This document shows positions 1-64,000 of a stretch of DNA of 64,000 nt, piece by piece. Within the stretch, counting starts at the first letter, position 1. Each line of letters begins with the position of its first letter. The stretch spans positions 28,458,001-28,522,000 of the forward strand of contig OX597842.1 of NCBI GenBank assembly GCA_951406725.2. The letters are read 5' to 3'. A model generated the notes under the pieces. That model had not been told where the DNA came from and did no database searches. It saw nothing but the letters and a program-made list of their open reading frames with translations. The translations under genes and the position numbers were made by a program. Source of the stretch: Octopus vulgaris (taxonomy: Eukaryota).

Positions 1-317
1 CGAGCTTACGCATGTCCTCAGCAGTCACGGCCCATGTTTCACTGCCATGTAGCATGGCTGTTCGTACACATACATCATACAGTCTGCCTTTTACTCTGAG
101 CGAGAGGTCTTTAGTCACCAGCAGAGGTAAGAGCTCCCTAAACTTTGCCCAAGCTATTCTTACTCTAGCAGTTACACTTTCAGCACACCCACCCCCGCTA
201 CTGACTTGGTCACCTAGGTAACGGAAGCTATCAACTACTTCTAGTTTTTTCCCCTGGAAAGTGACGGAAGTTGTTTTCTGCAGATTTTCAGAGATTTTTG
301 CTCCTGAGCATCTGCCA

Positions 318-318
<1 letters not shown>
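1..318 (-). mobile_element. RTE-clade LINE fragment (post-RT region)
   Basis: Reverse complement matches ~6320-6635 of the intact copy ([11 protein letters not shown]...GSETWA); abuts (TA)n. Confidence 0.92.
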
Positions 319-391
<73 letters not shown>

Positions 392-456
392 TTATATATA
401 TATACATATATATATATACTTATATATAATATACATATACATATATATACATATAC

Positions 457-552
<96 letters not shown>
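319..552. repeat. (TA)n microsatellite
   Basis: Direct reading. Similar tracts at 661-725, 1319-1472, 1743-1927, 4495-5012 and 59440-59642. Confidence 0.98.
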
Positions 553-555
<3 letters not shown>

Positions 556-659
556 AAATATTGAATTTCTTAATCAGGAGGCGTTCGATGCTTCCTAGGG
601 CTATACAGCGGTGGTGTACCCCCTACTGTCACGTTCATGTTAGATTGACAGTATACAAC

Positions 660-720
<61 letters not shown>

Positions 721-935
721 TATACAAATACACATACATAAATACATAAATACATACATAGAAACATAATTAATAATACCGATCCAGGAAATAGATGGTA
801 AATGTTTTTATTTTTCATTCTCTTCGAGACTTTATCCCCAATTAGTGGTTTGGACTTTAGCTGTTCCTTCTAGCGTAAGGTAGTCTTATGATGGACACCT
901 CTTTTTGTGTTTAAATGCACACTGTATTTTATACA
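721..935 (+). repeat. ~215-bp segment duplicated at ~1923-2140
   Basis: Shared ...gaaacataattaataatacc...ccaggaaatagatggtaaatg...cactgtattttatacata; each copy follows a (TA)n tract. Confidence 0.9.
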
Positions 936-1315
936 TACTTTTAAGCATTTTTTTGCTATAGTTGTATTACTTACGCCTCCTTGGAGAGTATTATGGTTGT
1001 ATTTCGGTCTGTAGCCATTATCTAATCTATAAATGTGAATTTATTTGTTCTGAAGCAAACACAAGACACACTCAGCTTTTACAATGATGTATAATTTTCA
1101 TATCTTATCGCCTCTATTGATTGTTATTAAAGTCCAAAAATTGGTGGCCTTAATTTCAGAACAACATGTACACAAACACTTTAGCATTATCTCCTTCTCT
1201 CTCCCTCCCATTCCCCATCTCTCTCTCTTTCTCTCTCACTCTCTTTCTCTCTCACTCTCTTTCTCTCTCACTCTCTTTCTCTCTCACTCTCTTTCTCTCT
1301 CACTCTCTTTCTCTT

Positions 1316-1434
<119 letters not shown>

Positions 1435-1478
1435 ATATATATACATATATATATATTCATATATATATATATGTGTGT

Positions 1479-1740
1479 GTAGGCGCAATGGCCCAGTGTT
1501 TAGGGCAGCGGACTCGCGGTTTCGATACCGGGTGTTGTGAGTGTTTATTGAGCAAAAACACCTAAAAGTTCCACGAGTCTCCGGAAGGGGGTGGTGATCC
1601 CTGCTGTACTCTTTCACCACTCTTTCTTCTGTTGGCCTGCTTGCTTAGCCAGCGGGGTGGCGTCATTTGAAGGCTAAAATAATGCGAACTCATTGTGACC
1701 AGCGATGTGTAACAACATCTGATGGTCTGGTTAGTCACGA
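1479..1740 (+). mobile_element. tRNA-derived SINE
   Basis: ggcgcaatggcccagtg...ggtttcgatacc A/B-box-like head. Same family lies inverted at 56375-56682. Confidence 0.85.
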
Positions 1741-1742
1741 AA

Positions 1743-1929
<187 letters not shown>

Positions 1930-2149
1930 AATACACATACATAAATTCATATATACATACATAGAAACATAATTAATAATACCCGTCCAGGAAATAGATG
2001 GTAAATGTTTTTATTTTTCATTCCCTTCGAGACTTTATCCCTAATTACTGGTTTGGACTTTAGCTGTTCCTTCTAGCGTGAGGCAGTCCAATGATGGACA
2101 CCTCTTATTGTGTTTAAATGTACACTGTATTTTATACATACAAACATAT

Positions 2150-2360
2150 GTACTCACCTACCATATCAATGTAACTCATAATTTCTTTGTAGACGACCTG
2201 AAGATTTATGCTAAAAGTGTGAACAATGCTTAAAAACAACTGGAATTAATAACCTTTTCAGCTGAGATAGGCATGGAATTTGGCCAAAAGAAATGTTCGG
2301 ATTTGGTCATAGAACAAGGAAAGTCAGTACCCCAAACCCAAAACCTGTGCATCAACGGTC
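2150..2360 (+). mobile_element. Degenerate non-LTR RT fragment (R4/Dong-like)
   Basis: FFVDDLKIYAKS...FSAEIGMEFGQKKC, i.e. RT motifs 5-6. Confidence 0.7.
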
Positions 2361-2373
2361 TCTCTCGCTTCCT

Positions 2374-2410
<37 letters not shown>

Positions 2411-2659
2411 TTTATGTATATATATATATTTACAAATACACTTCCATAAATACATATGTACATACATACAGGTATAACAACAGACATGCATACATAATTA
2501 CATATATATATACATACACGCATACATGTATAACAAAATATGATAGCAGAGTGTGTAAAGTAATATTTAAGTTGAATGATTAACTTAAAACCAACTGGAA
2601 TTAATTCCAACCTTTTCAGCTGCTATTGCCAGACAGCCTTTCATCCAACCTTTCAACAG

Positions 2660-3320
2660 GTCTTGTTTTTAATTTTGTTGGGTTTCTAGCAACGCTCCTT
2701 TCCTTATCCATCCATAGTACATGACCACACCAATACAAATGTCTCTCCTGTACGCCACATCCAATGCTTCTTATCTCCAACATTTCTCCCAGGACGCTTA
2801 CACTCTGTCGTGCATGCACACTGACATTACACATCCAGCGGATCATGCTAGCTTCATTTCTTTCAAGCCTACACGTCCTCCACAATCACAGCCCATGTTT
2901 CACTGCTGTGAAGCATGGCAATTCGCACACATGCATCGTACAATCTACCTTTCACTCTGAGCGAGAGACCCTTTGTCGCCAGTAGGTGTAGGAGCTTTCT
3001 AAACTTTGCCCAGGCTATTCTTTTTCTAGTGGTGACGCTCTCTGAGCATCCACCCCCACTACTAACTTGCTCACCTAGGTAGTGGAAGCTATCAACTACT
3101 TCTAGTTTCTCCCCCTGGAGTGTGATGGAATCTGTTTTCTGAGTATCTGTGCTGTCTATTGCCCCCGTGCATCTGCCTCACACGAAAGCTATCTTCCTGG
3201 TTAACCTTCCTTTGATGTTGCTGCACCTCTTATGTGTCCATAGTTTACACTGAGTACATCTTATGGAGTTTCTACCTACACCCTTTCTACAAATCGAGCA
3301 GGGCCACCTACCTGAGCAGG
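2660..3320 (-). mobile_element. RTE LINE fragment
   Basis: [30 protein letters not shown] and RNEASMIRWMCNV on the minus strand. Confidence 0.92.
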
Positions 3321-4549
3321 TGTAATAAAAGTTTCTATAAAGAAATAATTGTAGATACAACCATAAATCACCAGAGGGACAGAATACTTGTTTCTCCACA
3401 GAAACAGGGTTTTTCTTTTCACCCTCATCCTCTCTTATCAATTATGATCATATTCAGAATAGACAGTGTGAAGGCACATGGCTACCTTGGAAGTTGGAAC
3501 ACCTACTCCAGAGTACTGGAGGTTGTGGCTATCAGGGAGACCAGCATTCGTGACCATCTTGAGTGGCTACAGGTTTATACATCTCCAAGACTTCTGGTAA
3601 TGGGTCGTGGAGTAATTATGTTTATTCAGAGAGGACTGGATCTCATACCATCAACCAGGACATAGTAGATACGTTGGTAGTGCTGGACATGACCAGTGGT
3701 GTAAGCCATTCGTTCCTTTATAATTCAGAGTAGGTGGGGTAGTCAGTGTTCTTCAGACATCTGGAAGCCTTCTTAAAAATGTTCCACATCTTAAAGCAAG
3801 GAAAAGTCTTTTAAATGAATGCAAGGGCCATTAGAAGAGAGGGTGGAAACGCCTTGCATATCTGCTCAGATGCTTCCAGCTGTCTCACAAGTACCAAATG
3901 GATTACTTGGAGGCACCATTGTGGCCATGGACAAAATAATATATGGTCATCCAGATCGTATCCACGAGGTGGAGTTAAAAGGTTCACCAATTAGTTATTT
4001 TTAATAAAAAATAACTTACCCATCTACATTGAATGAGTCACCTTGAGCAGCAATTTACCCGTTCCACAAATCCACCAGTGTAATTTATCTCTATATACAT
4101 GCATACTTTCATATACACACACACACACAATTTGAGAGGTCTTGGTATCCAGAAGACCTAAATGGCAGGTAAGGCTATGTAGGTGCTACAGGAGGACCAC
4201 TGTTAGACTCCCGGTTCAATAATAGTATGAGCGAGGGGGTCCAACGCGGGTCGTGTGTGAGTATGTATATGTTGAATAAAGTGAGACAACAAAGCCAAGG
4301 CAGTGTGATATTTTGGGGACATTTATAAAGAGAAAGGTAGTCTTACAGTGATATTCCCCTTAGATTAGATAGATGGAAGAGCATTGTAGAAAATGAAGGA
4401 GGGTATATTTTAGATTAAAATACAACTTTGCTTATCGTAATTTTGGAAAATAAAAGAAGCATAAAAAAACTCCATTATTTATGGGGTGACCCGATATATG
4501 TGTGTGTGTATATATACATATATATATATGTATATATACACACATATAT

Positions 4550-4614
<65 letters not shown>

Positions 4615-4628
4615 ATATATATATATAT

Positions 4629-6977
<2,349 letters not shown>

Positions 6978-8890
6978 TCAGGCCATAACCCGTGGCCCCT
7001 ACCTGGGACGTAGTCAGTCCTCCTGTGCATACCTTCCTTCTTGTGACACTTATGAAGACCTGTTGAGGCAAGTGAAAATCAAATCAAAACAAATCAAAAT
7101 AGATGAAAATCAGTGGAATTGTATTCTTTGTGGTACCAGTGCCGGTGGCACACAAGAAAACCACCCAAACGTGGCCGTAGCCAGTACCGCATCGACTGGC
7201 CTCCGTGCTGTGGGCACAACAAACACCATCCGATCGTGGCCGTTCGCCAGCCTCATCTGGCACCTGTGTCGGTGGCACATAAAGACACCATCCGAAGACC
7301 CGGCGACGTAGTCAGTCCACCTGTGCATACCTTCCCTCTTATGACACTTGTGAAGACCTGTTGAGGCAAGTGTGTGACACTTGTGAAGACCTGTTGAGGC
7401 AGAGGCAAGTGTGTGACACTTGTGGAGACCTGTTGAGGCAAGTGTGTGACCCTTGTGAAGACCTGTTGAGGCAAGTGAAAATCAAATCAAAACAAATCAA
7501 AATAGATGAACATCAATGGAATTTGTATCTTTGTGGTCCCAGTACCGGTGGCACACAAGAAAACCATCCGAACGTGGCCGTAGCCAGTACCGCATCGACT
7601 GGCCTCCGTGCTGTGGGCACAACAAACACCATCTGATCGTGGCCGTTCGCCAGCCTCATCTGGCACCTGTGTCGGTGGCACATAAAAACACCATCCGAAG
7701 ACCCGGCGACGTAGTCAGTCCACCTGTGCATACCTTCCCTCTTATGACACTTGTGAAGACCTGTTGAGGCAAGTGTGTGACACTTGTGAAGACCTGTTGA
7801 GGCAGAGGCACGTGTGTGACACTTTGTGAAGACCTGTTGAGGCAGAGGCAAGTGTGTGACACTTGTGGAGACCTGTTGAGGCAAGTGTGTGACACGTGTG
7901 ACACTTGTGAAGACCTGTTGAGGCAAGTGAAAATCAAAATCAAACCAAATCAAAATAGATGAACATCAATGGAATTTGTATCTTTGTCGGTGGCACACAA
8001 GAAAACCATCCGATCGTGGCCGTTCGCCAGCCTCATCTGGCACCTGTGTCGGTGGCACATAAAAACACCATCCGAAGACCCGGCGACGTAGTCAGTCCAC
8101 CTGTGCATACCTTCCTACTTATGACACTTGTGAAGACCTGTTGAGGCAAGTGTGTGACACTTGTGTAGACCTGTTGAGGCAAGTGAAAATCAAAATCAAA
8201 TCAAATCAAATCAAACCAAATCAAAATAGATGAACATCAATGGAATTTGTATCTTTGTGATACCAGTACCGGTGGCACACAAGAAAACCATCCGAACGTG
8301 GCCGTAGCCAGTACCGCATCGACTGGCCTCTGTGATGTGGGCACATAACAAACACCATCCGATCGTGGTCGTCCGCCAGCCTCATCTGGCACCTGTGTCG
8401 GTGGCACATAAAAACACCAACCGAAGACCCGGCAAGACTAGTCAGGCCATAACCCGTGGCCCCTACTTGGGACGTAGTCAGTCCACCTGTGCATACCTTC
8501 CTTCCTTCTTGTGACACTTGTGAAGACCTGTGAAGACCTGTTGAGGCAAGTGAAAATCAAATCAAATCAAATCAAAATAGATGAACATCAATGGAATTTG
8601 TATCTTTGTGGTACCAGTGCCGGTGGCACACAAGAAAACCATCCGAACGTGGCCGTAGCCAGTACCGCATCGACTGGCCTCCGTGCTTTGGGGACGTAAC
8701 AAACACCATCCGATCGTGGCCGTCCGCCAGCCTCATCTGGCACCTGTGTCGGTGGCACATAAAAACCCCATCCGAGCGTGGCCGTCTGCCAGCCTCGTCT
8801 GGCACCTGTGTCGGTGGCACATAAAAACACCATCCGAGCGTGGCCGTTCGCCAGCCTCGTCTGGCACCTGTGTCGGTGGCACATAAAATC
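6978..8890 (+). repeat. Nested tandem repeats in the LINE 3' UTR (~400-bp higher-order unit built from ~33-bp and ~62-bp subunits)
   Basis: gaagacctgttgaggcaagtg and gccagcctcatctggcacctgtgtcggtggcacataaaa recur many times. The ORF-end junction sequence recurs at ~8423-8500. Confidence 0.92.
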
Positions 8891-9099
8891 ACCCACTACA
8901 CTCAGGAGTGGTCGGCGTTAGGAAGGGCATCCAGCTGTAGAAAATACTGCCAGATCTGACTGGCCTGGTGCAGCCTTCGGGCTCCCCAGACCCCAGTTGA
9001 ACCGTCCAACCCATGCTAGCATGGAAAACGGACGCTAAATGATGATGATGATGATGATGATACATTCACACATATGTACATATGTACATAGTATGTTAG

Positions 9100-9765
9100 T
9101 AAAAAGCTCAGAGATGATAGTAACATTGATCATCAAAGCAGTCTATCATGGACCAATAGCCAGGTAACTACCTCCCACTTTGAAGGGTATGTGTTTGCAA
9201 TCCAGGAACAGGAAATATCAACCTGATGTGCAAAAGGGGTAGAGATGCAGGAGAAGCAGTAAAATATGGCAACCGACACCTACTTTGTGGAATTAACACT
9301 GACGATATCAGCCACATCACATGTCATTGTCCAAAAATGTCATCACGGTTCTCTACCAATGAGACATGATGTTGTAGCAAGGACACTCTATAATGAAATC
9401 TGTCAGAAGGATAACCCTGCGGACAGAGAAATAAGAACCCACAGTACAGTAGAAACCATAGCCACTGGTGGAATGTCCCAGTGAAGACCTCAGTAAAATG
9501 TAAGCACAAAAGACCTGATATAATGATTTGGGATAGAGGAGAGAAACTGTGTAGAGTTGTGGAAATTAGCTGCCCAACAGATGTTAACATAAATCTGAAG
9601 ATGAGTGAAAAAGAGAATACCTACATTGAACTATTGAGAAATCTGCAGTTAATCTATCCAGATTACAAGTTCAGGCTTATACCTGTAGTTATTGGGGCCC
9701 TGTGGATATGGAACATACTGCCTAAATACCAATCTTCAGAAATTAGGCTTCTCAAAAATCTTTAA
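9100..9765 (+). mobile_element. Degenerate 3' part of a restriction-like-endonuclease non-LTR element (R4/Dong-like)
   Basis: FEGYVFAIQEQEIST, RHDVVARTLY, KRPDIMIWD...VVEISCP, EKENTY, IPVVIGAL motifs, with frameshifts. Confidence 0.85.
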
Positions 9766-10434
9766 AACATGAACTCAGGACGACAAGCGAGAAACTTTGC
9801 TATCACATGCAAATTTTTGAACAAGCCAATATCAATCGTGAGTTTGCTTCCAACCCACAAGCATTATAGAGAGAGACAAGGAAGGAAAACATTACCATTA
9901 AGAAAGTTCCCTCCCGAGAAGCTCTACAATCATTCTGGTGAAAAATTTGGAATGAAAAGAGGGATTTCAACCTCAATGCATCATGGTTAAATAGAACTGA
10001 GAAAGAATACTGTACTAACACTAACAGTAAAACATACAAAATTGATGCAGAAACCTTTGCTATAGCAGTAGGAAATCTCTTAACTGCACAGCCACGCTTG
10101 TACCTATTTTATACAGTCACAAACATATATATATATATATATATAAATCACTGTAGTGTCCAGATGATCAGCCATTGCTGTGCCCTGCTGGTCACACTGC
10201 AATTCTTCACGTTATTCTGAGGACTAAGGTGTATAAGCGACACAGATCATGATATTCTCCTGAAACAGGGCACCAGTCGATCACAGGGTTATTTATTTAC
10301 AACTCAGTTGACGGGAACAATGTGAAATGAGGTATTCATCTGAGGGCCTCTAAGCACCACCCTCTGGGATTCGAAATCATGAACACAAGATTGGGAAAGC
10401 CATAACGTAATCACTAGGCCACACATGTTTACAA

Positions 10435-10472
<38 letters not shown>

Positions 10473-10959
10473 TGTGTGTGTGTGTATGATCATGTTTCCA
10501 TATAGGTGTTGCCCAATAAAACCAATGATAAAAATTTTAACAAGTTGTCAAGGTTTAAGTGGGCTTCATATAATCTCCATACATAGGTGTGAGTGTGTAT
10601 GTGTGTACTAAATGAATTGAATTAGACTTTGAGAGGATAAGTTGTAAACAACATCCAAGGTCACAGAAATTCATATCAGTTAGAGTAGCATGATAATGAG
10701 TGAACGTAATAAAAGAAGATAAATGTATATATAAATAAAATTCCACGAAAAACACAATGAATAGCCTTATTGGCTGAGACGACTTACTTCCTTTTACTAC
10801 AATGATATAAATTTATGAATCTAAGATCATTTTATTCATACCAGTGAGAGGACTTGAAGATTGATATCTCAAATTTTAAAACTCCGAACAAACCTTACTC
10901 AGCTGAAAATCTTAAAACTCAAACTTATCCAACTGAAAACTTCTGATTCAAGGTAAAGA

Positions 10960-12140
10960 AAAAATTTTCTCGTCTTAAATCTTGTCATATATAAGCCAAA
11001 ATTTGGTACAATCCCTTCCAGGATCTTCCAGATGTATATCACTGCATATCTTCCCCACCTTCACTCTAGGGAGTAAAGTCTTACCTGTTTCAGCCTTCCC
11101 CAGTAGTTGAGCTGTTGCAATGAGATGATATTCTTTTAGTAGCTTCACTGGATTGCTTCAAGGTCCACTGTTAATTTTACACTGTGGGGTGACCGTTGTT
11201 AGGAGCAGTAGTCCAGGCAGCTGAGGATAAATGTCCTCCAGCGGACCATCATGGTTTCTTTGTCCCTGGCTCTGAAGGTTCACAGGATCCATCCATCCAG
11301 CCATCTGCACTTTGTCGTCATCTTGTTAAAGTGCACTTGGAAAGAGGTATCATCACTCATGTCGATACCCAGATCACACACGTGATTGTAATTCCCCACT
11401 AGGCAAGTATACCCTGTATGTTTTCCGTTCAAATTTGGGTGCTGGTAGTGCAGGGCTTGAAATTTTCCAGCATTAAACTGCATATTATTGTCCTCAGACC
11501 ATCTGTAAATTGCATCCAGCTACTGCTGCAGGCATGCAACATCACTACGGTTTTGCATTTTCTGCAAAAATTTCGTGTCGTCTCCGTAGCTAGCAAGGGT
11601 ATCAGGGCAGTGGAGAGCATATCTGAGAGGGCCACTATGAAAATCAGTGGCCCTAAGACAAGTGCCCTGTGGAACACAACTCACTATTTGTGGTTCCGTT
11701 GAGGTGGTACCACTGGCTACCACTGCCTGACTTCTGTCTTTCAGAAAGTCATGTAATCATTCTCCAAGTTTTCCACCTTTGCCAAGATCACGTAGTTTGT
11801 GGCATATCATATCATGATTAACTTTATCAAAAGCTTTTGCAAAGTATATTACGTCCACATTTGAGTTGTTAAGTAACTGTTTCAGCACCCAGTCATTGTG
11901 CTATAGGAGCTGTGTCAGGCAACTCCTACTTGGTCGAAAACCATGCTATCACTCAGCAAGTCACTTTCTTCCAGGAATGACTTTGCTTGTGTGTGAAGTC
12001 AGAGAGATAGGCCTATAAGTTATGGCACCTGCTCTGCTTCCTCCTTCATGGATTGGGCATATTATTCCCTTCTAAAGTTTGCTTGGCAGCTTGCCATTCG
12101 CAAGAAAACTCTGGAGGAAAATCTGTAGTGGTTTTTCCTG
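10960..12140 (-). mobile_element. Degenerate CR1/L2-group LINE RT fragment
   Basis: FAKAFDKVNH, VPQGT.LGPLIFI, YGDDTK, NNMQFNAGKF on the minus strand. Confidence 0.85.
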
Positions 12141-12172
12141 GGCATATATATGTATATACATTATATATATAT

Positions 12173-12960
12173 AAATATTGATCATAGAACAAACATCAAA
12201 TTCGAGTCAGCGACTTTATATATAACACCGTAACATTTCATCATATATAAATATTACCATGGCTCTTAAACATAAAAAGTATACATATATAAAATACACA
12301 GAAGGTAAAAAATATATACACGAATAAAAACACAGATATATAGAACAGCCTATCAAGAAGGTATATACAATTGGCTAAAAATTCTAAAGCGTGTCTTGCT
12401 GCTAAAAATCCAATTAAACTAAAATAAAATATCAATCGACTAAACAAAGAATTTGTTGAGATTCCTGTTCATCATGATGTGGGGGTCATTGCCAAGATGC
12501 GCTTTAACTCGTAATCGAACTGCGGCAATGAACTCCTGAAATGGCCATAGGTGTGTTTCACTTGATTTTGTGGAACTCTTTTTGCTCCTGGACTCTAACC
12601 TACCATGGGTTTATGAAACAAACTTTTTTCACGTACTCTTTCATTTGAGGGGAGTAAGAAAATTTTTCTTTTTAGTCGATATTTTATTTGGATTTTTAGT
12701 AGCATGACACGCTTTAGAATTCTTAGTCGATTGTATATACCTTCTTGATAGGCCGTTCTATACACCTGCATTTTTATTCACATATATATTTTTTACCTTT
12801 GATGATTTTTATGTCTACTTTATATGTTTTTTTTTATATATGTATACTCTGTATGTTTAAGAGCCATGGTAATATTTATATATGATGAAATGTTTGGAGA
12901 TACGGTGTTATATATAAAGTCATTGACTCGAATTTGATGTTTATTTTATGATCAATGTTT
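12173..12960. mobile_element. MITE-like foldback, ~280-bp inverted arms
   Basis: 12173-12450 is the imperfect reverse complement of 12660-12960. Confidence 0.8.
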
Positions 12961-13483
12961 CTTTATCTCTGTCTCAGTTACATTTGAGCACTTCCTTTTT
13001 TGCAGTCCTATAAACCCTTTGTTTCCATAGAAAGGAGACAAAAATTATTTCTTGTCGTATACATATATATATATGTAAAAGGGCACCATTCGAGCGTGAT
13101 CGTTACCAAAGTCGCCTTACTGGCACCTGTGCCAGTGGCATGTGTAAAAAGGGGTGGGGAAGGGTATCTTTTTTTCTTCGCAAATGTAAATAAACCCAAT
13201 CTGTTTCTTAAACGAGGGACATATTCATACAGCACGGAATGTTTTCACCCCAAATAGACTCCAGCGATTGGTTAAAATTGCCGAAATGCTCGATTTTAAA
13301 GTGGAAATATCTTACAAACTATAGAATTTTCTCAATAAAGCCAAGAAAAAATGATGTTTTATAAACACATTCTACCAGTATATGGAGTTTAAAAGTGTTT
13401 AGTTAACTAGAAATTGTGTTGACATGTGCTGTTCAAGAGGAAAAGATCCAAAATACATATAAAAAAATAAGTAATAAAAGTAA

Positions 13484-14190
13484 AACACGTCTATATACAC
13501 GCATACCCGTATACACGTACACACACACGTCTCTATACACGCATACTCGCATGTCTATATACGCACTCTCACACACACACACAAAAAGGTTCATACACAC
13601 ATGTACAAGAAAAAACGGCTAAAGGCAAAATAGAGGAAAATGGGCAAAAAATGTGTAAAAGAGCCAAAGACTAAAACACGTCTATATACACACATACTCG
13701 CATGCACGTGTGTCCACGTACAAGCTTTTTCTCTCTCTATACTTTTTACTTATATTTCTTTATATTTTATATATATATATCTATATATTTTTTTTACATA
13801 TTTATAGAGATATTGTTTTATAGGTTTATTGCTCATATATTTTTTACACATATTTTTTCTCTATTCTACCTTCCACCCTGCATTTTCCCTGTGCGTATAT
13901 AGACGTGTATATGGAATCTTTTGTGCGCGCGTGTGGATGTGTGCATGTGTGCGGAACGGGCGTATATAGACGTGTGTGTGTGCGTGCATGCGAGCATGTG
14001 CGTATATAGGACGTGTTTTACTCATTGTCTTTTTACATATTTTTTTACACATTTTCCTGTATTTTGCCTTTAGCCGTGTTTTTTCTTGTACATGTGTGTA
14101 TATAGACGTGTGTATGAACCGTTTATTGTGCGCGCATGTGTGTGTGCGTATATAGACGTGCGGGTATGCGCGTATATAGACGTGTGTGTT
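13484..14190. mobile_element. Foldback element with internally repetitive arms (acacgtctatatac units)
   Basis: 13484-13710 is the imperfect reverse complement of 13980-14190. Confidence 0.75.
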
Positions 14191-14450
14191 GACCAGACTA
14201 TCAAATGCTGTTACACATCCCTGGTCACAATGTGCTTTGCATCATTTCATCTTTCAAGCAGGCCAGTGAGTGTTCCCCCTAATCACAACACAAGTCTCTT
14301 GGAGGGTGATCCATTTACAGCTGAGTGGACTGCAGCAAAGTGAAATGAGGTGTTTTGCTCAAGAATACAAGGTACTGCTCAGTATGGGAATTGAACCCAC
14401 AATCTAGCCACTGTGAGCGCAACACCCTAACCACTAGGCCACATGCCTTT
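14191..14450 (-). mobile_element. SINE remnant
   Basis: Reverse tRNA-like head (gtggcctagtggttagggtg...ggttcaattccc). Confidence 0.7.
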
Positions 14451-15105
14451 ACACACACACACATGTATACATATACATAGATGTACATATGTTTGCATAT
14501 GCATGTATGGTAGTCATTTTTACGTCTGTTTTCCATGCTAGCATGGGTTAGATGAATATGTATTTGATGCCTTTTTTTATTTCTGGATCCCCTTCATGTC
14601 CTTAATCCTTACCTGTTGCTCAAGTAGGGGATCTCTTATTCCAATGGTCTATTCGTCAACGGGAGAAGTGATAACAATCTAATCACCGAAAGCTAAGAAA
14701 TTGCCAGAGACAACAAATGTAAACACACACACGCTTGTGTGTGCTTGTGTGTGTGTGTGTGTGCTTGTGTGTATGCGTGTGTGTGCTTGTGTGTGTGTGT
14801 GTGTGTGTGCATGTGTGTGTGCATGTGTGTGTGTGTGTGTGTGCTTGTGCGTGTGTGTGTGACCAATGAGACTGTGATAAGCAGAGCAATGTAGCAAACC
14901 AAAAGATGCAACACAATGACTGTTGTTAGGTTTATTAGTGTCAAGAAGAACATTCAGCTATAAATAATTGTTGAGATAAGCTGAAGTTTTTAATATTTAT
15001 GTCATTTCATGGGAGATTTGAGAAACACAGTCTTCTTTAAATTGCTCTTTACCTCATTTTATAAGTTTTTAAAAACTATCTTACTTTCCTTTTTATTCAA
15101 AAGAC

Positions 15106-15188
15106 ATGGATGTAGATAAGATTATAAGCAAGATTCGGAATGGGGACTTTAAAGATGTGAAACGATTTATAAAAAAAATCCTGAAACT
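15106..15188 (+). CDS. Exon 1 (coding), ankyrin N-cap [24 protein letters not shown](NPET)
   Basis: Pyrimidine tract and AAG acceptor just before the ATG, GTAAGT donor at 15189. It is 83 nt, one short of phase 0; one extra A in the A8 run gives FIKKNPET|VNQ. Confidence 0.7.
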
Positions 15189-18100
15189 GTAAGTTTACTT
15201 TATATTGCTTCTTCAATGTTGAATGTTTGTTTATTATTTTATACACAATATTAAATGTTCCTAAATAACCAGATATATTCGTCCATAATATTTCATTTCT
15301 TTCTTTACCTCTTTCCTCTAATCCTCATCATTGTCACTTTTTATAAATATTCAACCAGACAATGAGGCATGCCAGAATTGATGGAATGTGAGTGAGAGAG
15401 AAACCCATCCTCACACACTGCAATGGAGTATTCTGGCAGGAAATATTCAGTCCAAGAGATGGGGGAAAGATGGACCCAATAGATAAATGATGACTTTGTC
15501 AAGAAATTCTCTTGCCATACACAGTTAAAGGTTTTACCGACGTCAAGGGCTACAGTATTTCTTTTGCAGAAGTTGTCAAACATAACCAAAACACTGGGGA
15601 GTCACGTAGGAATCAGACCCCTGCTTGAACCGGCTTTATGGAACTGTTCTGGGGCTCATTGAATAGAGAAAGATACCCAAAGGGACAAAGATGATGGTTG
15701 TTTATGACTTTTTACTTCATAATTGAAATATTGGAAGTTAGAATGACTGGCTGGTAGTCAGCAGATAGGACACTATCAGCAAGAATTATAAAACAGGGCT
15801 TCTCTAAGAGAGTAATGCTACCCTTGGGTAGGGATTGCAAAGAATTTTATAAGGACCAGGGAGCCAAGGCGGCTATGGTCGTACAAATATATAAAACTCA
15901 ATGTGTAGTTGAGTTTGGATCAGAAACTAAAGTGAAGTGGTGATGCATCAAATGTTCACTTATTGTGGGGTGGTGCTGTGGTAAGTAGTCACCCATGTCA
16001 AGACTAGGACCCAAAGGTAAATTAATCTGACCTGTGAGAACATTAAAAATCAGAGATATTGAATCATAGCAAGAAAAGGGGCATTGAAAAACTCTTAGTA
16101 AATAAAAAAGGGCCATAATTGAAAAGTTTAAGAAGCACTGGTATAGAACCATCATGGTTAGGGAGTGGTGGGTGGAATGATTCTGTAAAATCTATAGAGA
16201 TACTCTAGGTAAGAGACAAGAAAATGTGGCTTTTAATTTGGGAGGGAAGACAGCTGACAAATGGTGAAATGCAGAAAAAACATCCTTTAATTTCCTGATG
16301 ACCATCATACATGTATTTCAATGGTAGGTGAATGTCTGCCAGTTTAGTGAGGGTAGGTGTTTTCCTCAAGGTGAAGTCAATAGTGTTTTTTTGTACAGGT
16401 GTAATACAGTTGTGTATGAACCACTCACACCTTCTTACATATTGTATGGCTACAAACTAATGTAAGCCCTGACACTGCTGCTGCCTCATTTAGGCTCAAA
16501 ATTCTGATCCCTACTTTCAGAATATTTCTTATTTTCTCCATTGTTTCTTTTCATTTGTGTCTCCTCCTTTTCCATAGTTGCACATATTTAGCTGTGGTTG
16601 GTGTCGTTCCAAAGTTGTCGCAGATATCTAATCACAAATAATTACTTTGTAATAGATTCAGTGATTAACGTAAAAGGATTTTCAATCTTTTCCTTGAGCT
16701 TATGCATGAACTAAACAGTCTTTCTAAGCCTTTTTCACCTTGATTTACCTGTGCTCTACACCTTTCCTGTAGATTTGCTTTCATTCTTTTCCAAGCTGAT
16801 CTCATGTTGCTGTTTCGCCAGACATATGACATCTGAAGATCCATGCTTCATTTCAAACATCCTGTTCTTCTCTCACCATCATTTAAATCTCCTTCATCAT
16901 TATAGCATTAAATGAAAGTGCTACTATGCCAGGCATCAGTGATAACACAGTGTAGAATTTCATGAGCTTTACCAGGGAATACTAAACTAAAATCCAGTCT
17001 GATATATTTAGAATCCACACAATTATTTCCGAGGGTTTTGACCCTTTATAGCTCTTCACCTGTCCAATTACTTTATACACCATCTTATGGTCTAATCTCT
17101 GCTGTTGGTTAGTGTAGATGGTTTCTCTTATTTACCTGTGTGTCTCCTGTAAGGTACCAAGTTTGAAATCTTGTCAGTGTTCTCTTCAATTCATAATTGA
17201 TATCATACATACCAGTAATAAACTGGGAGATTTTCTCAACTGATTTTTTTTCCCTAGACAGACATCTTATGTTTCATAAGAAAGACTCTTCCATCTCACA
17301 TGAAATGGTATATTTGTACTGGTTTCCCTCGATATTGCTCTGTCCACTTCTATGAAAGGACAGGAAGCACAAGTCATGTAAAGAAAGACACTAATGACCA
17401 TCTAAAGTGCATGCCATCGTTCACGGGATAGAACACTGAAAGACAGAAAAGGGAGCAGTAAAAGAACCACAAAAAGGAAAGGGTGCATAGGAACCTCAGA
17501 TGTAGTGTTTCTGAATTACAGAAAGTGTGGTGTTTTTGAAGGATACAGCTAACAACCAATGTAGATAGTTTATTCCATGCCTTGACAATTCTGAGCATAA
17601 AAATATTGTTTCTGATATCATGGAAACTGGGATGGGTGTTTTTTTTTACTTTATAAGCATGTCTCAGAGTGGTAAAGATATTAAATTCCAGAAGTGGTCA
17701 AAGTTGTTATTGGAAGATGAGGGATAATCTTGTGGGATTCTATCAAGTGAGTTGCTAGAAATGACAAAATTCTGTGTTGATGCATGGAGAAGCAATACAT
17801 TTAAGAAATGATAAGTGATTGAGTGAGGCTATTTGTATGGTTGTACATCTATGGACAGCTTCCAGTAGATTGGCATTCTGGACAAAATGAGCATACCAGA
17901 TTGGAGATGTAACCTATACATGATGGCTAACCCCCTCGTTATCGAGTATGGCCATTGCACGAAGCTTAACTGTTATTGATGCTGTGATCGAATGTGACTT
18001 TTTAGCCCAGCCAAAGATCTACAATGTCTTGTACAAAATTGGCAACTAAGACCTTTACTGGTAATAGCTGGCTGTAGTTGTAACTGGGCTTCATGTACCT

Positions 18101-19112
18101 TTGCATGTCGTTTAAGTCCTCCTGCCGAATTACACTCTCTTCCACATGCCCGACAGATATGATTAGTATGGTGTGTTACACCACCACCAGTGGCCAGGTG
18201 GTCACTCATCTGTCTCGCTTTATGACTGTGAAGATGACTCGTGAGTCATCCTATACATACATACATGTATACATATCAGCATATATATAACAAAGTATGG
18301 ATATAGTAATCTAATTAGGTAACAATGTCTAAGTTAAATGTTTGTGAGAATTTGAAGTTGTAGCTTTACTGTACTTAGACCAGTGGTGGGACTTGAATGA
18401 CTGGAACTATACATACATACATACATATATATGGTGGCTGCCCCCTCGTTATCGAGTATGGCCATTGTACGAAGCTTAATCAATGTTGTTATCATGCAAT
18501 GCCTGTGCAAGAAGATTTTTTTTAAAGTGAGGAAAGGCTGTGCACTGAGTCAATCCCACTCACTAAGCAACAGCAGCCATAATCCGAAAAGAAGAACAAG
18601 TCAACATCATCGGTAACCACTGAGCTGCAGGTTTTATGCCGGAGTTATCCCAGTTACCTGAGTTACCTTCGCCTAGAAGGATGCCCAAACAAAGGCTAGG
18701 AGTCCTTCACTCCCAATGGTTTAACCGCACGATCGGGTATTCAGTCCGATTATTTCTATGTTCCTGTGCATGATACAGCCTTAAGACATTTATTGGAAGG
18801 CTGTTGACTCTCAAGAGTTCCTCCACCCTACATACATACATACATACATACATGTGTGTGTGTATGTATGTGTGAATATGTATATGAAGGCACATGACTC
18901 AATGGTTAGGGCAACAGGCTCACAATCAGGAGATAGTGAGTTTGATTCCCAGTCTGGGCTGTGTGTTGTATTCTTCAACAAGACATTTTATTTCATGTTG
19001 CACACTGGTGTGTGTGTGTGTGTATCTTTCTTTCTTCATCTTTCATATCCCTTTCTTTCACTCCAGCATCTTCTTTACTCTCTCTTCTCTTCTTTCTCTC
19101 TCTCTCTATTCT

Positions 19113-19152
<40 letters not shown>

Positions 19153-20909
19153 TTGATATATTTTATATATCTTCTCTTTCTTCTCTTCAGGTCAACCAAA
19201 TAAATTCATACAGTCAAACCTTCTTAATGGTGGCTTGTGGACAGGGCAGCACAAGTCTAATAGCCTTCTTGATAGAATCTGGAGCCAATATGGACATGAG
19301 TGACAAAGACAAGAATACAGCATTGCATTATGCTGTGGAGAAGTAAGGCTTGAATTAATTAAAATCTTCAGATCTGCTTTTGTTTTGAAATTTTTTGCAA
19401 TTCCAGACAAATTGAATATCCAAAGATACCATAATAGTGGCAGTGTGACACGATAACAACATGATAGTAGTAACCAAATAACATCTTTTTCTCATTTTCT
19501 CCATGAATCCTCTTCATTGAATCACAAAAATCTTTTTCGTTATTTTTGTCAAAACAGATATGATTAGTATGGTGCGTTACACCACCACCAGTGGCCAGGT
19601 TGTCACTCATCTGTCTCGCTTTATGACTACGAAGATGACTCGTGAGTCATCCTATACATACATACATATCATTATATATATAACAAAGTATGGAGATATT
19701 CTTTGAGAGCCAACAGTTCTTAAGATTGACCCATTGTGATTCAGTGCCTTCTCTTCATATTGATTATGGAGAGATCGATCAATTTTTCTCCAAAGAAAAT
19801 GTTATTTGAGATCTAAAGCAACAAGAAAGATTCTCTAGCTTGTTTTGACAGTAAATAATCTGTAAATTTCTTACAGAAATTATTTCTCACCTCCATCTGC
19901 AACTCACTCAACACATTTTGAGATCTATTATATTTTGAATTGTGCTTCATAAGGTCATCTCTGGACAATAAAACATGTTTTGAAGTTCTTATTAGTTTCT
20001 ATAGGTTCTGCAGTCGCAAATTGTTCCAGAATTTTGCACAAACACACACACACCATCATTGTCATCGAATGTTCCTTTTCCATGCTGGCATGGGTGGGAA
20101 GGTTTGATAGGAACAGACAAGTCAGAAGACCACACCAAACACTACTGTCTGCTTAGGTTTGGTTTCTATGGCTGGACGACCTTCCTAACACCAACCACTT
20201 TGCAGAGTGTACTGGATGCCTTTTACATGCCATCCAAACCAGTGAGGTCACCAGTTAATTGCGAGACAAAGACCTCTCGACTGGTTGAGGTGGTGAGGTG
20301 GGGGAGCTAATATTGCTGGAGAGAAAGGTGTCTTGCATTAGAAGAGGGACATGGCTCCTTCAGATGGAGAAGACAGAGGAGGGAAACACTAGGTTAAAAT
20401 CTAGTGTTTGGCCCAAGCAAAGAAAAAAGGAAAAAAAATAGTGCAATAGGTGTGAAACAACATGTAGTAAACGAATATGAAAAAAAAAAATATGGCGAAC
20501 GGGAGGTGGGGAGACGACTCGGAAAATTCAAATCTCACCACTTCCCCGTTCGTCGGCGAATTTTTTGTTCTTCATTTTCGTATTTTACACATTATTTTAC
20601 ACCCGGTACTCTACTTTTGTTCAATTTTTGTGACGGGGCGGGTGGGTGGGGTGCGGACTCGGATGATTCACACGATCCGGTAACCCCACTCGACAACCGG
20701 TCCCAAAAATGAAAACAAAAAGTGTAACAGGTGTAAAACAACATGTAGTTTTCGGATCCTGTGAGATTGATCGTGTGAATTTTCCGAGTCGTCTCCACCG
20801 CCCCTCGTTCGCCAACGTTTTTTTTTTTTACTTATTCTTTTTATATTTTATTTTACACCTATTGCACAATTTTTTTTGCTCGAGTCAAACACTGGAGTTT
20901 AACTTATAA

Positions 20910-21006
<97 letters not shown>

Positions 21007-21630
21007 TATATATAATAAATATTTGTGTGTTTATATATTCATTTATGTGTGTTATATGACCGCCATACTTTACTGTTTCTTTTGGCGGTAAAAATACGCC
21101 TCGTTGCCCTTAACAACAAACTTTCTCTTGCATAGTCTGTTGCTATGACAACATTACATTTGCAGACGTAGTTTTCCCGCCAATTACGACGTGCTGCTGT
21201 TGTTGTTGTTTTTTTAGATTGATGAGAAATCTGCTATCAATTAGTTTGTCTATAATTTTCAGACATTCCATCTTTCGCAAAAGGATTACAATACATTTTT
21301 CAATGTATACCTAATATATAGATACTAACAACGGTACTTAATCCTTGTTTTGTATTGTACACTCGCTGGGATAAAAATATTTATACTTTATACCCTCACC
21401 TATTAATATGTGTATACACACACACGTACACATTTGTTTACTGTGTATTAACGATTATACGTATTTCAGTGGCTCATATTTCTCTGTCTGTCTGTCTCTC
21501 TATATACATATATATACACATACACATATACACATACATGCATATATATATATATAAATATATATATACATACACATATACACCTGTATAATATAATTGA
21601 CTTTGACATTTCAACTAGCGATATATACCG

Positions 21631-21677
<47 letters not shown>

Positions 21678-22756
21678 ATATATATATATAAATATATATA
21701 TATATGCGTGCATATGTATAGGCATACCTACACAACTGGGCCCCACGACGAATTTGTTTCCTTATAACTTTGAGACAAATTGATATTTTTTAATGAAATT
21801 TCTTTGACAAAAATGCTTCAGATGATGAAGATTCCAATTATATCGGAAATTGTTGTAAAAACAAATTTTCAAACGTTGAGGAGTTGACTTTCTCAAAATT
21901 CACCCAAATCCGTTTTGTTTTTCTATAACTTTCAGAAAAGTGGATATTTTGTTTCTGTGAAAATTTCTACAAATCCCTTTCAAATGGTGTAGATTAGGAT
22001 TATATCGGAATTTAACATGAAAAAACTTTAAAAATTTGATGGTTTCACACACATACATACTGACACACATCACGGTTATTTTCCCAAAATTCATCTTTTT
22101 ATTTTCTGGTTTGTGTCAGTGTATATCTGTGCGAATCCACCAATTTTTAAAACATTCTTCATATTAAATTCCGATATAATCGAAATCTTCACCATCTGAA
22201 ACGGTTTTATTGAAAATTTCATTTGAAAATATCTATTTTTTTGGAAAGAAAGCCGACTCGGGTGAACTTTCCTAAATTTCTCTCTCCACCCACCGAAAAG
22301 GTTTTTCTCACAACAAATTCCGATATAATTGGAATATTTGCCATCTGAAGGATATTTGTGAAAGAAATTTCATTGAAAAACATCCAATTTTCTAGAAGTT
22401 ACAAGGAAACATTCGTCTGGGGCACATTTGTGTAGGTTTGCCTCTACATACATATTTGCATATATATATATATATACACACACGAGGCTGTAGTATACAT
22501 AGGTTTTTATGCATTTACTGGAACACGAGTGTATATTTAATGTAATTATTAAGTGAATGTGATGTTTTATGTTTGTTTTTTTTCCTTTCAGCCACAAAAC
22601 TGATGTTGTGGCCTCCTTAGTCTCCAGTGGAGCAAATGTTAATAAGCAGAACTCATGCGGCAACACACCTCTACATCGGGCTGTGAGGAATAACTATAAA
22701 GATGTAGTCAAAGTCCTGTTAAAAAGCAAAGAAAATAACAATTTACAGGTCAGCGA

Positions 22757-22796
<40 letters not shown>

Positions 22797-25700
22797 ATAA
22801 TGATATGTATGTTGGTTTGTGTTATATGTATATGAAACAGTTTATATTTATATGTTTTTAATTAAAAACTTTTCTTCAGCTCACAGACCTGTACATACAT
22901 ACACAAATATACACACACATAAACGCATATATACACAAAAATGCATAAACAAATGATCAGTGAAGATATAAAACACGTATGTATATATAGGTATTTATGT
23001 ATATATGTATGTGCGAGAGTGTATATATATATATGCATACACATATGTGTGTGTGTATAGATACATTATAAATCTCATTTATTTTCCCCTCACCTTCATT
23101 CCACCTGTTTAAATTAATCTGATTCTGTTTCTCTGACATTTTTCATTTTTTTCCTTCTTCCCACAATAAACACCATCTTTAATGTCTTTATTGTTTTTAG
23201 GTTAATCAGGGAAATAATTTTAGTGCAACAGCTCTCCATCTTGCCTGTCTCTATGGACAAATAAACATTGTTGAACTTCTCCTGCAACAGAATGGCATCG
23301 ATGTTAATGCTGTGGAGAACAAAGGTTGGACAGCTCTCCATTTTGCCTGTCAGGAAGGACATACGGACGTTGTTGAACTTCTCCTGCAACAGAATGGCAT
23401 CGATGTTAATGCTGTGGAGAACAAAGTTTGGACAGCTCTCCATGTTGCCTGTCAGGAAGGACATACGGACGTTGTTGAACTTCTCCTGCAACACAATGGC
23501 ATCGATGTTAATGCTGTGACGGAAAATGGTTGGACAGCTCTCCATGTTGCCTGTCAATATGGACATACGGACGTTGTTGAACTTCTCCTGCAACAGAATG
23601 GCTCTGACATCTGTGCTGTGACCAATCATGGTTTCACCCCTCTTCATATTGCCTCTATTCATGGACGCACGGAAGTTATTGAACTTCTCCTGCAACAGAA
23701 TGGCATCGATGCCAATAAGGTGGACGAATTCGGTGACACCCCTCTCCATTGGGCAGTTCGAAAGTAAGTCCCCAATGGATTTGGATTATCCAAATCTGTT
23801 TCTTTAATCTTTGTTTTCTTGTTTCGAGTCATTCATGTCATAATCCCACCATGGGTCGTCATGCTTCACCCCTCTCTCTCTCTCTCTCTCTCTCACTCTA
23901 ATGACACTGTAATCTAACTTCATTAATTAATCATCATAATTGTTGTTGTTGTTGTTGTTACCTGACTGGATTCTTTACTTCATCTCATCCTTCGTTACCT
24001 CAACGTTACAGGTTCAAATCCTCTCCCTTCTTCCTTTCATTCCATGTAAAACACCTCACCCTCCCCCCTCTCTTGAAATTTTCCTCTTTCCTCTGGCCCT
24101 GGGCTAAATGCAGAATCATCCCCTTACTTTGATCCGTTTGTGTTCCAAGTTCAACTGCTGGGCTCAAAATCTGTACCAGTAATATCCAGGGGTTCATTTA
24201 ATAGATTGTCCTCCCTCTTTACTCCTGTTCTTGTGTCTGATTACTGTTGGAAAATATTCAGATAAAATTTACAAGTGTTGATATCTGGACGGTTTCCTAG
24301 TCTTCTGATTGTTTACGGAATATGTGGTGTAATTTTTAATTATGTATCTTATGCAAATAACCTACATCTTCTTTACACTGGTTATGGTAAATCTGGGTTT
24401 TGAGTTTATACCCTTCTTAGAAATTTTATCTCAATATTTCCCAACCTTTGCCTTTTATTAACCCTTACCTTTTTCTACCCTTTTAGGCCCCTCTTTTTTG
24501 TATATTACGAATTACCCTTCCGACCCCTTTCGTTGTATTAACAATTAATATTATCTTAATTTTAATGATTCTTAATACTATTTTAGTTAACAGTATGTAT
24601 GTGTATGTTGTTGGCATCGTTTTTGTGCTCGTGCAAATGTATATGCATGTGTTTGAGAGAGAGAGAGAGAGTGTGTGTGTGTGTGTGTCGTTTGTATGTG
24701 TGTGTACGCTTATATATTAATTACTATGTGCTTGTGCAAATGTATATGCATGTGTTTGAGAGAGAGAGAGGGAGTGTGTGTGTGTGTCGTTTGTATGTGT
24801 GTGTACGCTTATATATTAATTACTATGTGCTTGTGCAAATGTATATGCATGTGTTTGAGAGAGAGAGGGAGTGTGTGTGGGTGTCGTTTGTATGTGTGTG
24901 TACGCTTATATATTAATAACTATGTGCTTGTGCAAATGTATATGCATGTGTTTGAGAGAGAGAGAGGGAGTGTGTGTGGGTGTCGTTTGTATGTGTGTGT
25001 ACGCTTATATATTAATTACTATGTGCTTGTGCAAATGTATATGCATGTGTTTGAGAGAGAGAGAGTGTGTGTGTGTGTGTCGTTTGTATGTGTGTGTACG
25101 CTTATATATTAATTACTATGTGCTTGTGCAAATGTATATGCATGTGTTTGAGAGAGAGAGAGAGAGAGAGTGTGTGTGTCGTTTGTATGTGTGTGTACGC
25201 TTATATATTAATTACTATGTGCTTGTGCAAATGTATATGCATGTGTTTGAGAGAGAGAGAGAGTGTGTGTGTGTGTGTGTCGTTTGTATGTGTGTGTACG
25301 CTTATATATTAATTACTATGTGCTTGTGCAAATGTATATGCATGTGTTTGAGAGAGAGAGTGTGTGTGTGTGTGTGTGTGTGTCGTTTGTATGTGTGTGT
25401 ACGCTTATATATTAATTACTATGTGCTTGTGCAAATGTATATGCATGTGTTTGAGAGAGAGAGTGTGTGTGTGTGTGTGTGTGTGTCGTTTGTGTGTGTG
25501 TGTACGCTTATATATTAATTACTATGTGCTTGTGCAAATGTATATGCATGTGTTTGAGAGAGAGAGAGAGAGAGTGTGTGTGTGTGTGTCGTTTGTATGT
25601 GTGTGTACGCTTATATATTAATTACTATGTGCTTGTGCAAATGTATATGCATGTGTTTGAGAGAGAGAGAGAGATAGTGTGTGTGTGTGTGTCGTTTGTA

Positions 25701-25960
25701 TGTGTGTGTACGCTTATATATTAATTACTATGTGCTTGTGCAAATGTATATGCATGTGTTTGAGAGAGAGAGAGAGTGTGTGTGTGTGTGTCGTTTGTAT
25801 GTGTGTGTACGCTTATATATTAATTACTATGTGCTTGTGCAAATGTATATGCATGTGTTTGAGAGAGAGAGAGAGAGAGTGTGTGTGTGTGTGTCGTTTG
25901 TATGTGTGTGTACGCTTATATATTAATTACTATGTGCTTGTGCAAATGTATATGCATGTG

Positions 25961-25994
<34 letters not shown>

Positions 25995-28900
25995 TGTGTG
26001 TGTGTCGTTTGTATGTGTGTGTACGCTTATATATTAATTACTATGTGCTTGTGCAAATGTATGTGCATGTGTTTGAGAGAGAGAGAGAGAGAGAGTGTGT
26101 GTGTGTGTGTCGTTTGTATGTGTGTGTACGCTTATATATTAATTACTATGTGCTTGTGCAAATGTATATGAATGTGTTTGAGAGAGAGAGAGAGAGAGAG
26201 AGGTGTGTGTGTGTGTCGTTTGTATGTGTGTGTACGCTTATATATTAATTACTATGTGCTTGTGCAAATGTATATGCATGTGTTTGAGAGAGAGAGAGAG
26301 AGAGAGTGTGTGTGTGTGTCGTTTGTATGTGTGTGTACGCTTATATATTAATTACTATGTGCTTGTGCAAATGTATATGCATGTGTTTGAGAGAGAGAGA
26401 GAGAGTGTGTGTGTGTGTCGTTTGTATGTGTGTGTACGCTTATATATTAATTACTATGTGCTTGTGCAAATGTATATGCATGTGTTTGAGAGAGAGAGAG
26501 AGAGAGAGAGAGTGTGTGTGTGTGTCGTTTGTATGTGTGTGTACGCTTATATATTAATTACTATGTGCTTGTGCAAATGTATATGCATGTGTTTGAGAGA
26601 GAGAGAGAGAGAGAGAGTGTGTGTGTGTGTCGTGCGTCTGCTATATTTCTTTATCAATATCGATCACGCAGCAATGTTGGGATTTCATTGGTTAAAATTC
26701 GACGATGCTGGGATTTCATTGGTTAAAATTCGAAGATCCTGGGATTTCATTGGTTAAAATTCTTAAAATAGAGAGGAGGGAGATAGTTAATGGAGAGGGG
26801 AGAAGGTATCGGGGTTCGAGATCAGCGCCTAAACGGTAATGAAACAAGGTTATCTTAGCTGCACATTTCTGAAATCCAAGTTTATCATCCGAAGCAAAGC
26901 AATGAGGAATCGAGTGGAGGCAGGAACCGAGCAAACACTGGTTTATATAGAGATTAGGGGTTTTTCGGGGGGAGGGGGACGATTGGCGTGTTACATAGAA
27001 GAGGGGGAAAGAGAGAGAGAGAAGGGAGGCCCCACGAGGGAGAAATCTCTATGGCAGGACGAGGTTCGAAATAGAAAAAAAACTTAATGAAACAGGAAAT
27101 GCCGAAAACGCGAGGCAGGCTTATATATATAAATATATATATGCGTCCATATGTATAGGCATACCTACACAACTGGGCCCCACAACGAATTTTCTTCCTT
27201 ATAACTTTTAGACAAATTGATATTTTTTAATGAAATTTCTTTGACAAAAATGCTTCAGATGATGAAGATTCCAGTTATATCGGAAATTGTTGTAAAAACA
27301 AATTTTCAAACGTTGAGGAGTTGACTTTCTCAAAATTCACCCAAATCCGTTTGGTTTTTCTATAACTTTCAGAAAAGTGGATATTTTGTTTCTGTGAAAA
27401 TTTCTACAAATCCCTTTCAAATGGTGTAGATTAGGATTATATCGGAATTTAACATGAAAAAACTTTAAAAATTTGATGGTTTCGCACACATACATACTGA
27501 CACACATCACGGTTATTTTCCCAAAGTTCATCTTTTTATTTTCTGTTTTGTGTCAGTGTATATCTGTGCGAATCCACCAATTTTTATAATTTTCTTCATA
27601 TTAAATTCCGATATAATCGAAATCTTCACCATCTGAAACGGTTTTATTGAAAATTTCATTTGAAAATATCTATTTTTTTGGAAAGAAAGCCGACTCGGGT
27701 GAACTTTCCTAAATTTCTCTCTCCACCCACCGAAAAGGTTTTTCTCACAACAAATTCCGATATAATTGGAATATTTGCCATCTGAAGGATATTTGTGAAA
27801 GAAATTTCATTGAAAAACATCCATTTTTCTAGAAGTTACAAGGAAACATTCGCCTGGGGCACATTTGTGTAGGTTTGCCTCTACATACATATTTGCATAT
27901 ATATTTATATATATACACACACGAGGCTGTAGTATACATAGGTTTTTATGCATTTAATGGAACACGAGTGTATATTTGATGTAATTATTAAGTGAATGTG
28001 ATGTTTTATGTTTGTTTTTCTTCCTTTCAGCCACAAAACTGATGCTGTGGCCTTCTTAGTCTCCAGTGGAGCAAATGTTAATAAGCAGAACTCAAGGGGC
28101 GACACACCTCTACATCTGGCTGTGTTGAATAACTATGAAGATGTAGTCAAAGTCCTGTTAAATAGCAAAGAAAATAACAATTTACAGGTCAGTGAATATA
28201 TATATATATGTGTGTGTGTGTGTATAATGATATGTATGTTGGTTTGTGTTGTATGTATATGAAACAGTTTATATTTATATTTTTTTAATTAAAAACTTTT
28301 CTTCAGCTCACACAGACCTGTACATACATACACAAATATACACACACATAAACGCATATATACACAAAAATGCATAAACAAATGATCAGTGAAGATATAA
28401 AACACGTATGTATATATAGGTATTTATGTATATATGTATGTGCGAGAGTGTATATATATATATATGCATACACGTGTGTGTGTGTGTATAGATACATTAT
28501 AAATCTCATTTATTTTCCCCCCACCTTCATTCCACCTGTTTAAATTAATCTGATTCTGTTTTTCTGACATTTTTCATTTTTTCCTTCTTCCCCCAATAAA
28601 CACCATCTTTAATGTCTTTATTGTTTATCTTTTTTAGGTTAATCAGCAAAATAATTTGGGTTGGACAGCTCTCCATGTTGCCTGTCTCTATGGACAAACA
28701 AACATTGTTGAACTTCTCCTGCAACAGAATGGCACTGACATCTGTGCTGTGACCAAGCAAGGTTTCACCCCTCTTCATATTGCATCTCTTCATGGACGCA
28801 CGGAAGTTGTTGATTTTCTCCTGCAACAGAATGGCATCGATGCCAATAAGGTGGACGAAGACGGTGACACCCCTCTCCATCTGGCAGTTCTAAAGTAAGT

Positions 28901-30039
28901 CCCCAATGGATTTGGATTATCCAAATCTGTTTCTTTAATCTTTGTTTTCTTGTTTCGAGTCATTCATGTCATAATCCCACCATGGGTCGTCATGCTTCAC
29001 CCCTCTCTCTCTCTCTCTCTCACTCTAATGACACTGTAATCTAACTTCATTAATTAATCATCATAATTATTGTTGTTGTTGTTGTTACCTGACTGGATTC
29101 TTTACTTCATCTCATCCTTCGTTACCTCAACGTTACAGGTTCAAATCCTCTCCCTTCTTCCTTTCATTCCATGTAAAACACCTCACCCCCCTCTCTTGAA
29201 ATTTTCCTCTTTCCTCTGGCCCTGGGCTAAATGCAGAATCATCCCCTTACTTTGATCCGTTTGTGTTCCAAGTTCAACTGCTGGGCTCAAAATCTGTACC
29301 AGTAATATCCAGGGGTTCATTTAATAAATTGTCCCCCCTCTTTACTCCTGTTCTTGTGTCTGATTACTGTTGGAAAATATTCAGATAAAATTTACAAGTG
29401 TTGATATCTGGACGGTTTCCTAGTCTTCTGATTGTTTACGGAATATGTGGTGTAATTTTTAATTATGTATCTTATGCAAATAACCTACATCTTCTTTACA
29501 CTGGTTATGGTAAATCTGGGTTTTGAGTTTATACCCTTCTTATAAATTTTATCTCAATATTTTCCAACCTTTGCCTTTTATTAACCCTTACCTTTTTCTA
29601 CCCTTTTAGGCCCCTCTTTTTTTGTATATTACGAATTACCCTTCCAACCCCTTTCGTTGTATTAACAATTAATATTATCTTAATTTTAATGATTCTTAAT
29701 ACTATTTTAGTTAACAGTATGTATGTGTATGTATATATATACATATATGTGTGGGTGGTTGTTTTCAGGTATATGTATTTGTTTATATATGTATATATAT
29801 TTGTAAAAAAGAGGTTTGAAAACGCTACTATATTCGATAAATTTTAATTTTCTTATGAATTTTACATGTTTCGGTTCCTTTACTTATTGTATCTATTACT
29901 CATTGATGTGCATTGTTTTGTTCTGTACTATTATGTTTGACCTTGATGTTCATATGTAGTTGGTTAATAAATTATGTGATTGGGTATTATCTGGTAGTTG
30001 ATTATTGATTAAGGTGTATTTCTCCATTTTCTTATTTTG

Positions 30040-30074
<35 letters not shown>

Positions 30075-30089
30075 GTATGTATTTGTGTA

Positions 30090-30142
<53 letters not shown>

Positions 30143-30157
30143 GTATATGTATGTATG

Positions 30158-30206
<49 letters not shown>

Positions 30207-30867
30207 GTGTGTATATATATATATATGTATGTATGTATGTGTATATATATATATGTATGTATGTATGTGTGTATATATATATATGTATGTATGTATGTGT
30301 GTATATATATATATATGTATGTATGTATGTGTGTATATATATATATATATGTATGTATGTATGTGTGTATATATATATATATATGTATGTATGTATGTGT
30401 GTATATATATGTATGTATGTATGTGTGTATATATATATATATATGTATGTATGTATGTGTGTATATATATATATATGTATGTATGTATGTGTGTATATAT
30501 ATATATATGTATGTATGTATGTGTGTATATATATATATGTATGTATGTGTGTGTATATATATATGTATGTATGTATGTATGTGTGTATATATATATGTAT
30601 GTATGTATGTGTGTGTATATATATATATGTATGTATGTGTGTATATATATGTATGTATGTGTGTATATATATATGTATGTATGTGTGTATATATGTATGT
30701 ATGTGTGTATATATATATATGTATGTATGTGTGTATATATATGTATGTATGTGTGTATATATATGTATGTATGTGTGTATATATATATATATGTATGTAT
30801 GTGTGTATGTATATATATATATATATGTATGTATGTGTGTATATATATATATGTATGTATGTGTGTG

Positions 30868-30930
<63 letters not shown>

Positions 30931-33900
30931 ATATATATATATATATATGTATGTGTGTATATATATATATGTATGTATGTGTATATATATATATATGTAT
31001 GTATGTGTATATATATGTATGTATGTGTGTGTATACATATATATATATACATATACATACATACACACATGTATAATATGTATATGTGTGTAAGTAATTA
31101 TTGATGTAATTAGGTTGTAATGACCCAATTACATTTGTTTTAATTAATCTGATTATAATTATTTTTTTCCTTTCCTCTTTCTATAACTTTCAGGCAACAC
31201 CATGATGTGGTGGCTTCAATGCTGGCCCAGGTTAGTTAACAAATACATAATTATATCCTGTCTTTAATATTCAATATTAATATCATCAAAATACCAGTGA
31301 AATTCTGCTGGGTGGGTTTAATCAACTTCACTGCAGCAGCCTTTAAACGGCAGGTCTTGGGTCTGTGAAGAATAATTATATTGGTGATAACAATGATGAC
31401 AGTAGTAGTGGTGTTGACAGTCCAACTGACCACCACTGCTGACAGTACTATCTTCAATGGTCAGACAAAACAAGGTCGTTATGAATTCAACCCATATATA
31501 TCAGATTATATATACTATCATCATCATCATCATCATCATCATCTTTTAATATCGCTCTGTCATGTTGTATGTGTGTGTGATATGTTATATATGTACATTG
31601 TTGGTGTCGGCATTTTATCTTGTGTCCAATAATTTATTTGGCTTCTTTTGGCTACTTTTTCCCCTCTGTACTGTATAAATGTCATGTATGTATATATATT
31701 ATATATATCATATCAAATATCTATGTATGTATATATATATATGTATGTATATGTTTATGTACACACAGAGTTATTCGTACCAGACACATTGCATGCTGAG
31801 ATTATGCAGCAGAGAAAAGTTAAAAGTCCTTGTCCCCAGCAACAAAGCTAAATGAGGGTACGCTGCACTCAGTCCCTATTGCTTCGTTAATCCATTACCA
31901 TCAATACATGATGAATCAACTTCCCTTGTCCTCTCCCTACCTAATTCAACGGATTAACTACCCTTACTGTATTTGTCTACCTACCTTATTTACCTGTATT
32001 TGTATTAACATTGCATTGCATGAATGCCAGGATGCGGCACCCTCCACTGCTGGTGGTGACAATACCTGATTAACTCCTATTTACAGGTGTCCATAAACAA
32101 CCTTTTCAGATGCTGATAGCTGCAGTCAATGTAGGCACAGCAACAATCATCTCGTCCTATGCGCTCCTCCCCACACACACACAGACAACTGGGTCTGCCA
32201 AATGAACTGAAGGGCTACTTCTATGACACTCTTCTGCTGGCCACTTCAAAGATAAATGACTGTGACCTTATCTTCGTGGCCAGTGATTTCAATGGATATG
32301 TTGGGCAGCACCGAGGTATCTTCCATGGGGGACGCAGATTTGGTTCCTGAAATGAGGGGAGTGCAAGGCTACTGGAGTTCTGTGGTGCAAATGACCAAAT
32401 AATCGCAACACTTGCTTCAGAAAGCTGGCCAGCCACTTGATAACCTATAAATCCAAGGTACACGCTCACCAAACTGACTACATTCTCACCCAAAAGCAGG
32501 ATTCATGTCTGCTCATAAATGCAAAGGCCTTCAATAGAGAAGAATGTAGCCCACAGCATAGGTTACTCATTAGGGAGTTCAAGCTACTGGCTTGAAGGAT
32601 TCCAAGAAGCAAGCCAGTTTGGAAAGAAGAGTATGGAAGCTGAAGGAACCTTCAATTAGTCAGAAGTTTAGTGATGTCCTAAATGAAGCATATAATGGGA
32701 AGGAGGAGGAATTTCAGACTTGCAGCATTGAGGATAAGTGGAAGTTCCAATGGGACAACTTGCTGAGAGTTTCAGACCAAATTTGTGGCTGGTGCAATGT
32801 CCCAGCCAGGCATAGGGTGATGTGGTGGTGGAAAAGGGTAATTGACAGGGACAAGGATGGGAAGGGTAGTGGCAGCTGGGAGTTGTATCTGGCAGTTAGA
32901 AAGGAAGCTAGGAAGCAGGTATACTCAGCCATGAGTGAAGCAGAAAGGAAGAAGTTTGCCAATGTCTTGCAATGTGAGGAGCAGAGATTTGAAGTGTTTT
33001 GGCTTGCCAAGGAAAATTGTGATGTTGTGGGAGAGAAGTGTGTTCACATGGATGATGGCTCCGTTGCAGTTAGTGACTCTGCAAAGAAATAGGCTTGGAA
33101 GTGCCACTATGAAAGGCTCCTAAATGTAGAGAACGCGTGAGAGAAGGAGAGGCTGTCTAAAGTGGATCCAAGAGATCTGTTTGTTTTTTTAGTTGTTCGA
33201 AGAAAAGTTCATTTCTATGTTTTCATTTCTCATTGTGTTCGTTTTTTTATGTCTTGTACCCATATATGCATGTATATATATATATATATGTAGGTATGTA
33301 CATATATTTATGTAAATATGCATATATTTATATATTATATATATATATATATATATATTTTCAGTGGCAATTTTGATTGTTATATGAATGTGTGTGTGTG
33401 TGTATATATATGTGTGTGTGTGTGTGCATGTTACATCCATAACGTTAATATATTTATACATCTATATGTACAGTGATGTAAGGATGTGGACACTAACCAA
33501 CTCCCCCGTTTTATGGATCCCTTATTAACATAGCAACATGAAAGGCTTACATTAAGTATATAATTCGTCTTTACTAGACTTGATCTGCTAATTATATTTT
33601 CACTCTTGTTCTAGTCCCCTAAAACATACTATATAGTGAGGGATAAATGAAGATGAGGCTGAAACAATCTGTTTATGACATCTTAATAGATTTATCATGT
33701 CCCTAACAAATATCCATAGCGTGTTATAGAGGGACCTTACAGAAGGTTGACTACACTAACAAACATCAAATGTACATGATCAGGTTGATCAAGTACCCAG
33801 TAGAAGACAGCAATGTCACATCCACCCTAATTTTCATGTACATTTTCAATTTCTATTTTTACTTCCACAAAGGATTCAGTGAAACTGGATATTGCGAACA

Positions 33901-36900
33901 ATGATAAAAGAACACCCTTACTGGAAGCCGTGTCTGCAGCCCACATCGGAATAGTCCACAAACTAATCACGTGCGGTGCAAATATGAATGCCATCGACAA
34001 GGATGGCAATAATTGTTTGCATATTGCAGCAGAGAAAGAGGAATTTTGTTCTGAGAAGGAACATATTACCATTTTAGATGAGGTAAGTTTTTAAATTGAT
34101 TGTGAATGTGTGTGTGTGGTTGGCATTAGATAGGGCATCCAACCACAGAAACCATGCCAAAACTGGCAATTGGACCCTGAGCTGCTCTGCAGTTGGCCAG
34201 CCCTTGCTGAACCATTGAACCCACACCAGCATGGAAAATGGACATTAAATGATGATGAGGAGGATGAGTAGAAGTGTGAGCTTGTGTGTGTGTGTGTAAG
34301 ATAAAGAGAGAGAAATAGAGAAACGGGCAGACATTGCTTGCCATGTCTATTCACTCCCATCCACCTCTCTTCCATTAGTATTAAGTAATCCAGTCAATCC
34401 AGATAACCCTAGTTATATTATGTAACTAACTATATTCCATCTCCTTTCACCCTCGAAGGCATGCTCTCTCCCCTGTAAAGGAGGTAACCCATCTTGTTGG
34501 CTATATAAACACAGCCATCACAGTGTGAAGGAAAGGTGACCAATGACAAAGAGGAGACATTCCCAAATAACAATGAAACAGGGAGGAGGAGAGGTCTGTG
34601 GGACATGATAGACGATAACCTTTATAATGCTGGTGCCATGATAAATGCATCCAGACCATTCTGGGAAGAATTCTTCCCGAAACGACTCTTTATCACACAT
34701 CTTGCACACAATGTGTATCCACTGGTTTCCTGTAGACATGTCATCACAATGTTGAATGTTAGAACACTAGAGAACGGATACAATGAACGAAGGTCCTTGG
34801 TGTGTTTTCCTGTATGTAGGTTGTGTATGTTCAACTACATATTTATCTGTCTCTCTCTCTCTCTCGCTCTCTTTCTATATATATATATATATATATTTAT
34901 ATATAAACAAATGCATCAACATGTATCCATCGGGAGATCTGATGGTATATATTGTCTACTGTTTCATAATTCAATCGACTCTTTGATTCCCGTATAAATA
35001 AAGGTCACTACTGATGTGTGACTCTATTTCAGACATTTGATGATCATATGTAAATTGTAGTAATGTCTACTTTGGTGAGAAGAAGCCACTCTTGCAGTCA
35101 GCTACCCACCCAACTGGAATTGTCTAACAGTTTGAGCAGTTTATTAACTATAATGTGTTGGTGTGCTGCCTCAACTGTGACACTAATTCTTACTTCCTTT
35201 ACTTCACCTTCATTATCCAAAGAAGTTTCTTTATTAATTATGGAAACGTTGTTATTTTTGGATATGTCTGTGTGGTGTTGCTTTTGTTGTTGTGTCTGTT
35301 CTAAGTATTCTCAGTTCTCATGTAACTTGTTTGCTGTCATGTTGTTGTGTTATATTTATATATACAATACTCCTCCATATTTCTTGTGTGATGGCCATTT
35401 ATGGATTCACCAAGCTAGTTGAATAGATAGTTTGGTGTGTTCTAATATTTGTGATGTTTGTTCCATTATATTCCATATATTTGACTTGATGCTATGATTT
35501 GGTTTTAAATTGTTTTTTATTGAATATCTTGTGATATTTGTGATTGGCAAATGATTATTTACGCATTAATTACCAATAAACTTGATGTTAATCAGTAATG
35601 TTTGTTCTGTTTAATATAATGACCATATATATAAAATATGTCATAATGTTGAGAATAGACTAAAAACAAATGAAAATGGGAAATGGATTCAATTAGAGAT
35701 GATGTCGGAACTTAATATTGTGCAATCAGTTTAAGCGCTGGAGATACAAACTATTTGTATACGTAGTTGAACTGTTGTGTAATTTGGGTATCTACGAAGT
35801 ATATTTGTGAAATATTGTAATCATCATTTTATACTTTGTCATTTGTAGTGCTGTGCTAAGCTTGGGTTGCCGATCGAAAAGAGGCTCTCTGGTGTAGCAG
35901 TCGCTGGCTATCTAGCCCACCAGGGGGCCAACTTGTACAGGAAAAATAATGAGAATGTATCTCCATTGGACCTCATTGAGGATGCAGATTTGAAAGAAAA
36001 ATTTAAAGAATTATTCCTGCCACAAACAGTAAGTATTCATTGGCAGTGACAGTTTATTTTCTATTTTGTATATAATCATGTTTATGTTTGTTTAATTTTA
36101 ATTCTACCAATACATTATACTGCCATAGTGTCTTGATCAAAGGCCACACAACAATAGTATGAAGAACAATAAACAAAATGCAGTTGTTATGTGATCCAAT
36201 GAAGAGCACTGTTTGGGTTGGTAGTTGTACCTCACTGTCTACCACCACCCATCTACCTTTCTTAGTTCCCTATTTTAAAGATTTGTGACCAATAAGAAAA
36301 TGTAGAACTAAACAGTGAAGTGAATGAACAGATTTTGAAGTTGTTACATAAAAACAAATGGAATTTATCTGTCTACCAACATGTTCTCTCTCTTCTCTGT
36401 TCCAATCAGTTCATTATTATGAAAGGTTTCGTAAGAAAATAAACTACACACCCAAACAGTGTGTGTATATATATCATCAACATCATTATCATCATTGCTT
36501 AACGTCCGTTTCCATCCTGGCATGAGTTGGATGGTTTGAAAGGGAGCCCGCCAGAAGTCTACACCAAACTTCTGTCTGTTTTGGCATGCCCAGCAGAGTG
36601 GACTGAGTAACACCAGCGCAGGCAAGGCCAGTTTTGGAATGGTTTTTACAGCTGGATGTCCTTCCAAATGCCAGCCACTTTACAGTGTGGACTGGATGCT
36701 TTTTATGTGGCACCAGCACTGGCAGGGTCACCAAGTGTATATACACACACACAGACACACACACATATTTCTGTTAATATTGCTAGAACACTGACACACA
36801 TCTTCACAGAATAAAATTGCCAGGAAACATAAATCGTTCTGGTAACACCTATACCATTCTTAGTCTTTTAGGCTTCTTGGTCACATTAGACTCCTGTATT

Positions 36901-39900
36901 TCATAAGTTTTAGCTGTTACTTTGCCATATATTTGTTAGCTGCTGATGAACAAGACACATTATTCTCTGTGAGAATATGCATAACTTTCTTTGTCTGTTG
37001 AAATTCAGATATTGTCTTTAGATGTTGATTTCTGAACTGTATAAATATAGCTCTGTTTTATCCGATAGACAAGCATTGGTTGGACTTATTTATTAGCAAA
37101 TAATCTTTTATGCAAGTATTGTAATGACATAATGTATACAGAGCTGAGGTGTACTACAACTTACTGGGAAAGGGTAAAAGAGGGGATGGAAAGCAGTGCT
37201 TAGTCAAGTAAAGAAAGACCGTTATGAAAGCTAGGAGTACATGCACGATACATAGAATAAAACACAAAAAACAGAAAGGCTAACAGTAAAAGAGGCATAA
37301 AAAGGTACATCAGGAGTGTAGTGGTCTATGTAGCTAAATAGTTGAATGATCTCCCTTGCAAGAAAGCCTATAGAGTAACCTCCCTTCACTAAGTTTCTCG
37401 CAGCATCTGTGTCATAAGATGTGATTCTTAATTATTCAAGTATCTTAGCGTTTCTCTTGGAAGTTTCTAGAATATCTAGCATTCCATTCATAAAAACAGC
37501 TTGCTAACCCTGCTCTTTGCTTCTTAGTCGATTAGACTTAGAGCCATTCACGTCATTGCTATGTCCGTCTGTTTCTCTACGCCACATGGCTGAAAACCAC
37601 CACTTGGCTATTATTTCTATATTTCCTATCTCTGAACTTTCTTGTATAGATTATTTCATTCAACTAGATGCTACATATTAATTCTGTGTATCGTCATCGA
37701 CCAGTAAATAAAATATATTTTTCCGTAGTAAATATATAGGTCTTGAATTTATTCTTCATCTCTTTATGAACTCTTGTAAATAACATACACGCAGCCACAT
37801 CAACACCTTGTACTGGCTATATATCCTCGGTAAGAAAAGAATATTTTGAAGGATGCCGTATCCTGACAGCTAACAGCTGACTCAGGTGGTTTGTTGTGTG
37901 CTTAAATAATTCTGAGTGAGATAAAGTATTTCGTAAAGTCATGGGTGCTGCACTGTTTTTTATTTTAATTTTATAAGAATGTCTGCTGCTGGCTGAGATT
38001 TTGAATTCAAAAATGTTGCCAAAGTTGTTGTTGGCAAGATTATGTATAAACCTAAGGGATTATACCAGATTAGCTGCTAGACTTCAAAACTTTAGTGTGC
38101 TGATACCCAGAGAAACAATACATTCAGTATATGGTGACTAACAGAGAGTATTTGCCTGGTTTGGAGATCAGATTGAAGCAAAGGTATATAGCATCTAATA
38201 AGATGTCAATACCCAGAGAAGCAATATATTCAAGATATGGTAACTAAGAGAGAGCATTTGCCTTGTTGTTCTTCTCTGAATAGATATTCTGGACAGGATG
38301 GGGATTCCAGATTGGAAATGTAAACTGTAAGTGTAGACGTATGATAGCCAGGCATAATTTTAAACTGATAACTTGACAAATTGACGGGCAGAGGTTTTAC
38401 TGAGCAATACTTTGATATTTCTGATGATTTTTAGAAATGTGGTTCATGCATTACACATCGTTGTTGACATTAATGTCACAGTCAAGTTCACCTGCAGACT
38501 TTTGAAGTTTGCTGTTCTGGAGAGAGTTGGTAAATTTTGGAATTTTCATTCCAAAGTGTATAGTGGTGCACCATTCTATGGCCAGCTTGAGTTTGCAATC
38601 AGCAGTGCATTGCTGCATTGTATCCAGGTCAGATTGAAGAAAGGATCTATAGCAGATAGTTGGCATGTATTTAGCTGATACATAGAAGGAGCAAGAGAAA
38701 ACCAAGAGTAGTTCCTTGTAGGTCTTCTGTGTTAGGTGCAGAATGTTAGCTTAGTGTTGTGACTCTGTCTTTTCAACTGAGAATGTAAGTATTTTAAGCA
38801 GTTATATAATTTAGTCCTCGCACCCATTCCAGACAGTTGTGCCGTAATTGATCACTGTGGCATGGAATTAAAGACTTTGGTGAAGTTGATAGAGATAATA
38901 TCCACCCATGAACCACCATCTGTGAAGAAATTCAATGCAGCAACAGTTAGGGATAAATCGAAATGGTTGGAGTTTGAATAAGCTTATGAGGGTTCCAGAT
39001 GTTCCAAAATGTCTTCCTGTAGATCCATTAATTCTGTGAGACTGACTGGATGGTAATCAACAGGGGATGTCTGGTCACTCCCTTTTTGAACGGGGGAGGA
39101 TAATGGCAACTTTCCATTAAACTGGGCTAAGTGTGAATTAGAAGAGGACAAAAAGCTGGTGCAGTAGAAAAAGGGTGCACCCTTTGAGAAGCAGATGAAT
39201 AACACCACCAAGACAAGAGGAAGCATAATTGCACATATGCTTCAATTAGCATTGCGATATTGCAGAATTCAACAGGTTTTATGGAATTTGATCTCAGTAG
39301 CAGTGAAAACGGTACATTTGTCACTCCTTTAATATGGCAGGGTACCATGTTGCACCTTCTTCTTTTATCCCCTGTTCTTTTATCACGTCCAGCATCTCAT
39401 CGATATTTCCTGGCAGTCTCTCACATATTCAGGCTTCTAAAACGTTTCTATGGCACCGACACTTATTCATGAATTAAGGATGGATGTGCTGAAGGTTAGT
39501 CTTGACATCTCCAGAATTGTAAAGTCGAAGCCAGTCAGGGAACTATACCTCAGTACAGTCGGAGTTCCAGGAAAACGAAGCAGTTTGGTAGTTATGGTGG
39601 CTTTTCTTTCTATCCATTAGAAATACTTTTGCAAGATTGGAGTATGATCAGAGTCACCTAAGGGTTCATCACTATTGAGGCTGATAATTTCAGGAGCAGT
39701 GGTAAATAGCAGATCGAAAGTGTTGTTACCTTTATGGGAGAGAGGACTACTTGGGATTAGTTTGAATCTAACATTAAATGAAGGAAATCGGTTGCATTTT
39801 GTGGCCAGTGAAAGATTTCCTAATCAATATTGGGTAATTGAAATCACAAGTATGAGAACATAGGTGACCATTTTCATAGATGCAGCTCTAAAAAGTTTCG

Positions 39901-42900
39901 AGGATGGTAAATGTTGATGTGCTTTTATGTCGCAGAAAAATTCCTCTTGTGACTGGTTTAAATCTTCACAAGCAATTTCTGAAAAGCTTGAGCAAGCATA
40001 GACCATCGCACCACCTCCAAGGTAATGAAAGAGGTCTTTGTGAAAGAAAATGTAGCCAGCCATGCTAAAAACACCATTGCACAGTAAAGAATGTGTCCAG
40101 GTTTAACAAATGAGATTGGAATCAGTACTTTTAACTTAGGAATCAAAAATAGTGAACTTTATTGCATAAACTGTGGGTATTTTTAAACAATAATTTGTAT
40201 CTCGATTTAAATCTGTCATGGTTCATGGAAGAGGATATCCTCAGACCAGTTTGCATCCCTTTTTCATCTGGTATTGAGTCATGATTTAAGGGACCTACAA
40301 TATGTAACTTCAGGTGTGTATCAGGTGGTGAATGACGAAGAGCTCAATTTATCACACCTGTCCTTATAAGAAGCTAAACAGTATGCACATAGCTCAGTAG
40401 AAGGTGAATCTAACTCGTTTGGGTTTTGATCCAATCAACTGAGGCAAATAAAATTGTTTTGGAGGAACACATCTGAAGTTGATAAGATGTAGATCAATGA
40501 ACATGGACTCACCTATAACAAGGGGCAGGTTTGTATGCAGGGCAAACCTAGACTGAAGTGTTTTGCTAAAGAACTTTACACATTGCCTTGTCCAGGAATT
40601 GAAACCGCAATTTTACTCTATGAGTCCAAAAGCCTAACAATTTAGCCATGCACCTCACTCTGGTCAGTCTGGTGTTTCATAATATTCTGTACTGTAAACA
40701 TAAAACAAACATGTAATATTTGTTAGAAATGAATGTTATAGGTGGGATGTGTTTTATGTTTTTTCCACAGATGTATGCTTTGTGAAGTGAATGAAGCCAG
40801 CATGGAGTTACAACCCTGTGCACATACTGTTTTATGTGAAGATTGTAGCAAAATTCAACTTAAAAGATGCCCCAAGTGTAAAACATGTATAGAAAGCAAA
40901 AGGAGAGTTGGTAAGAATATGATTTGATGATCTGTCTGTTTGTCACATGACATTAGGGAATGGAATAATGTTGTATCGACCCAGATCTGTCATAATCTGA
41001 CAGACGTATGATAAAAGATGTCCCAGGTGTCTTTTCTCTTTGATAGTATATCCATGACTACACCCACTGAATATTGTCTTTATCCAAGTAGGAAACCTGT
41101 CCCACATCAAAAGAGTACTGTCTGCAACATAAGACTAATACGTTTTACTGAAATATAAATGAAATATCAATAAATCTCCAAGGTCCCATCAGTAAACATC
41201 AACTTTTTATATTCAGTTGTCAGCTTTTATATGAGGTTAATGATTTATAAGTATCTTGGGAAACTGATAATTAAGGACAACAGTACTTCCTACAACATCA
41301 CAGTCAGCTTTGTAATGTAAGAATTTCAATGACAAAATCTCAACTGAGAGTTTAAGGATCTGACTCTTAGCGAGTCTTATATATTCTTGAGAATGAATTC
41401 TAGTGTCCCATTTCAGATATAACTCCTTTGCAATAATGTGTAGATAAACAGTTTTAAGTTAAGGAGGTTTTATACAAATGTAATGTTTCAGGATACCTGT
41501 TATCACTTTCTGCTCCACCTGTGTAGAACCAATCATTGCTCACCTGGAAAAAGAAAAAGCTGCTTATTAAGGAGGATGAATGACATTGAAATATCTTCAG
41601 ATCTTTCCTGAATCAGGTGGTATTCTGGTGAAGTGTGATGTGGGCAGTTAAAATTAAAGATTACCAACAGTAACATATAAAAATGAGGCTGGGGTATGTT
41701 TATCCTTCCTGAAGCAATGTGTCATGCCTTTGTGGCCAGATCTTTGAAGACCAGTTTGGTTGACACTGGAATTTAGCAGAAGATGAGAAGAATATTGGTT
41801 AGTGAAGGTTCGAGATGAGAGGACAATGGCATGTCATATGACCAGCACAGACATAACAAAGGAAAGACAAAACTAAGAGAAAAAGAGTGTTATGAAGTGA
41901 TAACTAAGTGAGAGAATTTCAGAATTGTTAGATTAGTATATAGGATGTCTTAATAGAAAGATGAGATTTAGAAAGGTTTGCCTATTTTGTTGTGGTTCTA
42001 AATATTGAACTATTATATAGTAACAGCTTAGAAAGTGTTGACCGAAAGCATAGTGGTCACCAATTGACTATTGATGATATGAATGCCTTACAAAAATGGA
42101 ATATAGATTATTAAAAGAGACAAAGAAATTTTACTATGAAGTATAAAACTTTGAAATGCTTATTTCAGTGTGTCCAAAGTCTGAAGAAAAAGCAGTCAAG
42201 ATGGTTGCAGAATCTGTTGGTGAGTATAAAATAACTGTAATTGATTTCTATAAATTTTACCTTCACCTGAGATATATTATTTGTGTGAATGACTGAGAAC
42301 AGGTTCCATTCTTAATTTCCAATTCTTATTTCAGAATGTCCAAAGTGTAAAGGAAAAGTAAAATCTTTTGGTGAGTATAAAATAACTGTAATTGATTTCT
42401 ATAAATTTTACCTTCACCTGAGATATATTATTTGTGTGAATGACTGAGAACAGGTTCCATTCTTAATTTCCAATTCTTATTTCAGAATGTCCAAAGTGTA
42501 AAGGAAAAGTAAAATCTTTTGGTGAGTATAAAATAACTGTAATAAATTTCTATAAATTTTATCTTCACCTGAAATATATTATTTGTGTGAATGACTGCGA
42601 ACAGGTTCCATTCTTAATTTCCAATTCTTATTTCAGTGTGTCCAAAGTCTGAAGAAAAAGCAGTCCAGACGGTTGCAGAATCTGTTGGTGAGTATAAAAT
42701 ATCTGTAATTGATTTCTATAAATTTTACCTTCACCTGAGATATATTATTTGTGTGAATGACTGAGAACAGGTTCTATTCTTAATTTCCAATTCTTATTTC
42801 AGTGTGTCCAAAGTCTGAAGAAAAAGCAGTCCAGACGGTTGCAGAATCTGTTGGTGAGTATAAAATAACTGTAATAAATTTCTATAAATTTTATCTTCAC

Positions 42901-43190
42901 CTGAAATATATTATTTGTGTGAATGACTGAGAACAGGTTCCATTGTTACATTTCTTTCGAATGGTTAGCGATAAAAGTAATTCTATTCGTTACCTACAAA
43001 TGCAAGAATATCCAATAAAGGGGTTTTATAGAAATATGGAAACATGAGACACAGGAAAAATGTCTTTCACGATGAGGCCAAAATACAAAAGATAAAATAT
43101 AAACCCTGAAGCTGTTCTCTCCCCATAATGAGATGCATTCACTTTTCTTTCATCTCATTGTTGTCTCTCTCTCCTTCCCTGTTTCTTCCT

Positions 43191-43228
<38 letters not shown>

Positions 43229-46200
43229 GCATCTACATGTAGCAGCCTCTGTACTTTCCAGTCGTGTAACAACATGAATTGTATTTAAAATATTGATATT
43301 ACAGAAATTTAATAAAATGTCCAGCAGTGTTGGCTCTGTTGCTAAAATGGTTAAATTAGAAAAAAAAAACAATAGAGTTAATATTGTCTTTTGAATGAAG
43401 GAAGAAAAACATTTTGTTGTTTAATGGTAAACAGGTGAGTTAATGACAGTGTTTGTTTGTTGTACATTTTCAATAAGTTTACTGATTATTGTTGTTGATG
43501 TTCTTGTTGAACAAGATGGTTAAGTTGAAAGCTTACAAGTGTGATCACCCTGTCTTCTTTTTCACTCTTAGTAAATCTATCATTACATCCATTAAACGAT
43601 GTCTTTGTCCAAGTAAGAAGCTTTGGTCTGCTGCTGAGACAATTGCTCTCTCTCTCTCTCTCTTCTCTCTCCTTAAGATGGACACTGGTTGCAAGATACA
43701 AAACAATCGATGTTATTGTCCTCATCATTTACAGTCTGCTCTCCTTGCTTCCATGTAATGGATGGGTGATCACTGTCCAAGTCAGTTCTTATTCAGAGTT
43801 ACTGTCCCCCTTGACTGCTTGAGAAACACATCTCCCTTAAACATTCCACCTTTTCTATGGTGGGATGCCCTCCCCAACACCAACCACTTCATAAAGAGTC
43901 CTGAGTACATTTTAATGTGGCACAAGCACTAGAAAGATTTTCATGTGTCCAACATTGAAACTGGAATAGCTGTAGGTTGCACACAATCAGTCACTTGGTT
44001 TGTGCTTGTTATGGGGATCGGCAGATTTATGAGAAGAAATTACTCAGGCGAAATCACCTCAGAAGACATTCATGGATGACATAAAAATGCTAACAAGAGA
44101 TCCAAAGTATATGCAATCAGTCCTAGATAGATTGGATGGACTAATTAATTGCTCAAGAATGCTGTTTGAAACAAATAATGAATGCATTCTGACATTTGTG
44201 AAAGGTCAACAGAAGCAAGTGAAGTTCAAAATAGCAGGAGAAACGATGCGAAAGGTTAAAGAGTAACTTGTAAAACGTTTTGGACTGTGGTAGACGATCT
44301 CATTGTCCGATAAGAGTAGAGGCATTGATGTCATTGAAGAAACCGAGGATGGGCAATAAGCATTTGCCAAGTCAAAACTTCTGGGCAAAAACAAGATTTG
44401 GTGCTTGAAGTTTGATCTATATCACCATCTTGATAATATATTCTTAAATATCACTTCTTTTGTACCATTTCAGATGTTTTTCCTTTGCGATAATCTGTGT
44501 ATGAACATTTGCATGTTGTTAAAGATGTTTTGTGCAAGTATACAGTGTTTTAGGATACTTGCTATCACTTTCTGTTTCACCTGTGTAGAACTAATCATTG
44601 CTCATCAGGAAAGAAAAGCATTTCATTAAGGAGTCCTTAAATATTTCCTGAATCAGATGAAATTCTGGTGAACTGTGAGTTGCATAGTTTAAAATTAAAG
44701 ATTAAAAGCAGCAACGTTTGACAAAGATAACAGGTGTGACATGAGTTTGTGTCAAGGTCGTTGATGACCAGCTTGGTTGACATCAGAATTAAGCAAAAGA
44801 TGAGGGGAATGTTGATTAAGTGAAGTCCAGTGGTGAGGGGACAATGCCATGTCATAGGTTTAGCATGGATATAAGAGAGAAGAAAGATAAAAGGTGTTAA
44901 CATGTGATCATTAAATAAGATGATTGCAACATTGTTAGATTAAGTAGGATGTCTTAATAGAAAAAGGAGGCTTAGGAAGGTCAGTCTATTTTGTTATGGA
45001 CCTAAATATTGAGCCATTATATAGGACCACTGTAGGAAGTATAAAAGTGTCAACCAAACCTATAGTGGTCAGAAGTTGTCCATTGATGATAGGAATGTCT
45101 TACAATAATAAAATATAAACCATTAACAGAGATCGGGAAATTGTGCTATGAAGTGTAAAATTTGGAAATATTTATTTCAGAGTCTGTAATGGTAGAGGAG
45201 AAGCATCTTCATAGGGTGTCCCAAAAGTTGGCAGGTAAATGGATGGAACTTGGTGAGTATAAAATACCCAATTAATTTCTATAAATTTTACTTTCAGCTA
45301 AACTTTTGTTTGTTTGAATGACTGAGAACCGGTTCCATTCCTAATTTCCAATTGAAAGTTTAGCTATAAAGTAAAGCTATCACTGAAATTTCATAAAATA
45401 TCTACAGACGTCAGCACGGTTGTAAAATGTATAAATTAGAAGGTCCAGTAGAGTTAATACTATCGTTTGTAAAAGGGGACTCAAAAATATTGTTGTTTAA
45501 GAGTAAACAGGTGAATTAATGACAATGTTTTTGCTTGTTTACACTTTTAGTAAGTTTACTAGTAGAGTGTTGTTGTTGATGTTTATTTCGGCAGATATCT
45601 GCCTTAATCTGGCAGAATTAAGGGGAAAGGGTTCCAGATGTGCCATCGCTCTTTCTCTTGGGTGAAGAGGACCACATTATCAAATGTAACCTTTTTAAAA
45701 TGAGAGTGTGCATTGTGTGGGACATGTTGTCATCTCTCCCCTGGCCAGTCTGTTTTTCTATATTTATTGTAATTCTTTAGTCCCAGGTCAACATATATTT
45801 CCTGTCTCTATAGAAGACAGGCCCCATTGTTGATTGTGTTCATGGCTGGATTGAACTCAGCATTGTAAGTTAATGAAACACTCATTTATATTAGAAAAAA
45901 AAGAATCTCAACAGAAAATTCAAACTCAACTTGATCTTGTTTCTCAATTGAAATCATTTCACTCTCCTTTACATTACAAATGTCACGTGGAAAGGCATGA
46001 ACATCACAATATCCCATTTCCCCTTCTCCGACAGTTTAACACAACATAAAATATCATTTATACAATGCTCCTATTATTTACAGCAATGTCTTCTACCTCC
46101 CTATGGTACCTATATACATCTAGATAGAGTGAAGCATAGAGAAATGTCTTTACCAGGTACATTGAGCGGTGCTGGGGATTAGATTTGAACCTTTGATCCC

Positions 46201-49138
46201 TGACTCAAGGGATCATGACAATATCCCCTGAGTCAGCTGATAGAAACCATCATCATCATCATTTGACGTCTGTTTTCCATGCTGGCATGGGTTGGACTGT
46301 TTGACTGAGGTCTGGAGAGCCAGTGGCTGCACCAGGCTCCAATCTGATCTGGCAGAGTTTCTACAGCTGGATGCCCTTCCTAATGCCAGCCACTCCGAGA
46401 GTGTAGTGGCTGCTTTTTATGTGTCACCAGTACAGGAGCCAGTCAGGTGGACCTAGCATCAGTCATGTTCGGATGGCCTTTTTACGTGCCACCAACACAA
46501 GGAGTCAGTCAGATGACACTGGCATCGACTACATTCGGATGATGGCTTTTATGTGCCACCAGAACGGGGGCTAGTCATGGGGCACTGGCCACAGCTGCAA
46601 TTTTGGTTTTACTTGACTCAACAGGTCTTCTCAAGCATATCATGTCACCCGATGCATTAAGGATACTCTTAAATGGGCCGGACATGCAACACTGGCATCG
46701 GCCATGGCTGCGATCTCCCTTTAGTTGCTGGGTCTTCTCAATCACAGCATATTTCCAAAGGTCTCGGTCTCCAGCCATTGCCTCTGTGAGGCCCAATGTT
46801 CAAAGGCCATGCTTCACCATCTCATTCCATGTCTTCCTGGGTCTACCTCTTCCACAGCTTCGTTCTACAGTTAGGGAGTGGCACTTCCTCACACAGTTGT
46901 CCTCATCCATACGTAACACGTGACCATACCAGCGTAGTCGTCTCTCTTGCACACCACATTTGATGCTTCTCATGTCCAACTTTCCTCTCAGGGTGTTTAC
47001 ACTGTGTCGTGTATGCACACAGACATTCCACATCCAGCGGATCATACTACCTTCATTTCTGTCAAGCCTACGCATGTCCTCAGCAGTCATGGCCCATGTT
47101 TCACTGCCATGTAGCATGGCAGTTCACACTCAGAAATGATTTATCTAATTTAAGAAAGGACATCATCTACAACATTGCCAGCTTGCTATACCTCTGGGTG
47201 TCATACAAAATATACCAGTCATATACTGGGATAAAATGAATCCACTAACACCAGGTCCATTATCATCATCACCTTACATCCATTTTTCTAAGTTTGTAAT
47301 GGTCAGACGACTTCTCCCAGAGTTGTTGTGGTCCTTTGTCCAGTTTGATCGCTTGTTTCTTTCCACTTGAATTCCAGGCACTTCTTTACCCAGATTTCAT
47401 CTGCCATGTCCCTTCTATATCTATACCATTATCTTTTTTCTTGTACACTATCACAGATTCTTCTGAGATCCAGTTATTTGGCTCCAAGTTTTCAACACAT
47501 TAACATTACACTTCTAGTGATGTCTGCTCACCTCATTTCCTGGCAGTTTCCATTGCATCTTTCACATTCTACGTAACATTGCATGAGGTGTATTTGTAAA
47601 GTGCAATCTCTCCCTCATATGGAGACAGAATCCCTTAGTTGCCAGTAGACATAACAACTCCCTGTACATTTTTCATCTCGTTTTCCTTCTAACTACTGTG
47701 CTTTCAGAATAGTTTCCTCTACTTCTAATTCTGTCCTTTAGGTAACAGAAACTATCAACTATGTCTTTCATACTTGTTCCTATGAACTATTCCTGTATAT
47801 TTGCCACATACAAAGTCCTTCCTCAGCCCTAACCTTAACCTGCCCTCCCTGTAAACTTGCTTGTTTGTGAATGCAGTGATTCTATCAGGACCCGAGTGTT
47901 GTAGGTGTATGGTGTAGATGTTGGTAAAACTCTTCTCATTGCTTTGTTTACTCTAGGGCCTCTCCTGTATTAGATTCTTTGAAATTGTGGCCTTGATCCA
48001 ATGAAAGAAGTTCTTGTTATAAGTCATGAATCCAAAAACCTTAAGCCAGTGCCCTCTATAATATGTGATATTTACCTAACAGTATTATATTTTTACTTTG
48101 GGGTGGTTGAAATCATTCAGGTACACAATCCCCACTTTTGAGATATTTCTGAATGTTGATAATTTTTAAATATTTATTAATCATAGGTGGAAAGACATCG
48201 CAAATGACTATTTCAGGCATTGATCACAGGACGTTATCAAACGACTGAGATTGTATTCCTCCAAAGAGTCTCTGGAGTAACGTTACTCAACAAGGTGTGC
48301 AGGCTGGAGATTTGGGGTCTCTCCAGGTCAAGTGACTGCTTCTCTGCATTGAGAATTCACAGCTCAGTAATCCTGGCATGTGATTAAAATATCACAGGAA
48401 AGAACCACAAGAGGGATTCTTCAAGCTGAGCCAACCGACAGGAGACCTAGGGGTAGAGCAAGAATGAAATGGTTGGATGATATCCATAGTTTCAATTGGC
48501 CATGCTTGGAAATCCTTTCAGAAATTCTAATGAAGGTTGCCTCTGATAGGATCATATGAAGGAGGTGCCTGAAGACTCTACCCCTACAACCCTCCTATGA
48601 ATAGAGGGCAGAGAAAATGGACGGATGGATGAAATTATCTGTTGGTGGTCTTTGTCAATTCTTTAGGCTCTCATACACTGCTACCCACACAAACACTTCT
48701 CCTGCCAGTTGTTCACCAGACATTTTCTCATGTGTAATTTTCAATTCTTTAAAATATTCTTCTCCTTCTCCAGCCTTTATTTCAAATTGTTTGATATTTT
48801 TGTCAACATCTTTAGAAATAGATAACAATGTCTTCTAATTTCCCTGTTTCTTAAGTATTTCTCATTCTTCTATTCACATAATTTCTTTGTCCTAATTAAT
48901 ACAGCCTACAGTACACAGGTTTTATATTATCGTTAATGCTGTTGCAATTATTTCTTATTTCTTTTGCAGGAAGGGAATTAGGAATTCCACAAAATGACAT
49001 GGACAACATCAGGCAGGACTATCCTCTTGACGTTGTGGAACAAGGCTTCCAGATGCTGCTCAAATGGCAGCGAGTAATGATCCAGAGAAACGTACACTTC
49101 AAATATTAAAAGAAGCTCTTGAAAGAACTGAATGTTAG
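15106..49138 (+). CDS. 17-exon gene: ankyrin repeats + Mind-bomb-like RING + micro-exon repeat linker + death domain (~800 aa; frame discrepancies, possibly a young pseudogene)
   Basis: Exons with canonical AG/GT ends: 15106-15188, 19191-19342, 22592-22748, 23201-23763, 28031-28187, 28638-28894, 31194-31230, 33873-34082, 35849-36028, 40771-40910, 42169-42219, 42335-42370, 42486-42521, 42637-42687, 42803-42853, 45181-45252, 48970-~49138. Phases match for exons 2-9 and exons 10-17. The last ankyrin ([23 protein letters not shown]) and the RING resemble the C-terminal half of MIB1/MIB2. Confidence 0.85.
15345..15900 (-). mobile_element. Highly degenerate LINE RT fragment
   Basis: [13 protein letters not shown]...SINSGMP on the minus strand. 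Confidence 0.6.
17400..17760 (-). mobile_element. CR1-like 3' remnant
   Basis: [17 protein letters not shown]; related to 51460-51895. Confidence 0.6.
17915..18160 (-). mobile_element. 3' end of a second RTE-type LINE family with two C-terminal C2H2-like fingers
   Basis: [21 protein letters not shown] and [22 protein letters not shown]. Its 3' UTR (ccccctcgttatcgagtatggccattg on +) is shared with 18430-18480. Confidence 0.7.
18410..18853 (-). mobile_element. Short non-autonomous element sharing that LINE 3' end, embedded in (TACA)n
   Basis: Shared tail; (atac)n tracts on both sides. Confidence 0.55.
19191..19342 (+). CDS. Exon 2, ankyrin repeats ([19 protein letters not shown]...[13 protein letters not shown])
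   Basis: ttcag acceptor, gtaagg donor, phase 0-2, TALH ankyrin motif. Confidence 0.92.
20390..20906. mobile_element. MITE with terminal inverted repeats, TA-flanked
   Basis: taggttaaaatctagtgtttg...gagacgactcggaaaattca versus tgaattttccgagtcgtctc...caaacactggagtttaactta. Confidence 0.78.
21715..22450. mobile_element. MITE with long TIRs (second copy at 27152-27887 inside the duplication)
   Basis: tgtataggcatacctacacaactgggcccc... versus ...ggggcacatttgtgtaggtttgcctctaca. Confidence 0.8.
22592..22748 (+). CDS. Exon 3, ankyrin repeat ([34 protein letters not shown]...NNLQ)
   Basis: ttcag/gtcagc sites, 157 nt, phase 2-0, GNTPLH motif. Confidence 0.93.
23201..23763 (+). CDS. Exon 4, 5.5 tandem 34-aa ankyrin repeats (102-nt units)
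   Basis: tttag/gtaagt sites, 563 nt, phase 0-2, repeated TALHx[22 protein letters not shown]. Confidence 0.95.
24619..26633 (+). repeat. ~100-bp minisatellite, ~20 units: invariant ~70-bp core + variable (GA)n(GT)n
   Basis: Core cgtttgtatgtgtgtgtacgcttatatattaattactatgtgcttgtgcaaatgtatatgcatgtgtttg. Confidence 0.97.
28031..28187 (+). CDS. Exon 5, duplicate of exon 3
   Basis: 157 nt, same splice context, 10 nt differences from exon 3. Confidence 0.93.
28638..28894 (+). CDS. Exon 6, duplicate of exon 4 with three fewer ankyrin repeats
   Basis: 257 nt = 563 - 3x102, phase 0-2, tttag/gtaagt sites. Confidence 0.93.
30040..31090. repeat. Compound (TA)n(TATG)n(TG)n microsatellite
   Basis: Direct reading. 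Confidence 0.97.
31194..31230 (+). CDS. Exon 7, 37-nt ankyrin second helix ([13 protein letters not shown])
   Basis: Long pyrimidine tract plus cag, gttagt donor. Phase 2-0 bridges exons 6 and 8 exactly. Confidence 0.85.
32090..33172 (+). mobile_element. Degenerate RTE LINE, AP-endonuclease and linker region
   Basis: [37 protein letters not shown]...KKFANVL...VVGEKCV, with stops and frameshifts. Confidence 0.88.
33873..34082 (+). CDS. Exon 8, ankyrin repeats ([20 protein letters not shown]...[14 protein letters not shown]...LDE)
   Basis: aag acceptor, gtaagt donor, 210 nt, phase 0-0. Confidence 0.92.
35849..36028 (+). CDS. Exon 9, MIB-like terminal ankyrin ([36 protein letters not shown])
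   Basis: tgtag/gtaagt sites, 180 nt open frame. Ends in phase 0 whereas exon 10 needs phase 2. Confidence 0.88.
36478..36735 (-). mobile_element. RTE-tail-related short element (similar pieces at 20054-20290 -, 34115-34265 +, 56101-56240 -)
   Basis: (cat)n + taacgtccgtttccat...gcatg...gttggatgg...ctggatg.ccttcc matches the RTE 3' end. Confidence 0.8.
38400..40060 (-). mobile_element. Highly degenerate CR1/L2-group LINE
   Basis: [26 protein letters not shown] and a DFNYP endonuclease remnant. Confidence 0.65.
40771..40910 (+). CDS. Exon 10, C3HC4 RING finger (CMLC...[12 protein letters not shown]...RCPKC)
   Basis: ccacag/gtaaga sites, all eight Zn ligands present, spacing typical of MIB/IAP-type RING-HC. 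Confidence 0.93.
42169..42853 (+). CDS. Exons 11-15, five phase 1-1 micro-exons (51, 36, 36, 51, 51 nt) separated by four near-identical 115-nt introns
   Basis: Each is flanked by ttatttcag and G|gtgagtataaaat. Peptides: [29 protein letters not shown] x2, [17 protein letters not shown] x2; no stops. Confidence 0.85.
43990..44420 (+). mobile_element. Degenerate non-LTR RT fragment (RLE-type clade)
   Basis: FMDDIKML...[15 protein letters not shown]...FKIAGETM...VKRFGLW, with stops. Confidence 0.6.
45181..45252 (+). CDS. Exon 16, N-terminal part of death domain ([25 protein letters not shown])
   Basis: tttcag/gtgagt sites, 72 nt, phase 1-1, L..V...L...W.EL pattern of death-domain helices 1-2. 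Confidence 0.85.
46248..47122 (-). mobile_element. RTE LINE 3' fragment with tail
   Basis: LHGSETWA...RRLRWYGHV...GRGRPRKTW, 3' UTR and (cat)n at 46248. Confidence 0.93.
47260..47900 (-). mobile_element. Older degenerate RTE fragment
   Basis: Decayed similarity to VVDSFRYLG through the 3' end, with a (cat)n tail. Confidence 0.55.
48190..48632 (+). mobile_element. Degenerate LINE 3' end with (GGAT)n tail
   Basis: [11 protein letters not shown]...[13 protein letters not shown] remnant. Confidence 0.55.
48970..49138 (+). CDS. Exon 17, remainder of death domain ([32 protein letters not shown] / [21 protein letters not shown]), frameshifted near 49072
   Basis: ttgcag acceptor and LG...I..D.P....EQ..QML.KW motif. 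The T...L..AL helix is in a shifted frame; the unshifted frame stops at TAA 49107-49109. Confidence 0.85.
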
Positions 49139-49350
49139 ATGCACTGAATGTTTATCATCAGAATTCAATTGAATTTCTTTGTAAATTGTTGTTGTTGCTT
49201 AGTCGCAAGTCTATCTTCACCACAGACCTATTATCAAATGCCTTCCATCCAGGACCATCCTGTCTTTTTCATAAGTATAGAGAACGTAGAACCACATTGT
49301 TTAATGTGTCCTTCTATAAGGTGATAAGTTATGAATGGAGTAGGATTTGG

Positions 49351-50368
49351 GGATCTTTACCTTTTGACCGGCAGATTTAGAAAATAATTTTTTTGGAACT
49401 AAACACTTTCAAACTTCGTATTCTGGTAGAATGTGTCGTATAAAACATCTTTTACTCTTAGCGTTTTTGAGAAAAGTTTATATTTACAAAGTTATTTCGT
49501 GTTAAATTTGTCGTATTTCGGTAATTTCAACCAATCAATGGCGTGTATTCATCTGAATAAAATTACTGCCGTTGTTTGTCAACAACAACTTCTGGCGGTG
49601 TATATTTCGTTTGTCACTGTTATTTATGACATATTTCATCTCAGTTATGTTTGTATGAAAAACGAGTCTATCTGAAACATGTTTACTTCATGGCACCACC
49701 AGAATCGTTCGTGCATTTCTACTGGTTTTAGTTATGTTTTTTCCTGTTTTTCAGCTACTATTTTCGCTAAGACTTTTTTAACCCTAACCCTAACACCTTA
49801 GCCCTGACACTAAAACCCTAGCCCTAACACTAAAACCTTAACTCTAACCCTAAAACCCTAACCCTAACACCTTAGCCCTGACACTAAAACCCTAGCCCTA
49901 ACACTAAAACCTTAACTCTAACCCTAAAACCCTAACCCTAACACCTTAGCCCTGACACTAAAACCTAGCCCTAACACTAAAACCTTAACTCTAACCCTAA
50001 CCCTAACACCTTAAAGCTAAAACCAGTACAAACGCACGAACGATGTCATAAATAACAACAACAAACGAAATATATACCACCAGTTGTTGTTGACAAACAT
50101 CATCATCATCATCATCCTTTAACGTCCGCTTTGCATGCTAGCATGGGTTAGCAGTAATTTTATTCAGCTGAATACACATCATTGATTGGTTGAAATTACT
50201 GAAATACGACAAATTTAACACGAAATAACTTTGTAAATATAAACTTTTCTCAAAAACGCTAAGAGTAAAAGATGTTTTATACGACACATTCTACCAGAAT
50301 ACGAAGTTTGAAAGTGTTTAGTTCCAAAAAATTATTTCCTAAATCTGCCGGTCGAAAGGTAAAGATCC
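49351..50368. mobile_element. Non-autonomous DNA transposon with ~300-bp TIRs and perfect 8-bp TSD (GGATTTGG)
   Basis: GGATCTTTACC...GGTAAAGATCC termini; TSD at 49343-49350 and 50369-50376. A diverged arm fragment lies at ~13250-13410. Confidence 0.92.
49779..50012 (+). repeat. Telomere-like (TAACCC)-derived repeat, ~68-bp higher-order unit x3
   Basis: taaccctaaccctaacaccttagccctgacactaaaaccctagcc... repeated. Confidence 0.9.
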
Positions 50369-51457
50369 GGATTTGGTTACTAATTCTAGCAGATCTCTCT
50401 ACCACCTGTAGACCCCTTTACTGGTTTGGTTCCCTCATTGTTCTAGATAAGCTGTGGAAATAAAGACAAACTTTGAAATTTCATTTGTTGTTGTTGTAAG
50501 TCCCAGCATCTCCCTAAACACTTCCATTGTTATAGAGACAGTTTAAATATCCTGTGGAATTTTTCAAAAACGAAAGTTGTAAATTCCATTTTGTGAAACT
50601 TACTTAAAATGCACATTTTGTTTTCAAGTAGAACCTCCTTGTGGACACAATTGTCAGTCAATATACAGTTTCTATTTGTCTCAGCCAATATTTTTACATT
50701 AGCCTTCATCCAAAATCTAGAAAAGGAAACTTACAGCTGACCACGGGAGAAGAATTGCGTTGGAAGATATATTCTGCTTGGTTTAAATGTCTGTCCCTGT
50801 GCCTTGCTGCATGTCAAGGCAGAGACTGGTTCCACAGGAAATTGTTTATGTGGTAACTGTGAATGGGAACTCCAGTCATTGAGACCCATGCGGAATCCTT
50901 GAGATTACCAGCATTGATCCTGCAGAAGGACCACAAGCAACCTCAGCCACAATAATAAGATCGTGCAAGCAGATAATAACGTAGCCTGTGTCATTGCAAT
51001 GGCCTTGTTTAACATCTAAATTCTTGGAAAACCTAATGCAGCCTCTTGTCTTTGAGGTGAGGATATGTCCATGGAAAACCTGATGGTAGGAGTTTGTTGA
51101 TGAATTTGATTAGGTACAGAGCTTCGTTATCAACTGTATCTGAGCTTTCTGTATATCTTTACCTCGCCAGGGATCCTGGTCAACATGAATTCATTCACAA
51201 ATTGTGATATTTCATTTGTTGGAGTAATGGTCTGTTTGCAAGCCACACGGGGTCTGTGAAGTTATTTGCAAGGTCAGCCTCTACAAAATCACTTGGAATT
51301 AAAGACAAAGGTTGTAAGTCAGGTTGATTTTGAATGCACCTAGACTTTGTTCGACAGAAATGTCACTATTTCCTACATCTCTCTTTCATCAGAATGATCT
51401 TTTGTAAAAAGTCTTAGATTGGTTGTCAACTTCACTACTTGTACCAAATCCTCATAT

Positions 51458-51895
51458 AATAATAATAATAATAATGAAATTATTGTATACAGTGCTCAGG
51501 TGCACCACAACTTGTCAGACAGTGCATATAAAGTATATGCAGTAATGTACAAATGTCTGGAAAGCGAATAATGTATGAGTCAGATACATGCTTGTGTGTG
51601 TATGGAGGGGAGAAAATCAGGTGTAGTGTTGGCAAATCTCAGAAAGCATGGAAGTTTTCAAGGATGCAGTGCTCCGACAACTAACAACTGATGCCGGCAG
51701 TTTGTTCCATGCTTCAGCAACTCTTAGCGTGAAAAAATGTTTCCTAAAGTCATGGGAGCTGTGCTGTTTTCTGACTTTGTAAACATGTCCACAGGTGGAG
51801 TTTGAAAAGGTGCTCAGAGTTATTGTTTGTAAGATGGTTAATAATTTTAGGGGTGTCTGCCAAGTCAGCTGCCAGACGTCGGAGTTTCAATGTGT
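51458..51895 (-). mobile_element. CR1-like LINE 3' end with (ATT)n tail (second copy at 55562-55862)
   Basis: FFTLRVAEAWNKLPASVVSC on the minus strand; the two copies are highly similar. Confidence 0.85.
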
Positions 51896-52267
51896 GTATT
51901 TGAATTTTTCTTGTTATATATCACATTTAAACACACATTTTTATTCTGATGTTTAATCTTATATCTCACATTCTGTATTTCTCATATACTTGATTTTACA
52001 TGATTGATGTATATATACTAATTCATATTTATAATGTATAATTAATAAATTTTAATTCTTAATATTTCAAAGTATCATTTTTCTTCTTAATTTTTAATCT
52101 TTTATGCTTAATTGTATTGCGTATTTTTAAAGGGATGTAAAATTAGATATATAATATTTTCAAATAGAACCTGAAGATGTGTTGGAATAATTGTAAATCT
52201 GACAATTGCATATATGTATTTATATATGTATATATATGGGTATACAGTTGTGTATATGTATGTATAT

Positions 52268-54495
<2,228 letters not shown>

Positions 54496-54944
54496 AAATG
54501 ATACAGAAACAGTAGAAGATATAGGAAAGATTTGAAAAGCAGAGATTCAACAACAGAAAATATAACTACATTTTCATAATGATAAACTGTGGATATAAAC
54601 TTTTACCCCAATAATTAGTCTTTAAAACTTATTTTGTGATTAAAATTATATTATACAACCCTGTGTAATGTCCACATATGCACAGCCTTCAGCTCGTCCA
54701 CCTTCAAGTATTATGTAAAATGCTAAACTACAAAATACTGGACAATAACATTCTACTGTCTTAGGAAACATGATAAGTCACTGTTGTTTAGCCCTAGGTC
54801 ACCCCTCACTGAGTAGATCCATTCAGGAAATTAGTGTTCACGAGTGTCATGACCTTTAGAACAGATCAAACATAAACATCACTATAATTTAGTCACTAAC
54901 CACAATACAGACACACACACACACACACACACACATACTGGGCT

Positions 54945-55270
54945 GCCCCTGTGAGACCCTCTATGCTGATCATCTTACACCTGAATCAATACCAGCAAGA
55001 GAAAAGAAATTTCAGGTGTGTAAACAGGGTCTGCAATTAGTGGGCCTTAGAGTTAATTTAACAGAGACCAAAGTCTCAGTAAGTTAGTAAGCAGAGAAAT
55101 CTTACAGGGAAATGGCCCTGCTAGGAATATGCAGGAACTCGATAAGGTGTAGCCAGTGCAAGTTATGGATACATAAGATGTGCAGCAATATTAGAGGAAC
55201 GTCAACACGAAAAGTAGGAGATGTACATGTGCAATAAATACAAGGAAATAGATGCTGTGAAATGTGGAGT
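54945..55270 (+). mobile_element. Degenerate RTE fragment
   Basis: GCPCETLYADH...RCSQCKLWIHKMCS. Confidence 0.75.
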
Positions 55271-56374
55271 GGAGAGCGAGTGCTAACTTAGAAATAGGTG
55301 GTAGAATGTAACAAGTTAGGGAGCAAAAGACTTGCCTCTGTGGGGTTTTGTCTCTGAAGACCTTCTGTCAAGTATTTCCTACCATTGTTATATTTTAACA
55401 TTTTATCAGTGACTAGGAAATACATTTTCCACACATTCACTCTCACATAGCTACCATCTACTCAATGGCTCCATCACGTAGTCACTAGATAACCACCATC
55501 ATTAGCATTTAATGAACAAACTTATCCCTTCGTTTATCTCTCATCACTGTATCTTAGCATCTATAATAATAATGAAATTATTGTATACAGTGCCCAGGTG
55601 CACCACAACTTGTCAAAAGTGCGTATAAAGTATATGCTGTAATGTACAAATGTCTGGGAAGTGAACAGTGTATGAGTCAGATACATACATGCGTGTGTAT
55701 GGAGAGGAGAAAATCAGGTGTGGTGATGGCGATTCTCAGGAAGCATGGAAGTTTTGAAGGATGCAGTGCTCCGACAACTAACAACTGATGCTGGCAGTTT
55801 GTTCCATGCTTCAGCAACTCTTAGCGTGAAAAAATGTTTCTGAAAGTCATGGGAGCTGTGCTATAAATGTTCTAATATCTACACAGCCTTGGTTTTTTAT
55901 CGCATTACGCAAAAAATTCTTATTTACACACACTGACAGATGACCAACGTTGAACCCCTTATTCCCCAAATCACCGAACCTGGAACTTAACTATGGTCTG
56001 TCTATAGCACTTATTCAGCATTACCTGACACCTTTGGGTCTCAATGACACCATTACCTCTTAGATCCTATATATATATATCTATATCTATATATATATAT
56101 CATCATCATCATCATCATCGTTTAGCATCCGTTTTCCATGCTAGCATGGGTTGGACGGTTCTACTGGGGTCTGTGAAGCCAGAAGGCTTCATCAGGCCCA
56201 GTCAAATCTGGCAGTGTTTCTACGGCTGGATGCCCTTCCTATATATATATGTATGTATATATGTATGTATGTATATTAGAAGTATTGGGGCTGATGTACA
56301 GATTTAATATATATGAAAGAAAAAAGATGTTCAGAATGCTGGATGGTTGTGAAAATATATATTCATATATATCA

Positions 56375-56682
56375 ACGTGATCACCGTGACCGACCAGGCT
56401 ATCAGATGTTGCTACACATCGCTGGTCACAATGCGTTTCGCATTGTTTTAGCCTTTAAATGACGCCACCCGCTGGCTAAGTGAGCAGGCCAACAGAAGAA
56501 AGCATGAGAGAAAATTGCGGCGAAAGAGTACAGCAGGGATGGCCACCACCCCCTGCCGGAGCCTCGTGGAGCTTTAGGTGTTTTCGCTCAATAAACACTC
56601 ACAATGCCTAGTCTAGGAATCGAAACCGTGATCCTATGACCGCGAGTCCGCTGCCCTAACCACTGGGCCATTGCGCCTCCAC
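56375..56682 (-). mobile_element. tRNA-derived SINE (same family as 1479-1740)
   Basis: Reverse-complement similarity over the full length. Confidence 0.9.
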
Positions 56683-57602
56683 ATTTATTTATATATCACA
56701 TATTATTACTTCATATCAACGCTTTCAACTACTCCTGTAGTTTCATCAGAAATGTCAGTTTTAAAAGTTTTGCCTGTTTTTACATTATTGGTAAATGAAG
56801 TGGGAGAGAGAGAGAGTGTGTGTGTATATAATGGGGAATAGAGGGAGGGAGAAGGTGAAACAGAGAGAGAGGGAGTGATAGGGAGATAGAGGGATGGAGA
56901 AGGTGAAAGAGAGAGAATATGGGTGTGTGTGTTTTAAAACTGTATTTTCTCTTTTTTCTTTTTTTGGGTCTTTTTGTATTTTTTGGATGACCCTTGTAAG
57001 AAATGGAAAGAGAGAAGGAAAAAGAGGGTTTGTTTTTCAATAGTAGGTGTGTTGCTATGTACCTGGATATTTCCTTCTCCTATGTTTCCGACGAAGAGCT
57101 CCGCTTGAAATGTTAAACCCTCCTTCTTTCCTGAGCGTCCAATAACACTATACTTGTTCCACGTCCTCGCGTTGTTGTGTTTTCTTGTGCTTTCTTGTTT
57201 GGATTAACTTATAAACATACATATATATATATATATATCCACATACACTCACATATATATACACATATGGAGGAACCTATTGTGAGTGTACATTTTCATA
57301 AACATTCATACATACATGTACTGTGTGTTCTTGAAAATGAGAAAGAAAGAAAGGGAAAAAAATAAAAATAAATATATAAAGAAAATGTTGTGGCCATTCT
57401 TCACTTGGCACTCCCTTGGGTTTCTAAAAGAATATGTGGTTGACCATTCAATGTTTGACATACATATATATACACCTAAACACATATCAATATGTGTACA
57501 TACATACACGTGCACACACATATTGAAACCGTGATCCGATCCGACTGAGTCCGTTGCCCGAACCACTGGGCCATTCCACCCCACACACACATTTTTCTTT
57601 AG

Positions 57603-57918
57603 TGAAGGCGATGGCTTAGTGGTCAGGACAGTCAGATCATGATCGTAAGGTCGTGAGTTCAATTCCTGGCAATGTGTTGTGTCCTTGAGCAAGACACTTT
57701 ATTTCACGTTGCTCCAGTCCACTCAGCTGGCAAAAATGAGTTGTACCAGTAATTCAAAGGGCCAGGCTTGTCACACTGAATCTCCCTGAGAATTATGTAA
57801 AGGGGTCCATGTGTCTGTGGAGTACTCAGCCACTTGCATGGAATCTAACAAGCAAAGCAGGCTGTTCCGTTGATCGGATCAGCTGGGACCCCCGTCGTCG
57901 TAACTGACAGAGTGCTCC
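57603..57918 (+). mobile_element. tRNA-derived SINE
   Basis: tggcttagtggt...gagttcaattcc head and gtccttgagcaagacactt core. Confidence 0.85.
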
Positions 57919-57930
57919 TTTTTATATATA

Positions 57931-58318
57931 TGCAGGAGTGGCTGTGTGGTAAGTAGCTTGCTTACCAACCACATGGTTCCGGGTTCAGTCCCACTGTGTG
58001 GCACCTTGGGCAAGTGTCTTCCACTATAGCCTCGGTCCGACCAAAGCCTTGTGAGTGGATTTAGTAGACGGAAACTGAAAGAAGCCCGTCGTATATATGT
58101 ATATATATATATGCGTGTGTGTGTTTATTCCCCCTAGCATTCCTTGACAACCGATGCTGCTGTGTTTATGTCCCCGTTACCTAGCAGTTCGGCAAAAGAG
58201 ACCGATAGAATAAGTACTGGGCTTACAAAAGAATAAGTCCCGGGGTCGAGTTGCTCGATTAAAGGCGGTGCTCCAGCATGGCCACAGTCAAATGACTGAA
58301 ACAAATAAAAGTAAAGAG
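57931..58318 (+). mobile_element. tRNA-derived SINE (fragments also at ~61720-61855, 62505-62650, 63665-63750)
   Basis: gtggctgtgtggtaag...gggttcagtccc head, ccttgggcaagtg core, ccagcatggccacagtc...gaaacaaataaaag end. Confidence 0.85.
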
Positions 58319-59474
58319 TATACACATATATATACACACACACATGCATATATACATACACACACACATATATATACATATACAGATGCACACACACATA
58401 TGCATATGCATATATGCACGCACGCACACATACATATACAGACGAACGCACACATGTATACTCACACATGCACATACACATATACATATATATACACACA
58501 CATATACATATGCATACACATGCACACACACACACATATATAAACATATACAGACACACGCACACATATACATACACATACAGATGCACACACACACATA
58601 CAGATGCATACACGTGCACACACACATATATACATTTACAGACACACATACATACATACATATACATACACACACATATATATGCACACACATATATATG
58701 CACACACATACACACAGCTAATGATGTAACATAAGTGCAGTGTGTATAAAACTTGTTCAATCATATTCTCCCAGTTGCCATCTTCTCTATTAAACTGTTA
58801 AATTGACCTCTGCAAAGGTCACCGAAAGGTCAACTTTGTCATTTCATCATCAACGAGTTGATCTTTCTGCAAAACGAACCCCGCCAGCCCTGCACCTGCT
58901 CCTGCCCCACCCTCGCTCCCTTTCAAAAAACCCCAAAATGTCAACGAAAAAAAGAAAAATTTCAAATTATTTTGCTAACCATGTTGCTGATGCTGTTGCT
59001 GCTGCTGCTGTTATTGTATTTGTTGTTGCTGCTGCTACTGTTGTTGTTGTTGTTGTCTATTCTGCACTTGGCACAGTTAGTCCTTAATGCTTGTTCTTAG
59101 GCTGCACATATAACTGTGCTTATATCTCTATCTTCTGTTGCATTGTTAATTTAAATTTGGCTGTGGTGGATCGAATCCACTTCATGCTTGCCAAATCCAC
59201 TACATATATATAATATATTACACGTGCATAAACATACATTCACAAATGAAAACTGAAACACATCCTCACTAATTATATACTATTTATTTATTAATTATTT
59301 CGTACTTTATTTAGTTCTAGGTAAATGTTTTATCGTATCTTTAATTTTTTTCTCTATGGTATGATTTAAGTATATCATTGTTGAATTGCTACATGGTGGT
59401 TCTTCTCTAATTTATATACATGTGTATATATAATCAAAATATATATATATTATATATATATATATATATAATAT

Positions 59475-59645
<171 letters not shown>

Positions 59646-59659
59646 GAAATCTGCAACAC

Positions 59660-61395
59660 TAATGTAGCCAAAGATAAACCCCTATACATAGCTATTGTGG
59701 ACTTGGAGAAAGCCTTTCACAGGGTCCCGCAATCCCTTATCAGGTGGGCGATGCAGAAACTGGGGATTGACTAATGGTTAATAAGGGCTGTACAGGCCCT
59801 ATACAGAGAGGTCATTAGTGAGGTTAGGATTGGCAATGAGTATAGTGAAGAATTCCGGGTAGAAGTAGGGTTCCACTAAGGATTAGCCCTCAGTCCCCTT
59901 TTATTCATCATAGTCCTCCAGGCAATAGCAGAGGAATTCAAGACAGGTTGCCCTTGGGAGCTCCTCTATGCTGATGACCTGGCCCTCATAGCAGAATTAC
60001 TACCGTAACTAGAGAAGAAATTTCAGGTGTGGAAGCAAGGTTTAGAATCAAAAGGTGTTAGGGTCAATGTAGCAAAGACCAAAGTTCTAGTAAGTAGGAA
60101 GGCGAACTCATCACACACCCCCTTAGGTAGGTGGCCCTGTTCGATCTGTAGAAAAGATGTAGGTAGAAACTCCATAAAATGTACCCAGTGTAAGCTATGG
60201 ACGCATAAGAGGTGCAGCAACATCAAAGGAAAATTAACCGAGAAGATAGCTTTCATGTGCAGCAGATGCACAGGGGCAATAGACACCATTGATACTCAGA
60301 GAACAGATTCCATCACACTCCAGGGGAAGAAACTAGAAGTAGTTGATAGCTTCCGCTACCTGGGTGGCCAAGTTAGTAGTGGAGGTGGGTGCTCAGAGAG
60401 AGTTACCACTAGAATAAGAATAGCCTGGGCAAAGTTCAGAAAGCTTCTATCCCTACTGGTGACAAAGGGCCTCTCGCTCTGAGTGAAAGGTAGATTGTAC
60501 AATGCATGTGTGCGAACTGCCATGCTTCACGGCAGTGAAACATGGGCCATGACTGCTGAGAACATGCGTAGGCTCAAAAGAAATGAAACTAGCATGATCC
60601 GCTGGATGTGTAATGTCAGTGTGCACACACAACAGAGTGTAAGTGCCCTGAGAGAAATGCTGGACATAAGAAGCATTGGATGTGGCGTGCAAAAGAGACA
60701 TTTGCACTGGTATGGTCATGTACAACAGATGGATGAGGAGAGCTGTGTGAAGAAGTGCCACTCTCAAACAGCTGAAGGAATCCAGGGTAGAAGTAGACCC
60801 AGGAAGATATGGGATGAGGTGGTCAAGCATGACCTTCGAATGTTGGGCCTCACAGAGGCAATGACGAAAGACCAAGACCTCTGGAGATATGCTGTGACTG
60901 CAAAGACCCAGCAAATAAAGTGAGTTCACGGCTGTATCCCACACCAGTTGTACAGAACCAGCCCCAGCTCACTCAAAAGTACCTTGGATCGTAGGGCAAC
61001 ATGCTGTGCTTGAGAAGACCTACTGAGTCAAGTACATCAACATCAAAATGAAAATCAAATGGAAATTGTAGTCGTGATACCCATGCCAGTGGCACATAAA
61101 AAGCACCATCCGAATGTGGCTGATGACAGCACCGCCTTGACTGGATTCTGTGTCAGTGGCAAGTGAAAAGCACCAACCGATTGTGGCCATTACCAGCCTC
61201 CTCTGTTGGTGGCACGTAAAAAGCACCCTCTACACTCATGGAGTGGTTGGCATTAGGAAGGGTATCTAGCTGTAGAAACACTGCCAGATCAGACTGGAGC
61301 CTGGTGCAGCCTCCTGGCTTCCCAGACCCTAGTCGAGCCGTCCAACCCATGCCAGCATGGATAACGGATGTTAAACGATGACGATGATGATGATG
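59660..61395 (+). mobile_element. 5'-truncated RTE LINE with stops, short 3' UTR and (GAT)n tail
   Basis: DLEKAF, YADD, PHD insert, RPRKIW; several in-frame stops (e.g. TGA 60480-60482). Confidence 0.95.
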
Positions 61396-61680
61396 TCACA
61401 CTGACATGGCTTCTCTCCTGAAGGAATGCATTGACATACAGTTAAGTTAGGTCTACGAGAGAATGATTTACCACAAATATAACCGTGACATAGCTTCTCT
61501 CTGGTATGAACATATTCATGTATAATTAAAACACCATTGACAGAGAATAAATTACAACAGATATTGTAATGTTATGGCTTCTCTCTTGTCTGAAGCCATT
61601 AGTCAAGTGACTATTTTAACAGAATTATTTACCACAGATATGAACATGATACAGCTTCTCTCTGGTATGAACATACATTG
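61396..61680 (-). pseudogene. Degenerate C2H2 zinc-finger remnant
   Basis: Repeated EKLY/EKPY...ICGKSFSR motifs with lost Cys/His residues. Confidence 0.75.
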
Positions 61681-61994
61681 ATTTCAGGGATTACTTGTAA
61701 CAAAACTGTAGAATAATGAAGGTAGTCTGTGTCATAAGAAGCCTTCTTCCCAACCACATGGTTCTGGGTTCCATCTCACTGCATGTCACTTTAGGTTTGT
61801 ATCTTTCACTATAGTCTTGGTTTCATGAAAGCCTTGTGAGTGGATTTGGTAGATGACACACATTCGATGTAGTGGATGTAAAATTAGACACTACAAATAT
61901 TTGCATATTTGTTCCCAATTTATCAGGAGAGAACCAGATGCAAAATATGTTAGTTGTTATTGTGAATGTCAAAAGAAACACATTTCACTCTTCT

Positions 61995-62228
61995 TATTTC
62001 TTTATTGTCCACAAGGGGTTAAACATAGAGGGGACAAACAAAGACAGACAAAGGGATTAAGTCGATTATATCGACCCCAGTGCATAACTGGTACTTATTT
62101 AATCGACCCCGAAAGGATGAAAGGCAAAGTCGACCTCGGTGGAATTTGAACTCACAACGTAACGGCAGACGAATATACCGCTAAGCATTTCGCCCAGCGT
62201 GCTAACGATTCTGCCAGCTCGCCGCCTT
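61995..62228 (-). mobile_element. tRNA-derived SINE
   Basis: Reverse aaggcggcgagctggcagaatcgttagcacg...gagttcaaattcc head. Confidence 0.85.
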
Positions 62229-63570
62229 CCGGAAGGAGATAATAAAAGACTGAAATATGTGGTACATTGCTGTAGTCAAGATGACCTGCCCACCTCCACA
62301 GAATTAATATCCTAAAACCTTGGTACCACATAAAAAAACCATTGGTGTTGGTACCAGGTAAAAATCACTGGTGCTGGAGCGATGTGAAAAGCACCCAGTA
62401 CACTGTAGAGTGGTTGACATTAGGAAGGGCATTCAGAAGGTTAAGAGGCACGTATGTGTATGGGTGTATATGTATACACACACACACATACACACATATA
62501 CAACCTGTGAGAACTGACACCTATGTTGGCATGTTTATGTCTCCATAATTTAGCGGTTCGGCAAAAGAATAAGTCCTGGGTCGATTTGTTCGAATAAAGG
62601 CGATGCTACAGCATGGCCGCAATTAAAGGACTGGAAACAAATAAAAGAATATACATACATACATACATAGAGACAGACATACATACATACACAGATACAT
62701 ACATACATATATACACACATACATACATGCACACATACATAAATACATACATACATATACACATACACACACATGCATACATACGTACATACATACATGT
62801 ATACATATATACATGCATATATACATACATACATACATACATACACAAATACATGCATATATACATACACACCCACACACGCACGCACACACACACATAT
62901 ATGTATATATATATATATATTTAGCAGAAGAAGGAGTGGTGTTTCCAAGCAGGAAAAGAAATATATAGGAAAATGTGTTTCTGAAAATGCACTTAAATTT
63001 CGAGACCTCTACCGTAACAAATGCTTGTTTGTGTTACCAAGAAATTTATTGAGAGTGAAAAGAAAAAGAGAATTCTAAGCAAACAATTCTAGACTTGTGT
63101 TTTAAAAAGAAATCTACAAGTCCGTCTACGAGTGCTTGTGAATCGGTGATCACATTTTCAAGTGATGGTGTGCGTGAGTCTAATGCGAGTGACAGTGATT
63201 CAGAAAACAATTCTAATAATAATACTTCTTATTATAAATGATCTCAACATTCTTTTTACTTTACATAAAATATTCTTTACATTCTGCTGTTGTTTTATTG
63301 TCATTTATTTTCGAGTATTATAAATTTTATTGATAAAATATTTTTCTGGGAACGACTTATAACCTTGCTATTATGGGAAATTATAGCACCGTTTTGCGAG
63401 TTTTCGCTTTACGAGCGATCTCTGGGAACAAATTAACTTGTATATCGAGGCATTACTGTATATACCTCCCTACCACCCTACATTCATACATAATACATAC
63501 ATATATATATATATACACACACACGCACACAACATACGTCACGCATCCTCTTCCAAGTAAATTTTGTATA

Positions 63571-63612
<42 letters not shown>

Positions 63613-63766
63613 TGTATGTATGCATAAATATATATACATACATATATATATATACATCTCCAAGGGATCTGGGTTCAAGTCCCATGGCTGGTTGTTGACA
63701 AATTTTTTAATGACGGTGCCCCAGCATGGCCACAGCTCATGAGCTGAAATTAGATGGAATGTAATG

Positions 63767-63813
<47 letters not shown>

Positions 63814-64000
63814 TGTGTATTGGTGAGTGTATGTATATATATGTGAAGGGTAGGAGAGTCCAGTTTGCTGGACATTGTTGTAGAGCTGAAAAAGAAGTAA
63901 TTTCTACTCTTCTCCTCTGGAAGCCATCTACTCGCAATACCAGAGGGCGCACACTCTCCTACCCTGATGTAATCTCCAGGGATACAGGCATCCAGCAACA

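Follow-up and report, generated by a model that had tools for sequence, protein, structure and literature searches.

An octopus gene family combining the MIB2 ankyrin region and RING1 with a spliced linker and a death domain

The gene analyzed here, in a window of 64,000 nucleotides of the Octopus vulgaris genome (contig OX597842.1), is a member of a gene family found in octopus, with at least 87 loci, in which the ankyrin region and first RING (RING1) of MIB2 are joined to a death domain (DD) through an alternatively spliced linker. We give an even chance to the reading that intact members of this family are intracellular sensor-adaptors rather than ubiquitin ligases; the copy in the window is frameshifted as assembled. 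Because the DD replaces the working end of the enzyme and the ankyrins change fast, the members are likely to be sensors or adaptors and not ordinary ligases.

As listed in Table 1, the gene has 17 exons with GT-AG splice sites, from an ATG at 15106 to a paralogue-type stop at 49170–49172, and a model that reads through the frame breaks encodes 812 amino acids with 15 TPLH-type motifs, an N-cap and a degenerate last repeat. Pfam scans of the exons placed ankyrin repeats in six exons, a zf-C3HC4_3 match at 40772–40909 (E = 3e-8) and a Death match at 48969–49103 (E = 7e-4), the last of which fell under the cut-off, since frameshifts and an intron interrupt the domain. In order, 15 canonical ankyrin repeats with their two caps are followed by a single RING, then by five phase-1 microexons and last by a DD divided between two exons. 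Both Pfam and the exon model thus uphold the combination of ankyrins, RING and C-terminal DD given in a preliminary description made from the sequence, although the end it gave, at 49138, comes from a stop read in a shifted frame.

Table 1. Exons of the gene, in window coordinates
Feature	Position	Strand	Basis or remark
Exon 1: start codon and ankyrin N-cap (homologue of MIB2 first repeat)	15106..15188	+	Met also opens paralogue proteins P0013 and P0041
Exon 2: ankyrin repeats	19191..19342	+	Pfam, gene model, MIB2 comparison
Exon 3: ankyrin	22592..22748	+	Pfam, gene model
Exon 4: array of 102-bp (34-aa) ankyrin units, surface positions variable	23201..23763	+	Pfam
Exon 5: duplicate of exon 3	28031..28187	+	Internal duplication, 94-97% identity including introns
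Exon 6: duplicate of exon 4, shorter	28638..28894	+	Pfam
Exon 7: 37-nt ankyrin helix exon	31194..31230	+	
Exon 8: MIB2-homologous ankyrin	33873..34082	+	Pfam, MIB2 comparison
Exon 9: MIB2-type ankyrin tail; one surplus base at end as assembled	35849..36028	+	
RING-HC exon, MIB2 RING1 homologue	40771..40910	+	47% identity, same phase-1 donor
Five symmetric phase-1 microexons	42169-42219, 42335-42370, 42486-42521, 42637-42687, 42803-42853	+	
Death domain exon 1, phase 1-1	45181..45252	+	
Death domain exon 2	48970..49172	+	Three 1-base gaps; premature stop 49107-49109; paralogue-type stop 49170-49172

The gene is derived from MIB2 and has lost the MZM/REP region and the terminal RING. A two-RING MIB gene on contig C26 matches it exon by exon, with seven introns identical in position and phase, and a MIB-type ankyrin region followed by RING1 is present in the gene; these shared introns and the RING1 homology confirm the MIB origin proposed earlier. 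Among the folds listed for the predicted structure of a paralogue, the ankyrin domain of MIB1 (8v0e) had the highest query TM (0.54). MIB_HERC2 (PF06701) has 10 matches in the genome and none on C29, the contig of the gene, and none of six exons encoding the MIB2 N-terminus had a match over 65 kb of upstream sequence. The Notch-ligand-binding N-terminus is accordingly absent, as had been stated, and an ordinary MIB orthologue is ruled out. The terminal coiled-coil RING is gone as well, the gene having one RING only, with the DD exons following the phase-1 intron after RING1. MIB2 itself is on C26; C13 carries a MIB1-like gene. Other octopus loci (ANK-RING1-RING2) keep the terminal RING where the family has linker and DD. 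A simple stepwise history from MIB2 through ANK-RING-RING to ANK-RING-DD found no support in a 36-row tree (built without MIB1, and with five protein rows that skip a stretch of exon 8), on which the DD label takes nine changes, at least four of them forced, and the ANK-RING-RING loci nest among DD types.

Of 104 exon-9 matches, 87 are followed on their own strand by a DD no more than 40 kb downstream (controls, 7 and 4); a RING separates the two in 42 of these pairs, and a sample of 20 from the remaining 45 showed one in 18. The family therefore comprises at least 87 ankyrin-tail/DD loci, or about 90 or more copies, mostly on two contigs; the architecture is not single-copy, and the suspicion of an expanded family hidden under “MIB2-like” labels proved right, “ankyrin-3-like” being used for it too. 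RING–DD exon joints occurred in three runs from three studies, which were judged RNA-like from their contigs (none of the listed runs is recorded as RNA), and were absent from a DNA run; intronless retrocopies on contig C1 also show the RING joined to the DD. These results demonstrated, at the level of the family, the splicing of RING to DD that had been assumed.

Gene models are open in three Octopus species. Word-based searches named homologues only in O. vulgaris, O. sinensis and O. bimaculoides, as did 10 of 10 named profile matches among the best 150 of 104,703, a set flooded by long ankyrin proteins; the range of the family may therefore extend to squid, cuttlefish and other molluscs. 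An Atlas search gave a top feature score of 0.85, which we treat as leads only, and no usable match to the RING–DD part. Pfam detected no NACHT or NB-ARC domain in the exons or the paralogue proteins (NACHT has at least two matches elsewhere in the genome), and its scans showed no B-box, the RING being internal. We found no description of the family in the literature, though its genes may appear in supplements, for instance where cephalopod genome papers tabulate expanded families; the main text of PMC4199593 contains neither “ankyrin” nor “MIB”.

The exon chain had been described as phase-compatible throughout; as assembled, it carries five one-base breaks, and translation ends after 31 amino acids. 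In exon 1 an A8 run (15171–15178) breaks the frame where the upstream paralogue has nine A and the downstream one seven, and in exon 9 a surplus base near 36027 is missing from both neighbour paralogues. The last DD exon has three single-base gaps, near 49072, 49136 and 49144, that are seen in 0 of 20 paralogous exons and lead to the stop at 49107–49109. Apart from these indels there is no in-frame stop in 812 codons, and when the 203 columns are ranked by variability the three gaps occupy ranks 1, 7 and 26 (post hoc P about 0.003), as a collapsed consensus would give. The breaks may be real, since no base inserted at 49071–49073 is reported for the DNA run X2; we consider consensus errors more likely than real lesions.

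By intron position and homology, the RING that was kept is MIB2 RING1, and the DD stands where the catalytic RING was. Human MIB1 RING1 has no ligase activity (bioRxiv 2024.03.01.582834), both RING1 and RING2 of MIB1 are inactive according to the literature, and MIB2 does not need RING1, a RING1 mutant keeping activity (PMC7815719). Among 38 family RINGs, 12 miss a zinc ligand and 26 have them all, and five have all five E2-contact features. This copy retains eight of eight ligands and three of five E2-contact features, with lysine at both the hydrophobic and the arginine position. Since RING1 was kept, the catalytic RING was replaced and 12 of 38 copies are broken, ubiquitin-ligase activity of the family appears doubtful, and the ligase step of the preliminary description is not sustained. 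Activity is nevertheless possible, because the RING is conserved in the five closest paralogues (pN 0.035, pS 0.059) and three E2-contact features remain here. In one subfamily the RING ends in CPICR with all five features, unlike octopus MIB2 RING1. In most members RING1 is probably a spacer.

The array exons range from 86 to 323 amino acids in 34-residue steps, with near-invariant framework residues and varying surface residues. Repeat number and surface residues differ among copies, in agreement with the claim of an expanded and variable array. In pairwise counts among recombining paralogues, which are not independent, the terminal ankyrin repeats gave pN 0.165, pS 0.101 and intron 0.026 (20 exons; pN at or below pS in 2% of bootstraps), and the DD, diversified at many positions, gave 0.146, 0.101 and 0.023 (16 exons), where pN does not exceed pS significantly (7% of bootstraps). 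Compared with their flanking introns, ankyrin and DD exons are ∼6-fold more diverged. Over all 67 repeat units pN and pS were equal (0.261 versus 0.257), with 0.507 versus 0.521 at binding-surface codons.

The five microexons (42169–42853) were absent from the preliminary description. Their flanks are common to DD exon 1, and EKAVQTV, a motif of the LC8 type, is encoded by the final two; PMC3078936 gives the client pattern as [D/S/E]-K/R-x-[T/V/I]-Q-[T/V]. The motif occurs 20 times in 1443 linker residues and not at all in 11755 other residues (shuffled mean, 0.12); in its strict form it is absent from 19 of 34 proteins. The linker is disordered in a paralogue model (pLDDT below 50), and O. 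sinensis isoforms vary in microexon number. Complex prediction with LC8 scored 0.38 against 0.02 for the best control (runs 0.49, 0.38 and 0.04), a weak pass with partner pLDDT of 41–50 and contact agreement of 31%, a type of pass also produced by 5 of 78 solved pairs and by every one of the four mismatches that passed; the score may reflect memory of solved LC8–peptide complexes. In the sensor-adaptor reading, LC8 is a likely dimeriser of family chains.

The DD, cut by the premature stop in this copy as assembled, is recognized in paralogue P0013 (PF00531, E = 1.7e-12, positions 3–83), whose predicted model is helical. Its profile matches the death domains of Fas, RIPK1, ankyrin-3, TNFR1 and PIDD, and no donor with a claim to be the clear single parent was found. 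FADD lies 85 kb from MIB2 and was ruled out as the exon donor because its DD is unsplit. Five DD copies at C26:12.8–12.9 Mb have the same intron.

We propose that the variable ankyrin surface would bind foreign or altered cytoplasmic proteins. Two chains would be paired by LC8 dimers docked on their linker motifs, which would make up for the dimerisation lost with the coiled-coil RING, and the death domains so clustered would bring in a DD adaptor of the FADD or RIPK1/IMD type and trigger caspase or NF-kB signalling. An immune function of the family is putative. More tentatively, octopuses might possess a repertoire of about 100 intracellular immune receptors made from two MIB2 parts dispensable for Notch signalling, an NLR equivalent without an NTPase, in which shuffled hypervariable ankyrins would detect, the threshold for oligomerisation would depend not on a NACHT switch but on splice-tunable LC8 sites copied from a DD exon, and the diversifying DD would signal.

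The model first put forward, an active sensor, ligase and adaptor whose RING ubiquitinates ankyrin- or DD-bound substrates, would fit the eight intact zinc ligands of this copy, the conserved RING of five close paralogues and the CPICR subfamily with its full set of E2-contact features, and LC8 pairing could give the dimer that RING ligases need; it is unlikely, however, given a RING homologous to one that is inactive or dispensable in mammalian MIB1/2, a ligand missing in 12 of 38 copies and the two lysines noted here. We regard as improbable that the proteins are decoys or dampers of DD signalling, which would occupy FADD/RIPK1-type platforms or absorb pathogen proteins aimed at MIB2 or death domains and send no signal of their own. 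The non-catalytic middle of MIB2 was kept, and mammalian MIB2 acts on RIPK1 and cFLIP (PMC7815719); a DD diversified at many positions is also odd for an adaptor with one fixed partner. MIB2 contacts cFLIP, however, via the N-terminal region that the family lacks, and variable ankyrin arrays suit recognition more than inhibition.

Another reading, quite improbable, holds that the family expanded by largely neutral birth and death in regions prone to recombination and that this copy recently became a pseudogene. The five frame breaks, the stops and broken RINGs of other copies, the retrocopy arrays and an overall repeat pN near pS agree with it, but framework residues are near-invariant, coding exons diverge ∼6 times more than adjacent introns, models are open in three Octopus species, and this copy has no stop in 812 codons besides its indels, with DD gaps at variable columns. 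The clustered protocadherin expansions of octopus serve neural wiring. By that precedent, and with a parent gene that works in Notch signalling and many splice isoforms, the family could be a non-immune diversity system, such as neuronal or developmental cell identity set by paralogue choice and microexon splicing; a cytoplasmic architecture with a death domain, and repeat-number and surface variation like that of fungal NLR ankyrins (PMC4986451), make this very improbable.

Intracellular immune recognition in cephalopods is poorly known, and a family with variable ankyrin surfaces and a DD is a direct candidate for it. If the sensor-adaptor reading is true, it would reveal how the conserved ankyrin face of MIB can be used, and likewise RING1, whose part in MIB1 has no explanation, and would provide a natural counterpart to engineered ankyrin binder libraries.

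Ankyrin-1/2/3, ANKDD1, DAPK and NF-kB p100/p105 also combine an ankyrin array with a C-terminal DD, but they lack this RING, and the ankyrins of the family come from MIB2. Unlike TRIM proteins, the gene has an internal RING and no B-box, and unlike NLR/STAND receptors it has no NACHT or NB-ARC. The arthropod “mib1-like” Atlas clusters, of about 400 amino acids, and the octopus ANK-RING1-RING2 loci share MIB-type ankyrins and RING without MZM/REP, with no DD listed for either. MIB2 and MIB1 share with the family the homologous ankyrin region and RING1 and the seven intron positions and phases, and the MIB1 ankyrin domain 8v0e is the best whole-chain fold among those listed; the family, in contrast, lacks MZM/REP and the terminal catalytic RING and adds the microexon linker and DD, and where MIB2 is one copy it has about 90 or more with variable repeats. 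Multivalent LC8/DYNLL clients carry similar motifs in a disordered linker (PMC3078936), whereas in the family motif number is set by microexon copies and splicing, and binding is putative. The fungal NLRs of Podospora (PMC4986451) resemble the family in near-identical ankyrin repeats, repeat-number variation, variable binding-surface positions and an attached signalling domain; the octopus family differs in having no NACHT/NB-ARC switch, N-terminal repeats, a DD as effector and an independent origin from MIB2.

The window (C29:28458001–28522000) carries a gene of 17 exons, all bounded by GT-AG introns. Its read-through model, in which the frame breaks are bridged, encodes 812 aa: an N-cap, 15 ankyrin (ANK) motifs of TPLH type and a last repeat that is degenerate, followed by one RING, then five microexons and, split over two exons, a death domain (DD). 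Exons 3–4 are duplicated as exons 5–6 with 94–97% identity, introns included. Homologues that match the RING exon at full identity are Octopus vulgaris proteins named “MIB2-like” or “ankyrin-3-like” (Pfam Ank, zf-C3HC4_3 and Death). The ankyrin-RING-DD domains claimed in the preliminary description were recovered, but not a phase-compatible chain: as assembled, the gene is out of phase, and translation ends after 31 aa.

Joints between exons 8 and 9, exon 9 and RING, RING and microexon 1, a microexon and DD exon 1, and DD exons 1 and 2 were found in sequencing runs X1, X3 and X16 (three studies; RNA status guessed), and none of the five in DNA run X2. Every joint is its own contig, whose source may be any paralogue. 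Tandem arrays on contig C1 hold intronless copies spanning exon 8 to DD exon 2 and full of stops, indicating retrocopies of a spliced message; these independently support RING-to-DD splicing in the family. At the family level, the DD exons are thus spliced to the RING exon, as proposed. Microexon number varies among O. sinensis isoforms.

We weighed whether the five breaks of 1 base each (one in exon 1, one at the 3′ end of exon 9, three in DD exon 2) are assembly errors or lesions of a pseudogene. The exon 1 break lies in a run of eight A (9 and 7 in the neighbouring paralogues), and exon 9 ends with one surplus base relative to both neighbours and to the RNA joint. The three DD gaps are common to none of 20 paralogous exons. 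When the 203 columns are ranked by variability over 16 close paralogues, with four distant loci left out, the gap columns take ranks 1, 7 and 26 (post hoc P about 0.003). Indels aside, no nonsense codons were found in the gene. Run X1 carries an inserted base in all depth at 49071–49073 (99.9 + 65.1 of 165), X2 has none listed there, and contigs of paralogues also align on this stretch. Assembly error is judged likelier than a pseudogene.

A MIB gene on contig C26 encodes MIB-HERC2 domains and two RINGs and is therefore MIB2. Seven of its introns have counterparts in the window gene at equal position and phase: those following the N-cap (phase 0), exon 2 (phase 2), exon 3 (phase 0), exon 8 (phase 0), exon 9 (phase 2) and RING1 (phase 1), plus the one preceding exon 8 (phase 0). 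With the 47% identity between the window RING and MIB2 RING1, this establishes the proposed Mind-bomb ancestry. The interval from the DD of the preceding paralogue to exon 1 yielded no MZM/REP domains, in line with the claimed absence of the MIB N-terminus, and an ordinary MIB orthologue was rejected on this ground. Where MIB2 continues past the phase-1 intron into its terminal RING, the octopus family has microexons and DD. Four other loci keep ANK-RING1-RING2 and lack a DD; no MIB-HERC2 match was found near them, and they form a second, probably ligase-competent branch. A tree does not place them as simple intermediates between MIB2 and the DD forms, and the family seems to have swapped or lost its tails repeatedly. 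Since microexon 1 and DD exon 1 are alignable and share flanks, the linker likely derives from copies of DD exon 1 that became shorter. The DD profile matched Fas, RIPK1, ankyrin-3, TNFR1 and PIDD, with no clear parent among them.

Features in the window and elsewhere in the assembly
Position	Strand	Feature
15106–49172	+	Window gene, from ATG
2–220, 2619–3441, 52342–53234, 60009–60920		LINE-type element fragments
5049–6974	+	642-aa open frame, reverse transcriptase domain (PF00078), LINE-type element
24624–26628		103-bp unit, ~20 copies, in intron separating duplicated ankyrin blocks
49778–50024, 50734–51109	-	AACCCT-rich telomere-like repeat 600 bp past gene, then helicase-like fragment (no Pfam match; resembles PIF1/Helitron by motif)
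53365–54159	-	Broken C2H2 zinc finger array
C1:216.93–216.97 and 102.71–102.73 Mb (L041–L043)		Two tandem sets of processed pseudogenes; units about 1 kb, intronless, many stops, spacing 1–3.6 kb; 23 exon-9 matches
C26:1.31 (L048), C20:45.05 (L052/L125), C27:36.35 (L053), C30:3.17 Mb (L054)		MIB2 derivatives, RING1 + terminal RING
C26:2.42 Mb (L044:6507–7058)	opposite to MIB2	Single-exon FADD (DED + DD), about 85 kb from MIB2; may be chance
C26:12.81–12.93 Mb (L045–L047)		Five tandem genes, related two-exon DD, low-complexity upstream exons; no exon-9 match nearby
C4:0.14–0.30, C6:135.3–135.6, C7:0.2, C9:0.08, C2:215.4 Mb		Dispersed members close to contig ends

Genome searches returned at least 127 exon 9, 144 DD exon and 59 RING exon matches. 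After removal of 23 and 19 matches in the two C1 retrocopy arrays, a DD lay within 40 kb downstream in 87 of the 104 exon-9 matches among those listed (controls, 7 and 4), a count of pairs and not of intact genes; 63 of the 87 are on C29 and C31. Of the 87, 42 have a RING between exon 9 and DD, as do 18 of 20 drawn from the other 45. A large expansion hidden under “MIB2-like” labels is thus upheld, the labels including “ankyrin-3-like”. All named relatives among the matches listed come from three Octopus species. Literature searches, judged on their listings, gave no account of an octopus ANK-RING-DD family, and neither did the available passages of PMC8195603 and PMC4199593.

Array exons, 24 of which were compared, span 86 to 323 aa when complete, in increments of 34 aa. 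Across 67 repeat units, framework residues hardly vary, whereas turn and first-helix positions rise to 2.2–3.4 bits, in keeping with the variable arrays first described. These positions are the ones randomised in DARPins. The last 51 codons of 20 ankyrin exons gave pN 0.165, pS 0.101 and adjacent intron 0.026; 16 DD exons gave 0.146, 0.101 and 0.023, with 3′ UTR divergence of 0.058 over 110 nt and 0.116 over 300 nt. With all repeat units pooled, pN equals pS, and so it does at the surface codons. Diversifying selection is suggested at most. The variation pattern resembles that of fungal NLR ankyrins, as far as the available part of PMC4986451 describes it.

A ubiquitin ligase step had also been claimed. 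In the available parts of the sources, human MIB1 transfers ubiquitin through RING3 alone, its ANK-RING1-2 portion is an inactive monomer, and Notch signalling can do without ANK, RING1 and RING2 (bioRxiv 10.1101/2024.03.01.582834); MIB2 requires its second RING and its activity survives RING1 mutation (PMC7815719). The part kept by the octopus family is exactly the dispensable one. A zinc ligand is missing in 12 of 38 family RING exons, and five of the 38 have all five E2-contact features, as listed for MIB1 RING3 and mapped by motif position; the window copy has three. The first E2-contact position rests on the general RING pattern. Conservation of the RING among the five closest paralogues counts against an inactive RING; its RING1 type and the broken copies speak against the ligase step.

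The LC8 motif is given as [D/S]-K-x-[T/V/I]-Q-[T/V]-[D/E] in the part of PMC3078936 available. Linker residues, 1443 in total, contain 20 instances of a relaxed form, spread over 15 of 34 related proteins, and none lies in 11755 residues outside the linker (shuffles average 0.12). The structural model of a paralogue, with a mean pLDDT of 83, shows the linker as disordered (pLDDT below 50). A predicted complex of octopus LC8 with a paralogue peptide, its microexon part identical to the window gene's, scored 0.38, and the highest of three controls reached 0.02. Contact agreement was 31% and partner pLDDT at least 41. The modelling lends weak support to LC8 binding; the score may possibly reflect memorised solved complexes.

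We give about even chances to a mode of action in which the variable ankyrin array would be the sensor, the RING a spacer, chain pairing would be tuned through LC8 and the DD would be the signal output. Such proteins would bind a ligand and LC8, engage partners and have an immune role. The whole genome holds at least two NACHT matches among 25 candidates. Measured by defining features, the octopus family belongs to neither the NLRs, the TRIM proteins nor the MIB ligases; its working mode would be similar to that of NLR-type repeat sensors, the part of the earlier NLR/TRIM-like logic that this reading retains.

What the first reader, a model, noticed from the sequence alone, without database searches (positions are those of the whole stretch)
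22592..28894. Duplicated ankyrin exons diverge almost only at amino-acid-changing sites on the binding face: signature of diversifying selection
Seen, by hand alignment. Exon 3 vs 5: 10 nt differences giving 8 aa changes and 0 synonymous. Shared parts of exon 4 vs 6: 16 aa changes and 1 synonymous (GCC/GCA). Total ~24:1. The co-duplicated downstream introns (23764-24600 vs 28895-29720) differ at only about 1% of sites, so the exons diverged faster than their introns. Several codons have 2-3 substitutions (TGC>AGG, AGG>TTG, TTC>GAC, TGG>CTG, GCA>TGG). Many changes sit in the hairpin and first helix ([12 protein letters not shown] vs [24 protein letters not shown] vs [21 protein letters not shown] vs NLGWTALHV). 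Known: these are the ligand-contact positions randomised in DARPins. Inference: a natural variable-ankyrin binding surface under arms-race selection.
Basis: partly seen in the sequence, partly recalled or inferred. Interest (0 to 1): 0.9.

Follow-up and report, generated by a model that had tools for sequence, protein, structure and literature searches.

The report
Octopus hypervariable ankyrin–RING–death-domain family
These exons belong to one of about 25 clustered octopus genes, derived from the back half of a mind bomb ubiquitin-ligase gene, whose ankyrin repeats keep changing the amino acids on their predicted binding face far faster than neighbouring introns change, so the family likely acts as a diversified set of intracellular sensors of foreign proteins.

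Summary
The counts are right: E3/E5 10 nt, 8 aa, 0 synonymous; E4/E6 22 nt, 16 aa, 1 synonymous codon; flanking introns 33/2157 (1.5%). The pair is part of a large tandem family in an octopus genome: 30 copies of the E3-type exon, about 26 genes, 29 copies on one contig. Architecture: ankyrin(n)–RING–death domain, derived exon for exon from the 3' half of a mind bomb gene, without MIB-HERC2 domains or the second RING. Across 17–18 close units introns differ 2%, framework codons 3–4%, contact codons 33%. Site models reject neutrality (2ΔlnL 99–132, ω 17–18; null simulations with recombination ≤3.9). Selected sites are ankyrin positions 3, 5, 10, 13 (plus 1, 2, 14, 16, 17 in internal repeats), enriched for the positions randomised in designed ankyrin libraries. 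Corrections: the two units are not sister duplicates, 10–11 of 24 changes lie off the binding face, and the death domain is also under positive selection while the RING is not. Repeat number and unit number vary, and paralogues exchange sequence. The immune-sensor role, expression and ligase activity are untested. The regime matches fungal ankyrin NLRs; I found no paper on this family.

The parts
15106..15188 (+). Exon 1, N-cap with start codon; 83 nt here against 84 nt in 13 of 14 paralogues examined (one A short in an A run)
19191..19342 (+). Exon 2, ankyrin repeats, phase 0 to 2; matches a C26 mind bomb exon
21685..24608 (+). Unit 1 of the in-gene duplication (upstream intron, E3, intron, E4, downstream intron)
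22592..22748 (+). E3, 157-nt ankyrin exon with hypervariable positions 1, 3, 5, 10, 13, 14; 30 copies in the genome
23201..23763 (+). E4, array of near-identical 34-aa ankyrin repeats (5.5 repeats here; 2.5 to about 9.5 in paralogues)
24608..26630 (.). About 100-bp satellite between the two units; the same satellite lies upstream of E3-type exons in other paralogues and is the likely unequal-crossover site
27122..29732 (+). Unit 2 of the in-gene duplication
28031..28187 (+). E5, second copy of the E3-type exon
28638..28894 (+). E6, second repeat-array exon (2.5 repeats)
31194..31230 (+). E7, 37-nt ankyrin linker exon
33873..34082 (+). E8, mind bomb-type C-terminal ankyrin exon; weak selection signal
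35849..36028 (+). E9, last mind bomb-type ankyrin exon; one base longer than in the five close paralogues
40771..40910 (+). RING exon (Pfam zf-C3HC4_3), homologous to the first RING of the C26 mind bomb gene; no selection signal
42155..42954 (+). Tandem array of short exon-intron units encoding the low-complexity linker seen in public family proteins
45181..45252 (+). First death-domain exon (read by eye; matches public family proteins)
48970..49172 (+). Last exon, death domain (Pfam Death); three single-base deletions here relative to paralogues; positively selected in paralogues

Best explanation
The exons are two ankyrin modules of one member of an octopus tandem gene family that encodes ankyrin(n)–RING–death-domain proteins and shows positive selection on the predicted binding face of its ankyrin repeats and on its death domain; the family likely works as a repertoire of intracellular sensors or substrate adaptors that would bind fast-changing foreign proteins and would signal through death-domain assembly, possibly with ubiquitylation. 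Shown: architecture, origin from the 3' half of a mind bomb gene, copy number, site-specific selection, variable repeat and unit number, sequence exchange among paralogues. Inferred: binding on the concave face, a pathogen as the driver, death-domain signalling, ligase activity. Diversity is generated by point substitutions at a few codons, kept by selection, and recombined by conversion and unequal crossing-over at three levels: tract, 34-aa repeat and exon-pair unit.
For: Family: 30 E3-type copies, 29 on C29; matching E1, E8, E9, RING and death-domain exons at gene-like spacing; public Octopus proteins with Ank + zf-C3HC4_3 + Death. Tree-free: 136 pairs of 17 close units, intron p 0.018-0.024, E3 framework pS 0.028 and pN 0.036, contact pN 0.33; 6 of 18 contact nucleotide columns carry 3-4 alleles against 7 of 1390 intron columns, while codons 4, 6, 7, 8, 9, 11 between them are invariant in 18 of 18 units. 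Site models (my own GY94 code): E3, 18 units, M2a vs M1a 2ΔlnL 132 (intron tree) and 99 (exon tree), ω 17-18; all 30 units 116 and 103 under two frequency models, M8 vs M8a 115; 40 internal repeats 118, ω 6.9, sites 1,2,3,5,10,13,14,16,17; 17 repeats of a second subfamily 29, sites 1,5,13,14; 8 of 8 null simulations with free recombination gave 3.9 or less. Positions 2,3,5,10,13,33 are the randomised concave-face positions of the ANK-N5C library (PMC4308713); enrichment p = 0.0008 (E3) and 0.002 (internal repeats). Death domain: 14 copies, 2ΔlnL 52, ω 5.1; RING: 6 copies, p = 0.78. Exchange: incompatibility falls with proximity over the whole unit (p = 0.0002), and a death-domain tract is shared between otherwise different copies. 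Same regime in fungal NLR ankyrin repeats (PMC4986451, PMC13449251). Human MIB2 acts on RIPK1 and cFLIP death signalling (PMC7815719). Only 2 NACHT matches of 25 candidates in this genome, a lower bound.
Against: No ligand, tissue, induction or population data. The family keeps the RING that matches the first RING of the C26 gene and lacks the terminal one; in human MIB2 the second RING is the one needed for cFLIP ubiquitylation (PMC7815719), so ligase activity is doubtful. Selection is not confined to the binding face (framework-only 2ΔlnL 20.5, helix-2 sites 19 and 22 of the preceding repeat), and selection on the death domain is not what a simple 'variable sensor, constant effector' model predicts. 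One isolated member is identical over 137 of 137 aa to a protein labelled O. sinensis, so not all copies are changing now. The window's gene carries five single-base indels relative to paralogues and other copies carry stops or frameshifts. Distance decay of incompatibility was not significant in introns alone (p = 0.18) or in E3 alone (p = 0.63). The RING control has only 6 sequences.
Confidence: 0.55

Rival explanations
1. Same selection, but the driver is inside the genome: the proteins would be adaptors that track fast-evolving host or selfish-element proteins (transposon proteins, the expanded C2H2 zinc-finger proteins, germ-line drive factors).
For: All sequence signatures fit equally well. 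Selection on the death domain fits co-evolution among host partners. The region is rich in retroelements and holds a zinc-finger-like array.
Against: A death domain and a parent gene tied to RIPK1/cFLIP signalling (PMC7815719) point to cell-death or immune output; the closest documented analogues are non-self receptors (PMC4986451).
Confidence: 0.2
2. Sub-functionalised signalling code: paralogues diversified to give non-cross-reacting ankyrin and death-domain surfaces for cell-type-specific (for example neuronal or developmental) signalling, with no antagonist involved.
For: Both interaction domains diversify while the RING does not; mind bomb genes are developmental regulators (established knowledge); one member is unchanged between two species labels.
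Against: Young near-equidistant copies (2% intron divergence), variable repeat and unit number, and broken copies fit birth-and-death turnover better than a fixed code. The same few residues recur in both subfamilies.
Confidence: 0.13
3. No positive selection: relaxed or pseudogenising copies plus gene conversion, local hypermutation or multi-nucleotide mutation produce the pattern.
For: M0 ω of framework codons is 1.3; indels and stops occur in several copies, including this one; exchange among paralogues is real; recombination is known to inflate site tests.
Against: Neutral drift cannot lift single columns to 3-4 alleles when introns differ 2%; synonymous sites between the variable codons are invariant; null simulations with recombination stay at or below 3.9 against 99-132 observed; the more distant subfamily offers no more divergent donor codons in this stretch.
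Confidence: 0.07
4. Assembly artefact: two haplotypes or mis-joined paralogues placed in tandem, or consensus errors.
For: Intron divergence of the pair (1.5%) is near the 1.22% heterozygosity published for O. vulgaris (PMC10700109); single-base indels in A runs suggest consensus errors; no reads could be laid.
Against: 18 near-equidistant units cannot be two haplotypes; three other genes have two units, with at least two other junctions, and one shares the window's satellite junction; variant codons recur in frame in many copies and in proteins labelled O. sinensis. Even a mosaic join would leave the family-wide selection result intact.
Confidence: 0.05

Closest known systems
Fungal NLRs with high-internal-conservation ankyrin, TPR or WD40 repeats (Podospora HNWD genes, Pa_3_8560; PMC4986451, PMC13449251, passages read)
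   Same: Near-identical repeats, repeat-number variation, exchange between paralogues, a few positively selected positions on the concave ankyrin face, joined to a cell-death-type domain.
   Different: No NACHT or NB-ARC domain; repeats are N-terminal; RING plus C-terminal death domain; animal; variation seen here between paralogues, not yet between individuals.
Mind bomb 2-type RING E3 ligases (C26 gene of this genome; human MIB2, PMC7815719)
   Same: C-terminal ankyrin repeats and first RING match exon for exon (32-53% identity, shared intron phases). Databases label members 'MIB2-like'.
   Different: No MIB-HERC2 domains (none on C29), no second RING, an expanded 34-aa repeat array, an added death domain, about 26 copies under positive selection.
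Designed ankyrin repeat proteins (DARPins, ANK-N5C library; PMC4308713, passages read)
   Same: Constant scaffold with variable positions 2, 3, 5, 10, 13; best fold-search hits of the model are DARPins.
   Different: Natural; internal repeats are 34 aa; positions 1, 14, 16, 17 also vary; position 33/34 hardly varies.
Rapidly evolving ubiquitin-ligase adaptor families (nematode and plant F-box and MATH-BTB, vertebrate TRIM clusters; recalled, no call)
   Same: Clustered, birth-and-death, selected substrate-binding domain beside a conserved ligase module.
   Different: Ankyrin recognition module, death domain, mind bomb origin; ligase activity unproven.
ANKDD1A/B ankyrin-death-domain proteins (feature-level Atlas hits, score 0.90)
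   Same: Ankyrin repeats with a C-terminal death domain.
   Different: No RING in those clusters' listed families; a lead only, no homology test done.

Membership tests
Mind bomb (MIB1/MIB2) E3 ligases | N-terminal MIB-HERC2 / ZZ region | tested here: not met
   PF06701 matches on C26, C13, C16, C9, C4, none on C29; full-length member P0011 has none
Mind bomb (MIB1/MIB2) E3 ligases | Mind bomb-type C-terminal ankyrin repeats and first RING, with shared introns | tested here: met
   tblastn and exon boundaries against the C26 gene; one continuous match to MIB1 structure 8v0e
Mind bomb (MIB1/MIB2) E3 ligases | Terminal second RING | tested here: not met
   C26 gene has it; the window gene and most public members show one RING, then linker and death domain. 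One O. bimaculoides protein (P0023) has two RING stretches
Mind bomb (MIB1/MIB2) E3 ligases | Ubiquitin-ligase activity | not testable with these tools
   Eight zinc ligands are present in the RING exon; activity needs an assay
NLR / STAND receptors | NACHT or NB-ARC ATPase domain | tested here: not met
   Pfam scans of 9 full or near-full public members found none; genome NACHT matches lie on C17 and C19
HIC-repeat variable sensors (working analogy) | Near-identical repeats with repeat-number variation | tested here: met
   2.5 to about 9.5 repeats per array exon among paralogues; no Psim computed
HIC-repeat variable sensors (working analogy) | Positive selection at concave-face positions | tested here: met
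   positions taken from PMC4308713, not from atomic contacts of a model
HIC-repeat variable sensors (working analogy) | Exchange between paralogues | tested here: met
   whole-unit distance decay p = 0.0002 and shared tract in the death-domain exon; not significant in introns alone or E3 alone
HIC-repeat variable sensors (working analogy) | Polymorphism and balancing selection among individuals | not tested
   no reads were laid
HIC-repeat variable sensors (working analogy) | Non-self-triggered cell death or signalling | not testable with these tools
   needs experiments
Diversity-generating retroelement or other targeted hypermutation | Region-wide or adenine-specific mutagenesis that also hits synonymous sites | tested here: not met
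   changes start from non-A bases too and neighbouring synonymous sites are invariant

The most novel reading that the evidence does not exclude
Octopuses have built a germ-line 'natural DARPin library' from a mind bomb gene: dozens of ankyrin–RING–death-domain proteins whose binding face and death-domain surfaces are both diversified and reshuffled by conversion, serving as an ATPase-free intracellular non-self receptor system in an animal with very few NACHT genes.
Probability: 0.35. Interest if true: 0.9.

Novelty: new variant of a known kind. Interest (0 to 1): 0.74.

Why it matters
How cephalopods detect intracellular pathogens is poorly known, and this genome gave only two NACHT matches. 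This family is a concrete candidate receptor repertoire, hidden under automatic labels such as 'MIB2-like' and 'ankyrin-3-like', with named residues to test. It extends a diversification regime documented in fungal NLRs to an animal family of different architecture and traceable origin, and shows natural selection picking much the same positions that engineers randomise in ankyrin libraries. It also bears on disease in octopus aquaculture.

Tried and rejected
One search listed 20 runs holding part of the stretch, none on record as RNA: no RNA holder listed, not used as evidence. The whole-library profile search was swamped by long ankyrin proteins and says nothing on family range. The Atlas search gave ankyrin-RING and ankyrin-death clusters as leads only, all structural TM below 0.5. 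The AlphaFold model of paralogue P0002 (7-sequence alignment) was confident for the ankyrin part and weak for residues 238-363 (mean pLDDT 70), so it was not used to map contacts or to judge the RING; its fold search returned ankyrin arrays. Synonymous identity of the E3 core between subfamilies (0 of 10 four-fold sites against about 10-14% in most of the upstream intron) suggests conversion across subfamilies but is too small a sample. Distance decay in introns alone (p = 0.18) and E3 alone (p = 0.63) was not significant. The NEB list for the RING was ignored because the test was not significant. Earlier-findings look-ups returned nothing. No complex prediction was sent, as no partner is known. 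Rejected: targeted hypermutation, pure relaxation, two-haplotype artefact, membership of MIB2 proper or of NLRs.
Full report
1. Observation. The block 21685-24608 is repeated at 27122-29732. E3 and E5 differ at 10 nt, giving 8 amino-acid changes and no synonymous one. E6 is 306 nt (three 34-aa repeats) shorter than E4; at the best in-frame breakpoint the shared parts differ at 22 nt, 16 amino acids and one synonymous codon. The three co-duplicated introns differ at 18/892, 9/440 and 6/825 sites. Non-synonymous sites exceed the intron rate (p = 4e-11) and synonymous sites do not (p = 0.19); the pair's own dN/dS test is borderline (p = 0.025-0.077). 13 of 24 changes lie on ankyrin positions 2, 3, 5, 10, 13, 14 (23 of 137 codons, p = 2e-6).

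2. The gene. Exons run from 15106 to about 49172: N-cap, ankyrin exons E2-E9, a RING exon, a tandem array of short linker exons and two death-domain exons. Pfam gives zf-C3HC4_3 for the RING exon and Death for the last exon. Public proteins with the same exons are labelled Octopus vulgaris, O. sinensis and O. bimaculoides and carry Ank + RING + Death; all 7, 18 and 8 hits of the three searches were Octopus, but those searches need shared exact words, so the range is not settled. Several O. vulgaris-labelled proteins match G000 units by eye, which gives the species. The window copy has five single-base indels against its paralogues: one in the A run of exon 1, one at the end of E9 and three in the death-domain exon. 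The exon-1 shift occurs only in 2 of the 15 copies examined, both with an uninterrupted A run, which is typical of long-read consensus error (general knowledge), but a young pseudogene is not excluded.

3. The family. G000 (2.8 Gb) has 31 matches to E3; I fetched the best 30, 29 on C29 and one on C27. Pairing coordinates with E1, E8, E9, RING and death-domain matches gives about 26 genes, four with two exon-pair units; more distant relatives lie on C31, C10, C1 and others. All counts are lower bounds. The array exon holds 2.5 to about 9.5 repeats. Some copies carry a stop or frameshifts (L008, L016, L023, L028). The three other two-unit genes show at least two other junctions; one shares the window's satellite junction, and that satellite also lies upstream of E3-type exons elsewhere, so unequal crossing-over between paralogues is the likely origin of unit 2. 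On the intron tree the window's two units are not sisters (a fast tree without support values), and 12 of their 16 variant E3 codons occur in at least one of the 28 other units, 10 of them in seven or more.

4. Selection. In 136 pairs of 17 close units (frameshifted L016 left out) introns differ 1.8-2.4%, E3 framework codons have pS 0.028 and pN 0.036, and contact codons pN 0.33. In 18 units, 6 of 18 contact nucleotide columns have three or four alleles against 7 of 1390 intron columns, while codons 4, 6, 7, 8, 9 and 11 are invariant. This argues against regional hypermutation and multi-nucleotide mutation. With my own GY94 implementation (not codeml; naive empirical Bayes), M2a beats M1a by 132 on the intron tree and 99 on the exon tree, ω 17-18, with sites 3, 5, 10, 13 and position 19 of the preceding repeat on both trees. 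For all 30 units the values are 116 and 103, and M8 vs M8a 115. Forty distinct internal repeats from 17 close units (first repeat of each skipped) give 118, ω 6.9, sites 1, 2, 3, 5, 10, 13, 14, 16, 17; 17 distinct repeats from 6 units of a second subfamily give 29, sites 1, 5, 13, 14. Eight of eight simulations without positive selection but with a new tree every two codons gave 3.9 or less (branch lengths scaled, not fully optimised). The ANK-N5C library randomises positions 2, 3, 5, 10, 13, 33, which form the concave binding surface in its crystal structure (PMC4308713, passages); selected sites are enriched in that set (p = 0.0008 and 0.002). Against a binding-face-only reading: framework codons alone still give 20.5.

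5. Controls in the same genes. RING, 6 of 10 copies: no signal (p = 0.78). E8, 9 of 21 copies: weak (15.0). Death-domain exon, 14 of 30 copies: strong (52, ω 5.1; flanks 1.1-4.4%, pS 0.080, pN 0.141). So both interaction domains diversify. In the model of P0002 the selected death-domain sites fall at helix ends and loops; that these are assembly surfaces is my inference from recalled death-fold structures.

6. Exchange. Site incompatibility is 0.51 overall and 0.31 within 25 nt across whole units (p = 0.0002), with smaller effects in the array exon, E8 and the death domain, where a short tract is shared between otherwise different copies. It was not significant in introns alone or E3 alone. 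The same few codons recur in both subfamilies with almost no synonymous differences, which fits short conversions or recurrent change.

7. Origin. MIB-HERC2 domains map to C26, C13 and three other contigs, not C29. Downstream exons of the C26 gene match E2, E3, E8, E9 and the RING exon at 32-53% identity with the same intron phases where boundaries could be read; the C13 gene matches only generically. I call the C26 gene MIB2-type from the database labels of the family and its two RINGs; no tree was built. The family keeps the first RING and lacks the terminal one; human MIB2 needs the second RING to ubiquitylate cFLIP and regulates RIPK1 death-domain signalling (PMC7815719, abstract and passages).

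8. Mechanism. Most likely (0.55): a cytoplasmic repertoire in which variable ankyrin arrays bind foreign proteins and the death domain relays the signal, with ubiquitylation possible but doubtful. The selection itself I put at about 0.9. Rivals: conflict with selfish elements or host partners (0.2), a signalling code (0.13), no selection (0.07), artefact (0.05).

9. What is known. Fungal NLRs with near-identical ankyrin, TPR or WD40 repeats show repeat-number variation, exchange and selection on the concave face (PMC4986451 and PMC13449251, passages). This family works like them in how it diversifies but is not an NLR, and it descends from but is not a mind bomb ligase. Only 2 of 25 NACHT candidates scored in G000 (lower bound). 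Not in print as far as I could see: nine searches on the family or its regime (listings and abstract starts only) showed no paper on it; PMC9068888 has no hit for ankyrin, MIB2, mind bomb, death domain or ubiquitin, PMC10700109 none for ankyrin or MIB2, PMC4199593 none for mib or NLR (term searches of main texts). Supplements were not opened, the 2015 O. bimaculoides genome paper was not held, and subscription journals are not covered, so a mention in gene-family tables may exist.

10. Verdict. Real, larger than reported, and apparently undescribed: a new variant of variable-repeat recognition proteins. Interest 0.74.

Noticed in passing
G000:C9:9565801-9586214: About 50 tandem copies, roughly 262 bp apart, of a piece resembling exon E8 of this family; a family exon turned satellite, or a tandem exon array.
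   Followed up: no
window 42155-42954: Tandem short exon-intron units for the linker between RING and death domain; public isoforms differ in how many they use.
   Followed up: partly
G000:C1:216930136-216964471: About ten tandem matches, about 3.5 kb apart, to exon E9: another amplified relative.
   Followed up: no
window 21685-22480 and 27122-27920: The intron upstream of E3 is an imperfect inverted repeat of about 800 bp (72% arms), probably an old non-autonomous transposon, present upstream of most E3-type exons.
   Followed up: partly
L017 (G000:C29:21213525-21216681): Isolated family member identical over 137 of 137 aa to a protein labelled O. sinensis.
   Followed up: partly
L094, L095: Two RING exons with an 18-nt in-frame deletion that removes zinc ligands.
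   Followed up: no
window 53361-54070: 84-bp tandem repeats that look like a C2H2 zinc-finger array on the minus strand (read by eye).
   Followed up: no
window 5030-7000: LINE-type reverse-transcriptase copy, with further fragments elsewhere in the window (read by eye).
   Followed up: no
window 49780-50010: Short degenerate telomere-like repeat inside an inverted-repeat element just after the last exon.
   Followed up: no
L156 (C17), L157 (C19): The only two NACHT matches; L157 reads like an NLR with C-terminal leucine-rich repeats (by eye).
   Followed up: partly
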